Below are positions 1 through 64,000 of a stretch of 64,000 nucleotides of DNA, piece after piece; position 1 is the first letter of the stretch, and each line of letters begins with the position of its first letter. The DNA is taken from positions 130,627 to 194,626 of the IMG/VR virus record IMGVR_UViG_3300042453_004886; one strand, written 5' to 3'. Made by a program: the position numbers and the translations under genes. This DNA comes from a virus. The notes under the pieces are model-generated. The model was not told where the DNA came from. It saw only the letters and a program-made list of their open reading frames with translations, and searched no databases.

Positions 1-2
1 TC

Positions 3-425
3 GATATCTTCATCAGAGAAATTTATTCTAGTAAAGTAATAAATCCTGATAACTATAGCTACGATGAACTTGATAGTGTTTTGGATATTCTCCACAACAT
101 AAACGTTGACGGCTTTATAGATAAAAAGTCATCTTCCGTATTTCTGGAAACCAAAGATAGTATTAACTACAACGACATCTTGGAGCTAATGGAAATCATT
201 TCAAGATGCTGCACACCTGGTAGTACTCTTTTGTTCTTTGAAAGTATTTACTCGGAAGGATACTTCCGCTGTAGGATGACAGGCCCCGGAGCTTGGTATT
301 TTGAGCCAAACGTCGACGCGTTTAACGACTTTGAGATGGCTATGCAGCTTATGAAAACCTACGGCGAGAACATGACTTTGAGAGAAGTTATCAAAGCTTA
401 CAACCTTAAAAGAGCCTTGGTGTAA
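3..425 (+). CDS. Hypothetical protein, 5'-truncated by the window edge; C-terminus paralogous to 1188..1685
   Basis: Frame is open from base 3 (DIFIREIY...). C-terminal LMKTYGENMTLREVIKAYNLKRALV aligns with LIKKYGESFTLAQIMEAMKLKEAIG. Confidence 0.75.
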   Translation, partial: DIFIREIYSSKVINPDNYSYDELDSVLDILHNINVDGFIDKKSSSVFLETKDSINYNDILELMEIISRCCTPGSTLLFFESIYSEGYFRCRMTGPGAWYFEPNVDAFNDFEMAMQLMKTYGENMTLREVIKAYNLKRALV

Positions 426-431
426 AAACCA

Positions 432-463
432 CAACACCCCTGGTAGAAATACCAGGGGTGTTG
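432..463. terminator. 14-bp stem/GAAA hairpin; U-tract on the minus strand
   Basis: CAACACCCCTGGTA-GAAA-TACCAGGGGTGTTG, preceded by AAAAA (424-428). Confidence 0.65.
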
Positions 464-559
464 CAGGTGACGTTGGACTCTTCGTTTTGTTTTGTATGAC
501 TGCCCAGAACCTCTGGACACTCTCAATCTACCTCTTTCAGAAGACGGAGTCAACCCCCT

Positions 560-1177
560 TTGTTTGAAAATCTTGATAAGCTACCACAGTTCCAGATTGG
601 AGACCCCGTGGAAATAGAAGTTGACTTCTCAGAGTTCCCAGAAGAATACATTCAATTTGTTCGGGATCTTGTTCCGAATGACAATCTACTCAGAATCACT
701 AAGATCGCCTCTGTGAGGTATGCAAACCACTTCAAGACCAGTCACGAAAGCAACTTCATAGCCTGGTACGAATCTCCCTTTTTCAATTCAGGTTCATACA
801 GAGTTGGAATTTCTGGAAACATTGAAAAAGATTCAGAAATTTACAAGTCTTACATGAATGACAATTACTACTTAAAATACTTAATCAGTTTCATGTGCCA
901 GGATGCAGAAACCTTGAAGCTCACAAAAATTCCTAAAGAAAACACCATTCTCAAATCTTTGGTTCGTGACATCAAAAAAAGATATCCTTCTAGAAAAGTT
1001 TGCATGGTGGATCCTAAGAACCTTATACTCGGAAAAGTGCATTGTGCAACTTGTAATTCTCCTGTAAAAAATCATGACACAAACATGATTTGTGCAGCTA
1101 CCTCCAAGAACAAGTTTAATTATTGGTACATTTGCAAAGACTTTAAGTCTTGCGAGTTTAAATCTGCACTTCTTTAG
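560..1177 (+). CDS. Hypothetical protein with C-terminal Cys cluster (possible Zn finger)
   Basis: 205-aa ORF; CATC...C...C...C near the C-terminus; ends FKSALL. Confidence 0.75.
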   Translation: MFENLDKLPQFQIGDPVEIEVDFSEFPEEYIQFVRDLVPNDNLLRITKIASVRYANHFKTSHESNFIAWYESPFFNSGSYRVGISGNIEKDSEIYKSYMNDNYYLKYLISFMCQDAETLKLTKIPKENTILKSLVRDIKKRYPSRKVCMVDPKNLILGKVHCATCNSPVKNHDTNMICAATSKNKFNYWYICKDFKSCEFKSALL

Positions 1178-1187
1178 GAGTTAAATT

Positions 1188-1685
1188 ATGAATGTAAGCA
1201 TAGCTTCCTATATAAAAGAAAAACCGTACTTTATCCACAAAGATCATTTCCAAAGTCTAATCAATGATCTTTTAAGAGATATTGTAGATCTTGATGACGA
1301 AGTTCTAAGTAAGTATTCAGAGATTCAAAAACTTAATTACATTCTTTTCGAGATAAACTGGAAATGTAAGTTTGACCCTGACTCAGGCCACATGACAGAT
1401 TTAGATTTTTCTCCTGAAGAATACAACTGGTACAATAGCAAAATGCTCAACACATTTTTCAATTGTATAGCTCCGTATGTGAATGAAAACTGTTACATGA
1501 TTGTTGAGTATGAAGAAGAGCTTGACGATAAAGTTATTTTTAGAAATAACAAATTTTATACTTACGAGCAGCAAGTGTTCTACCATCCAGAAGAAATCGT
1601 AGATGCTCTCATCAAGAAATATGGTGAAAGTTTTACTCTTGCTCAGATCATGGAAGCAATGAAACTCAAAGAAGCGATAGGGTAA
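1188..1685 (+). CDS. Hypothetical protein
   Basis: 165-aa ORF with AGGAG RBS; paralog of the first ORF. Confidence 0.8.
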   Translation: MNVSIASYIKEKPYFIHKDHFQSLINDLLRDIVDLDDEVLSKYSEIQKLNYILFEINWKCKFDPDSGHMTDLDFSPEEYNWYNSKMLNTFFNCIAPYVNENCYMIVEYEEELDDKVIFRNNKFYTYEQQVFYHPEEIVDALIKKYGESFTLAQIMEAMKLKEAIG

Positions 1686-1689
1686 TCAA

Positions 1690-2199
1690 ATGCACAAAGT
1701 TTTTACAGCCATTGCGGCATCTCTTATGTTTCAAGGAGCAGCCTTTGCCGGGTCTATTGATGATCTGGATAACAAGTACGGCTTTCAAAGTTACAAGTTC
1801 GGCACAGCGCCGTCTAAGCACCTTCTGAGCAAAACCACAGAGCAGCTCCACGAACCCGGCGTAGACTGCTTCATCTTGCACAACGTGCATGTGGCAGGAG
1901 TACCTCTAAAAGTCACGTTGTTCTATTACAAGAACAAGCTCATCATCGTTAACTTGGATACCGATAAAGATGCCAACGAGACTGTTCTACGCGTGTTCAG
2001 GCAAGCTTACGGAGAGCCCAGCTCCTCAGACGATCTCAATCACAACTACTCTTGGCTAGGCAACAGGGTTGCCTTGATCTATAAGTTCAACATCTTCAAT
2101 AAAGAAACCCATATTACAATGGGTGAAATAAGTCTTGTAAGAGAAAAGTCAGCAGACGACGAGGTTGAACTTGAGAAGTCCTCAAAGGAAGATCTCTAA
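1690..2199 (+). CDS. Putative exported protein with signal peptide
   Basis: N-terminus MHKVFTAIAASLMFQGAAFA-GS: basic, hydrophobic, AxA cleavage pattern. Confidence 0.7.
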   Translation: MHKVFTAIAASLMFQGAAFAGSIDDLDNKYGFQSYKFGTAPSKHLLSKTTEQLHEPGVDCFILHNVHVAGVPLKVTLFYYKNKLIIVNLDTDKDANETVLRVFRQAYGEPSSSDDLNHNYSWLGNRVALIYKFNIFNKETHITMGEISLVREKSADDEVELEKSSKEDL

Positions 2200-2208
2200 T
2201 AAAAACCA

Positions 2209-2242
2209 ACTACCCCTTGAGACCTAGGTCTCAAGGGGTAGT
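2209..2242. repeat. Perfect 34-bp palindrome (probable terminator hairpin)
   Basis: ACTACCCCTTGAGACCTAGGTCTCAAGGGGTAGT equals its own reverse complement; AAAAA at 2201-2205. Confidence 0.85.
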
Positions 2243-2341
2243 CAGTAGCCTGACGTATCCTATAATGTTGTTTTTTATGCAGAACCTCTCTGCACGTCCT
2301 CAATGTAGCAAGTTGCCCCTCATGATGTCAAGGAGATTTGT

Positions 2342-2575
2342 ATGATTTCCAGTCAAACTTTGAATCACATCCAAAACCACATCTTGATTCTTGAGGAGCT
2401 TGGTATGCAAAACCTGACTCTTGAAGAAGCTCACAGGTTTGTTCCAGAAGAAGATAGAGTATTCCATCAGTTGCTTGTAGAATTGTTGGGAAAAGATACT
2501 CAGCTAAAAAGCGTAGTTTTTAAAGTTCAGCAAATCAACTACATTGTTGAAACAACTGCAGAGCTGTACAGCTAA
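2342..2575 (+). CDS. Hypothetical protein
   Basis: 77-aa ORF with AAGGAG RBS. Confidence 0.7.
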   Translation: MISSQTLNHIQNHILILEELGMQNLTLEEAHRFVPEEDRVFHQLLVELLGKDTQLKSVVFKVQQINYIVETTAELYS

Positions 2576-2611
2576 GTTTACTAAGTCTAAAAACTAATAT
2601 AAAATAAACCC

Positions 2612-2869
2612 ATGCATGAATACCTTGAGTACGAATTCATATTGAAGTGCTTTGATTCAAAGTTTGAAAAGATTGAAAAGTTTTATGCATGGTACTTGTC
2701 AAGATTAGACTACGAGACAGACAAGCAAGATCTGATTAACTTTTACCTCAAGCACTTCCAAAAAAACCCAGAAAAAGCAGAGCAAATCTTTGAGTGCATG
2801 CGTAGTTCTTATGAAATCTTTAAATTCAAGAATGCAATCTTAAACGACATCAGTCTTGACAACGATTAG
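2612..2869 (+). CDS. Hypothetical protein
   Basis: 85-aa ORF in the same orientation as its neighbours. Confidence 0.7.
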   Translation: MHEYLEYEFILKCFDSKFEKIEKFYAWYLSRLDYETDKQDLINFYLKHFQKNPEKAEQIFECMRSSYEIFKFKNAILNDISLDND

Positions 2870-2896
2870 CTAAATAGCCAGAATTAGTTAAGTTAT

Positions 2897-2980
2897 TGGC
2901 AAGTACCCGAGTGGTAGCAGGGGGCGGACTGTTAATCCGTTTGCGAAAGCACGTCGTCGGTTCGAATCCGACCTTGCCAG
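2897..2980 (+). tRNA. trnN: tRNA-Asn(GTT) with long variable arm
   Basis: Acceptor TGGCAAG/CTTGCCA, G73; anticodon arm GCGGA-CT GTT AA-TCCGT; T arm GTCGG-TTCGAAT-CCGAC; no encoded CCA. Confidence 0.9.
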
Positions 2981-3010
2981 CTTTAATCCCACAAATACAA
3001 ATCAACAGCT

Positions 3011-3142
3011 CTTTGGGTAGTTTCAAGGTCCTGCCCAAAGATGCGGAAGGACTAGGCGAAAGCTGAATGGCTACCCGCATGGATTCTGCAGGCGCAGAGG
3101 TATAAAAATGTAGCCAGACTGGAAGGAGCAGTCCTTCCAGTC
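3011..3142 (+). ncRNA. Candidate structured non-coding RNA
   Basis: Several 6-10 bp helices in the non-coding gap after tRNA-Asn (see findings). Confidence 0.4.
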
Positions 3143-3167
3143 GTCCAGCAAACTTTTGGAGGGATGC

Positions 3168-3392
3168 ATGGAAAATAAAACCTGGATTAACTATGACCCG
3201 CTTCGAAATGAATGGATTGACTCAGACGGAGTTGGTCACTACGATACCAGCAACAAGTTTACCGAGCACGGGTGCAACGGAGCTTGTACGCAAGAAGACT
3301 TCCCAGGGCGTAACAAGACACGTCAAGAGGCTATTCTGAAAGCCAAAAGCTTGGGTTTTACAAGGGGCACAAATGAATATCTACGATTTTGA
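3168..3392 (+). CDS. Hypothetical protein
   Basis: ATG 3168 with GGAGGG RBS; in frame with track ORF 3156..3392. Confidence 0.65.
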   Translation: MENKTWINYDPLRNEWIDSDGVGHYDTSNKFTEHGCNGACTQEDFPGRNKTRQEAILKAKSLGFTRGTNEYLRF

Positions 3393-3504
3393 TAACTTGG
3401 AACAAATAGATTTTTACTACGATAAAACCAGAGACAATCATTTGACAGGTGACTGCACAGCGTCTAACTGCTTTTGGTGCAAGATTGAGAACACTAAAGA
3501 ATGA
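3373..3504 (+). CDS. Small Cys/His-containing hypothetical protein (43 aa, not in the track)
   Basis: MNIYDFDNLEQIDFYYDKTRDNHLTGDCTASNCFWCKIENTKE; its stop overlaps the next ATG (ATGA). Confidence 0.5.
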   Translation: MNIYDFDNLEQIDFYYDKTRDNHLTGDCTASNCFWCKIENTKE

Positions 3505-3692
3505 CTATGCCAAAGATCTACAACTTTCTCGAAGACCTTATAGCGTCCTATGAAAGCTATGGTGAGGAGTACCCCTTTACCAATATCTGGTTTGAAGCTT
3601 TGGAAGTAGCTAGAAAACATGAGTACGTATCCGGACAGGTAAAAGAAGATCTCAAAGCCTTTCTGGAAGAGTACAGAACTCTTAAAAAATAA
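3501..3692 (+). CDS. Hypothetical protein
   Basis: 63-aa ORF, translationally coupled to the upstream ORF. Confidence 0.6.
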   Translation: MTMPKIYNFLEDLIASYESYGEEYPFTNIWFEALEVARKHEYVSGQVKEDLKAFLEEYRTLKK

Positions 3693-3745
3693 GAGCATTT
3701 AAAATCTTGCACGGTAGAGTAGTAAGTGCTATCGTTCAAGAACTT

Positions 3746-4049
3746 GGAGGTATAGCTCAACGGTCAGAGCAGTGGACTCATCAATTGGTGCGCTATCAGG
3801 GAAACTTGATAGAGGAACAGGGTGAATTCAGGGGAACCTAAAGCGCAAGCAACGGCAATCCTGAGCCAAGCTTTCGGTACACCGAAAGAAGGTGCAACGA
3901 CTAGTGGGTTTGAGTAAAGTCTCAAGTAATACCACCTCGAGCGCCCTGCACCCTAACGTAAAGTCGAGGGTGAAGAGATAGTCTAGCCCACAAGGAAACT
4001 TGTGATACGGCGAATCCATTGGTTTAGGGTTCGAATCCCTATGCCTCCA
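3746..4049 (+). tRNA. trnI: tRNA-Ile2(CAT) (elongator Met less likely), split by a group I intron; exons 3746-3781 and 4013-4049
   Basis: Joined exons fold: acceptor GGAGGTA/TGCCTCC, A73; anticodon arm GTGGA-CT CAT AA-TCCAT; T arm TAGGG-TTCGAAT-CCCTA. The AGAGCAG..GACTCATAATC..TTGGT context is typical of Ile2; fMet hallmarks are absent. Confidence 0.88.
3782..4012 (+). ncRNA. Group I intron (IC3-like), 231 nt, no ORF
   Basis: Exon ends in U and intron ends in G; P1 CAU/GUG; P GAATTCAGGGGAAC, Q AATCCTGAGCCAAG, R GTGCAACGACTAG, S GAAGAGATAGTCTA. Confidence 0.92.
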
Positions 4050-4055
4050 CTTTCC

Positions 4056-4130
4056 GCCCTAGTAATGGCCACGCCTTCTAAGCGATAGGTGCATAGTTGG
4101 ATAACGTAGGTTCGAGTCCTACCTGGGGCA
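4056..4130 (+). tRNA. Atypical tRNA-Arg(TCT)-like gene lacking a D arm (functional variant or pseudogene)
   Basis: Acceptor GCCCTAG/CTGGGGC, A73; T arm GTAGG-TTCGAGT-CCTAC; loop CT TCT AA closed by CGC/GCG. Only about 9 nt lie between the acceptor and the CGC stem. Confidence 0.6.
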
Positions 4131-4154
4131 CTTGTGTTATAATAAAAAAGATAA

Positions 4155-4207
4155 AACCCGCCAAGGCTATGCTCGAAAGAGTATCCTCAAACCGGCGGGT
4201 TACTTTT
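4155..4207 (+). terminator. Long hairpin with inner GAAA stem and U-tract
   Basis: AACCCGCC...GGCGGGTT encloses ATGCTC-GAAA-GAGTAT, followed by ACTTTTT. Confidence 0.6.
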
Positions 4208-4248
4208 TATTTTGGGCCTGTTTCGTGTAAAATTGAAGGAGGTGTACC

Positions 4249-4473
4249 ATGAACTTTTATATTGACGAAGAAGAGGAATATATGGCAGATGCTAAATGCT
4301 GCTGTAGCGGTGGAGTTCTCCAGTTTCTAGTACCGGGCGATGGCCCTGGAGGGCTAGAGTACCACTGGGAATACTGCGATTGCCCTGAAGGTAAAGCTGC
4401 TGCTCTAAGCGAGCTCAGAGCCCGTATTGAAACCAAAGACGAACAAGACTATAATTCTGACTTCCCATTCTAA
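4249..4473 (+). CDS. Hypothetical protein (Cys motifs CCCSGG and CDCPEG)
   Basis: 74-aa ORF with AAGGAGG RBS. Confidence 0.75.
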   Translation: MNFYIDEEEEYMADAKCCCSGGVLQFLVPGDGPGGLEYHWEYCDCPEGKAAALSELRARIETKDEQDYNSDFPF

Positions 4474-4545
4474 GCACTCGTAAGTTGTAGCTCCCTCTCT
4501 CACCCCGGACTTCTACAATATTGATTTTGAATTTTAGGAGTTAAC

Positions 4546-4788
4546 ATGCAACATCTTTCTGACATTCTTCATCCAAATGCTTTGATTCTCCATGTTGACG
4601 ACAACTACCTCATTACCTGGAATCGTTCTGCTACAGTCAATGTCTGGTCTTTCAATCCTAAAAACTGGATCTGGACCAACATCGACGCCTTCAGCGTAGA
4701 GCCTGAAGATGAAGAAGCAGCACGACGCAATGCTTTTCTTTGGATTGAAAAAACTACAGGATTTGTAGTTCCTCTTGGATTAGGCTAG
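4546..4788 (+). CDS. Hypothetical protein
   Basis: 80-aa ORF with AGGAG RBS. Confidence 0.75.
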   Translation: MQHLSDILHPNALILHVDDNYLITWNRSATVNVWSFNPKNWIWTNIDAFSVEPEDEEAARRNAFLWIEKTTGFVVPLGLG

Positions 4789-4795
4789 ACATTCT

Positions 4796-4823
4796 ACACC
4801 AACTACACTAGTGTAGTTGGTGT
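4796..4823. repeat. Perfect 28-bp palindrome
   Basis: ACACCAACTACACTAGTGTAGTTGGTGT. Confidence 0.85.
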
Positions 4824-4828
4824 ATTCC

Positions 4829-4848
4829 GCCCTCATGGTGAAATGGCA
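4829..4848 (+). repeat. 20-bp direct repeat of the tRNA-Leu 5' end (other copy at 5334-5353)
   Basis: GCCCTCATGGTGAAATGGCA occurs at both positions. Confidence 0.95.
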
Positions 4849-4860
4849 AAGGCTTACTAG

Positions 4861-5328
4861 ATGGAAGATAACGTAAAAGTTTACGGTCCTTACACTAGAA
4901 GTGACGGCAGACAGCATGTTATCTTAGTGTCTGGTAGCCTTCGCCGAACCGTTTCCTACCCAAAATACCTAATGGAAAAACATTTAGGTAGGGAGCTAGA
5001 CCCAAATTTAGAGACAATTGATCACATTGACAGAGATTTTACTAACAACTCTTTAGAAAATTTAAGAGTTATACCCAGGTCTAAACATTCATGTGAAGAC
5101 CAGAAAAGAGTAAAACTTCTAACAGGAAACTGTTTAATGTGCAGTAAAGTAGTAGAAAACATTAAACCGTCTAAAGCTAGAAGAGACAAAAAAGCAGGAA
5201 AAGCTGGACCATTTTGTTCAAAACAATGCATAGGTAAATACGGATCATATCTTCAAAATAAGAAAGTTGAAAAATTTAATAATGACTTAGACACAACGTC
5301 AGAGTATTTTTATTTAGACAAAATTTGA
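4861..5328 (+). CDS. Free-standing HNH homing endonuclease with C-terminal Cys4 Zn-finger-like domain
   Basis: ETIDHIDRDFTNNSLENLRVIPRSKH (HNH motif); CLMC...FCSKQC. Confidence 0.9.
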   Translation: MEDNVKVYGPYTRSDGRQHVILVSGSLRRTVSYPKYLMEKHLGRELDPNLETIDHIDRDFTNNSLENLRVIPRSKHSCEDQKRVKLLTGNCLMCSKVVENIKPSKARRDKKAGKAGPFCSKQCIGKYGSYLQNKKVEKFNNDLDTTSEYFYLDKI

Positions 5329-5333
5329 TTTTA

Positions 5334-5617
5334 GCCCTCATGGTGAAATGGCAGACACTAGCGACTTTTAAATGAGCACTTATACAGAAATGTATATTTG
5401 AATGAACTCAAATTCGGTGAAAGCTTAACTGCCAACGCCGAGCCAAGCTGGATTTATCCAGAAGGTGTAGAGGCCAGACGGGTTCCATCTGACTGGAGTT
5501 TAACTCTAAAAGATGAAGGCATGGTCCAGACCACAAACGTTTTTACGGTAGCGAAAGCTATAGTGGTAAGAAAATCGCTTGCTTTTTAGCGTCCCGGTTC
5601 GAATCCGGGTGGGGGCA
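5334..5617 (+). tRNA. trnL: tRNA-Leu(TAA) split by a group I intron; exons 5334-5367 and 5571-5617
   Basis: Acceptor GCCCTCA/TGGGGGC, A73; anticodon arm AGCGA-CT T^AA AA-TCGCT; long variable region; T arm CCCGG-TTCGAAT-CCGGG. Confidence 0.92.
5368..5570 (+). ncRNA. Group I intron (IC3, trnL-type), 203 nt
   Basis: Inserted after U34; P1 CUU/GAG; P AATTCGGTGAAAGC, Q AACGCCGAGCCAAG, R GTAGAGGCCAG, S GAAGGCATGGTCC; terminal G. Confidence 0.92.
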
Positions 5618-5621
5618 CTGT

Positions 5622-5710
5622 GGAAGCGTGATGTACGGTGCATCGGACGTCTTATAAGCGTCAGCGCCCCAGATAAGGGCCGTGACTGGGTTCAACTCCC
5701 AGCGCTTCCA
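5622..5710 (+). tRNA. trnI: tRNA-Ile(TAT) with long variable arm
   Basis: Acceptor GGAAGCG/CGCTTCC, A73; anticodon arm GACGT-CT TAT AA-GCGTC; 23-nt variable region; T arm CTGGG-TTCAACT-CCCAG. Confidence 0.85.
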
Positions 5711-5725
5711 CCTCTTTGAGGTTTT

Positions 5726-5914
5726 ATGAAAATCATTATCGACAAAGAATTACTAAGCTATACAGGGGATCCAAGATACGAAATCCTGATTAAAAATGAC
5801 GAAGTCCTTGTATACGACTTGGCTTACAGCGATAATTCAGATAAATTTATAGTACACAGGCTGTACTTAGGCGGCAATGAATGCGACAGCAAAGATGGAT
5901 CCTATCCGGCCTGA
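5726..5914 (+). CDS. Hypothetical protein
   Basis: 62-aa ORF with GAGG RBS. Confidence 0.6.
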   Translation: MKIIIDKELLSYTGDPRYEILIKNDEVLVYDLAYSDNSDKFIVHRLYLGGNECDSKDGSYPA

Positions 5915-6315
5915 AAAGAGCTTTTGTCTCTCAACATCCGCATTACAAGATGTCAGCAATTATTACCAAGGGCGGGAGGGTTATCTCTATTGGGTTTAAC
6001 CGAGCGCCTTCTGGTTATTTAAAATCAAAACTATTTTGTGATTTTCATGGTGTTCACGCTGAAGTGGATGCCATATTAAACTGCTCAGATAAAGAAGATC
6101 TCAAGGGTGCAGAGATGTACGTGGTGGGTAGAAGACCTCGTACGGGTGCTTTGATTCTCAGCAGACCTTGTGAACTTTGTCAGAAATACGTAGAGAATTT
6201 TGGACTAAAAGCTATTTACTACCATGACTCCGATGGCAAAATAAAAGACCTCTACTCAAACGATGAAAACATAACGCATATTTGCAAAAGTCATTTAGAT
6301 AAAAAATCCAGCTAA
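5881..6315 (+). CDS. Zn-dependent cytidine/dCMP deaminase-family protein
   Basis: HAEVDAI and RPCELC (HxE...PCxxC) motifs. Confidence 0.88.
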   Translation: MRQQRWILSGLKRAFVSQHPHYKMSAIITKGGRVISIGFNRAPSGYLKSKLFCDFHGVHAEVDAILNCSDKEDLKGAEMYVVGRRPRTGALILSRPCELCQKYVENFGLKAIYYHDSDGKIKDLYSNDENITHICKSHLDKKSS

Positions 6316-6343
6316 GTTTTACTTTTAAAGTTAGGGGTACAGG

Positions 6344-6727
6344 ATGACTGCTCGAAAACAAGGGATCAGTCAGATTGAGATTGAGTCTCTTCGGTCTCGA
6401 TTTGAGGAGGTATACTATTACCTCAGGCAGCGAACAATTGATGTCTTCAAAGCAAACAACGCGCTTATAGAGGCTGAAAAAGCCTTGGAAGAAGCTACTG
6501 ATGCCATTCTGGTAAAGTACGCAGACGACCCCAAAGCACTTGGCTCAAGCGAGGTATACCGAAAAGCCAAGATTGCTGAAATGACGGTCAATGAAAGAGA
6601 AGAAGCAAGACAAGCTGAACGAGCTGTCCAGCTAGCCAAACACAATGTAGAAATTGCCCGCCTCGACGTTGAGGCAGCAAGAGCCAATCTTCGCTGCGTA
6701 GAAGCTATTATTTCACTCAACACATAG
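6344..6727 (+). CDS. Coiled-coil hypothetical protein
   Basis: 127-aa Ala/Glu/Lys-rich helical ORF. Confidence 0.75.
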   Translation: MTARKQGISQIEIESLRSRFEEVYYYLRQRTIDVFKANNALIEAEKALEEATDAILVKYADDPKALGSSEVYRKAKIAEMTVNEREEARQAERAVQLAKHNVEIARLDVEAARANLRCVEAIISLNT

Positions 6728-6738
6728 GGAGAACTAAA

Positions 6739-6936
6739 ATGACCCAAGCAACTCTTGTAAATACTGCTGTATGCGGAGAATGCGAAGCCAAAATTGAGCA
6801 CAGCGTGTGCTTCAACAAGGCTGGTTATTACATCGGTACTTTTTGTGATTGCGGGCCTTACTCCCAGTACTCTGGTTATTACAAAGACTACGATTCAGCT
6901 TTGTTTGCCCTTGTAACGAAAAACTATAAAGCATGA
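6739..6936 (+). CDS. Small Cys-rich hypothetical protein
   Basis: CGEC...GYYIGTFCDCGPYSQYSGYY; GGAG RBS. Confidence 0.75.
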   Translation: MTQATLVNTAVCGECEAKIEHSVCFNKAGYYIGTFCDCGPYSQYSGYYKDYDSALFALVTKNYKA

Positions 6937-7130
6937 ATGGTGATGCTGCAGAAGCTTATTATCTTCTTGCTGTTTGGGCTGTTAATCCAAATAAGCCAAT
7001 TCTTACTCTGACTGAAGAAGATACTGAAAACATGAAAGCACTTCTTAAAGACTACAAAGAGTGCAAGAAAAAACTGAAAGAGATACAAAATCTTTTGCTT
7101 CAAGATAGTTTTAAAAAAGCACTCATTTGA
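6933..7130 (+). CDS. Hypothetical protein
   Basis: 65-aa ORF with ATGA overlap; ends FKKALI. Confidence 0.7.
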   Translation: MNGDAAEAYYLLAVWAVNPNKPILTLTEEDTENMKALLKDYKECKKKLKEIQNLLLQDSFKKALI

Positions 7131-7155
7131 CCAAGGCCATTTCTAATTAGATTAG

Positions 7156-7192
7156 ATACTGAACTGTCCAATATTATTGGACAGTTCAGTAT
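7156..7192. repeat. 17-bp inverted repeat with 3-nt loop
   Basis: ATACTGAACTGTCCAAT-ATT-ATTGGACAGTTCAGTAT. Confidence 0.85.
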
Positions 7193-7221
7193 TCGTTACT
7201 TAAAAACATGGAGTCATACTA

Positions 7222-7425
7222 ATGGAAAACCAAGCTTACAAATGGCTGAACGCGTGGGTTGAGAGCGGATCTGATTGGGACGACGGCTCTGACGCCGGGA
7301 TTTGGGATCTTTACCGAAGCAGTTTTTGTTCAGACTCTGTTGACTACGTCGGTTTTAGAAAAGACATAAAACAGCTTTTGGACGACGCTGAAGCAGGCCG
7401 CAAGCTAAGGGAGGAACAGGGATGA
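7222..7425 (+). CDS. NQAYKWL-family small protein, copy 1
   Basis: MENQAYKWLNAWVESG...FRKDIKQLLDDAEAGRKLRE; GGAG RBS. Confidence 0.8.
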   Translation: MENQAYKWLNAWVESGSDWDDGSDAGIWDLYRSSFCSDSVDYVGFRKDIKQLLDDAEAGRKLREEQG

Positions 7426-7625
7426 CCAGGCAGGAATCTGCGCAGCAGGAAATCTGGGAGCTGATCGAGGACATCATCTCCGACTGGGCAGCCCGGGACC
7501 GGCAGGTAGGCGCTTACATTAGCAAGACTCTGATGACAAAGCTTGAGCGGCTCCTGGACGAGGCGAGCGACTGGACTGATGGGGGCATGAGCATTGTTGA
7601 GGTGAGTAGTGAAAAAGGTGCATGA
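7422..7625 (+). CDS. Hypothetical protein, GC-rich (about 59% over 7421-7590)
   Basis: 67-aa ORF with ATGA overlap and GGAGG RBS. Confidence 0.7.
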   Translation: MTRQESAQQEIWELIEDIISDWAARDRQVGAYISKTLMTKLERLLDEASDWTDGGMSIVEVSSEKGA

Positions 7626-7779
7626 AATAAACACCGCAAAAGGAATTACCTACTGTGGTCTTAAAATAACAGAAAAAGTAACTGTTGCAAGCAGTGACGA
7701 GGAATGGATAAAAGCAGAAGACGAGGATCAGTGTTGTAAAAAATGCGAATTGCTCACTGAGCCGAGTTACAGGGAATAA
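7618..7779 (+). CDS. Small possible Zn-binding protein (not in the track)
   Basis: GTG start; HEINTAKGITYCG...QCCKKC. Confidence 0.45.
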   Translation: MHEINTAKGITYCGLKITEKVTVASSDEEWIKAEDEDQCCKKCELLTEPSYRE

Positions 7780-7784
7780 TAGCA

Positions 7785-7994
7785 ATGAGATACACTGTTT
7801 GCTACGGAATAACTGGATCTGGATCAGTTGAAATAGAAGCAAACTCACCTAAAGAAGCCATTAGTAAAGCTATGAGAAGCGCTGGACCTTCTTTATGTCA
7901 CGAGTGCAGTCGTGAAATTTCCGATCCTGAGATTGATCCAGATAACATTTCTGTATTTGACGAAACAGGTGAGCAAATATACGTCGATGACTGA
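7785..7994 (+). CDS. Hypothetical protein (VEIEAxSxxEA motif, shared with 11597..11851)
   Basis: 69-aa ORF; also CHEC. Confidence 0.7.
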   Translation: MRYTVCYGITGSGSVEIEANSPKEAISKAMRSAGPSLCHECSREISDPEIDPDNISVFDETGEQIYVDD

Positions 7995-8148
7995 AAAAGT
8001 CTGTGCAACCTGTATGTATGGTGACGGCGTGATATGGCAAGGAATGAGCCGGTACGCTTATGCTTGCTATTTAGAGCCACGAATTCCGTTTTCAGAAAAT
8101 AAAAAGCCTACTCATACTTGTGAAAAATGGGAGAAAAATCGTGAATAA
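7987..8148 (+). CDS. Small Cys-rich hypothetical protein
   Basis: MTEKVCATCMY...C...HTCEKWEK; ATG 7987 overlaps the previous stop region. Confidence 0.65.
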   Translation: MTEKVCATCMYGDGVIWQGMSRYAYACYLEPRIPFSENKKPTHTCEKWEKNRE

Positions 8149-8374
8149 CCAAGCTTACAATTGGCTTATGGATTGGGTAGACGAAGACTGCGGATATTTT
8201 CTTGCGGACCATTATGCAGGCGTAGTGTATCTTGGTTTAGCGACAGACTCTTTGAAGTCAGAAGACTACACCAAATTTAGAAAGTCCATGTGTCAACTTC
8301 TTGAAGATGCTGCTCACGGTCGCCGTGAAAGAGAGAAAATGTGGCGCGACCTTGGGGAGAGTAACAATGAATAA
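8141..8374 (+). CDS. NQAYKWL-family small protein, copy 2
   Basis: GTG start; NNQAYNWLMDWV...FRKSMCQLLEDAAHGRRERE. Confidence 0.8.
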   Translation: MNNQAYNWLMDWVDEDCGYFLADHYAGVVYLGLATDSLKSEDYTKFRKSMCQLLEDAAHGRREREKMWRDLGESNNE

Positions 8375-8570
8375 CCAAGCTTACAAGTGGCTGAACGAAT
8401 GGGTCGAAAGCGGCGGCGGCTGGGCCCTCGACTCGAACGCCGGGGTCTGGAGCCTCTACCTGAACGCCGCGCGCTCGTACTCCATCGGCTGCGTCGGGTT
8501 CCGCGACGACATGCGCCAGTTGCTGGCGGACGCCGAGGCCGGGCGGAAGCTGAGGGAAAGTCAATTATGA
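8367..8570 (+). CDS. NQAYKWL-family small protein, copy 3 (GC about 69%)
   Basis: MNNQAYKWLNEWVESG...FRDDMRQLLADAEAGRKLRE. Confidence 0.8.
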   Translation: MNNQAYKWLNEWVESGGGWALDSNAGVWSLYLNAARSYSIGCVGFRDDMRQLLADAEAGRKLRESQL

Positions 8571-8758
8571 ATAACCAAGCTTACAAGTGGCTTCAAGAGT
8601 GGCTAGACTACGGAGGATTCTGGGATAACGACACGTTTGGTGGTGCATGGGATTTGAGTTTGTACGGCTGGAAAGCAGATACATACGACATCCTTACCTT
8701 CCGTGAAGACATGGAAAAGCTACTAGATATAGTCAAAAAAGGAATAGAAACTCATTAA
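8567..8758 (+). CDS. NQAYKWL-family small protein, copy 4
   Basis: MNNQAYKWLQEWLDYG...FREDMEKLLD. Confidence 0.8.
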   Translation: MNNQAYKWLQEWLDYGGFWDNDTFGGAWDLSLYGWKADTYDILTFREDMEKLLDIVKKGIETH

Positions 8759-8773
8759 TAAAAGAGGTCTGCA

Positions 8774-9061
8774 ATGGAAAACTTTCTTGAATCTTTGAAA
8801 TACATGGCTGAACACGGTGGACGTTGGTTTGGCTACAAGGAAGACAACAAGGAATGGGAGCTTGCTCTAGAAAACGATAACCTTCATCACTTCATGGGAT
8901 TTACTCAGTCCGATGTTAAAGAGTTTCTTGAACATTACAAATCCACGATAACAAACCAAAAGTTATCATGCAAAGAAAACGATATTGTATCCTTCTTTGG
9001 GACTTGGCCTGGCAATGAAACAGACGAAGAGCTTCTTAAAATGCTCAAAGATCTTGATTAA
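8774..9061 (+). CDS. Hypothetical protein
   Basis: 95-aa ORF with GAGG RBS. Confidence 0.7.
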   Translation: MENFLESLKYMAEHGGRWFGYKEDNKEWELALENDNLHHFMGFTQSDVKEFLEHYKSTITNQKLSCKENDIVSFFGTWPGNETDEELLKMLKDLD

Positions 9062-9130
9062 TATTAGTTTTAGTTCTTAGTTGCCACTTTAGCTTTTTAC
9101 TGGAATAGAATATTCCCTTTTGGAGACTTT

Positions 9131-10039
9131 ATGTCAAGTTATACCGAATTTGTAAAACTTAAAAAGTCTCTTGCTTCAGTAAAAGAAAGAAAAACCTGCA
9201 TTGTAAGAGAAAATGGCAGATCATCTGATTTTGTAGCTCCGAGCTTGGCAACAGGCTGTGGCCTGAGCTGCTCGTATTGCTTTGTCGCTCGTCATAGAAC
9301 TTTTTCTAACCCCATTGAAAGGTACACCAACCTTGATGATATTTGGAAATCTGTTTACGTTCATTGGCTCAAACTGCCACCAAAAACCCCTAACCAATGC
9401 GATCCTGTTTATTGGACTTATGACATAGGCGAATCTACAGATTGCCTGCTTCCAGCAAACCTTGAAGCAACCAACTGGATGATTCAAAAGTACATTCACA
9501 GCAGCAAAGCCAAGCCTACCTTTGCCACCAAGATAGGCACTCACAAAGGCCTCCAGGAGGTCCTGCAAGGCCGAGCCAGAATCCGACTATCTCTGATGCC
9601 TCAAGTCCTTTCAGACACGCTAGAGCCCGGTACAAGCAGGATTACGCAGCGTATCAAAGCCATCAACGAGCTCGTTGAAAAAGGTTACGAAGTCCATGTC
9701 AACTTCAGTCCCGTAGTCGTGGTTGAAGGCGTCGAGAAACATTACATCGAATTGTTTCAAGAACTTGACGCAACCCTTAATTCTGTGGCAAAGTCTCAAA
9801 TCAAGTGCGAAGTGATCTTCCTGACCCATCACAAGGAGTTACACGAAAAGAACTTGCGCTGGGCGCCTGAAGCAGAACAGCTTCTATGGCGGCCCAAGCT
9901 TCAGGAAATCAAAACATCCCACAGAGGCGATACCCAAGTTCTTCGTTACGAGCACAGACTTAAAAGTAAATTTGTGCTATGGTTCAAAAACTTAATTCAA
10001 AGACATTTACCATACTGTGAAATACGGTACATTTTTTAG
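9131..10039 (+). CDS. Spore photoproduct lyase-family radical SAM protein
   Basis: GCGLSCSYCFV (CxxxCxxC); YDIGESTD; RIRLSL; RIKAINELVEKGYEVHVNFSPVV resemble the SplB-like family. Confidence 0.8.
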   Translation: MSSYTEFVKLKKSLASVKERKTCIVRENGRSSDFVAPSLATGCGLSCSYCFVARHRTFSNPIERYTNLDDIWKSVYVHWLKLPPKTPNQCDPVYWTYDIGESTDCLLPANLEATNWMIQKYIHSSKAKPTFATKIGTHKGLQEVLQGRARIRLSLMPQVLSDTLEPGTSRITQRIKAINELVEKGYEVHVNFSPVVVVEGVEKHYIELFQELDATLNSVAKSQIKCEVIFLTHHKELHEKNLRWAPEAEQLLWRPKLQEIKTSHRGDTQVLRYEHRLKSKFVLWFKNLIQRHLPYCEIRYIF

Positions 10040-10048
10040 GAGTTTTAT

Positions 10049-10285
10049 ATGTCCCAGACTATCAGCACGGATCGCATCAAGTCTGAATTGAACCAAGCTC
10101 ACAGCTCGCTTACCGAAGAAGTTAATAAGATTGTTTCTTACACGGATAAGCTCATCGAGCTTAACCTCAACACCAAGGCTCATGGTATTATTGCAAGGAT
10201 CGAAACTGTAGCTCAAATGCTTGCAGGTATTCGGCAGGATATCCAGGAAATGAAGATTTCTTATTCGGAGATACTGGGTAAATAA
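10049..10285 (+). CDS. Hypothetical helical protein
   Basis: 78-aa ORF with AGGAG RBS. Confidence 0.7.
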   Translation: MSQTISTDRIKSELNQAHSSLTEEVNKIVSYTDKLIELNLNTKAHGIIARIETVAQMLAGIRQDIQEMKISYSEILGK

Positions 10286-10286
10286 T

Positions 10287-10604
10287 ATGGGTAAAAAGGT
10301 GAAAGACGTTATTTCTCAAGGCAGGAATTTTAACTTTCTTGATACCTTCACAAAGAAAGATAAAATCAAGGCCATCATCAAACAAAACGAGTGGCTGATG
10401 ATGGAAAATAAATATCTTCAAGAGCGTATAGAAACCTACGATGACAGGTTTATCAGCATGTTTTCTCAGCTTGCTGATCTGAAGCATCAAGTTGAAAATC
10501 TTGAAGAGCAAAACAGGTATTTAAGAAATTCTCTTGAAGAAGCAAATAGCTTGAATAAAAAGCTAGAGCGTACAAGAGTCCGAAACATTTTCATGGTAGA
10601 TTAG
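10287..10604 (+). CDS. Coiled-coil hypothetical protein
   Basis: 105-aa ORF with heptad-like C-terminal half. Confidence 0.7.
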   Translation: MGKKVKDVISQGRNFNFLDTFTKKDKIKAIIKQNEWLMMENKYLQERIETYDDRFISMFSQLADLKHQVENLEEQNRYLRNSLEEANSLNKKLERTRVRNIFMVD

Positions 10605-10607
10605 GTC

Positions 10608-10637
10608 GAGTCGGGTCAAAGACGACCCGACTCTTTT
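10608..10637 (+). terminator. Rho-independent terminator
   Basis: GAGTCGGGTC-AAAGAC-GACCCGACTC followed by a T-run. Confidence 0.75.
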
Positions 10638-10774
10638 TCCAGGAAACAACGAAGATTCCTGATCTAAAATATTATTTATTTTGGAGGAATCTTGTTTAGA
10701 TTTTTGTTTTCATCTAACTTTGAAAAAATCACTTTATTCTTGAGTTTTAAAGACTTCTACTATTAGGAGCTGTC

Positions 10775-11587
10775 ATGGAAATTAAATGCTTGGACCACGG
10801 GTACGTGAGGGTTGTAGACCTCATGGGAGATGACCTGTCCCCGCTTGAAGCGGCACGTATGAGCACAGGAAATGAAACCGGTGCAGACCCCGCCAAAGAC
10901 GACGGGTTACGTGACTATCTCTGGCGTCACAAGCACGCTACTCCCTTTGAAATGAACGCGCTGCAACTGGAAGTCCAGTGCCCCATCTTTGTTGCAAGGG
11001 AATGGATGAGGCACCGAGTTCCATTCAGCTACAACGAGTATTCACAACGTTATTCCGAAGCTCTGGACCTTTACTACGTCCCGACAACGGATCGAGTTCA
11101 AAACGGCGCTCAGTCAAACATCAACAAGCAAAGTTCTGATGGACTTATTCCTAAGGAGACTTCAGAACGAATTACGAATCACATGCAAGATGAGCACATT
11201 GCTCAACGAGAAATGTATGAATCTTATTTAGATTATGGCCTGTCTCGTGAACTGGCAAGATTAAATATCCCAGTCAGCAACTATACCAAGTTCAGAGTGC
11301 AGGCCAATCTCAGGGGCTGGTTGCAGTTTGTTGACCTTCGTATTCGTCCAAACGCTCAGCACGAAATTCGTGTATACGCAGAAGCCATTGCAGACATCAT
11401 CAAGCATTTTTATCCAAAGACATATGAAGTGTTTGAAGAGTACACCCTGCTTGGCGCATCGTTTGGACACTCAGAGATGAATATCATCAGAGATATCATG
11501 TCAGAGCTAGAGCTAGATAAACCCAGAATTGTAGAAAAACTGGGCAAGTCAAAAGCCAGGGAGTTCTTTACCAAGCTCGGTATTTAG
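10775..11587 (+). CDS. thyX: FAD-dependent thymidylate synthase
   Basis: HKHATPFE; PIFVAREWMRHR; SYNEYSQRY; LRGWLQFVDLR; AQHEIR. Confidence 0.96.
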   Translation: MEIKCLDHGYVRVVDLMGDDLSPLEAARMSTGNETGADPAKDDGLRDYLWRHKHATPFEMNALQLEVQCPIFVAREWMRHRVPFSYNEYSQRYSEALDLYYVPTTDRVQNGAQSNINKQSSDGLIPKETSERITNHMQDEHIAQREMYESYLDYGLSRELARLNIPVSNYTKFRVQANLRGWLQFVDLRIRPNAQHEIRVYAEAIADIIKHFYPKTYEVFEEYTLLGASFGHSEMNIIRDIMSELELDKPRIVEKLGKSKAREFFTKLGI

Positions 11588-11596
11588 GAGGACTTC

Positions 11597-11851
11597 ATGT
11601 CCACGGAAGATATTCAAAAACAGTTTAAAGAAGCTGTGGTGACCAAGCAAAAGTTCAAAGTACAAATCAATGCAGCTGCTTACGCGTATACATACGTAGA
11701 AGTAGAAGCTGAGAACGAGCTAGATGCTCTACAGATCGGTTACGACCTCTTGACCGATCCAGCTATAGCTCAAAACTTGGCCAAGGGTGAATGGAACTAC
11801 ATCTTGGATGACTGCTCACCTTTTGAGGTAGACGAAGCTTTTCAAATTTAG
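11597..11851 (+). CDS. Hypothetical protein (VEVEAxNxxDA motif)
   Basis: 84-aa ORF with AGGAGG RBS. Confidence 0.75.
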   Translation: MSTEDIQKQFKEAVVTKQKFKVQINAAAYAYTYVEVEAENELDALQIGYDLLTDPAIAQNLAKGEWNYILDDCSPFEVDEAFQI

Positions 11852-11915
11852 CTAGAACAAAGCTAGGTTTTGGTATAAGATAGCTCCAGGTAGCAATATC
11901 TGGAGCTTACTTAAT

Positions 11916-12104
11916 ATGAGACTACTTAAATATGTTTATCAATACCTTTGTTTGAGTAAGGATTTTAAACCTTTATTCAGTCAAGATCTTGATGTTGAAA
12001 ACATGTCTCGATGGGTACTTCTTAGGCTTATAAAAGAGCTTGGATCTGAATCAACTTTAGAAGAAGCTCTTTATCACGTAGCAGGTAAAACCAATGTACA
12101 CTAA
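11916..12104 (+). CDS. Hypothetical protein
   Basis: 62-aa ORF following an intergenic hairpin (11882-11907). Confidence 0.55.
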   Translation: MRLLKYVYQYLCLSKDFKPLFSQDLDVENMSRWVLLRLIKELGSESTLEEALYHVAGKTNVH

Positions 12105-12522
12105 TGATGATACTTCGATGCGTGGCCCCAGAATAAGCATTGATATAGAAGTAGAAAACCCAAACAAAGAACCTAAAAAGATTAACAAATTAAAGCTTCC
12201 TAAACCTACCCGTCCTGAAACTCCTGAAGAGCAGAAAAAAAGACTGCTACCAAAAAACTTTAATCAACCCGATCTTTCCCTTCCACCGGATCTGGTTTTT
12301 GTAGACGGGCATCTTGTAGATGATTATGTCGTGTTCTTGTTCGATCAGAGAATCCAGTTCACAGAAGATCTGGAACCCAGTACCGTGGTTAGAATCAGAT
12401 GGAACAAAGATAACTTCATCTACGATAAACGAATCATTCTTACAGAAAGAACTAGAATAGTTTACTGGGCAAACCCTGCAGATAACAATATTGATACAGG
12501 TTTTAGTGATGGTTCTGATTAA
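12094..12522 (+). CDS. Hypothetical protein
   Basis: 142-aa ORF. Confidence 0.7.
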   Translation: MYTNDDTSMRGPRISIDIEVENPNKEPKKINKLKLPKPTRPETPEEQKKRLLPKNFNQPDLSLPPDLVFVDGHLVDDYVVFLFDQRIQFTEDLEPSTVVRIRWNKDNFIYDKRIILTERTRIVYWANPADNNIDTGFSDGSD

Positions 12523-12596
12523 GTATTTAGTTATTCCTGCACTTGAGTGGGTGTCTGCTGAGCTAGCAGCGGTGAACAAGATTCTCAGGCGTATCA

Positions 12597-12827
12597 ATGC
12601 CAAAAAGAAAAATATCTAGAAAAAAAGCTTGGGAAGCCAAACTAAAAGAAGACCAAAGACGTATAAACTGCGGCAAGCGTTACGATGAAGAAACCATTCA
12701 GGAAGCTTGCCGCATGAAGCGAGAAGGCTTCACAACTCGAGATATCCAGGATCATTTCAATACAATGATTCAAAGAACAACCCTGATTCGCTGGTTCAAA
12801 GCAAACGGAATCTACGATGAGGAATAA
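12597..12827 (+). CDS. Small helix-turn-helix protein
   Basis: ACRMKREGFTTRDIQDHF...QRTTLIRWF. Confidence 0.6.
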   Translation: MPKRKISRKKAWEAKLKEDQRRINCGKRYDEETIQEACRMKREGFTTRDIQDHFNTMIQRTTLIRWFKANGIYDEE

Positions 12828-12944
12828 AAATGAATGAACAGCCTCATGTACAACCTTGGCAAGACGCTGGAGATGTGTTAAACCAGGGTGGTACAGTTCA
12901 TGTAAGTGAATCTACTAAATTCGAGCAATTTAAGGAGAGCGCTG

Positions 12945-13139
12945 ATGCCAGACCCAAAAAAAGTCAGCCCAGACGCCGCTCTTAAAGCTGCTCTAGATAT
13001 CCTTAAAAGGAACGAATTTGACTACTCATCTGTGAATCCAAGACTTAGAGCACTTGCAGAAAACTACATCGCCGAAAGTCTTGGAGGACGACCTTTCAGA
13101 ATCATAAAAGAGATAGACTTCAAAGAGGCGGTGCAATGA
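12945..13139 (+). CDS. Hypothetical protein
   Basis: ATG 12945 with AAGGAG RBS; ends FKEAVQ. Confidence 0.7.
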   Translation: MPDPKKVSPDAALKAALDILKRNEFDYSSVNPRLRALAENYIAESLGGRPFRIIKEIDFKEAVQ

Positions 13140-13363
13140 TGCTCTGGGTTCTTGTGAAACAAGATAACCGAATTGTCTACGACAAAATATTCAATAAAGG
13201 TGTACCTTTTGCAGATCTCTCTGTAACCTGTCAGAGAATGGTTGAGTATTCTATCGCAGAACAATTTGCTAAAGCTGAAAAACCTATAACCGTTCAAATT
13301 AACTTTATTCTCAATAACAAAATAGTTAATCAAAAAACTTTTGAAAACATTACATCTAGTTAA
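13136..13363 (+). CDS. Hypothetical protein
   Basis: 75-aa ORF with ATGA overlap. Confidence 0.65.
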   Translation: MMLWVLVKQDNRIVYDKIFNKGVPFADLSVTCQRMVEYSIAEQFAKAEKPITVQINFILNNKIVNQKTFENITSS

Positions 13364-13380
13364 TTTTATTTGGAGTTTAC

Positions 13381-13890
13381 ATGAGCCTTGAACACGAATT
13401 TAAAAAGGCTGTTTCTGACCTGTACACTCATGTTTGTATTTCAGTGGATTCAGAAACAGGTGTAAATAGAAAATCGCCCAATATTTGTATTATTCCGCTT
13501 ACAAAAACTTTTATCAGTACCTTGGTAGAACACGTTAACATTGCAACCAAGCTCAAGGCTAATCTTAATAACTTTAAAGAAGCTGTATTCTATCTCAGCG
13601 AAGATGAAGAAATATCTTTTTATCAAATCTTGGAATCTGATGAACCTGCGCTTGAAGATGACTTGTATGAGCTCATGTACGGTAGCAGCAGGGTCAGATT
13701 GACTGATAGCAAGCACAAGTACATCCAGACTTTTGAGTACCCTTTCAGAAGAAGCGTATGCTCGATACGTATCTTTGCAAACGCGCAAGGTGTATACTTT
13801 GATGGAGCAGACGAGGACTACGGAGACAAGTTCTCTTCAGACTTTATATCTCGACTTGAACTGCTAACTTGGTTACAGGACGCTCTTTAA
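13381..13890 (+). CDS. Hypothetical protein
   Basis: 169-aa ORF with GGAG RBS. Confidence 0.75.
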   Translation: MSLEHEFKKAVSDLYTHVCISVDSETGVNRKSPNICIIPLTKTFISTLVEHVNIATKLKANLNNFKEAVFYLSEDEEISFYQILESDEPALEDDLYELMYGSSRVRLTDSKHKYIQTFEYPFRRSVCSIRIFANAQGVYFDGADEDYGDKFSSDFISRLELLTWLQDAL

Positions 13891-13903
13891 ACGAGGCATA
13901 GAC

Positions 13904-14569
13904 ATGGCTAAAGTGTGGACTACCGATGAAGAAATCTGGCTTGAGCTAAACTACAAACATCTAGAAACTGCGGAAGAAAGAGACAAATTCTGCAAGGACT
14001 TTGAAAAGAAGTTCAATGTAAAAAGAAGCTTCCACGCAATGAGATTGAAGGCTTGGAAAATGGGAGTCAAGTTCACTGATGTGACAGGACTTCCAACTTT
14101 ACCCGAAGTTGAAAGAACGCTTGGATTGCGTCCCAAAAGGCTTGCAAGGGTCATTCTAGCAAACCCTGACAAGTACCCTTGTATTCGTCAAAGCAATCGA
14201 ATTTTGGTCCCTGAAGAGACTTTCAAGCGATTGGAAGAAGACTACAGAGTTTTCAATCAAGAAGACCTGAAGCTGACCATGGATGTTGAGGAAGTAGCGG
14301 ACAAGCTTTGCATATCTCGCAAGTCTGTCATGACGCTTAAAACTTATGGTGTCTTGAAATACATCAGACACGGTATCAAATACAGATTCTACAAAGACAG
14401 CGTAGACAAAGCGCTTTATTTCAAAGACAACTCTGATCGGCACTGGATACACGAATTCGAGAAGTTTCACCAGCTTACGCCTACTTATTACAAGCATCTC
14501 GAAAAGACAAGAGAAAACATCAAAAAAAGGCGCCAAGAATCCAAAAAGTCAACTTTGGCTACAGCGTAA
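13904..14569 (+). CDS. DNA-binding protein with excisionase/MerR-like HTH
   Basis: MDVEEVADKLCISRKSVMTLKTYGVLKYIRHGIKYRFYKDSVD. Confidence 0.75.
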   Translation: MAKVWTTDEEIWLELNYKHLETAEERDKFCKDFEKKFNVKRSFHAMRLKAWKMGVKFTDVTGLPTLPEVERTLGLRPKRLARVILANPDKYPCIRQSNRILVPEETFKRLEEDYRVFNQEDLKLTMDVEEVADKLCISRKSVMTLKTYGVLKYIRHGIKYRFYKDSVDKALYFKDNSDRHWIHEFEKFHQLTPTYYKHLEKTRENIKKRRQESKKSTLATA

Positions 14570-14574
14570 AATAA

Positions 14575-14598
14575 ATACCCCCGGGAAACTGGGGGTAT
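14575..14598. terminator. Stem-loop after the HTH gene
   Basis: ATACCCCCGG-GAAA-CTGGGGGTAT. Confidence 0.65.
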
Positions 14599-14678
14599 AT
14601 AATTTAAACCTAGATTTTTAAAATTAATGGTTTGAATAAAGTAAAATAATTTAGTAGCAATAAACGGAGGTAACGAAA

Positions 14679-15134
14679 GTGATCGAACAGTGGTTACGTT
14701 CCGTAGTAAAAAATATAAAAAAGCCTGAACCTCCTAAAAAATCAAAATTTAAGTTACCTAACATGGTTTCAATTACACCGTACTTCAGTACAAGTGTAGA
14801 GCATGACTACGTCGATGAGCACATCATTCCTGTCGATGAAAATGGAATGGAGTACACGGTTGTAGGTGTTCCAGGTATTGATAACTTTTCAAACTACTTG
14901 ATTTATGATGAGTTTAGCTACCATAGCGGTAGGTATGCCATCGGATTTTGTATGGACTACTTTAAAGACAAGTACAACGTCATTAATCCCGAGGCAGACG
15001 ACGTTGTTTATGGAATTTTTCAAATTATACCTGGAGTCCAAGAACTTGACTTTTTTTACTACTACATAGAAAATAACTTAGTAAGTCAAGAAATCTATCA
15101 AGCTTTCTTAAAAGCAGTTAAAAATAATGAGTAG
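14679..15134 (+). CDS. Hypothetical protein
   Basis: 151-aa ORF with GGAGG RBS and GTG start. Confidence 0.7.
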   Translation: MIEQWLRSVVKNIKKPEPPKKSKFKLPNMVSITPYFSTSVEHDYVDEHIIPVDENGMEYTVVGVPGIDNFSNYLIYDEFSYHSGRYAIGFCMDYFKDKYNVINPEADDVVYGIFQIIPGVQELDFFYYYIENNLVSQEIYQAFLKAVKNNE

Positions 15135-15144
15135 GTTTTAAAAA

Positions 15145-15876
15145 ATGGCAACCAATAACATTATTTTTCTAGAGTTAGACGACACGTTTGACTTGTCACC
15201 CAACCTAGAAAACCTTGTAGCCGGTGAAACGCTAACTTACATTTCCGGAAGCGAAGAACTTTTAACTGTTTCATCTGAAGGCGTTGCCACAGTGCAACCT
15301 GGAGCCCTTGAAGGCGACTTGATTCTCGTTGAAGTTCACAGCTCCGAGAACGGATACGTCACCACGTTTTTCTTTATTATCGGAGCACCCGACGGGGTCC
15401 CCGAAGTTGTAACAGCTGAGGGGATTACTATTAACGTCAAGCCAGACGTGATTGTCAGCGTGGTGAGAGCAGATCCGGAAACTCGAGTACAAATTTTTGA
15501 CCACGCAGACACTGTTGTTGCAGAAGAAAACGTAACTAGCTTTGGATTTGCCAGAATTGCGGTACCTAGACAAAGTGTCATTGCTCCTGGAACAAACGAT
15601 AAAGGTATTGAACTCACCGTTGCGCGTGTCATTGAAAACAGCGCAGTGGGTACGCTGATTACTACTCAAAAAGCAAGTGTTGTTACCCCGTCAGCACCAA
15701 CTACAACACTTAGTCAGCAAATCAAAAATGTTCTTTTGACTCCTGTAACTACTACAACAACTACAACTACAACTACGACAACCACCACAACCACAACCAC
15801 AACCACAACTACAAATCCAGGAACAAGTTTAGGTTACGGTGAAGGTCAGTACGGAGATGGTGGATACGGACAGTAG
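15145..15876 (+). CDS. Putative virion protein with a 22-Thr tract and C-terminal Gly-Tyr repeat
   Basis: Beta-rich body; T22 encoded at 15748-15813; ends GYGEGQYGDGGYGQ. Confidence 0.75.
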   Translation: MATNNIIFLELDDTFDLSPNLENLVAGETLTYISGSEELLTVSSEGVATVQPGALEGDLILVEVHSSENGYVTTFFFIIGAPDGVPEVVTAEGITINVKPDVIVSVVRADPETRVQIFDHADTVVAEENVTSFGFARIAVPRQSVIAPGTNDKGIELTVARVIENSAVGTLITTQKASVVTPSAPTTTLSQQIKNVLLTPVTTTTTTTTTTTTTTTTTTTTTTNPGTSLGYGEGQYGDGGYGQ

Positions 15877-15920
15877 TGTAGTAGTATTAAAAAAGTACTA
15901 CATCCAGGAGTTTATCCAAA

Positions 15921-18080
15921 ATGGCACAAACAGCTAATTTTCAATTAAGTAAGCCCAATCAAGGAGCGTCTGATTGGCATATCGACTTAAATGAAAACTT
16001 TGATGTAATTGACTCTCAAATAAAAGTAGCTCAAACGCTTACCTCTTCCAAGATTAACTCTGCCCTTGGGTTTACTCCGCTCAACCCCGCAAACAAAGGG
16101 GCTGCAGACGGCTACGCTTCACTAAATGCTGCTGGTAAAGTTCCTCTGACCCAGCTAGCTATCAACAGCAGCCTGATTACAAACGCTCTAGGATTTACAC
16201 CGGAAAGCACAAGCAACAAAGGAGTTGCTGATGGATATGCTTCGTTGGACAGCAACGGCAAGGTGCCTTTATCTGAGCTAAATATCACCAGCGGAATCGT
16301 GACCACTGCTCTTGGCTACACTCCCGAAAATGTAGCCAACAAAGGTCAAGCCAACGGTTACGCTGAGCTAGATTCAAACGCCAAGATTCCTACAAGTCAG
16401 CTGAATATCACATCTTTACAGATCAACTCTGCTATTGGCTTCACACCTACAAACTCTACAACCAAAGGCGCAGCCGATGGGTATGCTTCCCTTGACGCAA
16501 ATGGATTTATTCCTGATGAACAGCTTTCCATTACTTCAAGCCATGTAACCGATGCACTTGGATACACTCCTGAAGATAGTGACAACAAGGGAGCTCCAAG
16601 CGGTTACGCATCCCTGGATAGCAACGGACAAATTCCTGCGGAAGAGCTACCAGCAGTTGCTTTTAGCTCGCTCTCAGATATAGAGCTTTCTTCGCTTTCT
16701 TCAAATCAAATTCTTCAGTATGACGGTACAAATTGGGTCAACGCTGACCCAACTGGCTCAGGTGTCACTGTTCTTTCCGGTATGTCGGATGTACAGATTA
16801 GCTCGCCAACTTCAGGCCAAGTTCTTCAATACAACGGAACAGCTTGGGTTAATGCTGCAGCGCCTTCTTCAGCAGTGCCCGTGCCTGTTCGTCAAACCGT
16901 GCTGACAGGCTCTGTAGCCGCTGCAACGGGTGCCGCTAACTTCTTGAGTGCAGGATCCGGTTTAAGCGTAAATTTGGCTGCTACAGCAGTTCCTGTGAAC
17001 ATTGCGTTTGCTGACGGATTTGGATCTGGTGGGGCTGTAGACTACGTTGGCACCGTAAGCTCAGACGTAACTTCTGCGTTTAGCGCACTACCTGCAAGCT
17101 CAACTTCTTACCTTTACGTAGATAGAAATTCAAGCACTGGTGCTTTGACGTACGGCGCTGTAACAAGTGTTCCAGTTTACAGCAGCGTAGAGCCTCTAGT
17201 AGAAGTAACTTCAGGAACAGCAACTTCTAGTGTTACGGCAACTAGTGGAAACGAAGCATCCAAGCTTTTTGACAAAAATCCTGCTACTGGTTTTGTAGCA
17301 AGCGCATCTACAACAGGCATTATCACATTTGTACCTACTTCAGCATTTTGCTTGGTTCGGTACAGCCTGACAGCTTGGGATACCACCTCTCCTGGTAGAA
17401 TGCCACGAGATTGGACCATTCAAGGTTCTAACGATGGTAATTCTTGGACAACAATTGATACCCGCTCAAGTCAAACGGGTTGGGTTTCTGGCGAAACTCG
17501 GCGTTTTACTGTAAGCAATTCAACTAGCTATGCTCAGTACAGAATCAACGTGAGCGCCAATAACGGAACCAACTTCCTTGAGATCCGAGGTTTATCGCTT
17601 TGGGGTATCCCGGTTGCTAACCAGCACTGGTTCGATCTGAACGCTATGCAGATGAAGGTGTGGAACGGTTCAAGCTGGGAAACCAAACAAAGAGTATTTC
17701 TTGGTGAAGCCGTAACAGGTGCGTCTTCTGTGACGTCTGCAATTACCTACGCACTTCAGGGTAGATACGAATCTGAAGTGTTTGCAATAGCTAAAAATAC
17801 AAGTTACACAAGATCTCATAACATTGGTACAGATCAGCTTGTTGCAAAAGGTTACTACAGGTACGATCAAAACTATATTTGGTCTGATATAGCTACTTAC
17901 AGGGGAAGCGCATTTTTTGGTGCAAGACTTTTTCCAGACAGGAACACAGTTAAAGTCGGTACTGCACCAGATTACTTAGCTTACGGGGATGCAAGTATTG
18001 TTATCTTTGGAACAGAAAACTTCCCCGCAGGAAACTCTACTTCAGGTGAAGCAAAGTTAATTGTAAGGCGCAGCTGGTAA
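15921..18080 (+). CDS. Tail fibre/receptor-binding protein 1 (repeat shaft plus F5/8-type-C-like domain)
   Basis: N-terminal TANFQLSKP...W..DLNENFDVID; repeated GFTPE..NKG..GYASLD..GKVP; WTIQGSNDGNSWTTID...YRINV. Confidence 0.8.
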   Translation: MAQTANFQLSKPNQGASDWHIDLNENFDVIDSQIKVAQTLTSSKINSALGFTPLNPANKGAADGYASLNAAGKVPLTQLAINSSLITNALGFTPESTSNKGVADGYASLDSNGKVPLSELNITSGIVTTALGYTPENVANKGQANGYAELDSNAKIPTSQLNITSLQINSAIGFTPTNSTTKGAADGYASLDANGFIPDEQLSITSSHVTDALGYTPEDSDNKGAPSGYASLDSNGQIPAEELPAVAFSSLSDIELSSLSSNQILQYDGTNWVNADPTGSGVTVLSGMSDVQISSPTSGQVLQYNGTAWVNAAAPSSAVPVPVRQTVLTGSVAAATGAANFLSAGSGLSVNLAATAVPVNIAFADGFGSGGAVDYVGTVSSDVTSAFSALPASSTSYLYVDRNSSTGALTYGAVTSVPVYSSVEPLVEVTSGTATSSVTATSGNEASKLFDKNPATGFVASASTTGIITFVPTSAFCLVRYSLTAWDTTSPGRMPRDWTIQGSNDGNSWTTIDTRSSQTGWVSGETRRFTVSNSTSYAQYRINVSANNGTNFLEIRGLSLWGIPVANQHWFDLNAMQMKVWNGSSWETKQRVFLGEAVTGASSVTSAITYALQGRYESEVFAIAKNTSYTRSHNIGTDQLVAKGYYRYDQNYIWSDIATYRGSAFFGARLFPDRNTVKVGTAPDYLAYGDASIVIFGTENFPAGNSTSGEAKLIVRRSW

Positions 18081-18096
18081 TAGGGGTAATTAAAAA

Positions 18097-20841
18097 ATGT
18101 CAGAAACAACAAACTTCAATCTGAGTAAACCAGCACAGGGTGCTCTTGATTGGGACACTGACCTTAACGCTAACTTTGACATCATTGATTCTGAGATCAA
18201 AGAAGCTCAAACTCTAACCAGTAGCAAAATTACAACTGCTCTTGGTTTTACGCCTCAGAACGTGACTCAAAAAGGCGTAGCCGATGGCTACGCATCTCTG
18301 AATGCAACAGGTAAAGTTCCTCTTACTCAGATTGCTCTGAACAGCTCAGCAATCAACACCGCACTTGGTTTTACTACACAAAACCCAGCGTCTAAAGATG
18401 CAGCTAACGGCTATGCAGGACTTGACGGAAACGGGAAGATTCTTTCCTCAAAGATTTCTTTAACATCAGGTACAATCACCACTGCTTTGAACTTTACTCC
18501 AGAAAGTATGTCCAACAAAGGTCAAGCGGGTGGATATGCATCTCTTGATTCAAACGGTAAAGTACCTTCAAACCAAGTTGCCCTGACTGAACAACAAGTC
18601 TTGGACGCAGTAGGCTACACCCCAGAAAGCGTAGATAATAAAAATGCTGCCAACGGCTACCCCTCACTGGATAGCAACAGCAAAGTAGCGTCAAACCAGA
18701 TTTCCCTGACAAGCTCCAAGATTACAACAGCACTCGGATTTACACCGGAAAACATCAACAACAAAGGTGCAAACAGCGGGTATGCAAGTCTCGACGGGAC
18801 AGGCAAGATTCCTCTGAGTCAGCATCCTTCTCTTTCTCTTAGCTCACTATCTGGCGTTAGCTTATCTTCACCGTCCTCAAATCAAATCCTTCAGTACAAT
18901 GGAACAAACTGGGTTAACGCTTCAGTTTCTTCTGGAGTGACTTCTCTCGCGGCAATGGGAGATGTTCAGCTTGGTAGCTTATCAAACGGTGAAGTGCTTC
19001 AGTACAACGGTACAAAGTGGGTAGATGCAGCTCTTTCAGAGCGTTGCACAGTTCCTGTCAGACAGACTGTGCTTACAGGGTCTGTAGCAGCTTCTACTGG
19101 TACAGCTAACTTCCTGAGTGCTGGAAATAAAACACCTACTCAATATATTGTTGAAGTCTACAACAACCTTGCATCAGATGGAGCCACAATTACCGAGCTA
19201 AGGGCTTACAATCAAAACGACACAGAAATTACTTATACAGTTACAAGTAGTGATGCTTACGACAGCAAAAGAAACGGTGTTCCAGAATACTGGAATCAAT
19301 CTATATGGAGCAAATCTAATTTAAACGATAATGATATGACTTATACAAGCAACAGCACCGGAAGTCCAAGCTCGGCTCTATTTATATACAATCAAGGTTC
19401 TATAACGGCAAATACTGGTGGTTGGGCAAGATTTTTAATTACACTTTCATCGTCTAACTACGACACCATTACGTTTAAAATTTGGGCGGGTTCTTCTGAA
19501 AATAGAATCCCAGAAAAGATTACTATTTACGCAGTTACTGGAACCTACAGCCTTGCAACCCACGTTCAAACAAGAAGCGTAGTTGGATTGACTGAAGCAG
19601 GTAGTAGAACTTTAACACTTAGCAATACAACTGTAACTCAAACTTCCCATAGCTATACACCAAATCCTTCTGTTAATTTAGCTGCTTCTTCAACAAACGT
19701 GTCTGTTGCTTTTGCAAATGGTTTTGATGCTTACGGTGCGGTCGACTACGTAAGCGTAATTAATGCAGACGTTTCTCCTGCAGTTGCTGGTCTAAAAGGA
19801 GGACTTACAAATTACATTTATGTAGATAGAAACCCATCGACTGGAGCATTAACTTATGGATCTACTACCGTAAAACCTATTTATGAGCAAATTGATCCTT
19901 CAGCCGGTACATATGGCTCTATCCAATATATGCTGCTTTCTAATATGACCGCAGATAATTTTCCATCTCCTTACGTAGCTAGCTCAAGTAGCGTTTGGTC
20001 TTCTTCTTATGCAGCTTATAAAGCATTTGATGGAAACTTAGGTACTAACTTTGTGTTTGCAAGCGGACAAAAGACTGGGTGGTTGAAAATTGATCTTGGT
20101 TCTGGAAATCAGTTTGTAGCAAAATCTTACGCCTACACGGGATCAAATACAGCTAGCAACAGTGGAAAAACATGGACTTTCCAAGCATCTAACGATGGAG
20201 ACAACTGGACAACAATTGACACCAAAACAAATCAAAGCTGGACAAGCGGTGAAAGAAAATACATCACAGTTTCTAATTCGACTGCTTACAGATACTATCG
20301 TTTAGATATTACTGCTAACAATGGCGGCACTGAGTGTCAAGTTAACGAATTCCAGATTTATGGAATTCCAAATAACCAGCACTGGTTTGACTTGAATACC
20401 ATGACGATGAAAGTCTGGAACGGCACCAGCTGGGAAACTAAACAGAGAGTATTTATTGGAGAAGCAGACACCTCTGGAAACGTGACAACTTATGCACTTC
20501 AAGGTAAGTATGAGTCAGAGGTAATTAGCATAGCAGCTGCCTCAACCTATACAAGATCTCACAACATTGGAACAGAACTAGTCAGCACCGAAACCCTGAT
20601 CAGGTATAATGCTAATTACAAGTGGACGGATGCTCAGATTCTCTATACAAGCCAATACTACGGGGTTAGAACATTCCTAACTGACAGAAACAGAGTAAAG
20701 CTTGCAACGCCTTCCTCAAATATTTATTATGGCGGTGGAACAGTCAGCTCTTCTGAGTGGGGTTCTTGGTTAACAGAGTCTTTCCCAGCTGGCTTACAGT
20801 CCACAGGACAAGCCAAAGTTCTTGTGAAGCGCAACTGGTAA
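18097..20841 (+). CDS. Tail fibre/receptor-binding protein 2 (paralog)
   Basis: Same N-terminus, repeats and QHWFDL...KQRVF module; WTFQASNDGDNWTTID. Confidence 0.8.
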   Translation: MSETTNFNLSKPAQGALDWDTDLNANFDIIDSEIKEAQTLTSSKITTALGFTPQNVTQKGVADGYASLNATGKVPLTQIALNSSAINTALGFTTQNPASKDAANGYAGLDGNGKILSSKISLTSGTITTALNFTPESMSNKGQAGGYASLDSNGKVPSNQVALTEQQVLDAVGYTPESVDNKNAANGYPSLDSNSKVASNQISLTSSKITTALGFTPENINNKGANSGYASLDGTGKIPLSQHPSLSLSSLSGVSLSSPSSNQILQYNGTNWVNASVSSGVTSLAAMGDVQLGSLSNGEVLQYNGTKWVDAALSERCTVPVRQTVLTGSVAASTGTANFLSAGNKTPTQYIVEVYNNLASDGATITELRAYNQNDTEITYTVTSSDAYDSKRNGVPEYWNQSIWSKSNLNDNDMTYTSNSTGSPSSALFIYNQGSITANTGGWARFLITLSSSNYDTITFKIWAGSSENRIPEKITIYAVTGTYSLATHVQTRSVVGLTEAGSRTLTLSNTTVTQTSHSYTPNPSVNLAASSTNVSVAFANGFDAYGAVDYVSVINADVSPAVAGLKGGLTNYIYVDRNPSTGALTYGSTTVKPIYEQIDPSAGTYGSIQYMLLSNMTADNFPSPYVASSSSVWSSSYAAYKAFDGNLGTNFVFASGQKTGWLKIDLGSGNQFVAKSYAYTGSNTASNSGKTWTFQASNDGDNWTTIDTKTNQSWTSGERKYITVSNSTAYRYYRLDITANNGGTECQVNEFQIYGIPNNQHWFDLNTMTMKVWNGTSWETKQRVFIGEADTSGNVTTYALQGKYESEVISIAAASTYTRSHNIGTELVSTETLIRYNANYKWTDAQILYTSQYYGVRTFLTDRNRVKLATPSSNIYYGGGTVSSSEWGSWLTESFPAGLQSTGQAKVLVKRNW

Positions 20842-20854
20842 TTGGAGTAAATAA

Positions 20855-23566
20855 ATGTCAGACACAACTAACTTCAACCTGAGCAAGCCAGCAGAAGGTG
20901 CTTTAGACTGGGATGTTGATCTCAATAACAACTTTGACATTATTGATGAAGAAATAAAGAACGCTCAGACCCTGACAAATGCCAAAATTACCACAGCGCT
21001 AGGTTTTACCCCCGAAGATTCCTCCAAGGGTGGTGTAGCGGACGGATTTGCAACTCTGAATGCTGCTGGCAAGGTTCCTGTTACTCAAATTGCTATCAAT
21101 AGCGCAACTGTTACAGATGCTCTTGGGTATACTCCTGAAGACGCTGCAAACAAAGACGCAGCAGGTGGCTACTCAAGCCTTAATTCTTCGGGTAAAGTTC
21201 CTTCGGCAAATCTTGCTATTACCGACCAGATTATTGCAGAATCTTTAGGGTTTGTTCCAGAAAATCCTACAAACAAAGGCGTTGGTCTAGAATCAAGCCA
21301 GACTCAAGCTGCTGTTCCTGAAATGACTTCAGCAACTTCTGGAGATATTACGATTTCGGGTTCTGGTTGGGTAAACTCAGTTTGGGCAAGTGGCGGATCA
21401 GCTTATCCGTGGTCATTTTTTAACGCATCCGTAGGAAACCCGCATACCCCTGGTTCAGGCGGTGGAAGCGGTTCTTCTGCTTCTGTTACAGTAGACTTTG
21501 GATCTGGAAACTTAGAAAGAATTGTTAGTTACAGGGTTGGATTTAATAGCGTTTACTGTAGCTCAGCAAATATTTCAGGCTCTAACGATCAAAGTTCTTG
21601 GACTTTACTAAATAGTTCATCTGGTTCTTCCCCAACTACTATTAGCTTTATTAATTTAAATAGCTACCGTTACTACAAAATTACTTTATATTCAGGTGGT
21701 TATAGTCCTCTACTTCCTGGAGATTTACAGCTTTACCGGCACGTAGACAGCGGTTATGTAAGTCTTGATGCAAACGGTAAGGTAAGCAGCACTCAGATCT
21801 CTTTAAATAGCTCTCATATTTCTGATGCGCTTGGATTTGATTCTGAAAATGCAAACAACAGAGGCGCGGTAAATGGCTACGCTTCTTTGGATAGCAATGG
21901 AAAGATTCCTACAGCTCAAATCAGTCTTTCTGAAAGTAATGTAACAAACGGACTGACTTTTATACCTCAGAATCCCAGTGCTAAAGACGCTGCAAACGGA
22001 TACGTAGGGTTAGACGTAACCGGAAAAGTCTCTAGTTCCAAACTCGTATACAATTTCTCAAAGATCTCAAATCTTTCTATCTCAGCACCTTTGACTGGAC
22101 AGACACTTCAGTATAACGGAACAAGTTGGGTAAACGGAGCAGTTCCTTCCGGCTCATCTACACTTGCTGGTGGCCTTTCAGACGTTTCAATTACTTCACC
22201 TTCAAGTGGACAAATTCTTAAGCACAACGGAACTGCTTTTACAAATCAAACCGGGGGCTCAAGCCGAGTTACAGTTCCAGTAAGACAGACGGTTCTTAGC
22301 GGAGCTACTGAACGTTATTCAGGTGTAGCTAACTTTTTAGCAGCCGGTTCAGGGCTAAACGTAAACCTTTCCGCAACTTCAGTTCCCGTAAACATTGCTT
22401 TTGCTGCCGGAACAGATTCATCCGGAGCTGTAGACTACATCGGAACAATTAGCTCTGACGTGACAAATGCATGGACTTTGCCTTCAAGCTCAACGTCTTA
22501 CCTGTACGTTGAAAGGAACTCCTCAACGGGAGCTTTAACATACGGATCTACAACTGTTCGGCCTCAGTACCAGCAGTGGTTATACCTTGGTCCAGACTTG
22601 ACAACAGGCGGAACAGCAACAGCTAGCTCTACCTACAGTGGATCTTGGCCCGCATCCGCAGCTTTTAGTGACAATGGATATGGTGGCAGCTCCGGTACAT
22701 CTTGGTTAGCAACAGATGGCACAGGATCCGGTTGGCTTCAATATCAGTTTGCGTCAGCACAAACTATTATCAACTACACAATTTATGCAGATTCTACTAG
22801 AACTGATAACGCCCCTAAAAACTGGACTTTTGAAGCTTCAACTACAGGAGCAGCCGGTAGCTGGGTTGTATTAGACACCCAAACAAATCAAACCGACTGG
22901 GCTACAACAAACGGAAGAAGCTACACTTTTTCAAATAGCACAGCTTATACATACTACAGAATTAACATTAGTGCTGTAAATAACACTGTTGCTGGCGGAG
23001 CGCCAAGTAATCGCATGGGCATTGGTGAAATGGAGATGCGCGGTTTTGCTGCAAATGTCCAGCACTGGTTTGATCTGAGCACCATGACCATGAAGCTCTG
23101 GAATGGGTCTTCTTGGGATACCAAACAGCGGGTGTTTGTCGGTGAAGCTGTAACAAATGCTTCAGCAGTCACTTCTGTTACTGCTTATGCACTAAAAGGT
23201 TACTTTGAATCGGAAGCTTTCCATGTAAGTAAAAATACGTCTGGATCAAGCGTTTATAATATTGCACACAACATTGGGGTTGATCCCACTTTTTACTCAA
23301 CCCTGCTTCGATACAACAGTGACTACAAGTGGACTGAAGTAACTCAATTCTCCGATGGGTCAGGATACGCTAATCCAAGAAGTTTCTTAGATTACAAAAC
23401 CATTAAAGTAGTGCCTCCATACCACTACATTTACATTGCTTCAACTCTTACCGGTGCCCAGTCTCGTCCAAACCTTGGAATTGATTCTTTCCCAAGCACA
23501 ACAGATGCGGCTCCAACCTATCACACCGCAGGTGAATGCAAAGTTGTAGTCAGTAGAGGCTGGTAA
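20855..23566 (+). CDS. Tail fibre/receptor-binding protein 3 (paralog, two F5/8-like domains)
   Basis: Same architecture, with an extra ISGSNDQSSWTLL...YRYYKI domain inside the repeats. Confidence 0.8.
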   Translation: MSDTTNFNLSKPAEGALDWDVDLNNNFDIIDEEIKNAQTLTNAKITTALGFTPEDSSKGGVADGFATLNAAGKVPVTQIAINSATVTDALGYTPEDAANKDAAGGYSSLNSSGKVPSANLAITDQIIAESLGFVPENPTNKGVGLESSQTQAAVPEMTSATSGDITISGSGWVNSVWASGGSAYPWSFFNASVGNPHTPGSGGGSGSSASVTVDFGSGNLERIVSYRVGFNSVYCSSANISGSNDQSSWTLLNSSSGSSPTTISFINLNSYRYYKITLYSGGYSPLLPGDLQLYRHVDSGYVSLDANGKVSSTQISLNSSHISDALGFDSENANNRGAVNGYASLDSNGKIPTAQISLSESNVTNGLTFIPQNPSAKDAANGYVGLDVTGKVSSSKLVYNFSKISNLSISAPLTGQTLQYNGTSWVNGAVPSGSSTLAGGLSDVSITSPSSGQILKHNGTAFTNQTGGSSRVTVPVRQTVLSGATERYSGVANFLAAGSGLNVNLSATSVPVNIAFAAGTDSSGAVDYIGTISSDVTNAWTLPSSSTSYLYVERNSSTGALTYGSTTVRPQYQQWLYLGPDLTTGGTATASSTYSGSWPASAAFSDNGYGGSSGTSWLATDGTGSGWLQYQFASAQTIINYTIYADSTRTDNAPKNWTFEASTTGAAGSWVVLDTQTNQTDWATTNGRSYTFSNSTAYTYYRINISAVNNTVAGGAPSNRMGIGEMEMRGFAANVQHWFDLSTMTMKLWNGSSWDTKQRVFVGEAVTNASAVTSVTAYALKGYFESEAFHVSKNTSGSSVYNIAHNIGVDPTFYSTLLRYNSDYKWTEVTQFSDGSGYANPRSFLDYKTIKVVPPYHYIYIASTLTGAQSRPNLGIDSFPSTTDAAPTYHTAGECKVVVSRGW

Positions 23567-23580
23567 CTTAAAAAGCTTAC

Positions 23581-23612
23581 AGCAGCGCTGCCGAATCGGC
23601 AGCGCTGCTTTT
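23581..23612 (+). terminator. Terminator of the fibre operon
   Basis: AGCAGCGCTGCCGA-A-TCGGCAGCGCTGCT followed by TTT. Confidence 0.75.
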
Positions 23613-23693
23613 GCATGCTTAATTAGTTGATTTTATTCCTAGATAGGTATAAGATAAGACCACTTGCCTGTATTTTACAAAGTAGGTGACTAG

Positions 23694-24518
23694 ATGGATA
23701 TCGACCTATCTCCTCCTGAAGGTGTTCGCTCTGCTTTAAGGCGTGGCCTTGAACTTCATGAAGAAGGTCACAGCGGTGACGGGCTTCAGTCAGAAACAGT
23801 GGCTTGGGCAAGAAAAATGGCCAGCGGAACTGCTGCTTCTGTTGATAAAATCAAGAAGATGAATGCTTGGCATGCAAGACATGCCGTTGACAAAAAGCCG
23901 GGCTGGGAAAGTCCACCTACTCCAGGCTACGTGGCTTTTTTGCTTTGGGGTGGTGCCGCAGGCCGATCCTGGGCAAAGTCTAAAGTCGAAGAGATTGAGC
24001 GTAAAGAAAAGCTTTCGAGTAACTATATGCCACTGAGTTATTTTGGTGACGTAGATGTAGATTCAGTTGAGGGTCAAATTGATATCCTGAATCGTCTACA
24101 CGCAGATGAGATTCGTGCAGCCATGCAGTATGCCAACCATGAAGTAGCTTTCAAAGGACCTAATTGCCTCTCTGTTCAAGCCATGTTTGCTGAGCATTAC
24201 GAAGAAGAGTTGAAGCACGCTGAAAAGCTCAGAAAGCTCATTGACTGGCTTGGCGGTAACATTGAGAACGGCCTTGAGATGATGGCTACAATCGGTCCTG
24301 GAGCCCCTAGAGGGCTTGGTGATGTGCTTGTATCGAACAACAACACCACCATGCTTCAACAAGACCTTGTAGGCGAGCAGGGAGCAATTGAAGCTTACAC
24401 AGAAGCTATCAGCATTTTCCAGAATCGAAACTACATGGTGGCGCTCACGCTTACAGAAATTCTAAGAGATGAGTGGGAACACCAGCGAGAGCTCCGAGAT
24501 CTTCTAAACATCAACTAA
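23694..24518 (+). CDS. Fusion of a phage head-associated-type N-terminal domain and a ferritin-like (bacterioferritin/DPS-like) di-iron domain
   Basis: N-terminal DLSPPEGVR...RRGLE...WHARH.VDK...GYVAFLLWGG..G.SWA; C-terminal ADE, EEELKHAE, GEQGAI..Y and DEWEH ferroxidase pattern. Confidence 0.8.
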   Translation: MDIDLSPPEGVRSALRRGLELHEEGHSGDGLQSETVAWARKMASGTAASVDKIKKMNAWHARHAVDKKPGWESPPTPGYVAFLLWGGAAGRSWAKSKVEEIERKEKLSSNYMPLSYFGDVDVDSVEGQIDILNRLHADEIRAAMQYANHEVAFKGPNCLSVQAMFAEHYEEELKHAEKLRKLIDWLGGNIENGLEMMATIGPGAPRGLGDVLVSNNNTTMLQQDLVGEQGAIEAYTEAISIFQNRNYMVALTLTEILRDEWEHQRELRDLLNIN

Positions 24519-24988
24519 TGCTTAGTTGTAAAAACTGCTTCAACCTGATGGATAGAAGTTCGTGCTTTAACTGCTATCCTCTATCTAGAAAAACTAATTT
24601 TTGCATCATGATGTCAGATGACAGCAAAAATTTAATTAACCTAGCTTTCAGCAGTGATTTATTTTATATCATTGACAACATAGCGGAGTATCAAAAAAAC
24701 AGTAAACTAATATGGAAAGTATTAGGTTACATACTGGAAGTTCCCGAGCATCTTACTTTTGATGATATAAAGCACAGGATAAAAATTGACCCTGTAGTAA
24801 AAAACTTATTTGCAAACAAGGAAAGACAAAAACCTTACTATATTAACTGGAAGTCACCCGGTTATTTTTTACAGAATCCTGCTTTGATAGAATTTTCTTT
24901 TGAGTTACACGAAAGTCCTGAGCTTAAAAATTTACTGGATAAAGCTAAATTGATATCAAAATTCCAGTCTTCGTTGAGTCCGAGGTGA
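24518..24988 (+). CDS. Hypothetical protein with N-terminal CxxC...CxxC
   Basis: TAATG overlap gives start 24518 (MLSCKNC...CFNC). Confidence 0.65.
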   Translation: MLSCKNCFNLMDRSSCFNCYPLSRKTNFCIMMSDDSKNLINLAFSSDLFYIIDNIAEYQKNSKLIWKVLGYILEVPEHLTFDDIKHRIKIDPVVKNLFANKERQKPYYINWKSPGYFLQNPALIEFSFELHESPELKNLLDKAKLISKFQSSLSPR

Positions 24989-24991
24989 ACC

Positions 24992-25621
24992 GTGGCAAAA
25001 TACAGAATATGTATCAGTTCAGGGTGCCCAAGAAACCTCAGGCCTTACAACACGGCTATCACCAAGACTTATCAGTATTGTCCTTTTTGTCAGTCAACCA
25101 ATGTTCACATTTATCATAAACCGATTCCTGACTACACGGTCTACACCGATGGCTCGTGTCTGAACAACGTAACAGGTGGTGCAGGTGGCTGGGCAGCTGT
25201 TATCATCAAGGGGTTTGAGTACGACAAGCCTCTGGAAATTGATGAGGAAAGGCTGATCAAGGTTGTTCAAGGTGGAGCTGACTTTACTACAAACAACCGT
25301 ATGGAAATTCAGGGAATATTAGAAGTTCTTGAAAAAGAATTTCCTGAATACTCCAAGATTGAATTTGTTTCAGATAGTCAGTACACCATCAATGGCTTCA
25401 GCACCTGGATTCATAGTTGGAATGAAAAGCAGTGGTCCAGACCCGACGGTAAAGAAGTAAAAAATCAGGACATGTGGAAAAAGGCTTTTGAGTTGATTAA
25501 AAATCACAAACATGATACCTATTTCAGATGGGTCAAGGGGCACTCAAATAATCCTTACAATTGTTTAGCTGACCGTATTGCGGGTCAAACTGCAAAAACG
25601 TTTTTGAAAGAAAAGGCCTAA
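24992..25621 (+). CDS. rnhA: Ribonuclease HI with N-terminal Cys4 extension
   Basis: YTDGSC; TNNRME; SDSQY; WVKGH; N..AD; N-terminal C...C...CPFC. Confidence 0.93.
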   Translation: MAKYRICISSGCPRNLRPYNTAITKTYQYCPFCQSTNVHIYHKPIPDYTVYTDGSCLNNVTGGAGGWAAVIIKGFEYDKPLEIDEERLIKVVQGGADFTTNNRMEIQGILEVLEKEFPEYSKIEFVSDSQYTINGFSTWIHSWNEKQWSRPDGKEVKNQDMWKKAFELIKNHKHDTYFRWVKGHSNNPYNCLADRIAGQTAKTFLKEKA

Positions 25622-25622
25622 C

Positions 25623-25832
25623 ATGGAATCTTTTATTATTCCTCTTATCCAAATGTTTGTAGCAATGCTTGTGTTTGGACTTTCTATTTTTCTTTATAAT
25701 AGCTTTGGCATGATTGGGTTTTTTGCAGCAGTATTTGCTTATTACGTTGCAACAAATCTTGAATTTGAAACATCCTACGAGGAAGATCTTGATTTAAATC
25801 AAGCCCTTTCTCAGTCTTTCAAGGAAGAATAA
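25623..25832 (+). CDS. Small membrane protein (two hydrophobic segments)
   Basis: Hydrophobic N-terminal 45 aa with an acidic tail. Confidence 0.65.
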   Translation: MESFIIPLIQMFVAMLVFGLSIFLYNSFGMIGFFAAVFAYYVATNLEFETSYEEDLDLNQALSQSFKEE

Positions 25833-25838
25833 TTAAAT

Positions 25839-25862
25839 AGGGGCGGCCCAATTGCCGCCCCT
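25839..25862. terminator. GC hairpin
   Basis: AGGGGCGGC-CCAATT-GCCGCCCCT. Confidence 0.6.
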
Positions 25863-26025
25863 CTGCAATCCTTGGTAATCTCTTTCAGTGGGCCAGTGCG
25901 CACTGTCGTCCACCAAGAGCACCAAGTTGGTTCCAAGATAGCAAGAAACGAGTTCAAGCGTCAACAGGTTACTTTGTTTCGTTTGTCTAATATAATTGTG
26001 AATTAAGAACTAGAGGAGAACACAC

Positions 26026-26502
26026 ATGGCAGACGTATTTCAAGGCCCTTACGCGCACGCAGAGAATGCGCCGATGTTTGTTCAAAAGTGCATCTGTCCC
26101 CTGTCTTGTCCGGAACACCCAGACGTTCCTTTGATTGATCCCGCTGAAGAATTGGCAAGGCAAGTAAATCAAAGTACAGAGCTTATTTCAAGCTACGTTA
26201 CACCGCCTTCTATCATTCCCGTAGTCATCGAGAATGCAAAACAAATTCTTGAAGACAATCAAATTTCTATTCAAGAAATGGGCGAGTCAATCGCTGTAAG
26301 AACTGCAACGGGTTTGATTACTTTCTCCTACGAAGTTGCAAATGCGCTTTGTCAAGAAATTCTTTCATCTCGTAAAAGAATTGAATTGACACTTCCAGAA
26401 ACTTTAGATACAACTATACAAACACTCAAACAAAGAGCTGGTCACGACATGGAACCGCTGATTGATATGATCGAAAAGCTTTTAAAGAACAAAAATGGTT
26501 AG
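26026..26502 (+). CDS. Hypothetical protein
   Basis: 158-aa ORF with GAGGAG RBS; CICPLSCPEHP. Confidence 0.75.
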   Translation: MADVFQGPYAHAENAPMFVQKCICPLSCPEHPDVPLIDPAEELARQVNQSTELISSYVTPPSIIPVVIENAKQILEDNQISIQEMGESIAVRTATGLITFSYEVANALCQEILSSRKRIELTLPETLDTTIQTLKQRAGHDMEPLIDMIEKLLKNKNG

Positions 26503-27961
26503 GTATATAAGTGTTATTACTGACTATGAGTACTTGCTATGGCAGCAAGAACTACAGGTATTTAATTTCAAACTGCTCGAGATCTTAGATCAACTGACCG
26601 TTGTTGTTCTCAGAGATTCTGGAGTTCCACTCAGCGAGCACGCTAAGAAGCTTGCCGATCTGGTCGACGTTCACTATTTCGTGAATGATCAGCCAGATCG
26701 TTCTTATATTCCCAGTAACAAACCTTGGGGATTGATGAAGCTTCTTGAAAAGCATCCCGAGTATGGCGAAGAAGTTTTCCTGCTTGACTCAGATGTCATT
26801 TTTAAAGAACGCCTGAATTTTAACAACATCAACCGTAGAAAAAACGACAAGACTTGGTATGTGTCCAACTGCGTAGGTTACCTTGGATACAGCTACTTGG
26901 TTGATCAGCTTGGAGAAGAGCTGGTCGATCAAATGGCTCAAGTTGTAGGACTAACTGGAGAGCGCCTGAAGAAAGAGCAACTAAACTCAGGCGGTGCTCA
27001 GTATTACATGAAAAACGTGACTGCTGACTTCTGTAAGCAAGTTGCTCTGGATTCAATCAATATTTATAACTGGTCTATTCAACACAAGAAACCCGACGGG
27101 TCTTACAAGATTCAAGTCTGGACCGCGGAGATGTGGTCATGGCTCTGGAATGCTTTTAAAGTTGCTGACGTTAAAGTTAGTTACGAAATGCGATTCTCTT
27201 GGGCACCTCACGACATAGAAGAGTGGTACTCGTGCAAGATGCTACACCTTGCAGGTGTTGTCGGAGAAGAGAAAAACAATTTCTACAAGGGAAAATACGC
27301 AAACAAAGCGCCTTGGGAAGTTGAAACTAACTTTCATCATGTAGATCGATCCAAGTGCTGGGGTCCCTATGTAGAGCTCATAGAAGCCTACAAAAGCCTT
27401 CCTACAAAGCGAGGAGTTGTCTGCTACCTTGACGATACGCCAGAGGCCGTAGAAAGCGCTACAAGGCTGTTTGAGAGCATCCTAAACTCTGGGCATCAGG
27501 ATACAGACCTGATCCTGTTTGGCTCAATAAAAACTCTTTCAAATATGAGTAACCATCCAAGGTTAGCTAAGATTGTTACAAACCCAGAACCAGGGTCTGA
27601 AGTAGCACCCGAACTGAACTCATACGCATGCTTTAAAAACGACCACGGTGTTTTGTACAAATACAGCCACCTTTTAAAAACAAATGTGTCTACTGTAATC
27701 AAACAAAACTGGAAGGATTTCCTACCAGATAGGCTTGTAACTGGTCCAAAATCGTTTCCAGATTACACTTTTTACGGACCTACATCTCAAGTTCTAGAAG
27801 TATGCCAAGCAGGTCTGAGGCACGCAAAAAGAGTTTTACACGACATGGAACACCGCGCTCCTTTTTATTCAGTTTATACAGAAATAGTAAATAGAATTCA
27901 CTGGTTTGAAGAACGGTTAGAGGAAAAAGATTTACCTTGGGCTACTGCTAATCTTGTATAA
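26495..27961 (+). CDS. Putative GT-A fold glycosyltransferase (peptide O-glycosyltransferase-like) with a second, degenerate domain
   Basis: YIPSNKPWG; FLLDSDVIF (DxD); GGAQY; WTAEMW; LHLAG. The C-terminal ~180 aa (DTDLILFG...YSHLLKTNV) resemble a decayed GT-like domain. Confidence 0.7.
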   Translation: MVRYISVITDYEYLLWQQELQVFNFKLLEILDQLTVVVLRDSGVPLSEHAKKLADLVDVHYFVNDQPDRSYIPSNKPWGLMKLLEKHPEYGEEVFLLDSDVIFKERLNFNNINRRKNDKTWYVSNCVGYLGYSYLVDQLGEELVDQMAQVVGLTGERLKKEQLNSGGAQYYMKNVTADFCKQVALDSINIYNWSIQHKKPDGSYKIQVWTAEMWSWLWNAFKVADVKVSYEMRFSWAPHDIEEWYSCKMLHLAGVVGEEKNNFYKGKYANKAPWEVETNFHHVDRSKCWGPYVELIEAYKSLPTKRGVVCYLDDTPEAVESATRLFESILNSGHQDTDLILFGSIKTLSNMSNHPRLAKIVTNPEPGSEVAPELNSYACFKNDHGVLYKYSHLLKTNVSTVIKQNWKDFLPDRLVTGPKSFPDYTFYGPTSQVLEVCQAGLRHAKRVLHDMEHRAPFYSVYTEIVNRIHWFEERLEEKDLPWATANLV

Positions 27962-28017
27962 TTCAGTTCATCATGGTATTGTCTATAATTATATACGTAT
28001 ACCTTAGAGGATAAACC

Positions 28018-29133
28018 ATGGCTTACAAATTTACGTTTGCTGATGGCAGCTCAACAGTAAATTTAGTACCTGAAACAGCTACAAAAGCTATCTGGTACTT
28101 AAAAGAAGCTCTTAAATCAGCTGGCTGGGTTGTCAAACATACGTTTAAAGCAGCAAGCCAAACCTTGGAGTCTCCCGACTCAACTGGAACAACTTCTGAT
28201 ATTTCTCCAGATTCAGATGGCTTAGCATCAAATGGCTCTTGGTTTGTCATTCAGCAACCTTCAGCTAATGCAGACTCAAGCCCTGTTCAAGCACCTTTTG
28301 GCGGAACCAGACAGTATATATTTGTTCGAGGAAATGACGATAAGCAATGGTATATTGGCTACAGTTACACAGGTACATTTGGAAACGCAACTGTAACTGA
28401 TATTGCTTATGCTCCGGATGAAAAACCAGTAATCGGTTCTGTTCCCTTTGTATCAAGAAATACGTCAAATCATGAAATTTCTGGAATAACATTTACTTAC
28501 AACATGTTTCCAGATGTAGTAAGCACGGGTGGATCCGTTCTTCAGTTAGGTGTTTCGGATAAAGCTCCGTTTACTTTTTACTTTGTAAACTACATTAGTG
28601 GAACAAATCAAAACGCTGACACTGGCGCAACTACAGGTTTCATGACGGAAGCAATGGCTCCGGGTACGTTTACTTTTGATTCAGACAATCCGTATAACCC
28701 GGCGTTTACGGACATTGATCCAATTGTTCACTATATTCACCCTTACATTGGCTATTACTCCTATTACGGAATGGTTCAGCCAACTGCTGCTTTTTCAGTA
28801 GGAATGCTTTCTCAGAGTGCTACAAATGGAAAAATGTGGTTTAAACCTACTTCAGGAAACGCTCAGTGGGGTAATGTATCAGCTGGCTTAACGTCATTTA
28901 CTTCCGGAAGTGTTCCAAACGGTATGGGGAACGACCACATAACAAATAAAGTTATTCTTGTTCCAATACAGTGGGGATCAGGCTCACTTGGTTTGAGAGG
29001 GATTGGTTCAACATTTAGGTGGCCTTCCAGTAATCTTTTACACGGTCAGCTTGTTTCTGGGGCTACTGATAAAGTTTGCTTTGATGATCTTGTATTTCCT
29101 TGGCCAAGTGATGAAATCATTCCTTTCAGGTAA
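28018..29133 (+). CDS. Putative virion structural protein
   Basis: 371-aa Gly/Ser/Thr-rich beta protein at the head of the structural operon; GAGG RBS. Confidence 0.6.
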   Translation: MAYKFTFADGSSTVNLVPETATKAIWYLKEALKSAGWVVKHTFKAASQTLESPDSTGTTSDISPDSDGLASNGSWFVIQQPSANADSSPVQAPFGGTRQYIFVRGNDDKQWYIGYSYTGTFGNATVTDIAYAPDEKPVIGSVPFVSRNTSNHEISGITFTYNMFPDVVSTGGSVLQLGVSDKAPFTFYFVNYISGTNQNADTGATTGFMTEAMAPGTFTFDSDNPYNPAFTDIDPIVHYIHPYIGYYSYYGMVQPTAAFSVGMLSQSATNGKMWFKPTSGNAQWGNVSAGLTSFTSGSVPNGMGNDHITNKVILVPIQWGSGSLGLRGIGSTFRWPSSNLLHGQLVSGATDKVCFDDLVFPWPSDEIIPFR

Positions 29134-29138
29134 TTTAA

Positions 29139-29843
29139 ATGGATGTTTTGGAAAGCTTTGAGTGGTCAACCTATAGCTTTGAATCTGGCTTAAACATATT
29201 TTTAGCTGTAGAAGTAAACTACACCTTAGAGCCTTTTAAAATAAAAAGTTACTACAACTTATCAAACTACACTTTAGAAACTTCTAACATTAAAGTTTAC
29301 TCAAGTGACTATCCCACCTCCGCAGTGGCTTTTAGAGAAATTACGCTTACTCCCCCAACTACAACTACAACTACAACTACAACTACAACTACAACTATTC
29401 CCCCGACAACTACTACAACAACTACAGAGCCTCCCACAGCAACAACAACTACAACAACTACAACAACTACAACTACAGAGGCTCCCACGACAACTACAAC
29501 AACAATTCCGCCCACTACCACTACAACAACAACTACAGAACCTCCTACGACTACTACAACAACGATTCCTCCAACTACTACAACTACGACTACAACGACT
29601 ACAATACTGCCTACGACCACTACAACAACGATTCCCCCAACAACCACTACAACTACAACTACACGAGTTCCTGAAGTTGAAGTAGTTGTGAGGATGGGGG
29701 ATTGCTCAAGAACTTACACTTTCGAGGCTGCATCAAGAACTTATCCTAGGCCTTCTTCTTCAAGAACAATGCCTGATGTTTGTCTTGGTCAAAAATTTGG
29801 TTTTGGCTACGCAGAATTTGGATCTAGTGGTTTTGGTACCTAG
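29139..29843 (+). CDS. Mucin-like Thr/Pro-rich protein with C-terminal Gly-Phe repeat
   Basis: About 105-residue (T)n-IPP/EPP/EAP repeat; ends GFGYAEFGSSGFGT. Confidence 0.8.
   Translation: MDVLESFEWSTYSFESGLNIFLAVEVNYTLEPFKIKSYYNLSNYTLETSNIKVYSSDYPTSAVAFREITLTPPTTTTTTTTTTTTTIPPTTTTTTTEPPTATTTTTTTTTTTTEAPTTTTTTIPPTTTTTTTTEPPTTTTTTIPPTTTTTTTTTTILPTTTTTTIPPTTTTTTTTRVPEVEVVVRMGDCSRTYTFEAASRTYPRPSSSRTMPDVCLGQKFGFGYAEFGSSGFGT
29356..29397. repeat. (CAACTA)7 microsatellite inside the Thr tract
   Basis: Seven exact hexamer copies; unit length preserves the frame. Confidence 0.9.
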
Positions 29844-29854
29844 GGAGAATTAAT

Positions 29855-31657
29855 ATGTCAACTGAACCAGATCCTATTCCTCCTATCACCAGAAAAACTA
29901 CAAACTTTAAATTAAACCTCCACGAACGTAAGATGCGGGAGTGGACTAAAACCATGAATGATAACTTTGAAATATTGGATAGAATTGTAGGGAAGTTGGT
30001 TCCAACTCCGCCCCCAAGTTTATCAACAAAAACTCCTGTACTTACAAATGCTTATTCAGCAAGACAAGCAGGGACAGGTATTTTACGATCAACTGTAACA
30101 GACGCTTACATGCCTACTGTAGAAGTAAGTTCTTTTTATGACGGAGACGCTGGAACTCTAGAAGCTTTTATTAATGGCATTTCTGTAGGTTCCAAAGTTT
30201 TATCTGAAGCAAACGATGAAGGAACCTACGACAGGCTTGTGATTGTATCTGATTCAGATCCTTACGTAGGTACTCAAGGTAAAGAAAACTTCTATAAACA
30301 GCTTACAGCTAGATTTAGCCCTTCTAATTACTTATCTCCTGGAGGCGCTGGACACACTTTTCAACTCAAACACTCTAATACAGGAGACTCTTCTACTCTA
30401 AACGTATGGGTAGATAACTCCGGATCACCTTCAATTGACCAATCCTCTGTAAGCATTTCTATGCCAAGCACAAGCTCTGGATCCTCCCAAAAAGTTGCAA
30501 GTGTAACCGGAATGACCATCGCTATTAGCGTAACAGCATCTAGCTCGACTCCGGTTGGAGAGTACTATTTAAACTATACAAACATGTCAGGAATGCATTT
30601 AATAAGTCTCACTGGAAGTTTATTCAACTCAGTAGATAGTTTAAATGTAATGAACTGGCCAGTTAACTGGACAACTAACAATGGTCTAACTTTTACCTTT
30701 AAAACTCAGCCACCCATGTCAAATGAAAGCCAGCCTGTTCTTGTAAGCATGGGGTCTTCCTCGCCCTCTACCCCAACATTTTCAAAACACGTATCCGGTG
30801 TTCCAGTACTAAACACAGGAGACCTCTTGAGCGTTTCCTACACTGTAAATGGAGCAGTAGGTAACTTTTATAATGCGACTAGAGTTGCACGAATTGAATC
30901 AAGCGTTGCAAATACAGTAGATATTGCTCCAGCAACGTCTCCGTACTCTAGCGGAGACCCCATACAGGTTAATTTACAAGTTCCCATCAAATCTAACTCA
31001 TTTGCAGTAAATGCAAGTTTTAAGCTACTTGGTTATAACTCTAAAGGTATTTCAGCATCCTTAGATCATTTTTCAAACTTAAGAGTAGACTCCATTTCAA
31101 ACGAATCTCAAAGATTAAAGTCAGGTGCTGGTCAGTTTCCCACAAAAGGTTCAACTTCAGCTCAGTTTGGGGATCCTTTTGATTCCACAGAATCACTGAT
31201 GCTCAATGAAGAACTTTTGATGGAAGGCGGAGTTTACAAGTTTCCTCAACCTGTAAATTACTCATCTTTTGGAGGACCAGATTACTCACTTATAAATGGC
31301 GGGAGTTACAGCAATTTCAGGTGGGTAACCCTGAACCTTGGAACTTTAAGCCAAGCAAGTGGTATGTCTTTGACATTTCAAAATGCTGCTAACTTTGGAT
31401 CAGGAGTAATCAACTCTGCTTTAAAGATATATGTAAAAGTTGATGGATCAACCGGATGGCTAGACGCCTCAACTGCTTATCAGGGAGGCGGAGTAAGTCC
31501 CGCAGATGATGGAGACGCTGCTCTGGTTGTTTCAAGCTCGAGTACTACAATAAAAAGAATAACTTTTGGACCTACAGTAAGATCTGGAATAGTATATGCA
31601 CGCATAGGAATACAAAAAGGATCTACAATATCTTTTAGTGGAGTTGTGAGGTCTTAA
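29855..31657 (+). CDS. Putative virion structural protein
   Basis: TTNFKLNL...W...MNDNFEILD fibre-type N-terminus; 600 aa, Ser/Thr-rich. Confidence 0.7.
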   Translation: MSTEPDPIPPITRKTTNFKLNLHERKMREWTKTMNDNFEILDRIVGKLVPTPPPSLSTKTPVLTNAYSARQAGTGILRSTVTDAYMPTVEVSSFYDGDAGTLEAFINGISVGSKVLSEANDEGTYDRLVIVSDSDPYVGTQGKENFYKQLTARFSPSNYLSPGGAGHTFQLKHSNTGDSSTLNVWVDNSGSPSIDQSSVSISMPSTSSGSSQKVASVTGMTIAISVTASSSTPVGEYYLNYTNMSGMHLISLTGSLFNSVDSLNVMNWPVNWTTNNGLTFTFKTQPPMSNESQPVLVSMGSSSPSTPTFSKHVSGVPVLNTGDLLSVSYTVNGAVGNFYNATRVARIESSVANTVDIAPATSPYSSGDPIQVNLQVPIKSNSFAVNASFKLLGYNSKGISASLDHFSNLRVDSISNESQRLKSGAGQFPTKGSTSAQFGDPFDSTESLMLNEELLMEGGVYKFPQPVNYSSFGGPDYSLINGGSYSNFRWVTLNLGTLSQASGMSLTFQNAANFGSGVINSALKIYVKVDGSTGWLDASTAYQGGGVSPADDGDAALVVSSSSTTIKRITFGPTVRSGIVYARIGIQKGSTISFSGVVRS

Positions 31658-31658
31658 C

Positions 31659-34600
31659 ATGGCGCTGAGTGCAAACCAAATAGCGGATATCCTGTTTAAA
31701 AAAGTAGCGGCTTCAGTATCTACTTCATCGGTGTCTAAAAACTACTTTGAAGAAGGTATTTCATCAAGGCTTGCTGTATTTGCTTCACAAATCTGGGCTG
31801 AAGAAGACAGGATTCCTGAAACTGCTCCTTTGACTTCAGACGATGTCGTACAAAAGATAGATGATCTTGTACTCGATATGGTCCCCGGCAGTCAAAATGC
31901 TTCTTACAGTCACGTCGATTTAAAAGATGTTATTCCATATAACTACGGGGATGGAAGCTACAATTACGTTCTCAAAAATAGCCAAGGTACCCGAATCGAC
32001 CTTGGACAGAACGATTGGTACCTTGATACGGAATCTGGAACTTTAACTTTCTTCAATGGCGTACCTGCAAATATGCCTCCTAAAATTAGTTGTTACAAGT
32101 ACGTTGGTAAAAAAGGAATATCCAGCACGGGAAATACCTCTTCCGGTTCAAATTCAAGCTATTTGGTTGTAGACGAGCTTACTAAAATAGCTAATCTAGA
32201 CGTAGTTGGTTCTTTTGAAGGACAGCTTGCTTGCGTACTTCAAACTGACGAGCTTTACATGTGGAAAATTGATAGAAATCAATTTCCAGAGTATAGCAGC
32301 TGGGTAAAAATATCTTTTGTAGCTACAGACGAAACAAGTACCGAACTTGTTCCAAACGCATCCATGACCGTTGCGGGTAAGGTTAAAACCAGCAGTCCTA
32401 ACTCAAGCGTAACAAGCGACGCTCCGATTGTTGTAGAAACAAACGATCCAAGAATGTTTGATTCCAGGGTGCCGACGCTTCATGCCAAGAGCCACTGGGA
32501 TGATAGTATCAACTCCGAGACAGGACTTCCTTTTTCTACTGACAGAATTCCAGATGTAACGGCTACTAATGTCGGTTTTATGACACCTGCCATGCTAGCA
32601 GACTTGAACAAAGCTGCTACGCTTCCATACCCGCTCAACATGAAACTCAGGGGTCAGTTTGTCTCTGAAGTATTTGATGCTACACAAGAAACTGCACCAT
32701 TCTCCGAAATAAATTTAACTACTCGAGCACAAGCTAGCGGGTGGGCTTTCACTGAAACTGAGTCATCAAAAGGTATTATTGCTAACTCAAATCCACTTGC
32801 AAAGGTACATTTATTTAGACTGAGCGGGGATCCATTAACAGATTCAAACACCAACAAAGAAATATATGCCAAATTTAGCGTAGTAGATAACACATGGAAA
32901 CTGAAATACTACACAACCGATGCTAACGGAGATGAGCAAGCTTATACGTTTACGCAAACACCTCTAGAAGCCCATAAAGCAAAAGTTCCCAAGATCTTTG
33001 ATCTCTGGGATATGCCAGTTTTTGACCCTACTCTAGCGGCTCCTGGAGCTGTTCCGGATACGGTCCCTACAGCAACCAATACAACCTTGGGTGTTGTGAC
33101 ACTTGGGGGATCTGGGCCATTTGCAGCAGCTCCTAACAGCCACGCTGTGGAAGAAGAAACCGCTCACGGTGGTTTTGTCTCCAGTATAAAAGTAAATGGT
33201 GAAGAAAACGGAACACCTCCAGGCGAAGTTGTATTAAAGTCAGGCGCCGGTATGAGCATTATTCGCGCCGGTAATCAAATTACTTTTACAAGTTCCGGCG
33301 GTGGCGGAGGAGCTACAAGTGTTTTTGCAGGAGCTGATGGTCAAATAGGGTTTACCTCACTATCAGCTGCTCCTCTTGATGCTTCTGTTCCAATTGCTTT
33401 AAGTGAGTCAGATACAAGAGTTGTTTTAAACAGCCAAGACTCACAATTTGATTCTGGTACAAAGCAATCTTTTCAAAATATTATTTTAAGATCTCAGAAC
33501 ACAGGATCGATTCAAGTTCCAGTTCAAGGCCAGATTGTAAGAAATCAGTCTAATCAAGTTGTAGAGTACATCAATAACGACTGGAGACCTCTCGTTCAGA
33601 TTCCAGATGCATCTACAAGTGAAAAAGGATTGATGCTACCAAGTCATGTGGCAAGTCTTCACTCAAAAGATGACACCACTTCACTTGTAAATAAAAAGAG
33701 AGCCAGTTTAATTCACGGGGGTAAAGAAACCAACGTAACTGGACAAACTCTTGATGTATCCTCAAAGATGAGCGGCTACTCCGCGTCAAACTCGGAATCT
33801 GAAGAGGGAATTGTTGTATTTTCACCGTATAACAAGGTTAACCTTATAGATGCAGACACAGGAAATCCTGTAAAAGACGGGGCTGACGATGTATTCGGTA
33901 GATTAACTAAATCAGGATCCAACTGGACTTTAAGTTTTTACAAGATGGTTGGATCCACTGAAAACACCTACCCCTTGAGTAGTAGAACTTTTAACTGGTA
34001 CGTACAAAGAATTTTCAACCTGTACAGTTTGCCTCTCTTTGACACAACTGTTTCCGTTCCTAGCGGCGTTGTAGATGCAGTTGCAAGAGATGCTTCAGAT
34101 ATTGAAAAAGGTGTCGTTTTTGTAGGTGGAACAGGTACAGAAGCTAACCGTGCCCCAACTTATGCTCAATTAAAAGCTCACCAAGATAGTAACCAAGCTC
34201 ACGGTGGGATAGTTAATACATTTAGAGTATGGACAAGGGACAGTGTAGGTAACAGCTACGATAATAACCTGACCGGACTGGTTCAATTTTCTACATCTAC
34301 AAAATTCAATATTGGCCTTAATGGCAATTCTATTTCTTTAGATACAAATCCAGCTACACCAATTCATCTTTCAGCTGTTAGCTTCAACAGGCCTAATATA
34401 AGTTTAAAACCGGGAGCTTTCCCAACAACTGAGTTACAACCAGGTTCTCTGCACCTAGATAATGCAGGAGAACTGTGGGTCAACTTGAGTGGGAACCCAG
34501 GAGATGCTAACTGGAGAACTGTAGGAAATGACTACTCCATAGAACGGTTTGTAGTTGGTGGAAACTCAGGCATAGCTACTTATACCGGAGTTGTTGTAGG

Positions 34601-35228
34601 AGCAGATGGAAAAGTCATCCAAGCTACTTCAACTAGCACTGCGGGTGACTCCAGGTCTATTGGAATCGTTGTTGCTGTTAACGGTGGGGGCACATCAGCA
34701 GTACCCGGAGATACAGTGTTTGTTAAAATTGATGGAATGCTTAAAAACGTTCCAATTAACAACACCGCTCAGGCTGGAGATTACCTGATCTTGAAAGCAG
34801 GGATTCTTGGTAAAGTCCACTCTGTAGGGTCTTTCCCGACTCCTTACGCTATTGCAAGAGCTGTAAAACCAAGTCAAAACGGCTATGTAGATCTTGTAAT
34901 TGTTCGCATTTCTGCAGGCGTTGGGGCAGGCGGGACAAGAATAATTGATGAGTGGGATAAAGAATCCGAGTCTTACGCAGACGGCTCTGCCCCTTATCCA
35001 AGAACTGCAGATTCTAACGGAGCTTACAGGTACTACCTTTCTCGAGAGCCTATTGTAAGTCAAGGCGTTGTAGTCGTGGCTGGAAATGTAAGGCAACCTA
35101 AAGCCAAATACAGAGTACTCCAAGACATGGTTGCCTCCTCTGCAAATTACCTTAAATGGTATGTATCCCTGAAGTATCCACTTTTACTTGATACAGATAC
35201 CTTATTTGTAGAGTACTTCACGATTTAG
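31659..35228 (+). CDS. Large virion structural/fibre protein
   Basis: 1189 aa; ADILFKKV...QIWAE..RIP N-terminus; NDPRMFDSR.P..HA.SH fibre-type motif. Confidence 0.7.
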   Translation: MALSANQIADILFKKVAASVSTSSVSKNYFEEGISSRLAVFASQIWAEEDRIPETAPLTSDDVVQKIDDLVLDMVPGSQNASYSHVDLKDVIPYNYGDGSYNYVLKNSQGTRIDLGQNDWYLDTESGTLTFFNGVPANMPPKISCYKYVGKKGISSTGNTSSGSNSSYLVVDELTKIANLDVVGSFEGQLACVLQTDELYMWKIDRNQFPEYSSWVKISFVATDETSTELVPNASMTVAGKVKTSSPNSSVTSDAPIVVETNDPRMFDSRVPTLHAKSHWDDSINSETGLPFSTDRIPDVTATNVGFMTPAMLADLNKAATLPYPLNMKLRGQFVSEVFDATQETAPFSEINLTTRAQASGWAFTETESSKGIIANSNPLAKVHLFRLSGDPLTDSNTNKEIYAKFSVVDNTWKLKYYTTDANGDEQAYTFTQTPLEAHKAKVPKIFDLWDMPVFDPTLAAPGAVPDTVPTATNTTLGVVTLGGSGPFAAAPNSHAVEEETAHGGFVSSIKVNGEENGTPPGEVVLKSGAGMSIIRAGNQITFTSSGGGGGATSVFAGADGQIGFTSLSAAPLDASVPIALSESDTRVVLNSQDSQFDSGTKQSFQNIILRSQNTGSIQVPVQGQIVRNQSNQVVEYINNDWRPLVQIPDASTSEKGLMLPSHVASLHSKDDTTSLVNKKRASLIHGGKETNVTGQTLDVSSKMSGYSASNSESEEGIVVFSPYNKVNLIDADTGNPVKDGADDVFGRLTKSGSNWTLSFYKMVGSTENTYPLSSRTFNWYVQRIFNLYSLPLFDTTVSVPSGVVDAVARDASDIEKGVVFVGGTGTEANRAPTYAQLKAHQDSNQAHGGIVNTFRVWTRDSVGNSYDNNLTGLVQFSTSTKFNIGLNGNSISLDTNPATPIHLSAVSFNRPNISLKPGAFPTTELQPGSLHLDNAGELWVNLSGNPGDANWRTVGNDYSIERFVVGGNSGIATYTGVVVGADGKVIQATSTSTAGDSRSIGIVVAVNGGGTSAVPGDTVFVKIDGMLKNVPINNTAQAGDYLILKAGILGKVHSVGSFPTPYAIARAVKPSQNGYVDLVIVRISAGVGAGGTRIIDEWDKESESYADGSAPYPRTADSNGAYRYYLSREPIVSQGVVVVAGNVRQPKAKYRVLQDMVASSANYLKWYVSLKYPLLLDTDTLFVEYFTI

Positions 35229-35235
35229 GAATTAT

Positions 35236-38200
35236 ATGGGTGGTTACGGAAGTGGTGGATTTGGATTAGGTGGTTTTGGTGTAGGTGCTACAACCACTAC
35301 AACAACGCTTGCTCCTGGTACATTTGGAGCAGGTGTTGTCAGCGGTGGCCTTAAAAAAATGCCTGCCCACGCTGTTCAAATGCAGGATGAAAGAACTTTT
35401 GCAGACCATATCAGAGATTACAGGGCAGAGCTAAATCAAAAAACCTTGGATGTATCCGAAGTTGAAAAACAAGCTCAAATACTTTTTTCTCAGCAAAAGC
35501 ATGCAGCTGTAAACCAAGGAGGCCACCTTGCATCTCACATTGTTTCAGAACAAGATCTTAGCTCAACAATAAGTTTGCAAGATTACATAAATGAAGTAAA
35601 AGCAGCAAAAGGTCCTTACAGCGATCTAAGAACAGCTGTGTCTGTTGCTTTAGGAAAAACAATCGTAAGAAAATGGAACAATGAAGCGGCATACAAAAAA
35701 GAAATAATAACTGGTTTGGATTACAAGTCAGACCTGAACAAGCTTATTTTAAGCAAAACCTTTGTAAAAGCAAAAGAAATATCAAATACAGTTGTACCTG
35801 TTCTTACTCAACAAACTGAATCGACAGACCCTGTTGTGGTCACCTCCAAGTTTTATAACAGTCCTGCAGTTTTGCCCACATCTTACGGTTGGCAGCTTTT
35901 TGACGGTGACCCTAATACCATTTTTTCTATTCCAAATAGCGGAGCAGATTATACTGCAACCGGATGGGTTCAAGTTAAATTGCCTGAAGTTAAAAAAGTT
36001 GTTTATTACAAAATTACTCCTTATGGCTCAACCTCTTGGAGTTACCAAGGATACTATGGAAGATATTATTTGGAAGATCCATCTTCTTGGGTACTACAAG
36101 GATCTCAGGATGGAGTTAATTGGACAAATCTTGACTCACGTTCTATAAGTTTTGATAGAAATCCTGGGCTAGCTGACTACTCCAAACTTTTATATGTTGA
36201 TTCTCCCGGTTATTACAGATATTACAGGCTTAATCTGACAGGGCCTGGAGCTTGGGGAACAAGTATAAAAAATATAGAGCTATACGAGTACTATGTTAAT
36301 AGTGCAGGTAAAAATATAGATCGTAATCTTGTATATGATTTTGCTGATCCAGATTCTAGTAGTAAGTGGATCTTAAACAACGGTAGGCTTGAAATAAAAC
36401 CATACCCTGACGGGAATTACCCAAGAACAGCTATTTACTTATCTGAAAAACTTCAAGCTCCTGGAAACAAGTTCGGTGACGGAGCAATTGGTAGGTTTAA
36501 CTGGGATCAGACAGGATCTAACGTAGCATTTCAAGTCAGATCAGAAAAAGCACCTTCTGGCTCTGAAAATATTGCTGTTGGAAAAACAGTTACGTCAAAC
36601 TTCACTCGAGCAGCTTCAAGTACTGCAACATTTGAAAAGCTAACAGATGGCAGTATTTCTAATTTAGAAACTGTTAATTACAATCTTACTGAATCTGGAG
36701 CAACTTCTGACGGGGATTACCCCTGGGTTCAAGTTGATCTTGGTAAAGTATTTAGACTGAATAGTATAAAAGTATTTCATTACTACCCAAATAGTGGTGT
36801 TTTGTATTATGACAGTATTTTAGAAACATCTGAAGATGGCGTAAATTGGCAAGCTGTATTTGCCAGCGGAAGGCACGGTGAAAGCCCTCTTACTTATGCA
36901 GAAAGTTCACAAGGTAAAACTCACAGCTTGAACGCTAGAAGAGTTAGATACGTAAGAGAAAAAATAAGAGGCTACTCTTCAGGAAATTCTTCAAATACTA
37001 CTCAAAACTTTTACAATCAAGCAATTGAAGCAAGATGGGCAGAAATCCAAGTTTACCCTCTGTCTTTTGATGAGCTTGACTGGGATCAGATCAAACGAGG
37101 TCAAGACCTCTACACGTCAAGCAATCATCAAGGTAATGACTGGTTTCAATACAAAATTATTCTTGAAGGACAAAATCCACTGACTAAAGAGTACAGTGAA
37201 TCAATTACTTTAGACACAGAATCATCTACAAATCTAAATATTAATACAAAAGAACTAAACTATAACAAAACTTCAGGGGAATGGATAAGTAAACCCTACA
37301 CGATTGATAAAGACTTTGTAAAACTAAAAAGATTAAATCTATCCTACACTGGAAGCATTAATTGGACCTATCGAACAGGTATTATGAGTGCCACGGGTAT
37401 ACTGTGGGATGACTGGAAAACTGTTCCTTCCAGCGGTAATGTAGAGGCTTTTAACAAGCTTAGTTATAACATTGTTCAGCTTAAAGCAAACATGCAAAGA
37501 CTCACAGTACTAGATCCAAGCCCAACAATTACATCTGCACAAGCTACATACAACGCAACTGTTTATGCTGTAACTCCTAGTGTCAGAAACGTTAGAATGA
37601 ATAACTACATTCAAACTTTTCAAGGAAGCGGCCAGATACAAATTGTTTTAGATACTCAGTCAACAGGTACTGTCTTTAAAAGAATAAAGTGGAACCAAAT
37701 ACTTCCTTGGGACACAGGAATTTCTGTACAAGCGAGAGCTTCGGATACTTATCCTTTCGACGAGCAGAACCAGAGTTTTGAAATTATTAGAACTGCTGGA
37801 GAAGGAATAAACCAAATTGGTAGATATGTAGATGTAAGGTTTGTACTTTCTTCTTTTTCAGGAGACTATACAAGTAAAATATATAATCTTGAAATTGAGT
37901 ACGAACTTTATAAAAACTATGAATCAAACAGAAATATACAAGAACTTTTTCAAGATACAATTAAAACTAATTTTGAGCTTAAAAGAAAAACTTTATACAA
38001 TGAACAAAAACTTTACAGGATGTTTACAGATGTATTTGAGGACACTTCAGGTATAGGCCCTGGTTCATATAATTACTCCTACAACGGTGTTGCTAAATAT
38101 ATTTACTCACCAAGGTACGAAGCAACACTTGTAACTCCTTTACTCCCAGTAAATGGTTTAATCAACAATTTTATATCGTCTATTTCTTACGACCCAGGAT

Positions 38201-38373
38201 CAGACGGACTTATCAGAATGGAGTACTCTTTTGATAATGGTACTTCTTGGAACAAAGTAAATAGCTTTGATTTAAAAATAAGTTTAGACACTCCTGTAGA
38301 AAACCCACAATTAAAGTTAAAATTTTTAATATACGGGACTGCTAAATTATACGGCTGGGTGTTTGCTTACTAG
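35236..38373 (+). CDS. Large virion protein A with F5/8-type-C-like domains
   Basis: WVLQGSQDGVNWTNLD...YRYYRL; WVQVDLGKVFRLNSIKV...ETSEDGVNW; N-terminal GGYGSGGFGLGGFG-T6. Confidence 0.75.
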   Translation: MGGYGSGGFGLGGFGVGATTTTTTLAPGTFGAGVVSGGLKKMPAHAVQMQDERTFADHIRDYRAELNQKTLDVSEVEKQAQILFSQQKHAAVNQGGHLASHIVSEQDLSSTISLQDYINEVKAAKGPYSDLRTAVSVALGKTIVRKWNNEAAYKKEIITGLDYKSDLNKLILSKTFVKAKEISNTVVPVLTQQTESTDPVVVTSKFYNSPAVLPTSYGWQLFDGDPNTIFSIPNSGADYTATGWVQVKLPEVKKVVYYKITPYGSTSWSYQGYYGRYYLEDPSSWVLQGSQDGVNWTNLDSRSISFDRNPGLADYSKLLYVDSPGYYRYYRLNLTGPGAWGTSIKNIELYEYYVNSAGKNIDRNLVYDFADPDSSSKWILNNGRLEIKPYPDGNYPRTAIYLSEKLQAPGNKFGDGAIGRFNWDQTGSNVAFQVRSEKAPSGSENIAVGKTVTSNFTRAASSTATFEKLTDGSISNLETVNYNLTESGATSDGDYPWVQVDLGKVFRLNSIKVFHYYPNSGVLYYDSILETSEDGVNWQAVFASGRHGESPLTYAESSQGKTHSLNARRVRYVREKIRGYSSGNSSNTTQNFYNQAIEARWAEIQVYPLSFDELDWDQIKRGQDLYTSSNHQGNDWFQYKIILEGQNPLTKEYSESITLDTESSTNLNINTKELNYNKTSGEWISKPYTIDKDFVKLKRLNLSYTGSINWTYRTGIMSATGILWDDWKTVPSSGNVEAFNKLSYNIVQLKANMQRLTVLDPSPTITSAQATYNATVYAVTPSVRNVRMNNYIQTFQGSGQIQIVLDTQSTGTVFKRIKWNQILPWDTGISVQARASDTYPFDEQNQSFEIIRTAGEGINQIGRYVDVRFVLSSFSGDYTSKIYNLEIEYELYKNYESNRNIQELFQDTIKTNFELKRKTLYNEQKLYRMFTDVFEDTSGIGPGSYNYSYNGVAKYIYSPRYEATLVTPLLPVNGLINNFISSISYDPGSDGLIRMEYSFDNGTSWNKVNSFDLKISLDTPVENPQLKLKFLIYGTAKLYGWVFAY

Positions 38374-38382
38374 GAGCTAAAA

Positions 38383-41300
38383 ATGAGTTCAATGAAGCGG
38401 ATGCCTTATCATAGAATACTTAGACAGGCTAACACGATACAAGCTTGGTCAAACAACTTCAGGGTAGATGTTGACAACCTCAAACAGACAATCCTGAACT
38501 ACAAAAATAGGCTTGAAAACACGCTTGTACAGCCGCATGTTGCCCTTGAACAAGGTGGCCATAAAGCAAGCCATATCAAATCCCAGAACGCTGAATTGAG
38601 CACAGCAGAGGCATTTTGCGAAGAGATACGAGGCGCTAGAGGAGAGTTCGGCTCGATTCAAGAACGAATGGCTAACTTGAACGGAGTAAGTTTTGTAAAA
38701 AGCTGGGGGTCTGGTTCTGAGCTTCTTAACAGTTATCAAAAGCAGACGAGTCGAGTTTTCAACAATAGACTTGAATGTTCGGAAGAGCCTCAATTACATG
38801 AAGATATTTTTGGACTGGATAATTTAAATTACGAAAATCCGGGTTCAGACCAGTTTGACGAGTTTATTCAGGCTAATAGTATGCCTACTATAAATTCTGG
38901 AAGACTAACATCAAGTCAATCCTCTAGCTATCAGGGTAACTTTAATACAGTAGGTTATTCAAGTGATCCTTTGAACTCAAATGAAAAAGTATTTAGAGTA
39001 TTTGCTGCTTTTAGAGATAACTGGAACACTTATTCAGCTTCTTTAAGCTATACTTTTCCAGAGAAACAGTCTAGTTTTGAATCTTTACTCTTTTATACGG
39101 AATTTATACCAACTAATTCAAATCCTTACTCTTGTTATATAACTTTATACACAGATGTTAATAAGTCCATGCAAATAAGGTTTCATCCAAGCGGTATCTA
39201 CATAAATAATGTTTTTTTTGATTACTCCAACGTAAGCAATACAGCTACTTGGCTAAACCAAAAACACAAGCTAACAATAAGTAAGTTTAAAAATATACTT
39301 TGGGAAGTAAGTCTTGACGGAGTTTTACTTGCCAGACAAAGTTACTATGACGGTTTACCAGAGGGTACCGTAAATATTTTTACTCCATATGTAAATTTTT
39401 ACGCTGAAGATACTTACGGAAATCTTGGTGGTTTTAACGTTAAAGAGTTTGGTTTAAAGCAGTTTAGCGCATCTACGGGATCTTCAAGTTCTATTAAAAT
39501 AAATCCAAACAATACTCTTACACTTTCCACAGGTAAATTTACTGGAACCTACACAAGCCCTATCAGATCTATACAAAAAGATAGAGGATCTGTTGCTAAA
39601 AAAGTTATAAATGACTACACAGGCCCGGCACCTAAGGTATACGCAAGGTTTTCAACTTCTGAGTCTGGTATAAAAAATGAATCTTGGACATTTTTAAACA
39701 ATCAAGGAGATATACTAAATTCTGTAAGATCAAAACCTTACTACCAATTAAAGTTAGATTTATCTGGGTCAGGATCTGTAACAAATCAGGGATCTACTTT
39801 ACTTCTTGATACTTTTGAGAATTATAAAGCAACTACTCTGTGTAAAAATGGAAATCCAATAGCAAGTAGTTCAAATATAGCAGCAAATTTAATTAAACCT
39901 TTTACAAATGATGAAAATAATTTATCAAGTTACTGGGAGGGAACAGAGCGTGAAAGTTCTATAATAACCAGTTGGATAGGATACAATTTTAATGCTCCTG
40001 TATCTGTAAAAACAATTATTTTTGCACAAGCTTACATATTTGCTTCATCCGTAACTGGATGGAACTGGTTATCAAGTATTAAAGTCCAAAAATCTGATGA
40101 TGGTACTAGTTGGCAAGATGTAAAAACCTATGCAATTGTTGCAGATTCAAGAGTTCAAATTATTAATGTACCTGAAACAGAACCAGCCCAATATTGGAGA
40201 TTGAAAGCAAACAGTCAATCTGTAAGATCTTCTTCTTACATTGGTTGGGCTTTGTCGCTTCTTCAAATGTTTGATGAAGAGTTTATTTTAAAAGAAACCC
40301 AAGAAAGTGTAACAATTACAGATAAACTATACTTTCAAGGCAGCACTTCTCAAGGTATACCAAACGGCGACTTTTCAAATGAGCTTGAAGGTTGGGTAGC
40401 TAATGCTCAAGTTACAAACCTTGATCCAACAAAAATAGCAGCTTGGCAAGAAGCTAGTTCTGGGCCTTACCAAATAAACGGAATTGATACAAGTTTACAG
40501 AGTCCTAATTTTGTAATAAGTGGCCCAATAGAAATAGCATATAAGAATAAATTCACCGGAGCGCCAAACACAGTTGCAAAGCTAAGAGTCTATGACTCTT
40601 CAACAAATGCTTTACTGGATGAAAGAGACCTGCAAAAAATCGAATCTTGGACAACATCCACTTACTACCCTCCTAAATCAATTTTAAATAAATCCGTATA
40701 TTTAAAATTTTATGTAAGTACTTATTGGAGCTATTACCTTGACCGGTCTTCTGTTTACGTAGGTGTGGGAGTTTCCTATATAAAACTAGGTACTGCAAGC
40801 TATACTTCAGTGCCGAAAAAATTAGAAGGCAACAAAGTAAAAAAATTAAATTGGAAGCAGAAAGTTGGCTCAGGAGAATTGGTAGCTGACTCAGCTTACC
40901 CAGTTGTTTTTGTAAAAAGTGGAAGCACACCTGGAGAAACTCTTTTAAACAGCGAAGTAAATTTACCAGTTCAAATAACTCCTTCAGGTGAGTGGGCAAA
41001 CTGTTCAGTAAACCTTGATCAGCTTGGAGAATACTTTTGTATTGGAGTTTCTTTTGGTGTTGTTGGAACACACGACCATCTTATCGAACTAGATGAGTTT
41101 GAAATTGAGTGGGAAAAAATAACTCTTGAAACTTCTCCAGTTGTTTCAAAAACAACTTTGCAGTACGAAAGCTATTTGTATTACCTTGATGGACAAACTT
41201 ACTACATGTTTGATTCTAATGATAAAGGAACAAAGTGGGGTAGGTTTTTTTGCGAGGGTGGTTTAGAACCCACAGCTTCAAACGATAATAATTACTGGGA

Positions 41301-42357
41301 TCGAAGAGTACTTAAAAATGTTACAGAAAACTATCTTACGGTAGATGACTTTAGCAACTGCAAATCTCAGTCTGTTGCAAGCCCCTCACCAGGAAGTTCT
41401 TTTTCAGTTTCAGGTAATGGCTCTAATGCTGCTTACCTTTTTAGTGCTTATTTTTATAATGATACTCCTAACGACATAATTTACAGTTTTACTGTGTCAA
41501 GTTCTGGATCTTCAAATAAGTGGCAGGTTTTCAGAAATAGAAGTTCTCTTGGTTTAAACAAGTCTTCTTACAACCTACTTTTACAATCAAAAGCGTGGAC
41601 AAGAGTGGACTTGTACTTTAAAAGATTTGGCTCAAGTCCTGAAAATTTTGTTACAAACGCAAGCTGGACTTCAGCTGCAAGTATTATGAACTCGACTCAA
41701 AATATAAATCCTGAAATAGGGATGTTCAGTGTAAAAACACTGGCTAAACTTGAAGACGAGCCAAATGAAGAGTGGAAAATTGTAGGAAATGATCAAGCAA
41801 TAGGTACTCCGGGAAGATACTTACTTGTAAAAGTAAATACAAAAGCTACAGAAAACAGGCTGTTTTCTTCTGGAACAAACTATTTTGGAGCAAGCTATAC
41901 AGGAGATTTAAGTTCAGGCATTACAAATAGTATTGCTTCACTTGCTGAAAATCTTGCTCGAACAAACTTTGAACTAAAAACCCTTACACTAGCTAACGAC
42001 CATAACTTACTTCATATCATGCAAGATGTATTTGAAGATAGTTCAGACATCTCAGAGCTATCATCAAATATTATTAGAGATAGTTCTGTGCCCGGAGTTG
42101 TTCAAGTAAACTCAGGTTATCCAGGAATTCTTGTTTCAAATACGTTTATAAACAGCTATATACCTGGATTTGCAATGGTTGTTTCAGACGCCATTGGACA
42201 AGTTATTTATTCCGTTAGTCGAGACAACGGCGTAACTTGGACCGATCTCGAACCAAGCTCAATGACACCTATTACAAGTTCTCCAGGAACTCAAATAAAG
42301 TTCAGAGCTGTGCTTTTAGACGGCGCCGTGCTTAAACGTTGGGCACTGATTCTTTGA
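38383..42357 (+). CDS. Large virion protein B (paralog)
   Basis: Shares GGH.A..I.S...E...ARG N-module and NFEL...DVFEDSS...W C-module; VQKSDDGTSWQDV. Confidence 0.75.
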   Translation: MSSMKRMPYHRILRQANTIQAWSNNFRVDVDNLKQTILNYKNRLENTLVQPHVALEQGGHKASHIKSQNAELSTAEAFCEEIRGARGEFGSIQERMANLNGVSFVKSWGSGSELLNSYQKQTSRVFNNRLECSEEPQLHEDIFGLDNLNYENPGSDQFDEFIQANSMPTINSGRLTSSQSSSYQGNFNTVGYSSDPLNSNEKVFRVFAAFRDNWNTYSASLSYTFPEKQSSFESLLFYTEFIPTNSNPYSCYITLYTDVNKSMQIRFHPSGIYINNVFFDYSNVSNTATWLNQKHKLTISKFKNILWEVSLDGVLLARQSYYDGLPEGTVNIFTPYVNFYAEDTYGNLGGFNVKEFGLKQFSASTGSSSSIKINPNNTLTLSTGKFTGTYTSPIRSIQKDRGSVAKKVINDYTGPAPKVYARFSTSESGIKNESWTFLNNQGDILNSVRSKPYYQLKLDLSGSGSVTNQGSTLLLDTFENYKATTLCKNGNPIASSSNIAANLIKPFTNDENNLSSYWEGTERESSIITSWIGYNFNAPVSVKTIIFAQAYIFASSVTGWNWLSSIKVQKSDDGTSWQDVKTYAIVADSRVQIINVPETEPAQYWRLKANSQSVRSSSYIGWALSLLQMFDEEFILKETQESVTITDKLYFQGSTSQGIPNGDFSNELEGWVANAQVTNLDPTKIAAWQEASSGPYQINGIDTSLQSPNFVISGPIEIAYKNKFTGAPNTVAKLRVYDSSTNALLDERDLQKIESWTTSTYYPPKSILNKSVYLKFYVSTYWSYYLDRSSVYVGVGVSYIKLGTASYTSVPKKLEGNKVKKLNWKQKVGSGELVADSAYPVVFVKSGSTPGETLLNSEVNLPVQITPSGEWANCSVNLDQLGEYFCIGVSFGVVGTHDHLIELDEFEIEWEKITLETSPVVSKTTLQYESYLYYLDGQTYYMFDSNDKGTKWGRFFCEGGLEPTASNDNNYWDRRVLKNVTENYLTVDDFSNCKSQSVASPSPGSSFSVSGNGSNAAYLFSAYFYNDTPNDIIYSFTVSSSGSSNKWQVFRNRSSLGLNKSSYNLLLQSKAWTRVDLYFKRFGSSPENFVTNASWTSAASIMNSTQNINPEIGMFSVKTLAKLEDEPNEEWKIVGNDQAIGTPGRYLLVKVNTKATENRLFSSGTNYFGASYTGDLSSGITNSIASLAENLARTNFELKTLTLANDHNLLHIMQDVFEDSSDISELSSNIIRDSSVPGVVQVNSGYPGILVSNTFINSYIPGFAMVVSDAIGQVIYSVSRDNGVTWTDLEPSSMTPITSSPGTQIKFRAVLLDGAVLKRWALIL

Positions 42358-42364
42358 GGTAGGT

Positions 42365-44362
42365 ATGACTCAAGATCTGAATAGCATGAACGAAGACTGG
42401 GTCGAATCTATCGAGTACAACGATAGAATATCAAAACTTGAGTTTGATGTAGCTCAGCTTAACTCAAGAATGTCATCAACAGCTTCTGTACTAAACATAC
42501 TTGAAAGTTACACGCATCCAAATTTATCCGAGGGCGGGCATCTTGCAAATCAAATTAAAAGTGAAGATAGTGTAGACCTTCAAGAATACATTGATGACAT
42601 GGTTGATGCCCGGATGGGCGAAGTTAGTTTAAACGCTGTTTTAAACACAGCGCAAGGGCTTGCAGCTAGCGTATCGGTCACGTTTACAGATACAGTAGAG
42701 TTGCAACCTTCGAGTATTTCCGTACTGGGTAATAAACCTTACGAAGCAGCAGATTTTAGCTTTAACCTTGATCCAAATATATTTGATAGAAATCAAAAAG
42801 CTAAAATAACTGCATCGATTACCTGGTCTGACAGGTTCAACAATAACAATACTTTTGATACATCAATAAAAGCCAAGATAAACAATACCGAGGTAGACAT
42901 AACAGACAAGGTAGGTGCAGAAAATGCAAGCACCGTTATCGAATTTGAGACTCCTGCAGGGTCCCTATTGAACGGGCTAAACACTGTTTCTTTTCTAGTT
43001 GAGAACCCCGCAGGCGGTAAAGCTTGGGTTGTAGGAAACAAGGTAGGAAGTCAAAGAGCTCCAGGAGTTGTCGTAGCCGTAACGCACAGGATTTTAAATT
43101 CTCCAGAAAATATTTTGGCAGCTAGAATTGTTTTTCTGAGCTCAGAGTCAAGTCAGATTGTATCTCTATCAAGCCTAGAACTATACAACCAAGATACTAA
43201 ACTTACAGGGCTTACAGCATCTGCTACAAGCACTCTAGATGCTTCTACAGGAGCTGAAAATGTACTGGATGATCAACAAGATACGTTCTGGAAAAGCAGC
43301 TCTTCTAGCCCACCCAGCATAGCTTCACCGCAAAGCATCATGCTTAGCTTACCTTCCTTGCAAAACGTTACTTCAATCAGGTGGACTTTACAGAAAGAAA
43401 GTACCGGGCAGCAGCCGCTTAACTACGTTGTTCAGTTTTCTAAGCAAAATTCTGCTACAGCTGCGGACAGTTTAGATAGTTCAAAATGGTACACCGTAGA
43501 TTTATCTAACGGTAAAGCAGATAACACTGAAAAAGCTGAAGATTCTATTGGTGTTCCGCTTTATATGATTTCTGGATTTACAGAAGATTGGATTTTTTCA
43601 TCTGTAAAAGTAACGCCTAAGCAAAGTAATAGCACGATAATACTAGACTCTCAAAAAAATGAATCCATCTGGACAAAAGTAACTTGGGGATTTTCAAAGC
43701 AACCTGAAAATTCAAGCATAACCATGACAGCGCGAGTTGGAAACGATCCAAACTCAGGCCCTACCCAGCTACTCAATCCAGGAGACAAGCCAATAAATGG
43801 AGGAAGATATCTTTGCCTGACTCCAAACTTCATTCCAAATGAAACAAACGATTACGCATCTATCGGATTTGTGAGCGGAACTTTTATTCCTGACCCTGAC
43901 GGGCAGCTAAAATCAGATCTTTTTTCACTTAAAGTGAATATCATAAAGATGAACTGGGAACTGAGGAGATACAAAACTGAATTACAAACTCAGTTATCTC
44001 AAATTGTAATGGATGTTTTCAAAGATACTTCAGGAATTGATCCAGCATTTTCTTTTAACTGGATCAAAAAAACATTACCCACAGCTTGGGGTTTAACCGC
44101 AAACTTACCAGACTCGAGTGCAATAATTCAAACAAATCCAATAAGTATTCCATCTCAGTTTTCTCAGCTAATGGTAGTTGCTGACATCGAAAAAAACTTG
44201 GGCGACGTAACCATTCAAATTAGCAAGAATGGTGGCGGTTTCTGGAAAGATGTATATGATGGTTACATGATCTCTACATCAGACATGCCAGGGTCAGAAT
44301 TGATTATCAAATTTACTCTGACAGAAAATGCTATATTGAGATCTTGGGCTATTTACTATTAG
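42365..44362 (+). CDS. Large virion protein C (paralog)
   Basis: Same N- and C-modules; ENVLDDQQDTFWKS discoidin-like segment. Confidence 0.75.
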   Translation: MTQDLNSMNEDWVESIEYNDRISKLEFDVAQLNSRMSSTASVLNILESYTHPNLSEGGHLANQIKSEDSVDLQEYIDDMVDARMGEVSLNAVLNTAQGLAASVSVTFTDTVELQPSSISVLGNKPYEAADFSFNLDPNIFDRNQKAKITASITWSDRFNNNNTFDTSIKAKINNTEVDITDKVGAENASTVIEFETPAGSLLNGLNTVSFLVENPAGGKAWVVGNKVGSQRAPGVVVAVTHRILNSPENILAARIVFLSSESSQIVSLSSLELYNQDTKLTGLTASATSTLDASTGAENVLDDQQDTFWKSSSSSPPSIASPQSIMLSLPSLQNVTSIRWTLQKESTGQQPLNYVVQFSKQNSATAADSLDSSKWYTVDLSNGKADNTEKAEDSIGVPLYMISGFTEDWIFSSVKVTPKQSNSTIILDSQKNESIWTKVTWGFSKQPENSSITMTARVGNDPNSGPTQLLNPGDKPINGGRYLCLTPNFIPNETNDYASIGFVSGTFIPDPDGQLKSDLFSLKVNIIKMNWELRRYKTELQTQLSQIVMDVFKDTSGIDPAFSFNWIKKTLPTAWGLTANLPDSSAIIQTNPISIPSQFSQLMVVADIEKNLGDVTIQISKNGGGFWKDVYDGYMISTSDMPGSELIIKFTLTENAILRSWAIYY

Positions 44363-44372
44363 GAGAAAAATT

Positions 44373-44642
44373 GTGGGAATAGAACATATAAATTTAGAAC
44401 CTTCCCGTAATAGATTTCTTCAATTAAGCGTTACAAATTATATTCTTACCATCAAAGCTCACGGAATGAGAGATTGCATGGTAGCGTTGATGATTCAATG
44501 CCCAAGCAACAAGCAAAGAATTATTCCTGTTCAGCTCATAGGTGACTCTGCAGAACTAGATCTTCAAGAACACGTGACCACCGAAGAAGGAAATCATACT
44601 GCTACGGGTTACAACATCCCTTCTAACTTGATCATTTTTTAA
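44373..44642 (+). CDS. Hypothetical protein
   Basis: 89-aa ORF with AGGAG RBS and GTG start. Confidence 0.6.
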   Translation: MGIEHINLEPSRNRFLQLSVTNYILTIKAHGMRDCMVALMIQCPSNKQRIIPVQLIGDSAELDLQEHVTTEEGNHTATGYNIPSNLIIF

Positions 44643-44796
44643 CAAAAACTTTAAGCAGAATGTTCAAGTAATTCGCTATACAAAACTTGTACAAGTAGGG
44701 AAGAACATAACGTTGATTAACGCCCCTTGAGGGGTATAAAATGGCTACACAGCCTGTTCTTGCCCGTCCTCCCTTTGCTTAGTTTTGGAAAACCCC

Positions 44797-45396
44797 ATGA
44801 GTAAAAATCAGATTGACATCTCCGATGTGTGGCAAAAAAGAACACGGCGTCGCTCTGACAAGTACACCGCCCTCCTCAAAGCAGTCCCAGAGTTCCTTGG
44901 AGCCCTCTCTAACGGTGCAAAGCACAAAGACCTGTGTGAGCACTTCAATCTCTCAAGGAATGACGCTACGTTCATCAAAGTCCTGAAGCAGCTCGTTGAA
45001 GAAGGACAAATCAACCGCGAGACCAACAAAGATGTTGATGCTCGAGTCGTTCTCTACACCCGTGCAAAAAAGAACGTGACGACATCGGTTCCACCCGTTG
45101 CACCTGTAGCTATCAAGCCTTCTATTCGCAGATTAGACAGTCTTGAGCTTCAGCTTGCTGAAAGAGACATCCGAATCCAGTGTCTGGAGCAAAAGGTTCA
45201 AGAGCTTGAAGCGTCTTTAAACGTGCTCAAGCAGGCCGCCATGGCGTTCAAAGCAGACTCTACGCCTGCTAACCCAAAGCCGCTACCTACGACGCTTCAA
45301 GACAAGCTCAGAGAGCATATCCACAATCACCAGCCTTGCGCTGAGAAAGTCATTCTTGGGGGAAGGATCAAGACCACGTTTTTAGAAAGAAGCTAG
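44797..45396 (+). CDS. Winged-HTH plus coiled-coil protein
   Basis: LSNGAKHKDLCEHFNLSR...VLKQLVEEGQINRE (wHTH-like), followed by heptads. Confidence 0.65.
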   Translation: MSKNQIDISDVWQKRTRRRSDKYTALLKAVPEFLGALSNGAKHKDLCEHFNLSRNDATFIKVLKQLVEEGQINRETNKDVDARVVLYTRAKKNVTTSVPPVAPVAIKPSIRRLDSLELQLAERDIRIQCLEQKVQELEASLNVLKQAAMAFKADSTPANPKPLPTTLQDKLREHIHNHQPCAEKVILGGRIKTTFLERS

Positions 45397-45399
45397 TCC

Positions 45400-47220
45400 A
45401 TGTCCAAGACCACTCGTAGTTTCGTTGAAGCCTTTTTCATCCAAGAAATGCCCAAGGTCGGATACAAGGTTCGACCCTGTCAGGTCAGCTTAGCGGTCAA
45501 GATCGAAAGTGTTCTTGACCGCGGAGCCAACCTTCTTGCAGAAGCAGGCGTTGGGACAGGAAAAACATTTGCTTACATGATTCCAGCTCTGCAAAAAGGA
45601 GCTACGCTGGTATCAACCAACACAATTTCTCTTCAAGAGCAGATTGTAAGTAAGGACATTCCTGCAATCCAGCAATTCTTTGAAGACAAGATCAAGGCAA
45701 AAGTTATCAAGGGAAAGCCTCAGTACTTTTGCCCTGCAAACTACAAAAATAATATCTCATCCATTTCAAGAAAAGATATCAATACAATTGATGCTTGGCT
45801 TGATCAAGGAAACTTTGAGAAAAGTACAGTAGCCAATATTTCTGATAGCACATGGAAGAAAATATCCATGGACTATCAAACCAATTGCTTGAACTGTCCC
45901 ATGGCGCAGGGGTGCAAAACCTTTGAAGAACGCAGCAGCTGGAAGTCTTACCAGCACGCTTATGTGACCAACCATGGACAGCTGATCCAGATCCTGAATC
46001 AGTGGTCCTTGAACAAAGAAAGCGTTCTGGATAAACCAACTTCCATCGTCGTGGATGAGGCACATCAGTTGCTTCCGATGGTTCAAGAGTTTCTGACCAG
46101 CCGTATCAGCGTTCACAGCGCCTTGGAGCTCATGGAAAGCTTGCAGTATGCTTGCAACCTGAGTCCAGAACTCAGAGAGCGCTCTGTTCTGCTGGAGGTG
46201 GTTTTAGAAAGCATTTTGAAACAGCTGGACCAGGTTGAAGCCATTCACCCGGACGACACCAGCAACCGGTACTTGATTGGAAGTTTTCCTGTCGAGCTGC
46301 TTCAAGAAATTGCCTATGCAGGAGATCTTGCACTTGGACTGCTTCAAGAAACCCAGCCGGCTGGGTTTACGGTTGCAAGTCACTTCTTGAAGCTTTTTGT
46401 GGAAGCTTGTGAAACAACCTTGAACCCAGCCCATATCAAATGGATTGAGTTTGATGGGAAAAACAGGCTGCTATGCAGTTTGAGAGAAGACCCTGGTAAA
46501 TGGTTAAATAAAAATCTTTTCAGCCTGGGCATTCCAGTAATTTACATATCGGCTACCTTGGCTGTTAATGACACATTTGCATACACGATCAAAGAACTTG
46601 ATCATGTAGCGTGTGAAGAATTCATCAGCGATAGTCCTTTTGACTATGATAACCAAGTCAAGGTCGAGACAAGATTTACTGACAGGTATGACTACCAAAA
46701 TCAAGAAGTGTATTACCAAAATACATTTTCTGAGATTGAAAAAGTAATTGATGAGAATCAAGGCAACACGCTTGTTTTGTTTACATCGAAGCACGCAGTA
46801 GCAGCTTGCAAAAAATACTTTGAATCTTATACAAAGTATCCCGTTATCTTCCAAGAAGAGACGGGAATATCTGAAGTCATTGAAAGATTCAAAACAACTC
46901 CAAATTCATCCCTGATTGGAACCGGGTTCTGGGAAGGGCTAGACGTGCCCGGAAGCAAACTTTCTGCTGTGGTCATTCCCAAGTTACCTTTTCCGCAGCC
47001 AGATTCTTTGCTAAACTATAAAATAGAGATAGCAAAACAGAATAATTTAGACCCGTTTCAAGAAGTCATCCTCCCGCAAATGCTTTTAAAACTGAAGCAA
47101 GGCGTGGGAAGGTTGATCCGATCCGAGACGGATCACGGTAAGATTGTAGTCCTGGATTCTCGGTTTCGGCGTAGCCGAATTCGGTGGACTCAGGTACTTC
47201 CTTTCCGGTACGAACCATAG
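45400..47220 (+). CDS. dinG: DinG/YoaA-family SF2 helicase
   Basis: AEAGVGTGKT; DEAH; SATL; FWEGLDVPG; LKQGVGRLIR; Cys residues for an Fe-S cluster (FCP, CLNCP..QGC). Confidence 0.93.
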   Translation: MSKTTRSFVEAFFIQEMPKVGYKVRPCQVSLAVKIESVLDRGANLLAEAGVGTGKTFAYMIPALQKGATLVSTNTISLQEQIVSKDIPAIQQFFEDKIKAKVIKGKPQYFCPANYKNNISSISRKDINTIDAWLDQGNFEKSTVANISDSTWKKISMDYQTNCLNCPMAQGCKTFEERSSWKSYQHAYVTNHGQLIQILNQWSLNKESVLDKPTSIVVDEAHQLLPMVQEFLTSRISVHSALELMESLQYACNLSPELRERSVLLEVVLESILKQLDQVEAIHPDDTSNRYLIGSFPVELLQEIAYAGDLALGLLQETQPAGFTVASHFLKLFVEACETTLNPAHIKWIEFDGKNRLLCSLREDPGKWLNKNLFSLGIPVIYISATLAVNDTFAYTIKELDHVACEEFISDSPFDYDNQVKVETRFTDRYDYQNQEVYYQNTFSEIEKVIDENQGNTLVLFTSKHAVAACKKYFESYTKYPVIFQEETGISEVIERFKTTPNSSLIGTGFWEGLDVPGSKLSAVVIPKLPFPQPDSLLNYKIEIAKQNNLDPFQEVILPQMLLKLKQGVGRLIRSETDHGKIVVLDSRFRRSRIRWTQVLPFRYEP

Positions 47221-47371
47221 ACCAAATACGGTCAAAAAAGTTTGGGAAAGTGGTTGCGTGATCCAAAGCAAGCGGGTATAGTTGTTCACGAAGCGTTAGT
47301 TGACTGTTCAGTTCAACTATATGTGACGGAGCACTACCCGCAATCTTTGGAATGGAAGCCGGCGGCACGCA

Positions 47372-47656
47372 ATGAAAACTTATTACATTCCCTACAGCGT
47401 AGCTTCACAAAACCCGATTGCCGCAGAGCCTACGTTCTGCACAGGACAGTCGGGTTTTCCAATTGTTTTTACAACCGTGAGGTATGCTGAAGATTTTGTA
47501 AACAGCGCCAAAAGAATCGGGATCAAGCTCGATTGGGGTATGGCTACCGAATTAGAATTTCCCGGTTTAGAAGATTGCTCTGCTTTTGAAATTGATCCCA
47601 ACGTTGTGATTGATGCTCCTGTGTATCGACGGCGAGCGAGTTCGATAAGCGGATAA
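47372..47656 (+). CDS. Hypothetical protein
   Basis: 94-aa ORF. Confidence 0.55.
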   Translation: MKTYYIPYSVASQNPIAAEPTFCTGQSGFPIVFTTVRYAEDFVNSAKRIGIKLDWGMATELEFPGLEDCSAFEIDPNVVIDAPVYRRRASSISG

Positions 47657-47658
47657 CT

Positions 47659-48258
47659 ATGTCGAAGAACAGCAGCTCTCGTAAAGCCAAGAAAAGAATT
47701 TTACGGGGGCTGCCTCCTCTTCCTGAACCTGTCAAAATCAAATGGACATGTCCGATATGTGGTTCAGATAAAAATAAATCAAGGCACCACATAGAGCCTG
47801 ACAGGCTGAGAAAAAATCACAATAAAAACAATTTAGATACCATATGCAGAGAATGCCATAACGATGTAGAACGTTGTTACGACGTGATCATCTCTGGCAT
47901 TTTTCCAATTTTATGGAAAGAAGCAAGGCGAGCATCTACGCTTGAGAGAGCTTACATTTACTTGCATCAAGAGTTTCTGGAAAGCCCTGAAAAAGTATCT
48001 CCGGAAAGATGGAAAGAAACAAATCTACCTCCAGACATCACACTAGATAAATTGGAGGAGATAATAAAAGAAGCTGCCTTGATTACCTATAATGCAAAAC
48101 ATGCTTTATACGAATCATGTTTAACACTTAACTGGAACCTGATATACAACTGTGTTAAACTAACACTTGCAGTTAAATCCTGCTCTTTCGAAGAAGTAAG
48201 AGAAAAATCCTTAAACCTTAAAGTAAATCTGTTAGGAGAAGAAGATGTTTTTCTTTAA
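47659..48258 (+). CDS. HNH endonuclease-domain protein
   Basis: CPICG...RHHIEP...NNLDTICRECHN. Confidence 0.8.
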   Translation: MSKNSSSRKAKKRILRGLPPLPEPVKIKWTCPICGSDKNKSRHHIEPDRLRKNHNKNNLDTICRECHNDVERCYDVIISGIFPILWKEARRASTLERAYIYLHQEFLESPEKVSPERWKETNLPPDITLDKLEEIIKEAALITYNAKHALYESCLTLNWNLIYNCVKLTLAVKSCSFEEVREKSLNLKVNLLGEEDVFL

Positions 48259-48610
48259 CAAAAAATTCAAGCAGCTAGAAGCTATGATTGAAGAAGTTGA
48301 GTCTAACCTTCTAAGAAGAATTCAGTATTACGAATCACAAACCATGTCCGCTGTAGCCCGCGTAGATGAAGCTGTAAGAGCGGTTCACAACATGGTTGCA
48401 AATGTTGACTACATTCAGGATAGACAGCACGATATTGTTCTAAAAATAAATGAATTGAGGGAGATAGTAGATATTCTTGCTCAAGAACCAAAAGTAACAA
48501 CTGAAATAGTTTCGGATACAAAGCCTAAGTCTTCTAAGTCAAAAAAGAAAGAAACTCCAGATAACCTCAAGTTCTCCTTCAAAAGAGGACGACCAGAAGG
48601 CATGGAGTAA
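48245..48610 (+). CDS. Coiled-coil hypothetical protein
   Basis: 121-aa ORF with AGGAG RBS. Confidence 0.7.
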   Translation: MFFFNKKFKQLEAMIEEVESNLLRRIQYYESQTMSAVARVDEAVRAVHNMVANVDYIQDRQHDIVLKINELREIVDILAQEPKVTTEIVSDTKPKSSKSKKKETPDNLKFSFKRGRPEGME

Positions 48611-48613
48611 CGT

Positions 48614-48760
48614 ATGGACTGCTTCAGACATCCAGGTAATCCAGCAGTGATCAAAGACGAGTCAAACAAGCCCGTCTGTAAAAAGTGTCTGTATCCTGAA
48701 GCAGTTGAGACAAAATCTGAACAGTCTATTTACAAAAATGAACAAAGCAACGTAGAATAA
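48614..48760 (+). CDS. Small B-box-like Zn-binding protein (48 aa, not in the track)
   Basis: MDCFRHP...VCKKC; GGAG RBS. Confidence 0.55.
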   Translation: MDCFRHPGNPAVIKDESNKPVCKKCLYPEAVETKSEQSIYKNEQSNVE

Positions 48761-48829
48761 CTCTTGTCAGGCTTTGCTTGGCAGGAATACGTTAAACCAA
48801 TTAAACTTGTAAAGCGAGAACTCAATAAA

Positions 48830-49114
48830 ATGAATACATCATCCATGGAAACACTAAAGGTAGGAGCTCATACTGAGCCTGCAAAGCTGGCAGGAGCTGT
48901 TTCTGGCCTTGTGCGTCGTAATGGTTTTGCAGAAGTGCAAGCTATCGGTGCGGGGGCTGTCAATCAGCTTGTAAAGGCTGTAGCAATCTCACGTGGATTC
49001 TTTGCAAGTCAGGACCAAGACCTCTGCATGTATCCAAGCTTCATGGACACGGAAATTGATGGGGAAGTTCGGACCGTTATCCGCGCCCGAATTCACGCCG
49101 TTCCTCGTCAGTAG
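48830..49114 (+). CDS. spoVS: Stage V sporulation protein S (SpoVS) family
   Basis: LKVGAHTEPAKLAGAV...EVQAIGAGAVNQLVKAVAISRGF...PSFMDTEIDGEVRT matches the SpoVS consensus. Confidence 0.92.
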   Translation: MNTSSMETLKVGAHTEPAKLAGAVSGLVRRNGFAEVQAIGAGAVNQLVKAVAISRGFFASQDQDLCMYPSFMDTEIDGEVRTVIRARIHAVPRQ

Positions 49115-49599
49115 TCTTTTCCTTCGTCATACAGGTAAAGTCCTGCCAGATCTTCGGATAGAGTGATCATAAGCAGCTTAGCCTTATCAACTACAAGCTC
49201 AAGATTACGTGATTCGTTCGTAAGGCGAATCACGTAATTTTCTTTATCATTACTTACTAGATTTGCAGAATTAAGCTTGACCCCTCTTTTCTTGAGGTCA
49301 TGCGTCAGCAGTTCTGTAACTTCTTCAATGGGAAAATGCTCAGCAGGCGTAAGCGTGATACTTATTAGAAACTCATTTTCTTTGTCATGCTCGACAGAGT
49401 AATCCAGGATTCGTAGCAAGACCTTGCCAAATGTGGCGTTGTAGATCTCGTAACTTTCATAGGGACTCTCAACAGATCCAAATAATGTACTTGGAGTTGT
49501 CCAGCCTGTTCTTATTTCTTTGAGGCCTTCTTGAAAAGGCGTGTAGCGTGAAAAATAGAATCCAGAAAACGCTACAATTGTCTGTAGCAAAGAGGACAC
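49108..49599 (-). CDS. Hypothetical protein
   Basis: 163-aa ORF in a three-gene minus-strand block. Confidence 0.7.
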   Translation of the reverse strand: MSSLLQTIVAFSGFYFSRYTPFQEGLKEIRTGWTTPSTLFGSVESPYESYEIYNATFGKVLLRILDYSVEHDKENEFLISITLTPAEHFPIEEVTELLTHDLKKRGVKLNSANLVSNDKENYVIRLTNESRNLELVVDKAKLLMITLSEDLAGLYLYDEGKDY

Positions 49600-49601
49600 G
49601 A

Positions 49602-49877
49602 CTAGTCCTTTCTAAGGGAGAAATCCTCCCACTCTGGATGCGTGTCCAAAAACTTTTCATGAACAGGCGCATTGTATAGAGATACTTGAGATATAACCTC
49701 TCTATCTCGCTTGAGTTTATGAATCATGAACTCAACAAATCCTGCAAGACTCTCATCCATGACTTTCAAAGAAACCTTGATAGGATCAGTAGATTTCACT
49801 TCCAAGAACATCTTTTTAGGAAACTCTTTTATAAGCTCATAGACGAGTTGTAATTCCCCCGTTGTGTAAGTACTCAT
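49602..49877 (-). CDS. Hypothetical protein
   Basis: 91-aa ORF with AAGGAG RBS. Confidence 0.7.
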   Translation of the reverse strand: MSTYTTGELQLVYELIKEFPKKMFLEVKSTDPIKVSLKVMDESLAGFVEFMIHKLKRDREVISQVSLYNAPVHEKFLDTHPEWEDFSLRKD

Positions 49878-49944
49878 AAGTACTCTCCTTGTTACTTCAT
49901 GGTTTTTAACTCGTCCATGACTTATAAAAATATCTTAATACATA

Positions 49945-51018
49945 TTATTGACTTAACTTCAAAATATATTTTTCTCTATAGTAAGTAAGAGCTTCTGCAG
50001 CTTCTTCGATGTCATCGTAGATCATGATTTTCTTGGTATCTGGAAAGATGATAAATGAAGGGGAAATTGGAAGGGAACGAGGAAAACCCTTGGACTCTGC
50101 GTAGTCATCCTCAACCTTGTAAGAACCCGGCCTGATCCACGCTACGCGCTTGTTTTGCTTCACCTGCCAGCCCACACCCGCTTCGTGGGTGTGACCAATA
50201 CAGCCAATGTCAAAAGGCCCATGCTCGTCGTACATCTTCATGACAGCGTGCCCAGGGTTCATGGCGGAGTTGTAACGATACCGATGCCTGAGCATGCAGA
50301 CATACATCTGGTTGCCAAGGCTCAGATAAAGCCGAGCCCCTTCACCGATGTCTACAAAGTTGAAACGGTCCATGATACGAGCTTGGAGATCGATTCCTGC
50401 ATGGCGACCTGTCCAGAGGTTGTGATTGCCTCGTGTAACCGTCAGGACCGAATCCTGAAGCTCATCAAAGAGAGATTCAACAATCTCCCACTGCTCGGCG
50501 TTCTGGACCAAATCAGCGCGTGCAGCGTAGCTCAGGCTTCCCAAGAAGTTGTTGAGCTCATCGCCATTGAAGACGCAGTACATCCCGTCCGTGTTCTTGA
50601 CAAGCTGAACGTGCTTGTCCAGTAGATTATAAAGAACACCAGAGTCACCGCAATGAATATCGGAGAAAATAGAAATTCCAACAGGAAGGCTTTCAGCGAA
50701 TTCAATCGTGACTTCATCTTTTAACCGACTTGGGTCAAGGTTCTTGAATTCTTGAATAGTCTTGAGATGCTTGACCCAGTCATTCCAGGTTTGCTTGGGA
50801 GGAAATGCATACTTGTCTTCATCCGAGTCAACTGCATTGATCTTGACCCTTTCACGTTTGGTGGCTTCACTGCGGCTGGGCCACTTGCGAGTAAATTCAG
50901 GATCGAGAGCTTTACGAACGGAGTGAATTGAGATGTTCAATTCTTTTGAAATCTGTTCGTAACTTCTGCCCTGTTCTCTCAGATTGCGAACCTGATCTTC
51001 AACGGAAGGTAAGGCCAT
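49945..51018 (-). CDS. Calcineurin-like metallophosphoesterase with N-terminal HTH
   Basis: SDIHCG; NGDELN; RGNHN; RHRY; GHTHE; N-terminal QGRSYEQISKELNISIHSVRK; AGGAGG RBS. Confidence 0.88.
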   Translation of the reverse strand: MALPSVEDQVRNLREQGRSYEQISKELNISIHSVRKALDPEFTRKWPSRSEATKRERVKINAVDSDEDKYAFPPKQTWNDWVKHLKTIQEFKNLDPSRLKDEVTIEFAESLPVGISIFSDIHCGDSGVLYNLLDKHVQLVKNTDGMYCVFNGDELNNFLGSLSYAARADLVQNAEQWEIVESLFDELQDSVLTVTRGNHNLWTGRHAGIDLQARIMDRFNFVDIGEGARLYLSLGNQMYVCMLRHRYRYNSAMNPGHAVMKMYDEHGPFDIGCIGHTHEAGVGWQVKQNKRVAWIRPGSYKVEDDYAESKGFPRSLPISPSFIIFPDTKKIMIYDDIEEAAEALTYYREKYILKLSQ

Positions 51019-51120
51019 GTTTCCTCCTGCTAGGTGTAGACCACAAGAAAGGTGTGATCTATCAACTCATAAAATAGCCTAATCTTACAGGTAGAATCAA
51101 GTGTTTGAAAAGAGGTTTCT

Positions 51121-51453
51121 GTGATTTTTGATCTGAAAATCGCAATTTCTAAGATTCAAAGGTTTCCTGAAATCAAAACCGGGCAAGAATTGAAGGTTGT
51201 AGCAGAACCTGAAAACCCTGTAGACAAGAATGCCCTCCGGTTTGAAACTCCAGAGGGCACTCGTATCGGTTATCTTCCGGCTGTACTAGCTTGCAAATTC
51301 AGTCCGCTTTTGAAAGCTAACAAGGTCCGTTTTGATAAAGCTTGGATAGAAGAAATTGATAGGGATGAAATCAATGAGTTCTTCTATGCCAAGCTGAACA
51401 TTACTCTGCAGACTGAGAGTTCGTTGACGCCAGAGCCAGCCAGCGATCCGTAA
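51121..51453 (+). CDS. Stand-alone HIRAN-domain protein
   Basis: LKVVAEPENPVDKNAL...RIGYLPA. Confidence 0.85.
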   Translation: MIFDLKIAISKIQRFPEIKTGQELKVVAEPENPVDKNALRFETPEGTRIGYLPAVLACKFSPLLKANKVRFDKAWIEEIDRDEINEFFYAKLNITLQTESSLTPEPASDP

Positions 51454-51667
51454 GAAGCGCTCCAAGGTAGCTGTGCATGATAGAGAGCTGATGCGGAGTT
51501 ACAGGCCCCTGAGAGCGAATAAACGGGTTTACACCATTGTGCAGACCCATCGTGATAACGGCGCTTTCTTCAGGTGCCTGTAGCTGCGGAGCAGCCTGTT
51601 CCTCGGCAACTTCTTCAACAGCGGGAACATCAATGACTTCAGGTGTTTCTAGCTTCTTACCAAACAT
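51401..51667 (-). CDS. Hypothetical protein
   Basis: ATG 51667 with GAGGA RBS. Confidence 0.6.
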   Translation of the reverse strand: MFGKKLETPEVIDVPAVEEVAEEQAAPQLQAPEESAVITMGLHNGVNPFIRSQGPVTPHQLSIMHSYLGALLTDRWLALASTNSQSAE

Positions 51668-51767
51668 GGTGTATCCTCTCTTGAGTCTAGACTGTGGTGG
51701 AACCACGGCAACATCCTACAATAACTTAAAAAAATAAGTCAACTATATTGCTCTAAATTACAGCTAT

Positions 51768-52355
51768 ATGTTAGGATCTCACCAAGTATTGGCTGGGAGA
51801 CTGACTATGAAAATGAGCAAGTTCTTTGGTAACCCACAAAGATTTATCATCCTTGAGGGACTTCCTGAAAGTAACATTGTTCAAGTTGGAGAAGAATTGA
51901 GGGGAATGGTAGAAAATTCCACTCTTATCAAGCTCCCACCAAACATTAAAGATCGTGACTGGACAGTAGAAGAATTCATAGAAGATGCAAAAGACATCGT
52001 TTATGAAAATGTCCAAGACGTCGTGATATTCACTCACTTTATTCTTCCTGAGTACCTGTATAGAAACGAAGAAGCAAACAAAATAAAACTGTTTGAATGC
52101 TTCTTGAATGACTTTCCATCGTTTGCTTTCTTCCTCAGAGGTTCCCGAGGCTACTATCAAAGAAAGGTCAAGAATCTGGGCGAAGCCTCCCAGCTTTACC
52201 TGAAGCAAGAAATTTTTGAAGAGGCCTACAAAAAAAGTCAGCTAACCCGTAAACTACTCCTGAGCGGAGACGGTCACACGTCTGAATGGCTGGCTAAAAC
52301 TGTCATGTTCCAGTCGGAGATTTGTCAGATTAAAATGGAAATTGAGGAGGGATAA
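51768..52355 (+). CDS. Degenerate nucleotide (thymidylate) kinase-like protein
   Basis: RFIILEGLPESN resembles the TMK N-terminus but lacks GK[ST]. Confidence 0.45.
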   Translation: MLGSHQVLAGRLTMKMSKFFGNPQRFIILEGLPESNIVQVGEELRGMVENSTLIKLPPNIKDRDWTVEEFIEDAKDIVYENVQDVVIFTHFILPEYLYRNEEANKIKLFECFLNDFPSFAFFLRGSRGYYQRKVKNLGEASQLYLKQEIFEEAYKKSQLTRKLLLSGDGHTSEWLAKTVMFQSEICQIKMEIEEG

Positions 52356-52376
52356 TACCTTGATAGGAGAACTCGC

Positions 52377-53714
52377 ATGACTTCAGCATCGACTCAAAAC
52401 CATTACGGAAAAATTGAAAACAAAACTTTCTCAACCGAGAAATCTCTAAGCTGCAAGGATTCTAAAAACGAAGCCCTTGCGGCTCTTCTTGTGAAGTGGC
52501 CCTGGTATGGCCAGTTCAGTATGGCGCTCTCCGTTGTCGAAACCGAGCAGGTTCCTGTTGCAGCCTGTGGATGGAATCCCGGCACGGGTCAGGGGACGCT
52601 GTATTTTCATCCAGAAAACTTTCCCAAGTTTGACCTGAAGACTCGTCTTTGGGCCATTGCTCACGAGATCACGCACTGGACCAACTTGCATTGCAAGGAA
52701 GCAAAAGGCGGGATGCTTGTCAACGTGGCCATGGATATGGCAGTCAACAGCCTGCTCAGCAAGATGGGCTTGGATCCCACTCACCCGGATGAGTTCATCA
52801 CGGTTGAGAATGTTTACAAGAAATACCTGGAGATCGAGCCAGGTCTTTCAAGGCCTGAAAACTGCATGAGCTGGGAGTACTACTACAATTGGCTCCTCGA
52901 CCGAAAAGATAACCTCAAAGAAAAAATCAATAACGGGTACTTCAAGCCTTCTAACGGCGACGAAGAAGGAGGTCAAAACCCTCAGCCTGGGCAATCGGAA
53001 CTTCATCCTGATCTTGAAGATCTTGTCGATAAGCACGAGAAGTTCGGGGATCTAACCGAAACCGAGAAGGAACTCATTGCTCAATATGTGAAAAATCATG
53101 TTGAGAATACAAGCAAGAATGCTGCTCCGCCCGGAGAATTGAAGGGAATGATCGAGGACTTGATCAAGGCCTGCAAGCCAAAGGTCAACTGGCGTCGTTA
53201 CCTTAAAAACTTTATCGGGTACTCCGGTTCTGTGGATATCAGCACAACCCGTACCCGGCAAAACAAATATGGAGCATTTCCTAAAGTCGTGCTTCGTCCT
53301 CGTTCTGAAATTGCAATCTTTCAGGACACCTCTGGTTCCGTCACAAATCAAGAACTTTCCATGTTCTGGGGTGCGGTTGAGGACATCCACAAAACTTTTG
53401 GAGTCGACATTCACGTCGGTCAAGTCGATACCGAAGTTAGCTCTTTTGAGAAATTCAAAAAGACGAGCAACGCAGGTTACACGATCAAGGGCAGAGGAGG
53501 AACCGATATGCGGGAAATCTTCAGATACTTGAACAATCGACCTGAAATCACAGCGAACACCATCGTGGTGCTGACCGACGGCGATACCCCGTACCCAAAA
53601 CCAGAAGACCTGAAAGGTCGTCGGGTGCTTTGGGTCATCACCCATGAACGCAATGCCAAAAGCATTCCTCAAGGAATCGGTCAAGCTATCTGGATGGATA
53701 CCACCCAGAAGTAG
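52377..53714 (+). CDS. HExxH metallopeptidase-like plus vWA domain protein
   Basis: IAHEITHW; NVAMDMAVN; MIDAS motifs DTSGS, GGTD and TDG. Confidence 0.9.
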   Translation: MTSASTQNHYGKIENKTFSTEKSLSCKDSKNEALAALLVKWPWYGQFSMALSVVETEQVPVAACGWNPGTGQGTLYFHPENFPKFDLKTRLWAIAHEITHWTNLHCKEAKGGMLVNVAMDMAVNSLLSKMGLDPTHPDEFITVENVYKKYLEIEPGLSRPENCMSWEYYYNWLLDRKDNLKEKINNGYFKPSNGDEEGGQNPQPGQSELHPDLEDLVDKHEKFGDLTETEKELIAQYVKNHVENTSKNAAPPGELKGMIEDLIKACKPKVNWRRYLKNFIGYSGSVDISTTRTRQNKYGAFPKVVLRPRSEIAIFQDTSGSVTNQELSMFWGAVEDIHKTFGVDIHVGQVDTEVSSFEKFKKTSNAGYTIKGRGGTDMREIFRYLNNRPEITANTIVVLTDGDTPYPKPEDLKGRRVLWVITHERNAKSIPQGIGQAIWMDTTQK

Positions 53715-53726
53715 GGCCCTGAAGGT

Positions 53727-53752
53727 CAGGGGCTGCTAGCTAGCAGCCCCTG
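53727..53752. repeat. Perfect 26-bp palindrome between convergent genes
   Basis: CAGGGGCTGCTAGCTAGCAGCCCCTG. Confidence 0.85.
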
Positions 53753-53981
53753 TCTTCGTGAAGTAGCGTTGCATTTTCTCGCACTCTTCGTGGTACAAAT
53801 GCATGAACCACTTCACCCGGTGCTGGGCACCCTTGACCCATACAATTGAATTGCTATTGGAGCCTCCAAAAAATAAGTCAACTTCTGTCATTTCTTTGCT
53901 TAAAATAACAAGAAGATAAGCTTGGGCTTCATCCAGATTTTCAATAACTTCTACCCAAAGTCCAGTCTTTTCTTCGTACAT
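53736..53981 (-). CDS. Hypothetical protein
   Basis: 81-aa ORF with GGAG RBS. Confidence 0.55.
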   Translation of the reverse strand: MYEEKTGLWVEVIENLDEAQAYLLVILSKEMTEVDLFFGGSNSNSIVWVKGAQHRVKWFMHLYHEECEKMQRYFTKTGAAS

Positions 53982-54036
53982 ATACGCTCCAATTATGGTT
54001 CAATAACTATATCAAGTCTACTAGGAGATATAAATT

Positions 54037-54318
54037 ATGGAAAGACGTCACATTCAAAAACATAGGCTAGCCAGAACGCTAAGAGTTCTGGGTCGAGTTA
54101 TCTTGGATCTTCGCAGAGAGCAACAGAACGCAAAGTTCGAAGTCCCTACATACCCGGGTAATGACGAGCTTTACAAGTTAGGTCTAGCAGCTATTGGCGA
54201 AATAAACAAGCCTGAGGTTCTAGAAATCCTCAAGGAAGCCTCAAGAAGAGACCCGGGTATTCGTCACGTCGTCAACGATGTCATCAATAACTTGAGTGCA
54301 AAGAGTTCCGATGGATGA
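54037..54318 (+). CDS. Hypothetical protein
   Basis: 93-aa ORF with AGGAG RBS. Confidence 0.7.
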   Translation: MERRHIQKHRLARTLRVLGRVILDLRREQQNAKFEVPTYPGNDELYKLGLAAIGEINKPEVLEILKEASRRDPGIRHVVNDVINNLSAKSSDG

Positions 54319-54523
54319 AGAATTTAAGGTAAAGGTAGGCCAGGTCTGGCAAACTGGAGGTCTTTCGGGATCTCCAAGATTTATTATTGCCATACGAATG
54401 GATTCTACTTTTACCTACTTCAAACATGTTTCAGACAATTCTTCAACGCCTCGTTTGATTCGTATACGGACAACGAGACTTACTCCTACATCTCGCCTAT
54501 TCAAACTCATTCGCGACATCTAG
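54311..54523 (+). CDS. Hypothetical protein
   Basis: KVKVGQVWQ start, SH3-like. Confidence 0.55.
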   Translation: MDEEFKVKVGQVWQTGGLSGSPRFIIAIRMDSTFTYFKHVSDNSSTPRLIRIRTTRLTPTSRLFKLIRDI

Positions 54524-54530
54524 TTAACCT

Positions 54531-55241
54531 TTGAAAGGGAGCTACCTCATGCTTTTAAACTTTAAAAGCTTGCTTCGTGCTATGAATTCTTCCGTTGCTG
54601 AGGAAGATAAGAATAATTCCCAGTTCTCAAATATCGAGCTCGAAACCTTCTGGTTTAACGGAGAGCAGTACGCTCGAATCGTTTCAACTAACGGTAGAAG
54701 CGCAACTCAGCAAGTGGTCAAAATTGATCATGACAATCGTCCCTTGATCGGGTCTATTCAGAGTGCTATGCCTAAAAACAACGACTCTGTTCCTGTGACA
54801 ATTGAAGGGGAAGAAGTTGTTAATCTTATCAAGTGGCTCGAAGCTGTAGAGAAGAGCCTCAAAAACAAAGGGATCAGTGTTGATCCCAACGTTTATAACG
54901 ATAACAACTGCATCGGTATCCGGGTTGATCAAGCAAAAAGAAAGCTTGAGTTTTACAGCGAAGCTGTCTCAACCACGATCTCTGTTCCCCTAAGCTACAA
55001 GGCAGAGTTTGTTCTTTCCACCCAGACTGGATACAAGAACTGCTTTTACAAAATCATTGATTTGAAAGCAGGTATCTTGGCTGTTGCCAAAATGCCCGGC
55101 AAGGGCCGGCAGAGGTACCAGGTTCCTTCAATTCATTTTGACATCAGCTTTGATTCCAGGGATCCCCTTGTTATCAAAAGCTGTGAATATGATTCTCTCG
55201 AGTACCAGACTTTCTCCCTCGTTGCCAAGTCTTACATCTAG
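54531..55241 (+). CDS. Hypothetical protein, possibly sliding-clamp-like
   Basis: NIELE...RIVSTNGRS resembles the clamp motif (I.LE...VATDGHR). Confidence 0.45.
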   Translation: MKGSYLMLLNFKSLLRAMNSSVAEEDKNNSQFSNIELETFWFNGEQYARIVSTNGRSATQQVVKIDHDNRPLIGSIQSAMPKNNDSVPVTIEGEEVVNLIKWLEAVEKSLKNKGISVDPNVYNDNNCIGIRVDQAKRKLEFYSEAVSTTISVPLSYKAEFVLSTQTGYKNCFYKIIDLKAGILAVAKMPGKGRQRYQVPSIHFDISFDSRDPLVIKSCEYDSLEYQTFSLVAKSYI

Positions 55242-55249
55242 GAGGTTAC

Positions 55250-56524
55250 ATGACCGCTTCTTCTATCGATATGGAGATTTCTACCGTGACTGAAATGACT
55301 CCTTATGACGTTTACCTGGAAGCCATGAAGCTGTTCCCCACGAACATGCATCAGCGGCTGATTCACTACACCCGGCACTGCACCTACCGCAACCAGCGGC
55401 TGGGTCGCAATCCGGCCATGTCAGTCGTGGACTTCATCGGTTCTCACGGCGAGGGCAAGACTGCCATCATGGCAGACTATGTTCTCAAGGTGTCCGGTGT
55501 GTCTGCCAAGACGCACAGCTACCAAGAAGTTCGAGATACTCTCAGCCGCCATTTGACCGTGGTTTCTGGCGGCGGCATCACGGACGTGGCCGAGATCACC
55601 GGCCTCTCCTATATTGACCGTGAAACCAAAACGACTCGAACTGCTCGTGCAGCTAACTTTGGTACCGAGGCTTCACCTTGGCGCCTGGTGCTCATCGACG
55701 ACTGGACGCGTTCTTTGCCACACGTTCTCCAGGGCTTGATGAGCATTATCAATACCGGCACCTACAATGGCTTCTCTCTGGATGCAGGTTCGTTCATCGT
55801 GGCGACCCGTAACCCCGAGGGTGAAGACTACAACGTGTCGGGCATTGACCCGGCACAGCTTTCTCGTACAATTCCCATCGTATACAACACGTCTGAAGCA
55901 ACGTTCTTTGAGCAGCTTCAGGCACAAAGCATCGACTCTAGCATCATGAACTTCTGGATGCGTCATCCTGAGCTGGCTCGTCCTCGCCAGATGACGATTC
56001 ATCCGATCAAGGAAGCCAACTGCTCGCGTTTCCGGATGCTGTTCTCGTCCATTTACGAGTTCATCAAGTACGATCAGCTCGTTCTCAACGAGGTGGTCAA
56101 CTCCATGTTTGGTCCCGAAATGCTGGCGATGATGCTCAGCGATCTTCGGGCAGAGCAGCCCATTGACCCCGATCGTATTCTCAACGGCTGGGGCGCTGAT
56201 CTCGAGAAGAAGATCAACGACTACGCCAATAATCATCAGGATGTCCTGACGGTTACCATCCAGCGTCTTGCGTATCTTCTGAACGCATCAGATACCAAGG
56301 TCAATCCGACCCAGATGAAGAACGTGGTTCACTTCATGGGAGCCCTGCCGCAAGACAGCGCGTTCATGATGTGCAAGCTTCTGATCGATCCTGGACAGCC
56401 TCGTCGTGACGAGTACGTGCGGGAGATTGTCTCCATTTCAGAAAGCCTTCCTGACAACAACAACGTGGTCAAGATGGTTATCGATCTGAGGGCAAGCATC
56501 AACCAGAAGCTGGCCAACGTTTAG
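55250..56524 (+). CDS. MoxR-like AAA+ ATPase
   Basis: Walker A GSHGEGKT; Walker B LVLIDD; IVATRNP...N.SGIDPAQLSR; AGGAGG RBS. Confidence 0.85.
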   Translation: MTASSIDMEISTVTEMTPYDVYLEAMKLFPTNMHQRLIHYTRHCTYRNQRLGRNPAMSVVDFIGSHGEGKTAIMADYVLKVSGVSAKTHSYQEVRDTLSRHLTVVSGGGITDVAEITGLSYIDRETKTTRTARAANFGTEASPWRLVLIDDWTRSLPHVLQGLMSIINTGTYNGFSLDAGSFIVATRNPEGEDYNVSGIDPAQLSRTIPIVYNTSEATFFEQLQAQSIDSSIMNFWMRHPELARPRQMTIHPIKEANCSRFRMLFSSIYEFIKYDQLVLNEVVNSMFGPEMLAMMLSDLRAEQPIDPDRILNGWGADLEKKINDYANNHQDVLTVTIQRLAYLLNASDTKVNPTQMKNVVHFMGALPQDSAFMMCKLLIDPGQPRRDEYVREIVSISESLPDNNNVVKMVIDLRASINQKLANV

Positions 56525-56532
56525 AAAGGAGT

Positions 56533-56560
56533 CCCCCTGGGAAGAGCTCTTCCCAGGGGG
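56533..56560. repeat. Perfect 28-bp palindrome
   Basis: CCCCCTGGGAAGAGCTCTTCCCAGGGGG. Confidence 0.85.
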
Positions 56561-56567
56561 CATACTT

Positions 56568-56846
56568 ATGGTCTACACTCTGAATGAGATCCGAGAGCTC
56601 TGCAAGAACCCCGAGCTTCCTGCAGATGCAATCCAATTTATTGAATCTCAGATTCCTGACGCTCACTATCAAGGCCACATGGAATCTGATCTTTGTATGA
56701 CATTGTTTTTCCAAGATGCGCGTTCTTCTGTCACTCGAAGCAGAAAAGTAATTCGAGTTGACACATCGTGGCAGGATACCTCGGTCATAGCGGCATTCCT
56801 CGATTTTGATGAAGAGGGCAAACCTCTTTGTTTGGATATTGTATGA
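56568..56846 (+). CDS. Hypothetical protein
   Basis: 92-aa ORF whose stop overlaps the polymerase ATG. Confidence 0.7.
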   Translation: MVYTLNEIRELCKNPELPADAIQFIESQIPDAHYQGHMESDLCMTLFFQDARSSVTRSRKVIRVDTSWQDTSVIAAFLDFDEEGKPLCLDIV

Positions 56847-58819
56847 ATCTTGATTATGTCTTGGTAGAAAGAGTTTCCGATCTTGAAGATTGCATTCAAG
56901 AACTGAATAAATCTGAAGATATTGCTCTGGATACTGAGACATATCAGGATCCAACAAAACCTACAAGTCCATACGGGTTCTCAGACCCGCATACAAATAA
57001 GATCCGGCTGGTCCAGCTTAAAAGCAAAACCAGCCCGATTTATTTGATTGATCTCAAAGTTATCAACAATCAATGCCTTGAACTTCTGAAGAATTTTCTT
57101 TCTCAGGAAGACAAGGTCTGGGTTATTCATAATGCCAAGTTTGACTACAAAATGATCAAAGTCAATCTTGGGGTATCTCTCATCAATCTCTGGGATACCA
57201 TGATCGCCAGTCAGCTTATCGGGCACGCGTGTGGAACCAATTTTGGCAAAGCACGTGGTCACGGTTTGAAAGCTGTTTTAAGAGATTTTCTCAGCGTAGA
57301 AATCAACAAAAACGAGCAAGCCAGTTACTGGGGCGGAGCGCTGACTCCCGAGCAGTATTCTTATGCTGCCCATGACGTTTTGCATATTCTTGAACTCAAG
57401 GATATGCTCAACGATGTTCTGGTCAAGCCGTATCCGGAAGGCTACGGAATGGCCAAGGCAACCCAAGACGAGATGGCTCTGGTTTCCGTACTGGGTGACA
57501 TCGAGATCAATGGCGTTGCTTTTGATCTGGAAGTCTTCAAGCTTGTCCAGGCTGCAGCAAAAGCAACCATTCCTTCACTGGTCGAGCGTATCTGCAAAAA
57601 CTTTGGAATCGGTATTCAAAAGGGTTTCATGGGGGTGACCCCCGCTATCAATTTGGATTCTGTTCCTCAGCTGATGGAGATGCTCAAGAAAAACAATATA
57701 GAAGTCGAATCTACCGAATCCGACGTGCTTGAAGAAGCATCCAAGATTTATCCTAAGTTAGTTGATCTGATCGAATACAAGAAGCTTCAAAAATCTTTGA
57801 GCTTTCCTTACGGAGACTGGATCAATCCGGTTACCGGAAGACTGCATCCCTCCTACAACCAGCTGGGTGCGGGAACAAGCAGACTTAGTTGTAACGAGCC
57901 AAATCTTCAACAGGTACCGAAGATTACTTTGAAGATTCCGCAAAAACTCATCGATCCAGAAAAACATAAAATCTTTTACAACAAAAAAGAATCAGAGAAA
58001 TCCGGTAAAGACACCTATACCATTAGCTATCGATCTTGCTTTTCTACTGAAGCTGGAAACCGGATGATCAACTGTGACTTTTCCGGACAGGAGCTGTGTA
58101 TCGTGGCTTCGATGTCGGAAGACAAGCTAATGTGCCATATCTTGTCTCAACCAGAGTTGAAGCCGGATGGCTCAAAAAATCCTGAAGCAGACCTGCACTC
58201 GATTGCTGCAAACGGCATGTTCCCTGAAGTTGCAGTAGCAGACATCGCTAACGGCGCTACAGATTCAAAAGGCGTGAAGTACCGGGACTACGGTAAAATC
58301 CTGAACTTTTCTACCATCTACGGAAAAACCGCTGAAGGTTATGCCAAGGACTGGGGAATTGACACCAAGGAAGCCAAGAAGATCCTCAAAGGGTATTTCA
58401 CCAAGTTCCCGGGTCTGGCATTCTGGCTTGAAAACGTGAGTGAAATTGGGGAGAATACACGACTTAGTATGTTCCCGGAAGGATTTCCGGAAGCTCGCTA
58501 TCGTTTCTTGAACGACAACGGTAAATCTGATGCCGGCGCAATCAGTCGTGCTTCCAAGAACTCTCCCGTTCAGGGAACCGGTGCTATCATGGTCAAGCAG
58601 TCGCTTGTCCAGATTAAAGATAAGTTCAAGAATAAACCCCTAAAATTTATTCTTACGGTACACGACGAAATAGGATTTGAAGCTCCTGTTGAATATGCAG
58701 AAGAGTTCAGATCTGAAATCAAATCAATCATGGAAAGTGTAGCCAATTACTTCCTGAAAGGTCTTGTACCTGGAAGAGTTGATGCTAAAATTGGTAACAC
58801 TTGGCAAGAAAGTCATTAG
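56843..58819 (+). CDS. polA: Family A DNA polymerase (3'-5' exonuclease plus polymerase; no 5' nuclease)
   Basis: LDTET; HNAKFD; YAAHD; TSRLSCNEPNLQQVP; DFSGQEL; R..GKILNFSTIYG; TVHDEI. Confidence 0.95.
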   Translation: MNLDYVLVERVSDLEDCIQELNKSEDIALDTETYQDPTKPTSPYGFSDPHTNKIRLVQLKSKTSPIYLIDLKVINNQCLELLKNFLSQEDKVWVIHNAKFDYKMIKVNLGVSLINLWDTMIASQLIGHACGTNFGKARGHGLKAVLRDFLSVEINKNEQASYWGGALTPEQYSYAAHDVLHILELKDMLNDVLVKPYPEGYGMAKATQDEMALVSVLGDIEINGVAFDLEVFKLVQAAAKATIPSLVERICKNFGIGIQKGFMGVTPAINLDSVPQLMEMLKKNNIEVESTESDVLEEASKIYPKLVDLIEYKKLQKSLSFPYGDWINPVTGRLHPSYNQLGAGTSRLSCNEPNLQQVPKITLKIPQKLIDPEKHKIFYNKKESEKSGKDTYTISYRSCFSTEAGNRMINCDFSGQELCIVASMSEDKLMCHILSQPELKPDGSKNPEADLHSIAANGMFPEVAVADIANGATDSKGVKYRDYGKILNFSTIYGKTAEGYAKDWGIDTKEAKKILKGYFTKFPGLAFWLENVSEIGENTRLSMFPEGFPEARYRFLNDNGKSDAGAISRASKNSPVQGTGAIMVKQSLVQIKDKFKNKPLKFILTVHDEIGFEAPVEYAEEFRSEIKSIMESVANYFLKGLVPGRVDAKIGNTWQESH

Positions 58820-58828
58820 GAGTTTTCT

Positions 58829-59443
58829 ATGAAGATAAAGTTAAAATTTCCACCCAAGAAAATAAACCTTTCTGACACGAAAGAAGTTTTAAGCTTTATC
58901 TTGGGAGAGTCATTTCTGAAAGACTCTGTAGTCTTTTATGAATTGATTAGCTCAAAACCTTTTGAAGCTAATTTAATTATTGATGCACAAACCATAAAAG
59001 TTCCCATGCGGATTCGGGTAAAGCAAGGTAATCTTCACTTTGAAACGACGATTACCTCGCTGACCCAAACTCAAGCCATGCTTCTTCAGATCAATATGTG
59101 GTCCAAACCAGTTGAAACGAACATGGTTTACCCGTATGCTATGTGTAACGACACCGGCGAAGTTGTCTTCACGGTATCAGGTGCGCTACCTCTTTCTCGT
59201 ATATCCGTTACCCAGATGTCAAAATTTCTCATGGAATTTATTGACACGTGCGCTTTCGTGGTTCATTGTAACTTTGAATTTGGTAAAGACGGCCCACCTA
59301 GCAAGTCAAAAGAAACTCCAGAGTGGGTTGAAAATGCAATGAAGCAAGAACTTGCTGGACCTCGATCTGCTGAATTTATCTTAGACTCAACCTCGCCTGA
59401 TCTTACTAAAGAGGATTCCCCAGATGATCATCCGAATCAATAG
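58829..59443 (+). CDS. Hypothetical protein (YbjN-like fold possible)
   Basis: 204-aa ORF with GGAG RBS. Confidence 0.6.
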   Translation: MKIKLKFPPKKINLSDTKEVLSFILGESFLKDSVVFYELISSKPFEANLIIDAQTIKVPMRIRVKQGNLHFETTITSLTQTQAMLLQINMWSKPVETNMVYPYAMCNDTGEVVFTVSGALPLSRISVTQMSKFLMEFIDTCAFVVHCNFEFGKDGPPSKSKETPEWVENAMKQELAGPRSAEFILDSTSPDLTKEDSPDDHPNQ

Positions 59444-60569
59444 TGTCGAAGATCTCAGAAATCCTGTCAGTAGATGCAAGTCAGCTGTAAACAAGGGGGA
59501 TGGCAGCAATGCCATCCAATCTTGTATTTTATTTCAAGCTACCGAAGACGATCTGACAGGCCGGCTACGCTTGACTGCTCTGGATTCCAGAAGTCACCAG
59601 CTCACGCTGTGCGTTCCAGAAGGCGCTGTAGACGTTCAAGAGGCGGGCGAAGCGCTTGTTCCCTATGACTACCTTTCGGACCTTCTGAGCAGGCTTCCAC
59701 AAGCACAGGAAATCACTCTTGAGATTTCTGGCAATAACCGGATGCTGGTAAAGTGCCACCCCGACGAGTTCGAGGTGTTTCTGCACCAGGCAGATCCAGA
59801 AGACTTCAAGCTGGGCATGCTTCAAGAAAAAGACATTCCTCAGGAAGTTTGTATCTTGGAAGCCCACGCTCTTAACCAGGTCATTACAGACAGCTTGGCA
59901 ATCATCTTGGATCAAGAAGATTTCAAGCTTGTCGGCGAAGGCATCATGCTTCACGGCTTTTCACACGACCGTGGATCAAACATTGTTTCTCGCGTCACCG
60001 TTCAGACCCAAGAACAATCAGAAGACTGGTCAGTCAGCGTTGTTGGTAAGCTGATGAAACTTATCAATAAATACTGGACTGACATGGTTACCGTGCATTT
60101 AAATACCTACGACTCTCCTGTCCTGGTATTTAAATCAAACCACGATTATTTTGTTGTAAAGCAGCTGACCACAGATGTGGATGTATCCATGCTGCAAGAA
60201 GCTCTGAGCAGAGAAAGCGTGGGTTCTTTTGTGGTCGAAGGCGCTTTGTTCAGGAGTAAAGCTAAGCTTTTGGATCTTGCTAAAACTGAAGTCAACATCC
60301 AGATTTCAAAAAACATCCTCAAATTTTTTAGCTCGTACGCAAGCCGAGGAAACAACGATGTCAAGGTTCCTATCCTGCATCTGAGTGACGAACAGCCCAA
60401 CGAAAAGTTTTCCAAGGATCTTCTCAAACGTGCCATCTCCGCACTTGAAGTCAGTCAAATTCAAGGCGAGTGGGTTCCGTTTGATGAAGAGAACTCCAAT
60501 TTCTTTCTACGTTTTGTAGACGCAGACTTACCAGAATACCGTCAAGTTGTCATCACTCCTATCCAGTAA
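59424..60569 (+). CDS. dnaN: DNA polymerase III beta (sliding clamp)-like protein
   Basis: 381 aa; CILFQA...LRLTALD; GEALVPYDYLSDLLSRLP; EITLE; three-domain length typical of a beta clamp. Confidence 0.75.
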   Translation: MIIRINSVEDLRNPVSRCKSAVNKGDGSNAIQSCILFQATEDDLTGRLRLTALDSRSHQLTLCVPEGAVDVQEAGEALVPYDYLSDLLSRLPQAQEITLEISGNNRMLVKCHPDEFEVFLHQADPEDFKLGMLQEKDIPQEVCILEAHALNQVITDSLAIILDQEDFKLVGEGIMLHGFSHDRGSNIVSRVTVQTQEQSEDWSVSVVGKLMKLINKYWTDMVTVHLNTYDSPVLVFKSNHDYFVVKQLTTDVDVSMLQEALSRESVGSFVVEGALFRSKAKLLDLAKTEVNIQISKNILKFFSSYASRGNNDVKVPILHLSDEQPNEKFSKDLLKRAISALEVSQIQGEWVPFDEENSNFFLRFVDADLPEYRQVVITPIQ

Positions 60570-60577
60570 GGAATTTT

Positions 60578-61003
60578 ATGCGTAGGCAAAAGATTACTTT
60601 AAAAGACGCTCAGGATTTTGAAAATACATCCCTTCCTTACGTCTACATGGAAGGAATGCCTGTACAAATCGAAGCAGACGGCGTTGTAAAAAACAGAGCT
60701 CATTTGCCTTTTCTCTGTAAAAGGTGTATGTTTCCTCTGCAGTCCATGCAAACCAAGAAACTGACCAAGACAGGTTACCTGCCTGTGATCTGTCTGGGAA
60801 CCTGTTTAGACGCTCTGATGAAGAAAGAGCACGCGCTTGCGGAGCTCAACATTCAACCGGGTGAAGTCTTTGGAAACTCCTGGACTATTCCAGATAAAAT
60901 CGTTGCTCAAGCTTTGAACTATTCTTTTGAGGGGGATGCACATGCAACCTCAGGTGTGGATGAGACATCCGGAGTTTCTGAAAGTCCGGAAAGCTCTAGC
61001 TAG
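60578..61003 (+). CDS. Hypothetical protein (CxxC...CxxxC)
   Basis: 141-aa ORF with AAGGA RBS. Confidence 0.65.
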   Translation: MRRQKITLKDAQDFENTSLPYVYMEGMPVQIEADGVVKNRAHLPFLCKRCMFPLQSMQTKKLTKTGYLPVICLGTCLDALMKKEHALAELNIQPGEVFGNSWTIPDKIVAQALNYSFEGDAHATSGVDETSGVSESPESSS

Positions 61004-61631
61004 CTGGAACAGAAATGATTTTCTGGACTTTGCTTACAACCTTTTTTCTAATGAGGATATTGAGTTTGATCAACTCGTAGCCATGGTTACCCTGCTCAAA
61101 AAGCCGGGTGTCAAACCACCTCAAAACGTAAAACGTGTCCAGCAAAAAATTGTATTTAGATCTAATAAATCAGCTCAGTATACCGGTGATGTCCACCGTT
61201 TATTTCTGAGTGCTAAGCAAGTAAAAATACATTTTGCAACAAAAGAGAGTTTCTTGGCTTGGGCCTGTGAGCTTGTACGCTGCACAGGTCAAAGCTGGGA
61301 AAAAGCATATGATCAGTTCAAGCGAGAAAACCTCAGCTTGATTGCAGTTCATCAAGCGCTTTCTACCGGTAAATCTTTTCAGGAACTTCTGCTGCTTACA
61401 GGGGAGATCAAAGTCGATCACCAGCTTGTACGCTATCTGCAGAATCAAGAAGTCAAGTGGTCCAGGCTTACTCAAGCTTACCCCGATAACACGCCTCTCA
61501 AGAGGGTTTACTACTCTCTATCAAAAGAGGATAAATTGGTGGATAAAGAGGGTGAGATCTGGAGGGTTTCTCATGTCAAGCAAAAACTGGAGCAACCTCC
61601 AGAGATTACAATTGAAAAGGTCGTGGAGTAA
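60942..61631 (+). CDS. Hypothetical protein
   Basis: About 229-aa ORF coupled to the next gene (TAATG). Confidence 0.7.
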   Translation: MQPQVWMRHPEFLKVRKALASWNRNDFLDFAYNLFSNEDIEFDQLVAMVTLLKKPGVKPPQNVKRVQQKIVFRSNKSAQYTGDVHRLFLSAKQVKIHFATKESFLAWACELVRCTGQSWEKAYDQFKRENLSLIAVHQALSTGKSFQELLLLTGEIKVDHQLVRYLQNQEVKWSRLTQAYPDNTPLKRVYYSLSKEDKLVDKEGEIWRVSHVKQKLEQPPEITIEKVVE

Positions 61632-62239
61632 TGCCCGGTAGTGGATGCGCTAGATGCGAGTTCAGTGCCGGGTGTGAAAAAGAAGTTCCTGGCAAAGTTC
61701 CTGCAAGTCCAATAGCTGCGGTTGTGGGTTCTTACCCAAATGCAGAAGATGAAAAGGTCGGGGAGCCATTCTCCGACCTTTTCGGAAAGCTTTTGAAGCA
61801 AGCCCTCACAAACGAAGGCGTCAATACAGAAGAAGTCATTTTTGTTCACGCTTTGAGGTGTTCTCCTCGAGGTAAAAACATCAAAGATGTTCACTTGAAT
61901 GCTTGCAGAAACTGGGTCGATCAAGACCTGAAAAAGCTCAGACCGCTTCCTCAAAAGCTGGTTCTTATCTGTGGCAAAGACGGCATGGACAGCCTCCTGT
62001 ACGAGCTCAAACTTGCAGGGGGGTATGTATCCAATCGAGGCCAGTGGATCGAGCACAAAGGCACGAGCTACATGGTCACGTTCCCTCCCAAGTACGTCTC
62101 TGATCTTGCTCCTTTCAGAAAAGATGCAGAGGGTAGATGGTGGATCCCGCCGGGTTCTGTTCCTTGGTTCTGGTTTCAAGATATTAAAAAGTTTGCATCA
62201 CGTGTAAAAGCACTCAAACAAAAATTGGAGGAGTCATGA
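61631..62239 (+). CDS. Family 4 UDG-like protein with degenerate catalytic motifs
   Basis: CARC; RCSP; NAC; G.PF...GKLL retained. GEGPG is replaced by GSYPN and HPS by FPP. Confidence 0.75.
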   Translation: MPGSGCARCEFSAGCEKEVPGKVPASPIAAVVGSYPNAEDEKVGEPFSDLFGKLLKQALTNEGVNTEEVIFVHALRCSPRGKNIKDVHLNACRNWVDQDLKKLRPLPQKLVLICGKDGMDSLLYELKLAGGYVSNRGQWIEHKGTSYMVTFPPKYVSDLAPFRKDAEGRWWIPPGSVPWFWFQDIKKFASRVKALKQKLEES

Positions 62240-62394
62240 ACAAATACAGTGCTTCAGATTTCAAACGTATGGCTGTAGAGTTGATCGATGAAATTCAAGC
62301 TACCGGAGAACTTATATACGTTCAGAGAAAAGGCAAGGATGCCGCAGTCTTGATCTCATTTGAAGAATTTAAAAAGCTAACGAATTCTAATTAA
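62236..62394 (+). CDS. Phd/YefM-family antitoxin-like protein (52 aa, not in the track)
   Basis: MNKYSASDFKRMAVELIDEIQATGELIYVQRKGKDAAVLISFEEFKKL; GGAGG RBS. Confidence 0.8.
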   Translation: MNKYSASDFKRMAVELIDEIQATGELIYVQRKGKDAAVLISFEEFKKLTNSN

Positions 62395-62399
62395 CAGCC

Positions 62400-62430
62400 C
62401 TTGCCCCCGGTATTACCGGGGGCAAGTCTT
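62400..62430 (+). terminator. Near-perfect palindrome/terminator
   Basis: CTTGCCCCCGGTA-T-TACCGGGGGCAAG followed by TCTTT. Confidence 0.7.
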
Positions 62431-62443
62431 TCAGGAGAATTTC

Positions 62444-62947
62444 ATGGGATACAGAAGTTCAGTGGTCATCGGATTTAGTAAAAAAGAATATGATTTATTT
62501 TGTAAATACATTGATGAGAATTTTACTATAGAAAATTTTAAGTTCAAAAATTCTTTAGGTAGTGTGTCCGAAGAAGAACAAAATAAATTGCATATGATCA
62601 GACTTCTAGAAGCTGCTTCAATTTACAAATTCAAAACCCATTCCTCAGAAAATGAATACGTAGCTATGTACTGGGACTACGTTAAATGGTACGAAGAGTA
62701 CCCTGAAGTCAAAGCGATAGTAAACTACTTAAACTCTATTTCAGATACTTCAGAAGATCCAGAATTTTGCTTTATTAGAGTTGGCGAGGATTTTGGTGAT
62801 TGCGATAAATTTGGAGACGGGGATGTTTTAGGAAAGTTAGATAATTTTGGCATTTTTATAAATTGGGGGCTACAAATTCCTACCGCTGAAACTGCTGAAA
62901 ATAAATTCAGGAGTATTTACAAAGAATTAAATTCACAGGAGGTCTAA
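62444..62947 (+). CDS. Hypothetical phage protein
   Basis: MGYRSSV...WDYVKWYEEYPEV...FIRVGEDFGD; AGGAG RBS. Confidence 0.8.
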   Translation: MGYRSSVVIGFSKKEYDLFCKYIDENFTIENFKFKNSLGSVSEEEQNKLHMIRLLEAASIYKFKTHSSENEYVAMYWDYVKWYEEYPEVKAIVNYLNSISDTSEDPEFCFIRVGEDFGDCDKFGDGDVLGKLDNFGIFINWGLQIPTAETAENKFRSIYKELNSQEV

Positions 62948-63574
62948 GTGCAAACGGTATCTCGCTCTGCAGGCCTTCAGCAATTGCGCTGTCAGGCTTC
63001 TTCTTGCACCGGTTGTGGGCTATCCGCGACGCGTACCAACGTCGTCTTTGGTGAAGGTCCTTACAACGCGTCTATCATGGTTATCGGCGAAGGCCCTGGC
63101 GAACAGGAGGACCAGTACGGAGTTCCATTCATTGGAAGAGCGGGTCAACTGCTCACAACCATCATGGACCAAGCCAAGATTCAACGTAACGAGGTCTACA
63201 TCACCAATGTGGTGAAGTGCAGACCGCCAGGTAATCGAGATCCAGAAACTGCTGAAAAACTGGCATGTAGTCGATTCTTGAATCAACAGCTTGAGATTGT
63301 AAATCCCAAGATCGTGGTTCTGGTCGGACGAATCGCTGCATCAGCTTATCTTGGCAGAGATGTCAAAATTACAAAAGAACGAGGAGTTTGGCTTCCGCGT
63401 AGAAATGAAAATCAACCTCATGTCATGATTGTTTTACACCCTAGCTATTTGCTCAGGAATAAAGATGATAATGCCATGATTGATACAATTAAAGATTTCA
63501 TGGAGATTCGTAGATTAGATAACGAGATCAACTACTCCAAATCTCAATCTAGATTTTCCTTGGATGACGAGTAA
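62948..63574 (+). CDS. Family 4 uracil-DNA glycosylase (Fe-S)
   Basis: CTGC; GEGPGEQED; GVPFIGRAG; ITNVVKCRPPGNRDP; HPSYLLR. Confidence 0.95.
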   Translation: MQTVSRSAGLQQLRCQASSCTGCGLSATRTNVVFGEGPYNASIMVIGEGPGEQEDQYGVPFIGRAGQLLTTIMDQAKIQRNEVYITNVVKCRPPGNRDPETAEKLACSRFLNQQLEIVNPKIVVLVGRIAASAYLGRDVKITKERGVWLPRRNENQPHVMIVLHPSYLLRNKDDNAMIDTIKDFMEIRRLDNEINYSKSQSRFSLDDE

Positions 63575-63779
63575 AACGCTTGCCAAAACTTGAGTGCTTG
63601 TGTAGGATAACAAGTGGGCCGGCAATGTCTGGATAAAACTGGGTAAACCTGACAACCGGAGGCCATACGCTACCGCTTGCAAGCAGAACCTTCTCAAGTG
63701 CATATTTCTTGGCAAATGCCCTTTTGTACGCCACGAACAAGGGGAAGGGCGGAGCCTGACCTGAATGCGGTCCTCGCAT
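63549..63779 (-). CDS. Possible small protein or gene remnant
   Basis: 76-aa ORF with protein-like composition but no clear RBS; overlaps the UDG 3' end. Confidence 0.3.
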   Translation of the reverse strand: MRGPHSGQAPPFPLFVAYKRAFAKKYALEKVLLASGSVWPPVVRFTQFYPDIAGPLVILHKHSSFGKRFTRHPRKI

Positions 63780-63933
63780 ACAGACGTCGGAACTGGGTTA
63801 AACTCTTTATCAGCCTCCGCTACCCCGGAGTTTCCCTACGGTCAACTCCGTGGATGTTTAAAAAATAGTTAAACAATCCCGCCCGCGAGGGGAGAAAACC
63901 CCACCGCTAACCCGCCAAGAAACACCCCCACCG

Positions 63934-63976
63934 AACACAGAGAGCCTCGCACATACGCGTACGCTCTCTGTGTTTT
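63934..63976 (+). terminator. 12-bp stem hairpin with T-run
   Basis: AACACAGAGAGC...GCTCTCTGTGTT followed by TT. Confidence 0.55.
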
Positions 63977-64000
63977 GTGCTGTCTGGGCATTGAACAGCT

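What the first reader, a model, noticed from the sequence alone, without database searches (positions are those of the whole stretch)
3746..4049. Phage tRNA-Ile2(CAU) interrupted by a compact group I intron
Seen: a 231-nt ORF-less intron inserted immediately 3' of the CAT anticodon, with intact P, Q, R and S elements and a 3-bp P1 (CAU/GUG). Established: the same site and P1 are known from the Azoarcus tRNA-Ile intron, while phage group I introns are mostly in protein genes. tRNA finders would miss or split this gene. Inference: tRNA maturation depends on self-splicing, and the unspliced precursor lacks a cleavable anticodon loop.
Basis: partly seen in the sequence, partly recalled or inferred. 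Interest (0 to 1): 0.7.

Follow-up and report, generated by a model that had tools for sequence, protein, structure and literature searches.

The report
Self-splicing intron splitting phage tRNA-Ile
A 195-kb tailed phage carries a tRNA gene (anticodon CAU, most likely the AUA-reading isoleucine tRNA) cut in two by a 231-base self-splicing group I intron of the kind known from bacterial tRNA-Ile genes; this is ordinary biochemistry in a place (phage tRNA genes) where the review literature says no introns had been seen.

Summary
The 5' exon is 3746-3781, the intron 3782-4012 (231 nt, no ORF) and the 3' exon 4013-4049. Rfam scores the intron at 108.7 bits (E 2.7e-27). The joined exons give a perfect 73-nt cloverleaf with anticodon CAU. 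The intron aligns end to end with 31 bacterial tRNA-Ile(CAU) introns and one viral intron. The group I fold is kept in 97.8% of pair cells, 32 pairs show compensatory changes, and several of those changes are private to this phage.

Ile2 is favoured over Met. The tRNA has A3-U70, it is not initiator-like, and it uses the 36/37 site that Ile-type genes use. It lacks C4-G69/C5-G68, so Ile2 is not proven.

The intron belongs to a larger subclass than the Azoarcus intron, with an extra hairpin domain between P7 and P3'. A second intron, of separate origin, splits tRNA-Leu(UAA) 1.6 kb downstream.

The case is not unique. A 2014 review states that all known phage introns lie in protein genes, and I found no later report. 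Verdict: real, a new member of a known kind, moderate interest. Splicing itself is untested.

The parts
3746..3781 (+). tRNA(CAU) 5' exon, positions 1-36: acceptor GGAGGUA, D arm, anticodon stem GUGGA, loop C32 U33 C34 A35 U36
   Evidence: Sequence. ARAGORN cloverleaf of the spliced product.
3782..4012 (+). Group I intron, 231 nt, without ORF, ending in omega-G4012
   Evidence: RF00028 at 108.7 bits. Alignment A1 and pair counts. MFE fold z -3.5.
3779..3790 (+). P1: exon C3779 A3780 U3781 plus intron C3782 paired with G3787 G3788 U3789 G3790. U3781-G3788 wobble at the 5' splice site. L1 is AAUU (3783-3786); A3784-U3786 could pair with A4013 A4014 U4015 as P10.
   Evidence: The four P1 pairs are invariant in 33 of 33 sequences. 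P10 is my inference from the sequence.
3793..3812 (+). P2, 8 bp, with GAAA tetraloop L2 (3801-3804)
   Evidence: All 7 counted pairs show compensatory changes in the family. Recovered by the MFE fold.
3818..3824 (+). P3 5' strand, paired with 3942-3948; carries two double changes private to this phage
   Evidence: Alignment columns 58/242 are A-U here (G-C in 32 others) and 61/239 are G-C here (A-U in 32 others).
3828..3864 (+). P4 (3828-3833/3859-3864), P5 (3837-3838/3854-3855), P5a with GCAA loop (3843-3850): elements P and Q
   Evidence: P4 pairs are 100% kept. Coordinates.
3865..3893 (+). P6 (3865-3866/3892-3893) and P6a (3871-3877/3882-3888, loop UACA)
   Evidence: 6 of 7 P6a pairs have compensatory changes.
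3899..3903 (+). P7 5' strand GACUA (element R), pseudoknotted with UAGUC 3979-3983 (element S); the expected guanosine-binding helix
   Evidence: All 5 pairs are invariant in 33 of 33 sequences. The role in G binding is established knowledge of group I introns, not tested here.
3904..3935 (+). Extra domain between P7 and P3' ('P7.1'): outer stem GUGG/CCAC (3904-3907/3932-3935), inner hairpin UUGAG/CUCAA (3910-3914/3921-3925), 3' internal loop UAAUA
   Evidence: Present in all 33 aligned introns with compensatory changes (bacterial CCUG/CAGG against GUGG/CCAC here and in L204).
3942..3948 (+). P3 3' strand
3949..3972 (+). P8
3979..3983 (+). P7 3' strand UAGUC, preceded by J8/7 GAAGAGA
3989..4004 (+). 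P9, 6 bp, with GAAA tetraloop L9 (3995-3998)
   Evidence: 5 of 6 pairs have compensatory changes in the family.
4013..4049 (+). tRNA(CAU) 3' exon, positions 37-73: A37 A38, anticodon stem UCCAU, V loop, T arm, acceptor UGCCUCC, discriminator A
5334..5617 (+). Second split gene in the same tRNA island: tRNA-Leu(UAA), exons 5334-5367 and 5571-5617, group I intron 5368-5570 (203 nt) after U34. This intron is unrelated in sequence to the first.
   Evidence: RF00028 at 35.7 bits, below the gathering score. The spliced product is called tRNA-Leu(taa). No blast similarity to intron 1 and a separate place in the tree.

Best explanation
The gene at 3746-4049 is a working phage tRNA gene whose anticodon loop is interrupted between U36 and A37 by a self-splicing group I ribozyme. 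In the transcript the last three exon bases, CAU, pair with the intron's guide GUG (P1, with a U-G wobble). The folded core (P3-P9, with GAAA loops L2 and L9 as tertiary clamps) binds a free guanosine in P7, and this guanosine attacks after U3781. The freed exon end then attacks after omega-G4012 and joins the exons into the loop CUCAUAA, which gives a 73-nt tRNA. The tRNA is most likely tRNA-Ile2: the host's TilS would convert C34 to lysidine so that it reads AUA, a codon this phage uses heavily. The intron carries no endonuclease gene. It is best read as a horizontally acquired, now fixed genetic passenger that persists because it splices itself out. It is not a purpose-built regulator. Shown here: the sequence, the fold, family membership, selection on the helices, and an intact tRNA after in-silico splicing. 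Inferred: catalysis, the Ile2 identity and the passenger status.
For: RF00028 scores 108.7 bits, E 2.7e-27. The spliced exons give a perfect cloverleaf. The intron aligns end to end with 31 bacterial tRNA-Ile(CAU) introns and viral L204. The splice-site columns CAU|C...G|AAUCC are invariant. On the canonical topology with the P3/P7 pseudoknot, 97.8% of cells are paired against 34-43% for slid partners, 32 of 62 pairs have double changes, and 0 of 500 shuffles reach the observed values. This phage has its own compensatory changes in P3, P6a and P7.1. Only one core junction differs from the family (J6/7), and that variant occurs in more than 116 other viral introns. The single-sequence MFE fold recovers the same helices, z -3.5. 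For Ile2: A3-U70, where Met and fMet have C3-G70 (PMC1635315); C11-G24 and U12-A23, which are not initiator features; an anticodon arm identical to bacterial Ile-type genes L245/L248/L293/L305/L311; and site 36/37, which is used by 47 bacterial Ile-type genes while initiator-type genes are split after U33. AUA makes up 26% of Ile codons, 14.9 per 1000. This is the only CAU tRNA in the genome. The record is a phage: tail, polymerase and helicase genes in a 194.6-kb IMG/VR record.
Against: No splicing or expression data exist. C4-G69 and C5-G68, which are frequent in tRNA-Ile(CAT) and are the E. coli TilS determinants (my knowledge), are replaced by G4-C69 and G5-C68. The phage has no TilS, so the identity depends on an unknown host enzyme. 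A second AUA reader (anticodon UAU, 5622-5712) sits in the same island and would make an Ile2 partly redundant. No close relative, no second copy and no intron-less allele was found in IMG/VR or JGI metagenomes, so gain or mobility cannot be dated. Placement on the intron tree is unresolved.
Confidence: 0.8

Rival explanations
1. The intron is real, but the tRNA is an elongator tRNA-Met rather than tRNA-Ile2. C34 stays unmodified and the tRNA supplements AUG decoding.
For: ARAGORN calls it tRNA-Met(cat), though it cannot tell Ile2 apart. G4-C69 and G5-C68 stand in place of the C4-G69 and C5-G68 that are very frequent in tRNA-Ile(CAT). The phage has no TilS. A separate UAU tRNA could already read AUA. 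G2-C71 and A73 fit MetRS (my knowledge).
Against: A3-U70 was never seen in Met or fMet genes of 234 genomes (PMC1635315). All 47 bacterial genes split at 36/37 have Ile-type acceptor stems. The anticodon arm is identical to Ile-type genes. Phages rarely need extra AUG decoders, whereas AUA is heavily used here.
Confidence: 0.22
2. The split gene is a dead relic. The intron no longer splices, or splices too poorly to matter, and the tRNA is not made.
For: No expression data. No sigma-70-type promoter in the simple scan. J6/7 differs from the bacterial family. The exon part of P1 is only 3 bp.
Against: All helices are intact with lineage-specific compensatory changes. All 33-way invariant core positions are kept. 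The exons give a flawless cloverleaf. The J6/7 variant is common among viral introns. A 3-bp exon part of P1 is shared by all 33 aligned family members. Earlier notes say the phage has its own RNA polymerases, so a missing sigma-70 promoter means little.
Confidence: 0.07
3. The intron is kept for a function beyond selfish persistence. It could gate tRNA supply by GTP or Mg level or by timing. It could destroy the target site of a tRNA-gene-specific homing endonuclease. It could keep the precursor out of reach of anticodon nucleases.
For: Two of the few tRNA genes in this phage are split. Split tRNAs are frequent in IMG/VR tRNA islands. An HNH homing-type endonuclease gene sits beside the tRNA-Leu gene. 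Endonucleases aimed at tRNA anticodon regions are known (Bonocora and Shub 2001, cited in PMC3984707).
Against: Nothing in the sequence distinguishes this from a neutral passenger. The mature tRNA has a normal, cleavable loop. The intron has no ORF. No intron-less or intron-plus sister alleles were found for comparison.
Confidence: 0.12

Closest known systems
[quoted passage not shown]
   Same: Same host gene type, same insertion point after U36, same 3-bp exon pairing CAU/GUG with a U-G wobble, GAAA-type L2 and L9 loops, same P4-P6 and P7 core sequences, no ORF.
   Different: The ~204-nt class that I take to be Azoarcus-like (from my memory of that intron; CAU|AAAAUUUGUGCC...CACAAACCAG|; Burkholderiales- and Rhodocyclales-type hosts) lacks the 32-nt P7.1 domain. 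The window's intron belongs to the larger class (229-291 nt) found mostly in Gammaproteobacteria MAGs. It is encoded by a phage and flanked by a different acceptor stem.
Bacterial 'class A' tRNA-Ile(CAU) introns in Gammaproteobacteria, Verrucomicrobiales and other MAGs
   Same: Full-length homology at 65-70% identity, identical splice-site context, identical helix set including P7.1.
   Different: The window's copy sits on a long branch, has J6/7 AC instead of GA, a P7.1 outer stem GUGG/CCAC, and exons with G4-C69/G5-C68 instead of C4-G69/C5-G68.
Cyanobacterial and plastid tRNA-Leu(UAA) intron and bacterial tRNA-fMet introns
   Same: Group I introns in tRNA anticodon loops. The second intron of this phage (5368-5570) sits at the tRNA-Leu site after U34.
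   Different: Different sites: Leu 34/35, and initiator-type genes 33/34 in the loci seen here. Different sequence lineages from intron 1.
Phage group I introns in protein-coding genes (T4 td/nrdB/nrdD, Twort, Bastillevirinae; PMC3984707, PMC11878797)
   Same: Phage-borne self-splicing introns. The same ribozyme subclass, with P7.1 and the J6/7-P7 motif GAAGGUGCAACGACUA, occurs in viral contigs outside tRNA genes (L077, L078, L192).
   Different: Those introns interrupt protein genes and often carry homing endonuclease genes. This one interrupts a tRNA and has no ORF.

Membership tests
Group I intron (Rfam RF00028) | Covariance-model score above the curated gathering score | tested here: met
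   108.7 bits against 50, full-length model match.
Group I intron (Rfam RF00028) | 5' splice site after a U that forms a U-G wobble in P1, and a 3'-terminal G | tested here: met
   U3781-G3788 and G4012. Both columns are invariant in 33 aligned introns.
Group I intron (Rfam RF00028) | Conserved core P3-P4-P6-P7-P8 with the P3/P7 pseudoknot, supported by covariation | tested here: met
   97.8% of cells paired, 32 pairs with double changes, 0 of 500 shuffles, slid controls 34-43%.
Group I intron (Rfam RF00028) | Guanosine-dependent self-splicing activity | not testable with these tools
   Needs in vitro transcription and splicing, or RNA from infected cells.
Azoarcus-type IC3 tRNA-Ile(CAU) intron | Insertion between positions 36 and 37 of a tRNA(CAU) with exon pairing CAU/GUG | tested here: met
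Azoarcus-type IC3 tRNA-Ile(CAU) intron | Compact ~205-nt architecture with no peripheral domain between P7 and P3' | tested here: not met
   A 32-nt P7.1 domain lies at 3904-3935. The intron groups with the larger class, not with the ~204-nt class.
Azoarcus-type IC3 tRNA-Ile(CAU) intron | Formal subgroup assignment (IC3) against a curated group I intron classification | not tested
   No such classifier or reference set is on hand. IC3 is inferred from likeness to tRNA introns.
tRNA-Ile2 (lysidine, anticodon CAU) | Position 3-70 is not C-G (G3/A3 or C70/T70 indicates Ile rather than Met or fMet) | tested here: met
   A3-U70. Rule from PMC1635315.
tRNA-Ile2 (lysidine, anticodon CAU) | C4-G69 and C5-G68 in the acceptor stem (very frequent, not universal) | tested here: not met
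   G4-C69 and G5-C68.
tRNA-Ile2 (lysidine, anticodon CAU) | Lacks initiator marks (A11-T24, G12-C23, unpaired 1-72, three G-C pairs in the anticodon stem) | tested here: met
   C11-G24, U12-A23, G1-C72, anticodon stem GUGGA/UCCAU.
tRNA-Ile2 (lysidine, anticodon CAU) | C34 converted to lysidine by TilS and charged by IleRS | not testable with these tools
   No TilS (PF01171) in the phage. The host is unknown.
Mobile group I intron with homing endonuclease | Endonuclease ORF inside the intron | tested here: not met
   No + strand ORF of 50 aa or more. The minus-strand ORFs have no Pfam hit. The nearest endonuclease gene (HNH_3, 4861-5328) is free-standing, beside tRNA-Leu.

The most novel reading that the evidence does not exclude
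Phage tRNA islands are a main reservoir and vehicle of tRNA group I introns. Phage-borne split tRNA genes such as this one would be what moves these introns between distant bacteria and between tRNA and protein genes. That would explain the patchy, laterally transferred distribution of tRNA-Ile, tRNA-fMet and tRNA-Leu introns, for which I know of no proposed carrier. A bolder variant is that phages keep the intron because it shields the tRNA gene or its precursor from rival endonucleases.
Probability: 0.2. Interest if true: 0.7.

Novelty: new member of a known kind. Interest (0 to 1): 0.5.

Why it matters
The 2014 review of bacterial group I introns states that all phage introns then known lie in protein-coding genes despite the many phage tRNA genes (PMC3984707). 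I found no later paper that changes this.

There are three practical consequences. First, standard tRNA finders undercount phage tRNAs, so decoding capacity, including AUA decoding and in other phages stop-codon suppression, is underestimated. Second, phages become a plausible carrier for the lateral spread of tRNA introns among bacteria. Third, the family offers compact natural ribozymes with an extra P7.1 domain for structural work.

For this single locus the biology is conventional.

Tried and rejected
1. The 17-mer junction scan of IMG/VR gave one hit (L003). It is a chance match with no homology.

2. Exact scans for the 5' exon, the 3' exon, the intron-less junction and the intron-bearing junction in IMG/VR and JGI metagenomes found nothing. 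No sister alleles could be compared.

3. An alternative splice solution (U33|...G4009, anticodon GCG) passes the U/G rule and ARAGORN. I rejected it because homology fixes CAU|C and G|AAUCC as invariant columns.

4. BLAST of the spliced tRNA against annotated E. coli genomes and GenBank phages, meant to read off the isotype, hit Lys, Arg and Asn tRNAs generically. It was uninformative and I dropped it.

5. My first custom splice screen missed most bacterial cases because it assumed a 36-nt 5' exon. ARAGORN intron mode replaced it.

6. ARAGORN with a minimum intron length above zero returned nothing, which is a tool quirk. A positive control resolved it.

7. An intron phylogeny by FastTree suggested a sister relation to L204 and the bacterial class. 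The supported IQ-TREE analysis does not resolve the placement, so I claim no donor.

8. Host: four window proteins gave no Microcystis-phage hits. Ma-LMM01 has only a distant polymerase homologue and no group I intron. 224 spacers from Burkholderiales arrays with the phage's repeat gave no match.

Full report
**What is there**

The stretch 3746-4049 reads as a tRNA gene in two pieces. The 5' exon (3746-3781, 36 nt) runs from the acceptor strand GGAGGUA through the D arm and the anticodon-stem strand GUGGA to C32 U33 C34 A35 U36. The 3' exon (4013-4049, 37 nt) resumes with A37 A38, the stem strand UCCAU, a 5-nt variable loop, a canonical T arm, the acceptor strand UGCCUCC and discriminator A. 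CCA is not encoded. The 231 nt between them (3782-4012) end in G. Rfam's group I intron model matches 3770-4005 over its whole length at 108.7 bits (gathering score 50; E 2.7e-27).

ARAGORN in default mode and the Rfam tRNA model both miss the gene. In intron mode ARAGORN finds it, but with a misplaced intron and a wrong anticodon. Joining the exons in silico gives a flawless 73-nt cloverleaf with anticodon CAU.

**The genome**

The window is the last 64 kb of a 194,626-bp IMG/VR virus record that CheckV rates complete. The window encodes tail and tail-fibre proteins, a family-A-type DNA polymerase, a helicase and HNH endonucleases, so it is a tailed phage. Only two group I introns are detectable in the whole genome, and both lie in tRNA genes. 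The second is 1.6 kb downstream. It is tRNA-Leu(UAA), with exons 5334-5367 and 5571-5617 and a 203-nt intron after U34, and it splices in silico to an 82-nt class II tRNA. The two introns share no detectable sequence similarity and fall in different parts of an intron tree, so they were acquired separately.

**Structure and selection**

One pattern scan for 'CUCAU, 60-90 nt, GAGCCAAGC, 8-30 nt, AAGGUG' was run over GTDB genomes and over IMG/VR. ARAGORN intron mode was then applied to the hits. This produced 47 bacterial tRNA(CAU) genes split after U36 and about ten viral ones.

The window's intron aligns end to end with 31 of the bacterial introns and with one viral intron (L204) (alignment A1). 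The columns around both splice sites, CAU|C ... G|AAUCC, are invariant. This fixes the splice sites and excludes an alternative U33/G4009 solution that had passed simple rules.

I wrote the canonical group I topology with P7 as a pseudoknot. On it, 97.8% of 2041 pair cells are standard pairs, against 34-43% when partners are slid by 1-3 columns. 32 of 62 pairs have changes on both sides, and no shuffle out of 500 reaches any observed measure. P1 (C-G, A-U, U-G, C-G), P4, P6 and P7 never vary. P2, P5a, P6a, P8 and P9 covary.

The window's copy has its own compensatory changes. There are two in P3 (A-U where 32 others have G-C, and G-C where 32 others have A-U), two in P6a, and a fully exchanged outer stem in the extra domain. 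Of 146 columns conserved in at least 90% of the family, it departs at 29, mostly in these paired positions. The one core junction that differs (J6/7, AC for GA) is exactly the variant found in more than 116 other IMG/VR introns. A thermodynamic fold of the single sequence recovers P2-P6a, the extra domain, P8 and P9 on its own (-75.7 kcal/mol, z -3.5). I therefore take the ribozyme to be under selection to fold, although catalysis is untested.

**Anatomy in window coordinates**

- P1: 3779-3782 with 3787-3790. L1 AAUU could form a 3-bp P10 with A4013-U4015 (my inference).
- P2: 3793-3800 with 3805-3812, with a GAAA loop.
- P3: 3818-3824 with 3942-3948.
- P4: 3828-3833 with 3859-3864.
- P5/P5a: 3837-3855, with a GCAA loop.
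- P6/P6a: 3865-3893.
- P7: 3899-3903 with 3979-3983.
- Extra domain (here called P7.1): 3904-3935, a 32-nt hairpin between P7 and P3'.
- P8: 3949-3972.
- P9: 3989-4004, with a GAAA loop.
- Omega-G: 4012.

The P7.1 domain is shared by the whole 'class A' family. It distinguishes that family from a ~204-nt class (CAU|AAAAUUUGUGCC...CACAAACCAG|). That shorter class occurs in Burkholderiales- and Rhodocyclales-type genomes and in some viral contigs, and from my memory of the Azoarcus sequence I take it to be the Azoarcus type.

**Which tRNA**

Silva et al. (PMC1635315) found that Met and fMet genes carry C3-G70 and that A3 or T70 indicates tRNA-Ile(CAT). [quoted passage not shown] The window's tRNA has A3-U70, C11-G24, U12-A23 and a paired G1-C72. 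By these rules it is not an initiator and is Ile-type, but it has G4-C69 and G5-C68.

Two further points favour Ile2. All 47 bacterial genes split at 36/37 have G3, and 45 begin GGGCC, whereas the initiator-type genes in the same scan are split after U33. In addition, the anticodon arm with its flanks is identical to that of several bacterial Ile-type genes.

The phage uses AUA for 26% of its Ile codons (14.9 per 1000), and it also favours UUA, AAA and AGA. This matches its tRNA set. It has no other CAU tRNA and no TilS. I put Ile2 at roughly 70-75% and elongator Met at roughly 20-25%.

**How common, and where from**

The nearest relative is the intron of viral contig L204, at 73.8% identity over about 200 nt and 67% over core columns. 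Its contig shares nothing else with this phage. Bacterial class A introns follow at 65-70% identity.

The same ribozyme subclass also sits outside tRNA genes in viral contigs, for example just after a start codon in L192. A supported tree interleaves tRNA and non-tRNA contexts and leaves the window's intron on a long, unplaced branch. I therefore name no donor.

No second copy, no close relative and no intron-less allele of this gene exists in IMG/VR or the JGI metagenomes at exact-match level.

Split tRNA genes are frequent in viral contigs. About 49 are Leu(UAA)-type, 9-10 are CAU, and a few are Arg(UCU), Lys(UUU) or others. One 281-kb contig has three within 1.5 kb.

The notes of this scan list many earlier finds of intron-split phage tRNAs, including suppressor tRNAs, so this scan has seen the phenomenon before on other DNA. 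In the literature I could search, the 2014 review says that all phage introns observed to that date are in protein-coding genes despite many phage tRNA genes. Five searches and a 2025 survey of phage introns gave no report of a phage tRNA intron. Papers outside the library cannot be excluded.

**Mechanism and rivals**

The best reading is the standard two-step group I pathway acting on a pre-tRNA. The intact anticodon stem holds the exons together, as was shown for the Anabaena pre-tRNA intron (Zaug et al. 1993, cited). Host modification of C34 and A37 would follow. The intron has no ORF, and the only nearby endonuclease gene is the free-standing HNH gene beside tRNA-Leu. I therefore read the intron as a fixed passenger.

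The rivals are these: that the tRNA is Met; that the gene is dead; and that the intron serves regulation or protection. That remark is true by construction but unsupported as a function, because the mature tRNA has a normal loop.

**Host**

Earlier notes call this a relative of Microcystis phage Ma-LMM01. I could confirm only a distant polymerase homologue (28-38% identity) and found no intron in Ma-LMM01. A solitary CRISPR repeat in the tRNA island matches type II-C array repeats of Burkholderiales genomes at up to 35 of 36 bases, which hints at a betaproteobacterial host. No spacer link was found, and I did not search Cyanobacteria.

**Verdict**

This is a real, well-folded group I intron in a phage tRNA(CAU) gene that is probably tRNA-Ile2. 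It is a new member of a known family in an under-reported setting. Interest is moderate, because the mechanism is conventional and many similar cases exist in metagenomic phages.

Noticed in passing
window 4484-4519 (+): A solitary 36-nt CRISPR repeat lies in the gap between two small ORFs and is single-copy in the genome (Rfam CRISPR-DR34, 30.5 bits). Real arrays with nearly the same repeat (up to 35 of 36 identical) occur in 21 of 401 sampled Burkholderiales genomes; the repeat is of the Neisseria-like type II-C class. It is a candidate RNA anti-CRISPR (solitary repeat unit) and a host hint. 224 spacers from those arrays do not match the phage.
   Followed up: partly
window 4056-4130 (+): A tRNA-like element starts 6 nt after the split tRNA. 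It has a good acceptor stem and T arm (Rfam tRNA 28.5 bits, just under the cut-off) but no recognisable D arm or 5-bp anticodon stem. A CUUCUAA loop (anticodon UCU, Arg) on a 3-bp stem is possible. ARAGORN rejects it and its fold is no better than shuffles (z -0.8). It could be a relic, a processing signal or an odd tRNA.
   Followed up: partly
window 5620-5712 (+): A 91-nt tRNA with anticodon UAU has a selenocysteine-tRNA-like shape: an 8-9-bp acceptor stem, a 6-bp D stem with a tiny loop, and a long variable arm (fold z -3.4). It would be a second AUA reader of unusual build, directly after tRNA-Leu.
   Followed up: no
window 2897-2981 (+): An 85-nt tRNA with anticodon GUU (Asn) has a long variable arm, which is a class II shape not expected for tRNA-Asn.
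   Followed up: no
window 5881-6315 (+): A 144-aa cytidine/deoxycytidylate deaminase-family ORF (PF00383, E 3e-11) lies at the edge of the tRNA island. It could be a dCMP deaminase or a tRNA-editing deaminase.
   Followed up: no
L196 / L360-L362 (IMG/VR contig of 280,913 bp, about 212.9-214.4 kb): Three tRNA genes within 1.5 kb each carry a group I intron: Arg(UCU) after U34, a Leu gene, and a Lys(UUU)-like gene. RF00028 scores are 70.2, 62.6 and 49.2 bits.
   Followed up: partly
L315, L325, L258 (bacterial genomes, e.g. Nitrospira MAG): Initiator-type tRNA(CAU) genes (CGCGGGG..., GGG/CCC anticodon stem) carry group I introns after U33. This site differs from the 36/37 site of Ile-type genes, so the insertion site separates the two isotypes.
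   Followed up: partly
L077, L078, L192 (IMG/VR contigs): Introns of the same subclass as the window's, including the P7.1 domain and its GUAAUAC internal loop, lie outside tRNA genes. In L192 the intron lies about 55 nt after an apparent ribosome-binding site and start codon.
   Followed up: partly
window 4157-4200 (+): A long GC-rich hairpin followed by a T run lies after the two tRNA-like genes (chance-level hit to Rfam abiF RNA, 29.2 bits). It is probably the terminator of the small tRNA transcription unit.
   Followed up: no

Follow-up and report, generated by a model that had tools for sequence, protein, structure and literature searches.

Genes of one uncharacterised glycosyltransferase (GT) family, phrog_4417, adjoin genes for proteins carrying runs of threonine in many unrelated phages, an arrangement of genes pointing to a sugar-coating of phage particles that may be widespread and has not been described before. 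The member of the family analysed here is encoded in a window of 64,000 nucleotides (positions 130,627 to 194,626 of the virus record IMGVR_UViG_3300042453_004886) and is, by its predicted fold, a GT-A glycosyltransferase. From sequence comparisons and the structural model, we consider it probable that this enzyme acts in the cytoplasm, attaching O-linked sugars to the Thr tracts of virion-associated proteins. In the mechanism proposed, a soluble, cytoplasmic, metal-dependent GT-A enzyme would, late in infection, move sugar from a host nucleotide-sugar to the hydroxyls of poly-threonine tracts in O-linkage, with threonine the presumed acceptor residue. The candidate acceptors in this phage are the products of the ORFs starting at 15145, 29139 and 35236, which lie in or beside the fibre block and which we take to be virion parts (Table 1). 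Glycosylation would precede assembly onto the particle, giving rise to glycan-decorated, mucin-like appendages, for which shielding, desiccation protection, and adhesion are putative roles. Smaller relatives combine an enzyme of this family with major capsid and tail-tube proteins that end in short poly-Thr tags.

Table 1. Features of the window discussed in the text, numbered from its first nucleotide.
Feature	Position	Strand	Length (aa)	Remarks
Fibre/adhesin block	15.1-44.4 kb			Not the head-tail core
Thr-tract protein	15145..15876	+	243	Candidate acceptor; all-beta N-terminal part, T22 tract (nt 15748-15813), GYGEGQYGDGGYGQ C-terminal tail
Three paralogous tail-fibre-like genes	15921-18080, 18097-20841, 20855-23566	+		F5/8 type C (PF00754)
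ORF with no family match	26026..26502	+	158	3' end overlaps GT start by 8 nt
Glycosyltransferase (GT)	26495..27961	+	488	phrog_4417 match; AF2 model; GT-A fold
GT catalytic GT-A domain	residues 1-304, nt 26495-27406	+		phrog_4417 family
GT second domain	residues ~305-450			Truncated, DUF7164-like; acidic D-x-D-like motif lost
ORF with no family match	28018..29133	+	371	Between GT and mucin-like gene
Mucin-like protein	29139..29843	+	234	Main candidate acceptor; two genes downstream of GT; ~70-aa N-terminal part, Thr/Pro repeat, ~55-aa C-terminal part, GFGYAEFGSSGFGT tail
Fibre-like protein	29855..31657	+	600	phrog_8578; directly 3' of mucin-like gene
Fibre/tail-like protein	35236..38373	+	1045	Candidate acceptor; F5/8 type C domains

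The preliminary description of this DNA had looked to co-occurrence of GT and poly-Thr genes across phages as a means of examining such a system, and the comparison was strongly positive, with GT homologues tightly linked to poly-Thr ORFs in phages and prophages. ORFs with runs of six or more Thr (T6+) were present in 70/80 viral loci and 41/80 genome loci holding a GT homologue. Following dereplication of these loci at 70% identity, 39 of the 86 resulting clusters contained a T6+ ORF in the locus, with 28/86 containing one no more than 100 nt from the GT. Up to 500 nt from the GT, T6+ ORFs occurred at 3.9 per 10 kb, compared with 0.14 at distances of 5-10 kb, a 28-fold difference, and all but one of the 74 T6+ ORFs near the GT lay on its strand. 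Background was gauged by this positional density within loci, by a reverse search from poly-Thr DNA, and by matched GT-negative relatives, with homologues of the RNase H and helicase, as control loci, having no relatives in IMG/VR. In the reverse search, 6 of 54 IMG/VR loci chosen solely by a T8+ ORF held a GT, always as the directly adjacent gene, with the GT absent from the other 48 within the short stretches covered. PHROG and Pfam searches of ten poly-Thr ORFs adjoining GTs in aquatic phage loci gave very little, namely a SprB repeat in two and one unannotated PHROG, and none of the papers covered by the literature search described poly-Thr tags together with a phage GT.

No T6+ ORF was present in 47/86 dereplicated clusters, mostly chromosomal copies in Bacteroidota, so Thr tracts are not the only acceptors of the GT family. 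That about half of the clusters lack such a neighbour is compatible with an alternative we regard as unlikely, in which the GT modifies a target other than the Thr tracts, such as a host envelope polymer (teichoic acid, O-antigen, or capsule) or another phage product, with the Thr tracts being flexible linkers that stay unmodified and occur frequently in these modules by coincidence. The fusion of Bacteroidota chromosomal copies to Glyco_transf_7C or GT2, typical of polysaccharide synthesis, points the same way, as does the similar GT-A fold of the wall teichoic acid GTs TarP (Z 8.9) and TarS (Z 8.8). However, the same-strand adjacency described above, with its sharp peak at the GT, argues against such a target, as does the GT model, which opens with the first Rossmann strand and lacks a membrane anchor. 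Furthermore, the siphophage GT lies inside the late head-tail operon (between the tail-tube protein gene and the chaperones, or after the capsid gene) rather than in a lysogenic-conversion position, and two independent contrasts between lineages show the Thr tails coming and going together with the GT.

The two contrasts involve Lactobacillus phage iLp84 and Enterococcus phage phiFL1A. In iLp84, the major capsid protein (MCP) ends ...VPTTTTTTTSK and the tail-tube protein (MTP) ends ...GETTTTTTTSK, with the GT located in the head-tail module and preceded by a mucin-like ORF of 125 aa. In phiFL1A, poly-Thr tails are again carried by the MCP and MTP, and the GT follows the MTP in the head-tail module. 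Six syntenic phages without the GT served as matched controls, namely four Streptococcus phages of the same synteny as phiFL1A (MCP 60-69% identical to it), Oenococcus phiS11 (MCP 54% identical to that of iLp84), and TP-778L. None of the six has a T5+ run, and their MCP and MTP stop where the poly-Thr tails begin in the GT-bearing relatives, such that in two independent lineages poly-Thr tails on capsid and tail-tube proteins accompany the GT and are missing where it is missing. Many Bacillota prophages encode three virion-sized proteins with C-terminal poly-Thr tags, and in Chryseobacterium phage MA9V-3 the two ORFs just 5' of the GT contain S/T tracts of 21 to 41 residues. The genome analysed here has no C-terminal tags on capsid or tail-tube proteins, its T6+ runs being restricted to three ORFs of the fibre block. 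Small mucin-tailed ORFs resembling the 29139 product lie directly beside the GT in iLp84 (iLp84_8) and in the Bacillota prophages L089 and L098, and small proteins composed of an N-domain plus a mucin-like tail adjoin the GT recurrently in other phages.

To our knowledge, phage virion glycosylation is documented only for some mycobacteriophages, in which it alters antibody recognition. As summarised in papers citing the work on Che8, Rita, and others by Freeman et al. 2023 (PMC12619734, PMC11256854), GTs of these phages modify their own virion proteins, with the glycans carried on the C-terminal ends of the capsid and tail-tube subunits, the same place as the poly-Thr tails of iLp84 and phiFL1A. 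The same summaries place the mycobacteriophage GT genes towards the 3' genome end, away from the structural genes, whereas the GT of this phage and its relatives lies beside its presumed substrates. The mycobacteriophage acceptors are the MCP and tail tube, compared with fibre-associated candidates in this phage. The hosts also differ, the phrog_4417 system being found with Bacillota, Bacteroidota, and aquatic bacteria, and the literature searched contained no description of a homopolymeric Thr tag.

A further parallel is offered by PBCV-1 A64R, a capsid-glycosylating enzyme, and Mimivirus R699, both virus-encoded cytoplasmic GT-A enzymes for virion proteins, as is proposed for the phage GT. 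In contrast to the giant viruses, which have eukaryotic hosts and large glycan pathways of their own, this phage genome yielded neither a nucleotide-sugar pathway gene nor a second GT, and any glycan is therefore likely to be short or host-elongated. We know of no Thr-tract acceptors in giant-virus capsid or fibril glycosylation.

More broadly, the phrog_4417 enzyme and an encoded T6-T20 tag may constitute a portable, modular glyco-tag system, in which the tag would direct whichever virion protein bears it (capsid, connector, tail tube, fibre, or dedicated mucin-like decoration) to O-glycosylation in the cytoplasm, and which would be spread in phages of Bacillota, Bacteroidota, and aquatic bacteria, with the enzyme a prokaryotic/viral cousin of plant GT95/GT96; we hold the chances of this wider reading to be about even. 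Were the proposed activity correct, the GT family together with poly-Thr tags would provide a sequence signature predicting glycosylated virions in many phages, including cultured phages of Lactobacillus, Enterococcus, Staphylococcus, Clostridium, and Chryseobacterium, and would assign a function to an unannotated family of several hundred sequence clusters. It would also bear on phage therapy (immune recognition and mucus adherence), dairy phage biology, and particle stability in water, offer a short genetically encoded tag for site-directed protein glycosylation in bacteria, and make it possible to test a suggested evolutionary connection with the glycosylation of plant extensins.

The motifs first noted in ORF 26495-27961 are all present in its translation (D98-S-D100, Y71-IPS-NKP77, G166-GAQY170, and W209-TAEMW214), and the GT-A fold is borne out by a confident AF2 model (pLDDT 87.7), with residues 1-304 forming a single Rossmann-like alpha/beta/alpha domain. 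GT residues 16-299 match positions 15-291 of the 293-position phrog_4417 profile (E 5.1e-58). The DxD motif (LLDSDVIF) is accompanied by a conserved constellation of His, Lys, and Gln, with D98 and D100 invariant in sets of 31, 99, and 141 sequences, W16, Y71, G167, F234, F263, and K265 also invariant in the 141 family representatives, and H251, Q207, and W214, amongst others, at least 90% conserved in them. As read from both sequence and model, the N-terminus (MVRYISVITD) is strand 1 of the fold, and no hydrophobic segment precedes the domain.

Residues 1-304 align to many GT-A enzymes with Z of 9-15 (81 chains with Z of at least 8), the nearest solved folds being the retaining GT8-type enzymes glycogenin (Z 14.9) and LgtC (Z 14.0), with Skp1 alpha-GalT (Z 14.0), GlyE (Z 11.8), PBCV-1 A64R (Z 11.8), and Mimivirus R699 (Z 11.1) also matched. 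The alignments to glycogenin, LgtC, and GlyE extend over 206-233 residues at 9-10% identity. The GT8-like fold suggests that the phage GT uses a retaining (alpha-type) mechanism. GlyE is itself cytoplasmic and acts on a Ser/Thr-rich repeat protein, in the pneumococcal serine-rich-repeat adhesin pathway. The phage GT has a DxD followed downstream by a conserved His and Lys (H251 and K265), which may correspond to those of GT8-type enzymes; the spacing between this His and Lys appears to differ from that of the GT8 motif, HxxGxxKPW. The Pfam model Glyco_transf_8 matched 0/99 phage GT family representatives at E up to 0.01, and a Pfam scan of the GT protein gave no family at E up to 0.1. Sequence searches of the PDB with the GT profile and the single sequence returned nothing useful, and a profile search of a 5.8-billion-protein set returned only GT-family members with no names.

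A likeness to the plant-type GT95/GT96 enzymes had also been proposed, and here the evidence divides. In the ESM Atlas, the nearest named family is HPAT (PF23452), which accounts for 21 of the 30 nearest named clusters to the phage GT (scores 0.96-0.97), with HPAT-bearing clusters superposing at TM 0.75-0.76 in the structure search. The Pfam HPAT model, however, matched neither the ORF 26495-27961 product nor any of the 99 family representatives, nor the six-frame genome at E up to 10, and the best solved folds are the GT8-type ones above. The kinship with GT95/GT96 is thus only a lead. Plant and algal HPAT (GT95) and the Ser alpha-galactosyltransferase SGT1 (GT96) glycosylate the Ser-Hyp4 tracts of extensins and are Golgi type II membrane proteins in plants (PMC8012813). 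Their acceptors are extended, repetitive tracts of hydroxy-amino acids, as is proposed for the phage GT, whereas the acceptor residue is Hyp or Ser rather than the candidate Thr, and the membrane anchor of the plant enzymes is lacking from the phage GT in both sequence and model.

Amongst all ORFs of at least 60 aa in the 194,626-bp genome, T6+ runs occur in only three, with one T5 run elsewhere, indicating that Thr tracts are far from a general compositional feature; all three ORFs lie no more than 11 kb from the GT. The 22 consecutive ACN codons of the 15145 ORF (10 ACA, 6 ACT, 5 ACC, and 1 ACG) are confirmed, as is the Thr/Pro repeat of the 29139 product, which spans ~107 residues (about nt 29349-29669), of which 78 are Thr and 17 Pro, and contains units such as T6-13 followed by IPP, EPP, or EAP. 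Near the N-terminus of the 35236 product, which starts MGGYGSGGFGLGGFGVGATTTTTT, a Gly-aromatic segment is followed by T6 (nt 35290-35307). The mixture of Thr codons, previously taken to indicate selection on Thr rather than slippage, is real, however it is roughly that of background Thr codon usage, and the 6-nt ACTACA-like periodicity detected by Tandem Repeats Finder (83% matches) indicates that slippage contributes. The one homologue of the 15145 product available for alignment (P0279, 94% identical) retains the Thr segment in a rearranged form, T4-VAP-T9-AAP-T7, together with the GYG tail. Modelled by AF2 from its sequence alone, the 15145 product gave an unusable structure (pLDDT 37). 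PHROG and Pfam searches gave no structural match for the 15145 and 29139 products; the exception was the 35236 product, which matches the phrog_17517 tail protein (E 9e-11) and F5_F8_type_C (E 8e-16).

All three Thr-tract proteins have termini rich in G[YF]G, and the top fold match of the GT, glycogenin, glucosylates tyrosine. These observations, with the retention of the tail in the 94% homologue, would fit a glycogenin-like GT that sugars the tyrosines of the Gly-aromatic (GYG) segments flanking every Thr tract here, the tracts being spacers; we judge this very unlikely, as Phe rather than Tyr abounds in two of the three tails and the recurrent partner of the GT is poly-Thr itself. A Gly-aromatic tail as a general partner of the GT system was rejected, with the motif accompanying poly-Thr in just 1/193 T6+ ORFs of other loci.

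The placement of the GT in a structural module was overstated in the preliminary description. A fibre/adhesin block is present, however the upstream neighbours of the GT are an RNase H and a ferritin-like protein, and the wider window consists mostly of replication genes (DNA polymerase, helicase, and thymidylate synthase). This setting, with RNase H flanking the GT and the helicase and DNA polymerase further off, raises the idea that the GT glycosylates phage DNA bases, such as hydroxymethyl-pyrimidines, against restriction; phage GTs acting in DNA hypermodification are known (bioRxiv 10.1101/2023.12.21.572611). We consider this exceedingly improbable, given that no homologue of a ThyA-type hydroxymethylase was found in the genome, the thymidylate-synthase-like ORF 10775-11587 matching phrog_85 only, that no DNA glycosyltransferase is amongst the best fold matches listed, and that the GT of relatives lies in structural operons beside Thr-tagged proteins.

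With the mucin-like gene two genes away and the other two Thr-tract ORFs 10.6 kb and 7.3 kb distant, the linkage of GT to Thr tracts is looser in this phage than in its relatives. The overlap of ORF 26026..26502 with the GT suggests that the two are co-translated; PHROG and Pfam scans gave no family match for this ORF or for 28018..29133. F5/8 type C domains, also noted at the outset, were found in six fibre-like ORFs. The three paralogous fibre genes, which the 15145 ORF directly precedes on the 5' side, show matches to phrog_17517, phrog_7389, and phrog_13892, and their products (from 15921, 18097, and 20855) share with the 29855 product the N-terminal motif TTNFxL...W...NxNF[DE]I[IL]D.

The C-terminal half of the GT aligns to DUF7164 of its relatives, with SDLDVF replaced by TNVSTV and ~95 residues deleted. 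The Pfam model of DUF7164 (PF23741) is matched by the relatives P0007, P0012, and P0019 (E 1e-48 to 1e-50), with no match in the GT itself, and residues 302-447 match only half-Rossmann folds (Z ~9). An hhalign comparison of the DUF7164 halves of relatives with the N-domain family gave a colinear alignment with paired D-x-D motifs but of 2.4% probability (E 0.02), which does not amount to evidence of homology. The closest relatives of the GT, from Logan assemblies, are 52-59% identical and DUF7164-fused. GT2, GT25, and Glyco_transf_7C are also fused to GT relatives, as is radical-SAM/SPASM in a few, and PqqD is carried by ESM Atlas clusters structurally near the GT; both radical-SAM/SPASM and PqqD are domains that occur in peptide-modifying enzymes.

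Translation of the ORF at 26495-27961 (+) confirms in its 488-residue product the motifs D98-S-D100, YIPSNKP, GGAQY and WTAEMW, from which the preliminary description had recognised a glycosyltransferase (GT). The protein has no Pfam match, its N-terminal 300 residues match phrog_4417, a family without assigned function (E 5e-58), and a full HMMER search against 1.84 billion cluster representatives returns 663 relatives. The identity is borne out by an AlphaFold2 model (pLDDT 87.7, 31-sequence alignment), with exhaustive structural comparison grouping residues 1-304 with GT-A glycosyltransferases; retaining GT8-type enzymes lead, the matches being glycogenin (Z 14.9), WbbM (14.1), LgtC (14.0), Skp1 alpha-galactosyltransferase (14.0), GlyE (11.8) and PBCV-1 A64R (11.8), and the nearest viral structures in BFVD are uncharacterised proteins. 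Among 141 representatives, W16, Y71, D98, D100, G167, F234, F263 and K265 are invariant, and Q207, W214 and H251 nearly so. GT8 enzymes bind metal through the DxD motif and a downstream His, and the diphosphate through a Lys; the conserved pattern appears to fit this arrangement, as a likeness of pattern.

Evidence on the proposed resemblance to GT95/GT96 enzymes is mixed. In the ESM Atlas, HPAT (PF23452) is the nearest named family (21/30 nearest named clusters, scores 0.96-0.97), and by structure one HPAT cluster from green algae and one PqqD-HPAT cluster from proteobacteria are matched at TM 0.75-0.76, but the Pfam HPAT model matches neither the GT, nor the whole genome in six frames, nor any of 99 family representatives. 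GT95/GT96 is thus a reasonable lead to distant kinship rather than membership, and assignment to these families is unproven. No link between HPAT-like enzymes and phages was found in a full-text literature search of incomplete coverage. A second domain that has a D-x-D-like motif of its own, DUF7164, is present in close relatives and decayed here: ~95 residues are absent, and LK[ST]D[LV]D[VT]F of the relatives reads LKTNVSTV (the motif now being TNVSTV), with the model still giving half a nucleotide-binding fold. DUF7164 has the look of another GT-A domain, and the ESM Atlas ranks it near the N-domain; homology between the two is unsupported by hhalign (2.4% probability). Fusion partners in other relatives are GT2, GT25, Glyco_transf_7C, methyltransferase and radical-SAM/SPASM domains. 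The radical-SAM/SPASM fusions (P0090 and P0142, GT-domain relatives from outside the window), together with a structurally similar bacterial cluster ("PqqD family protein", ESM Atlas) bearing PqqD, a peptide-recognition element of RiPP pathways, hint at ribosomal peptides as acceptors for part of the wider family.

The three Thr tracts of the preliminary description are present in the ORFs it named, and a scan of all ORFs of the source IMG/VR record (194,626 bp, rated complete, the window being its bases 130,627-194,626) finds runs of six or more Thr (T6+) in these three only. All four Thr codons occur in near-background proportions and a 6-nt periodicity is detected, so that selection for Thr and a degree of slippage are each plausible. 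In a homologue of the 15145 product with 94% identity over the folded part, the segment is Thr-rich yet rearranged (T4-VAP-T9-AAP-T7), composition, not sequence, being kept there.

Features of the fibre block and its Thr-tract proteins (window positions; numbers in brackets give gene order between the two fibre groups)
Feature	ORF	Position	Remark
T22 tract	15145-15876	15748-15813	
Gly-aromatic segment GYGEGQYGDGGYGQ, then stop	15145-15876	15835-15873	terminus beside Thr tract
Fibre-like proteins, F5/8 type C domains	15921, 18097, 20855		paralogous
(1) Ferritin-like protein	23694-24518		274 aa
(2) ORF			no assigned function
(3) RNase H			
(4) 158-aa ORF			overlaps GT start
(5) GT	26495-27961		
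Decayed DUF7164 domain of GT	26495-27961	27407-27958	residues 305-488
(6) 371-aa ORF			no assigned function
(7) Mucin-like gene	29139-29843		
Thr/Pro stretch	29139-29843		~107 residues, 78 Thr and 17 Pro
Gly-aromatic segment GFGYAEFGSSGFGT, then stop	29139-29843	29802-29840	terminus beside Thr tract
(8) 600-aa protein	29855-31657		no annotated family
(9) 1189-aa ORF			no assigned function
Gly-aromatic segment MGGYGSGGFGLGGFGVGA	35236-38373	35236-35289	terminus beside Thr tract
T6	35236-38373		residues 19-24
Fibre-like proteins, F5/8 type C domains	35236, 38383, 42365 (also paralogous)		

Linkage between GT homologues and poly-Thr ORFs, proposed from this one genome, extends to other loci. A Thr-run ORF lies within 10 kb of the GT homologue in 70/80 IMG/VR loci and in 41/80 loci from prokaryote genomes. 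With GTs clustered at 70% identity, a T6+ ORF is present at the locus of 39 of the resulting 86 clusters, and for 28 it lies within 100 nt. Such ORFs number 3.9 per 10 kb up to 500 nt from the GT and 0.14 per 10 kb at a distance of 5-10 kb, 73/74 sharing its strand. Conversely, among IMG/VR stretches picked solely for ten consecutive ACN codons (short, median 9 kb), 6/54 with a T8+ ORF contain the GT, in all six as the immediate next gene downstream. In many Bacillota prophages, three proteins whose sizes match a capsid, a connector and a tail-tube protein bear T6-T9 at the extreme C-terminus. SprB repeats, familiar from Bacteroidota gliding adhesins, occur in poly-Thr ORFs adjoining GT homologues in two aquatic phage loci from IMG/VR (L004, 10985-13255; L014, 11000-11857), hinting that the hosts are Bacteroidota and the role is adhesin-like.

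Cultured phages display the same pairing. Lactobacillus phage iLp84 carries the GT (iLp84_9) between the capsid gene and head-tail connector, with its capsid protein ending ...VLVPTTTTTTTSK and its major tail protein ...GETTTTTTTSK; the 125-residue ORF immediately 5' of the GT, in which a small domain precedes T6-T12 blocks with VKP, VAP or EAPP between them, closely resembles the 29139 product. Enterococcus phage phiFL1A has the GT (gp51) after the major tail protein, with poly-Thr C-terminal tails on capsid protein gp45 and tail protein gp50, and in Chryseobacterium phage MA9V-3 two ORFs immediately 5' of the GT contain Ser/Thr tracts of 21 to 41 residues. Four Streptococcus phages sharing gene order with phiFL1A (capsids 60-69% identical) lack a GT gene as well as any T5+ run over 12.9 kb; in both their capsid and their tail protein, the end falls where the phiFL1A tails start (...PEGVVEATIQAAAPGVGG compared with ...PEGVVEATISGETTTTTKPTTTTTKPTTTTTTTQG). 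The iLp84 contrast has the same outcome: Oenococcus phage phiS11, its capsid 54% identical, lacks both GT and tags, and so does Streptococcus phage TP-778L. GT and tags are gained or lost jointly in two independent contrasts.

This co-variation, and the late-operon position, fit poorly with a role in modifying the envelope; the numerous Bacteroidota copies on chromosomes that have no Thr neighbours may have such a role. Modification of phage DNA is unlikely, with the family located in structural operons and a ThyA-type hydroxymethylase homologue absent from the genome. Comparative genomics lends good support to the core of the interpretation, a phage system that would glycosylate proteins with Thr tracts; biochemically it is unproven. 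As neither a further GT2 or GT1/4 enzyme nor an NDP-sugar epimerase is recognisable in the genome, the putative glycan probably consists of one sugar or a short chain built from host nucleotide-sugars; shielding, desiccation and adhesion roles for such a coat are speculation. Two reports (PMC12619734, PMC11256854) describe mycobacteriophage virions glycosylated on the C-terminal ends of their capsid and tail-tube subunits, with GTs encoded far from the structural genes. Virion glycosylation as such is already known; what would be new is the enzyme family and the simple acceptor signature. A full-text search, incomplete in coverage, turned up no account of a phage GT paired with poly-Thr tags.

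The Gly-aromatic segments beside the tracts may be docking or cross-linking elements. The segment is retained in the 94% homologue, and only 1/193 ORFs of other phages combines it with poly-Thr. The small proteins 15145 and 29139 are encoded directly 5' of fibre-like genes, and the 35236 product is itself fibre-like, with the segment fused to it. That the GT acts as glycogenin does, on Tyr in these tails, is very improbable, the tails being particular to this phage's proteins and no general partner of the GT.

The GT had been placed in a structural module, and it does lie among fibre genes; this module is a fibre block and not the head-tail core, since the remainder of the window is replication machinery. 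Its family A DNA polymerase (56828-58819) has its closest counterparts, only 27-29% identical, in Microcoleus phage My-WqHQDG and Microcystis phage LMM01, and neither the phage collection nor IMG/VR yielded a close relative of the phage. An N-terminal motif, TTNFxL...(D/E)W...NxNF(D/E)I(I/L)D, is common to the paralogous fibres (15921-15990, 18097-18170, 20855-20930) and the 600-residue protein (29891-29990), which suggests a shared attachment module for different fibres. The ferritin-like protein matches phrog_2859 in its N-terminal part and PF00210 (E 2e-17) in its C-terminal half, a fibre block being an unusual location for an iron-storage or Dps-like fold.
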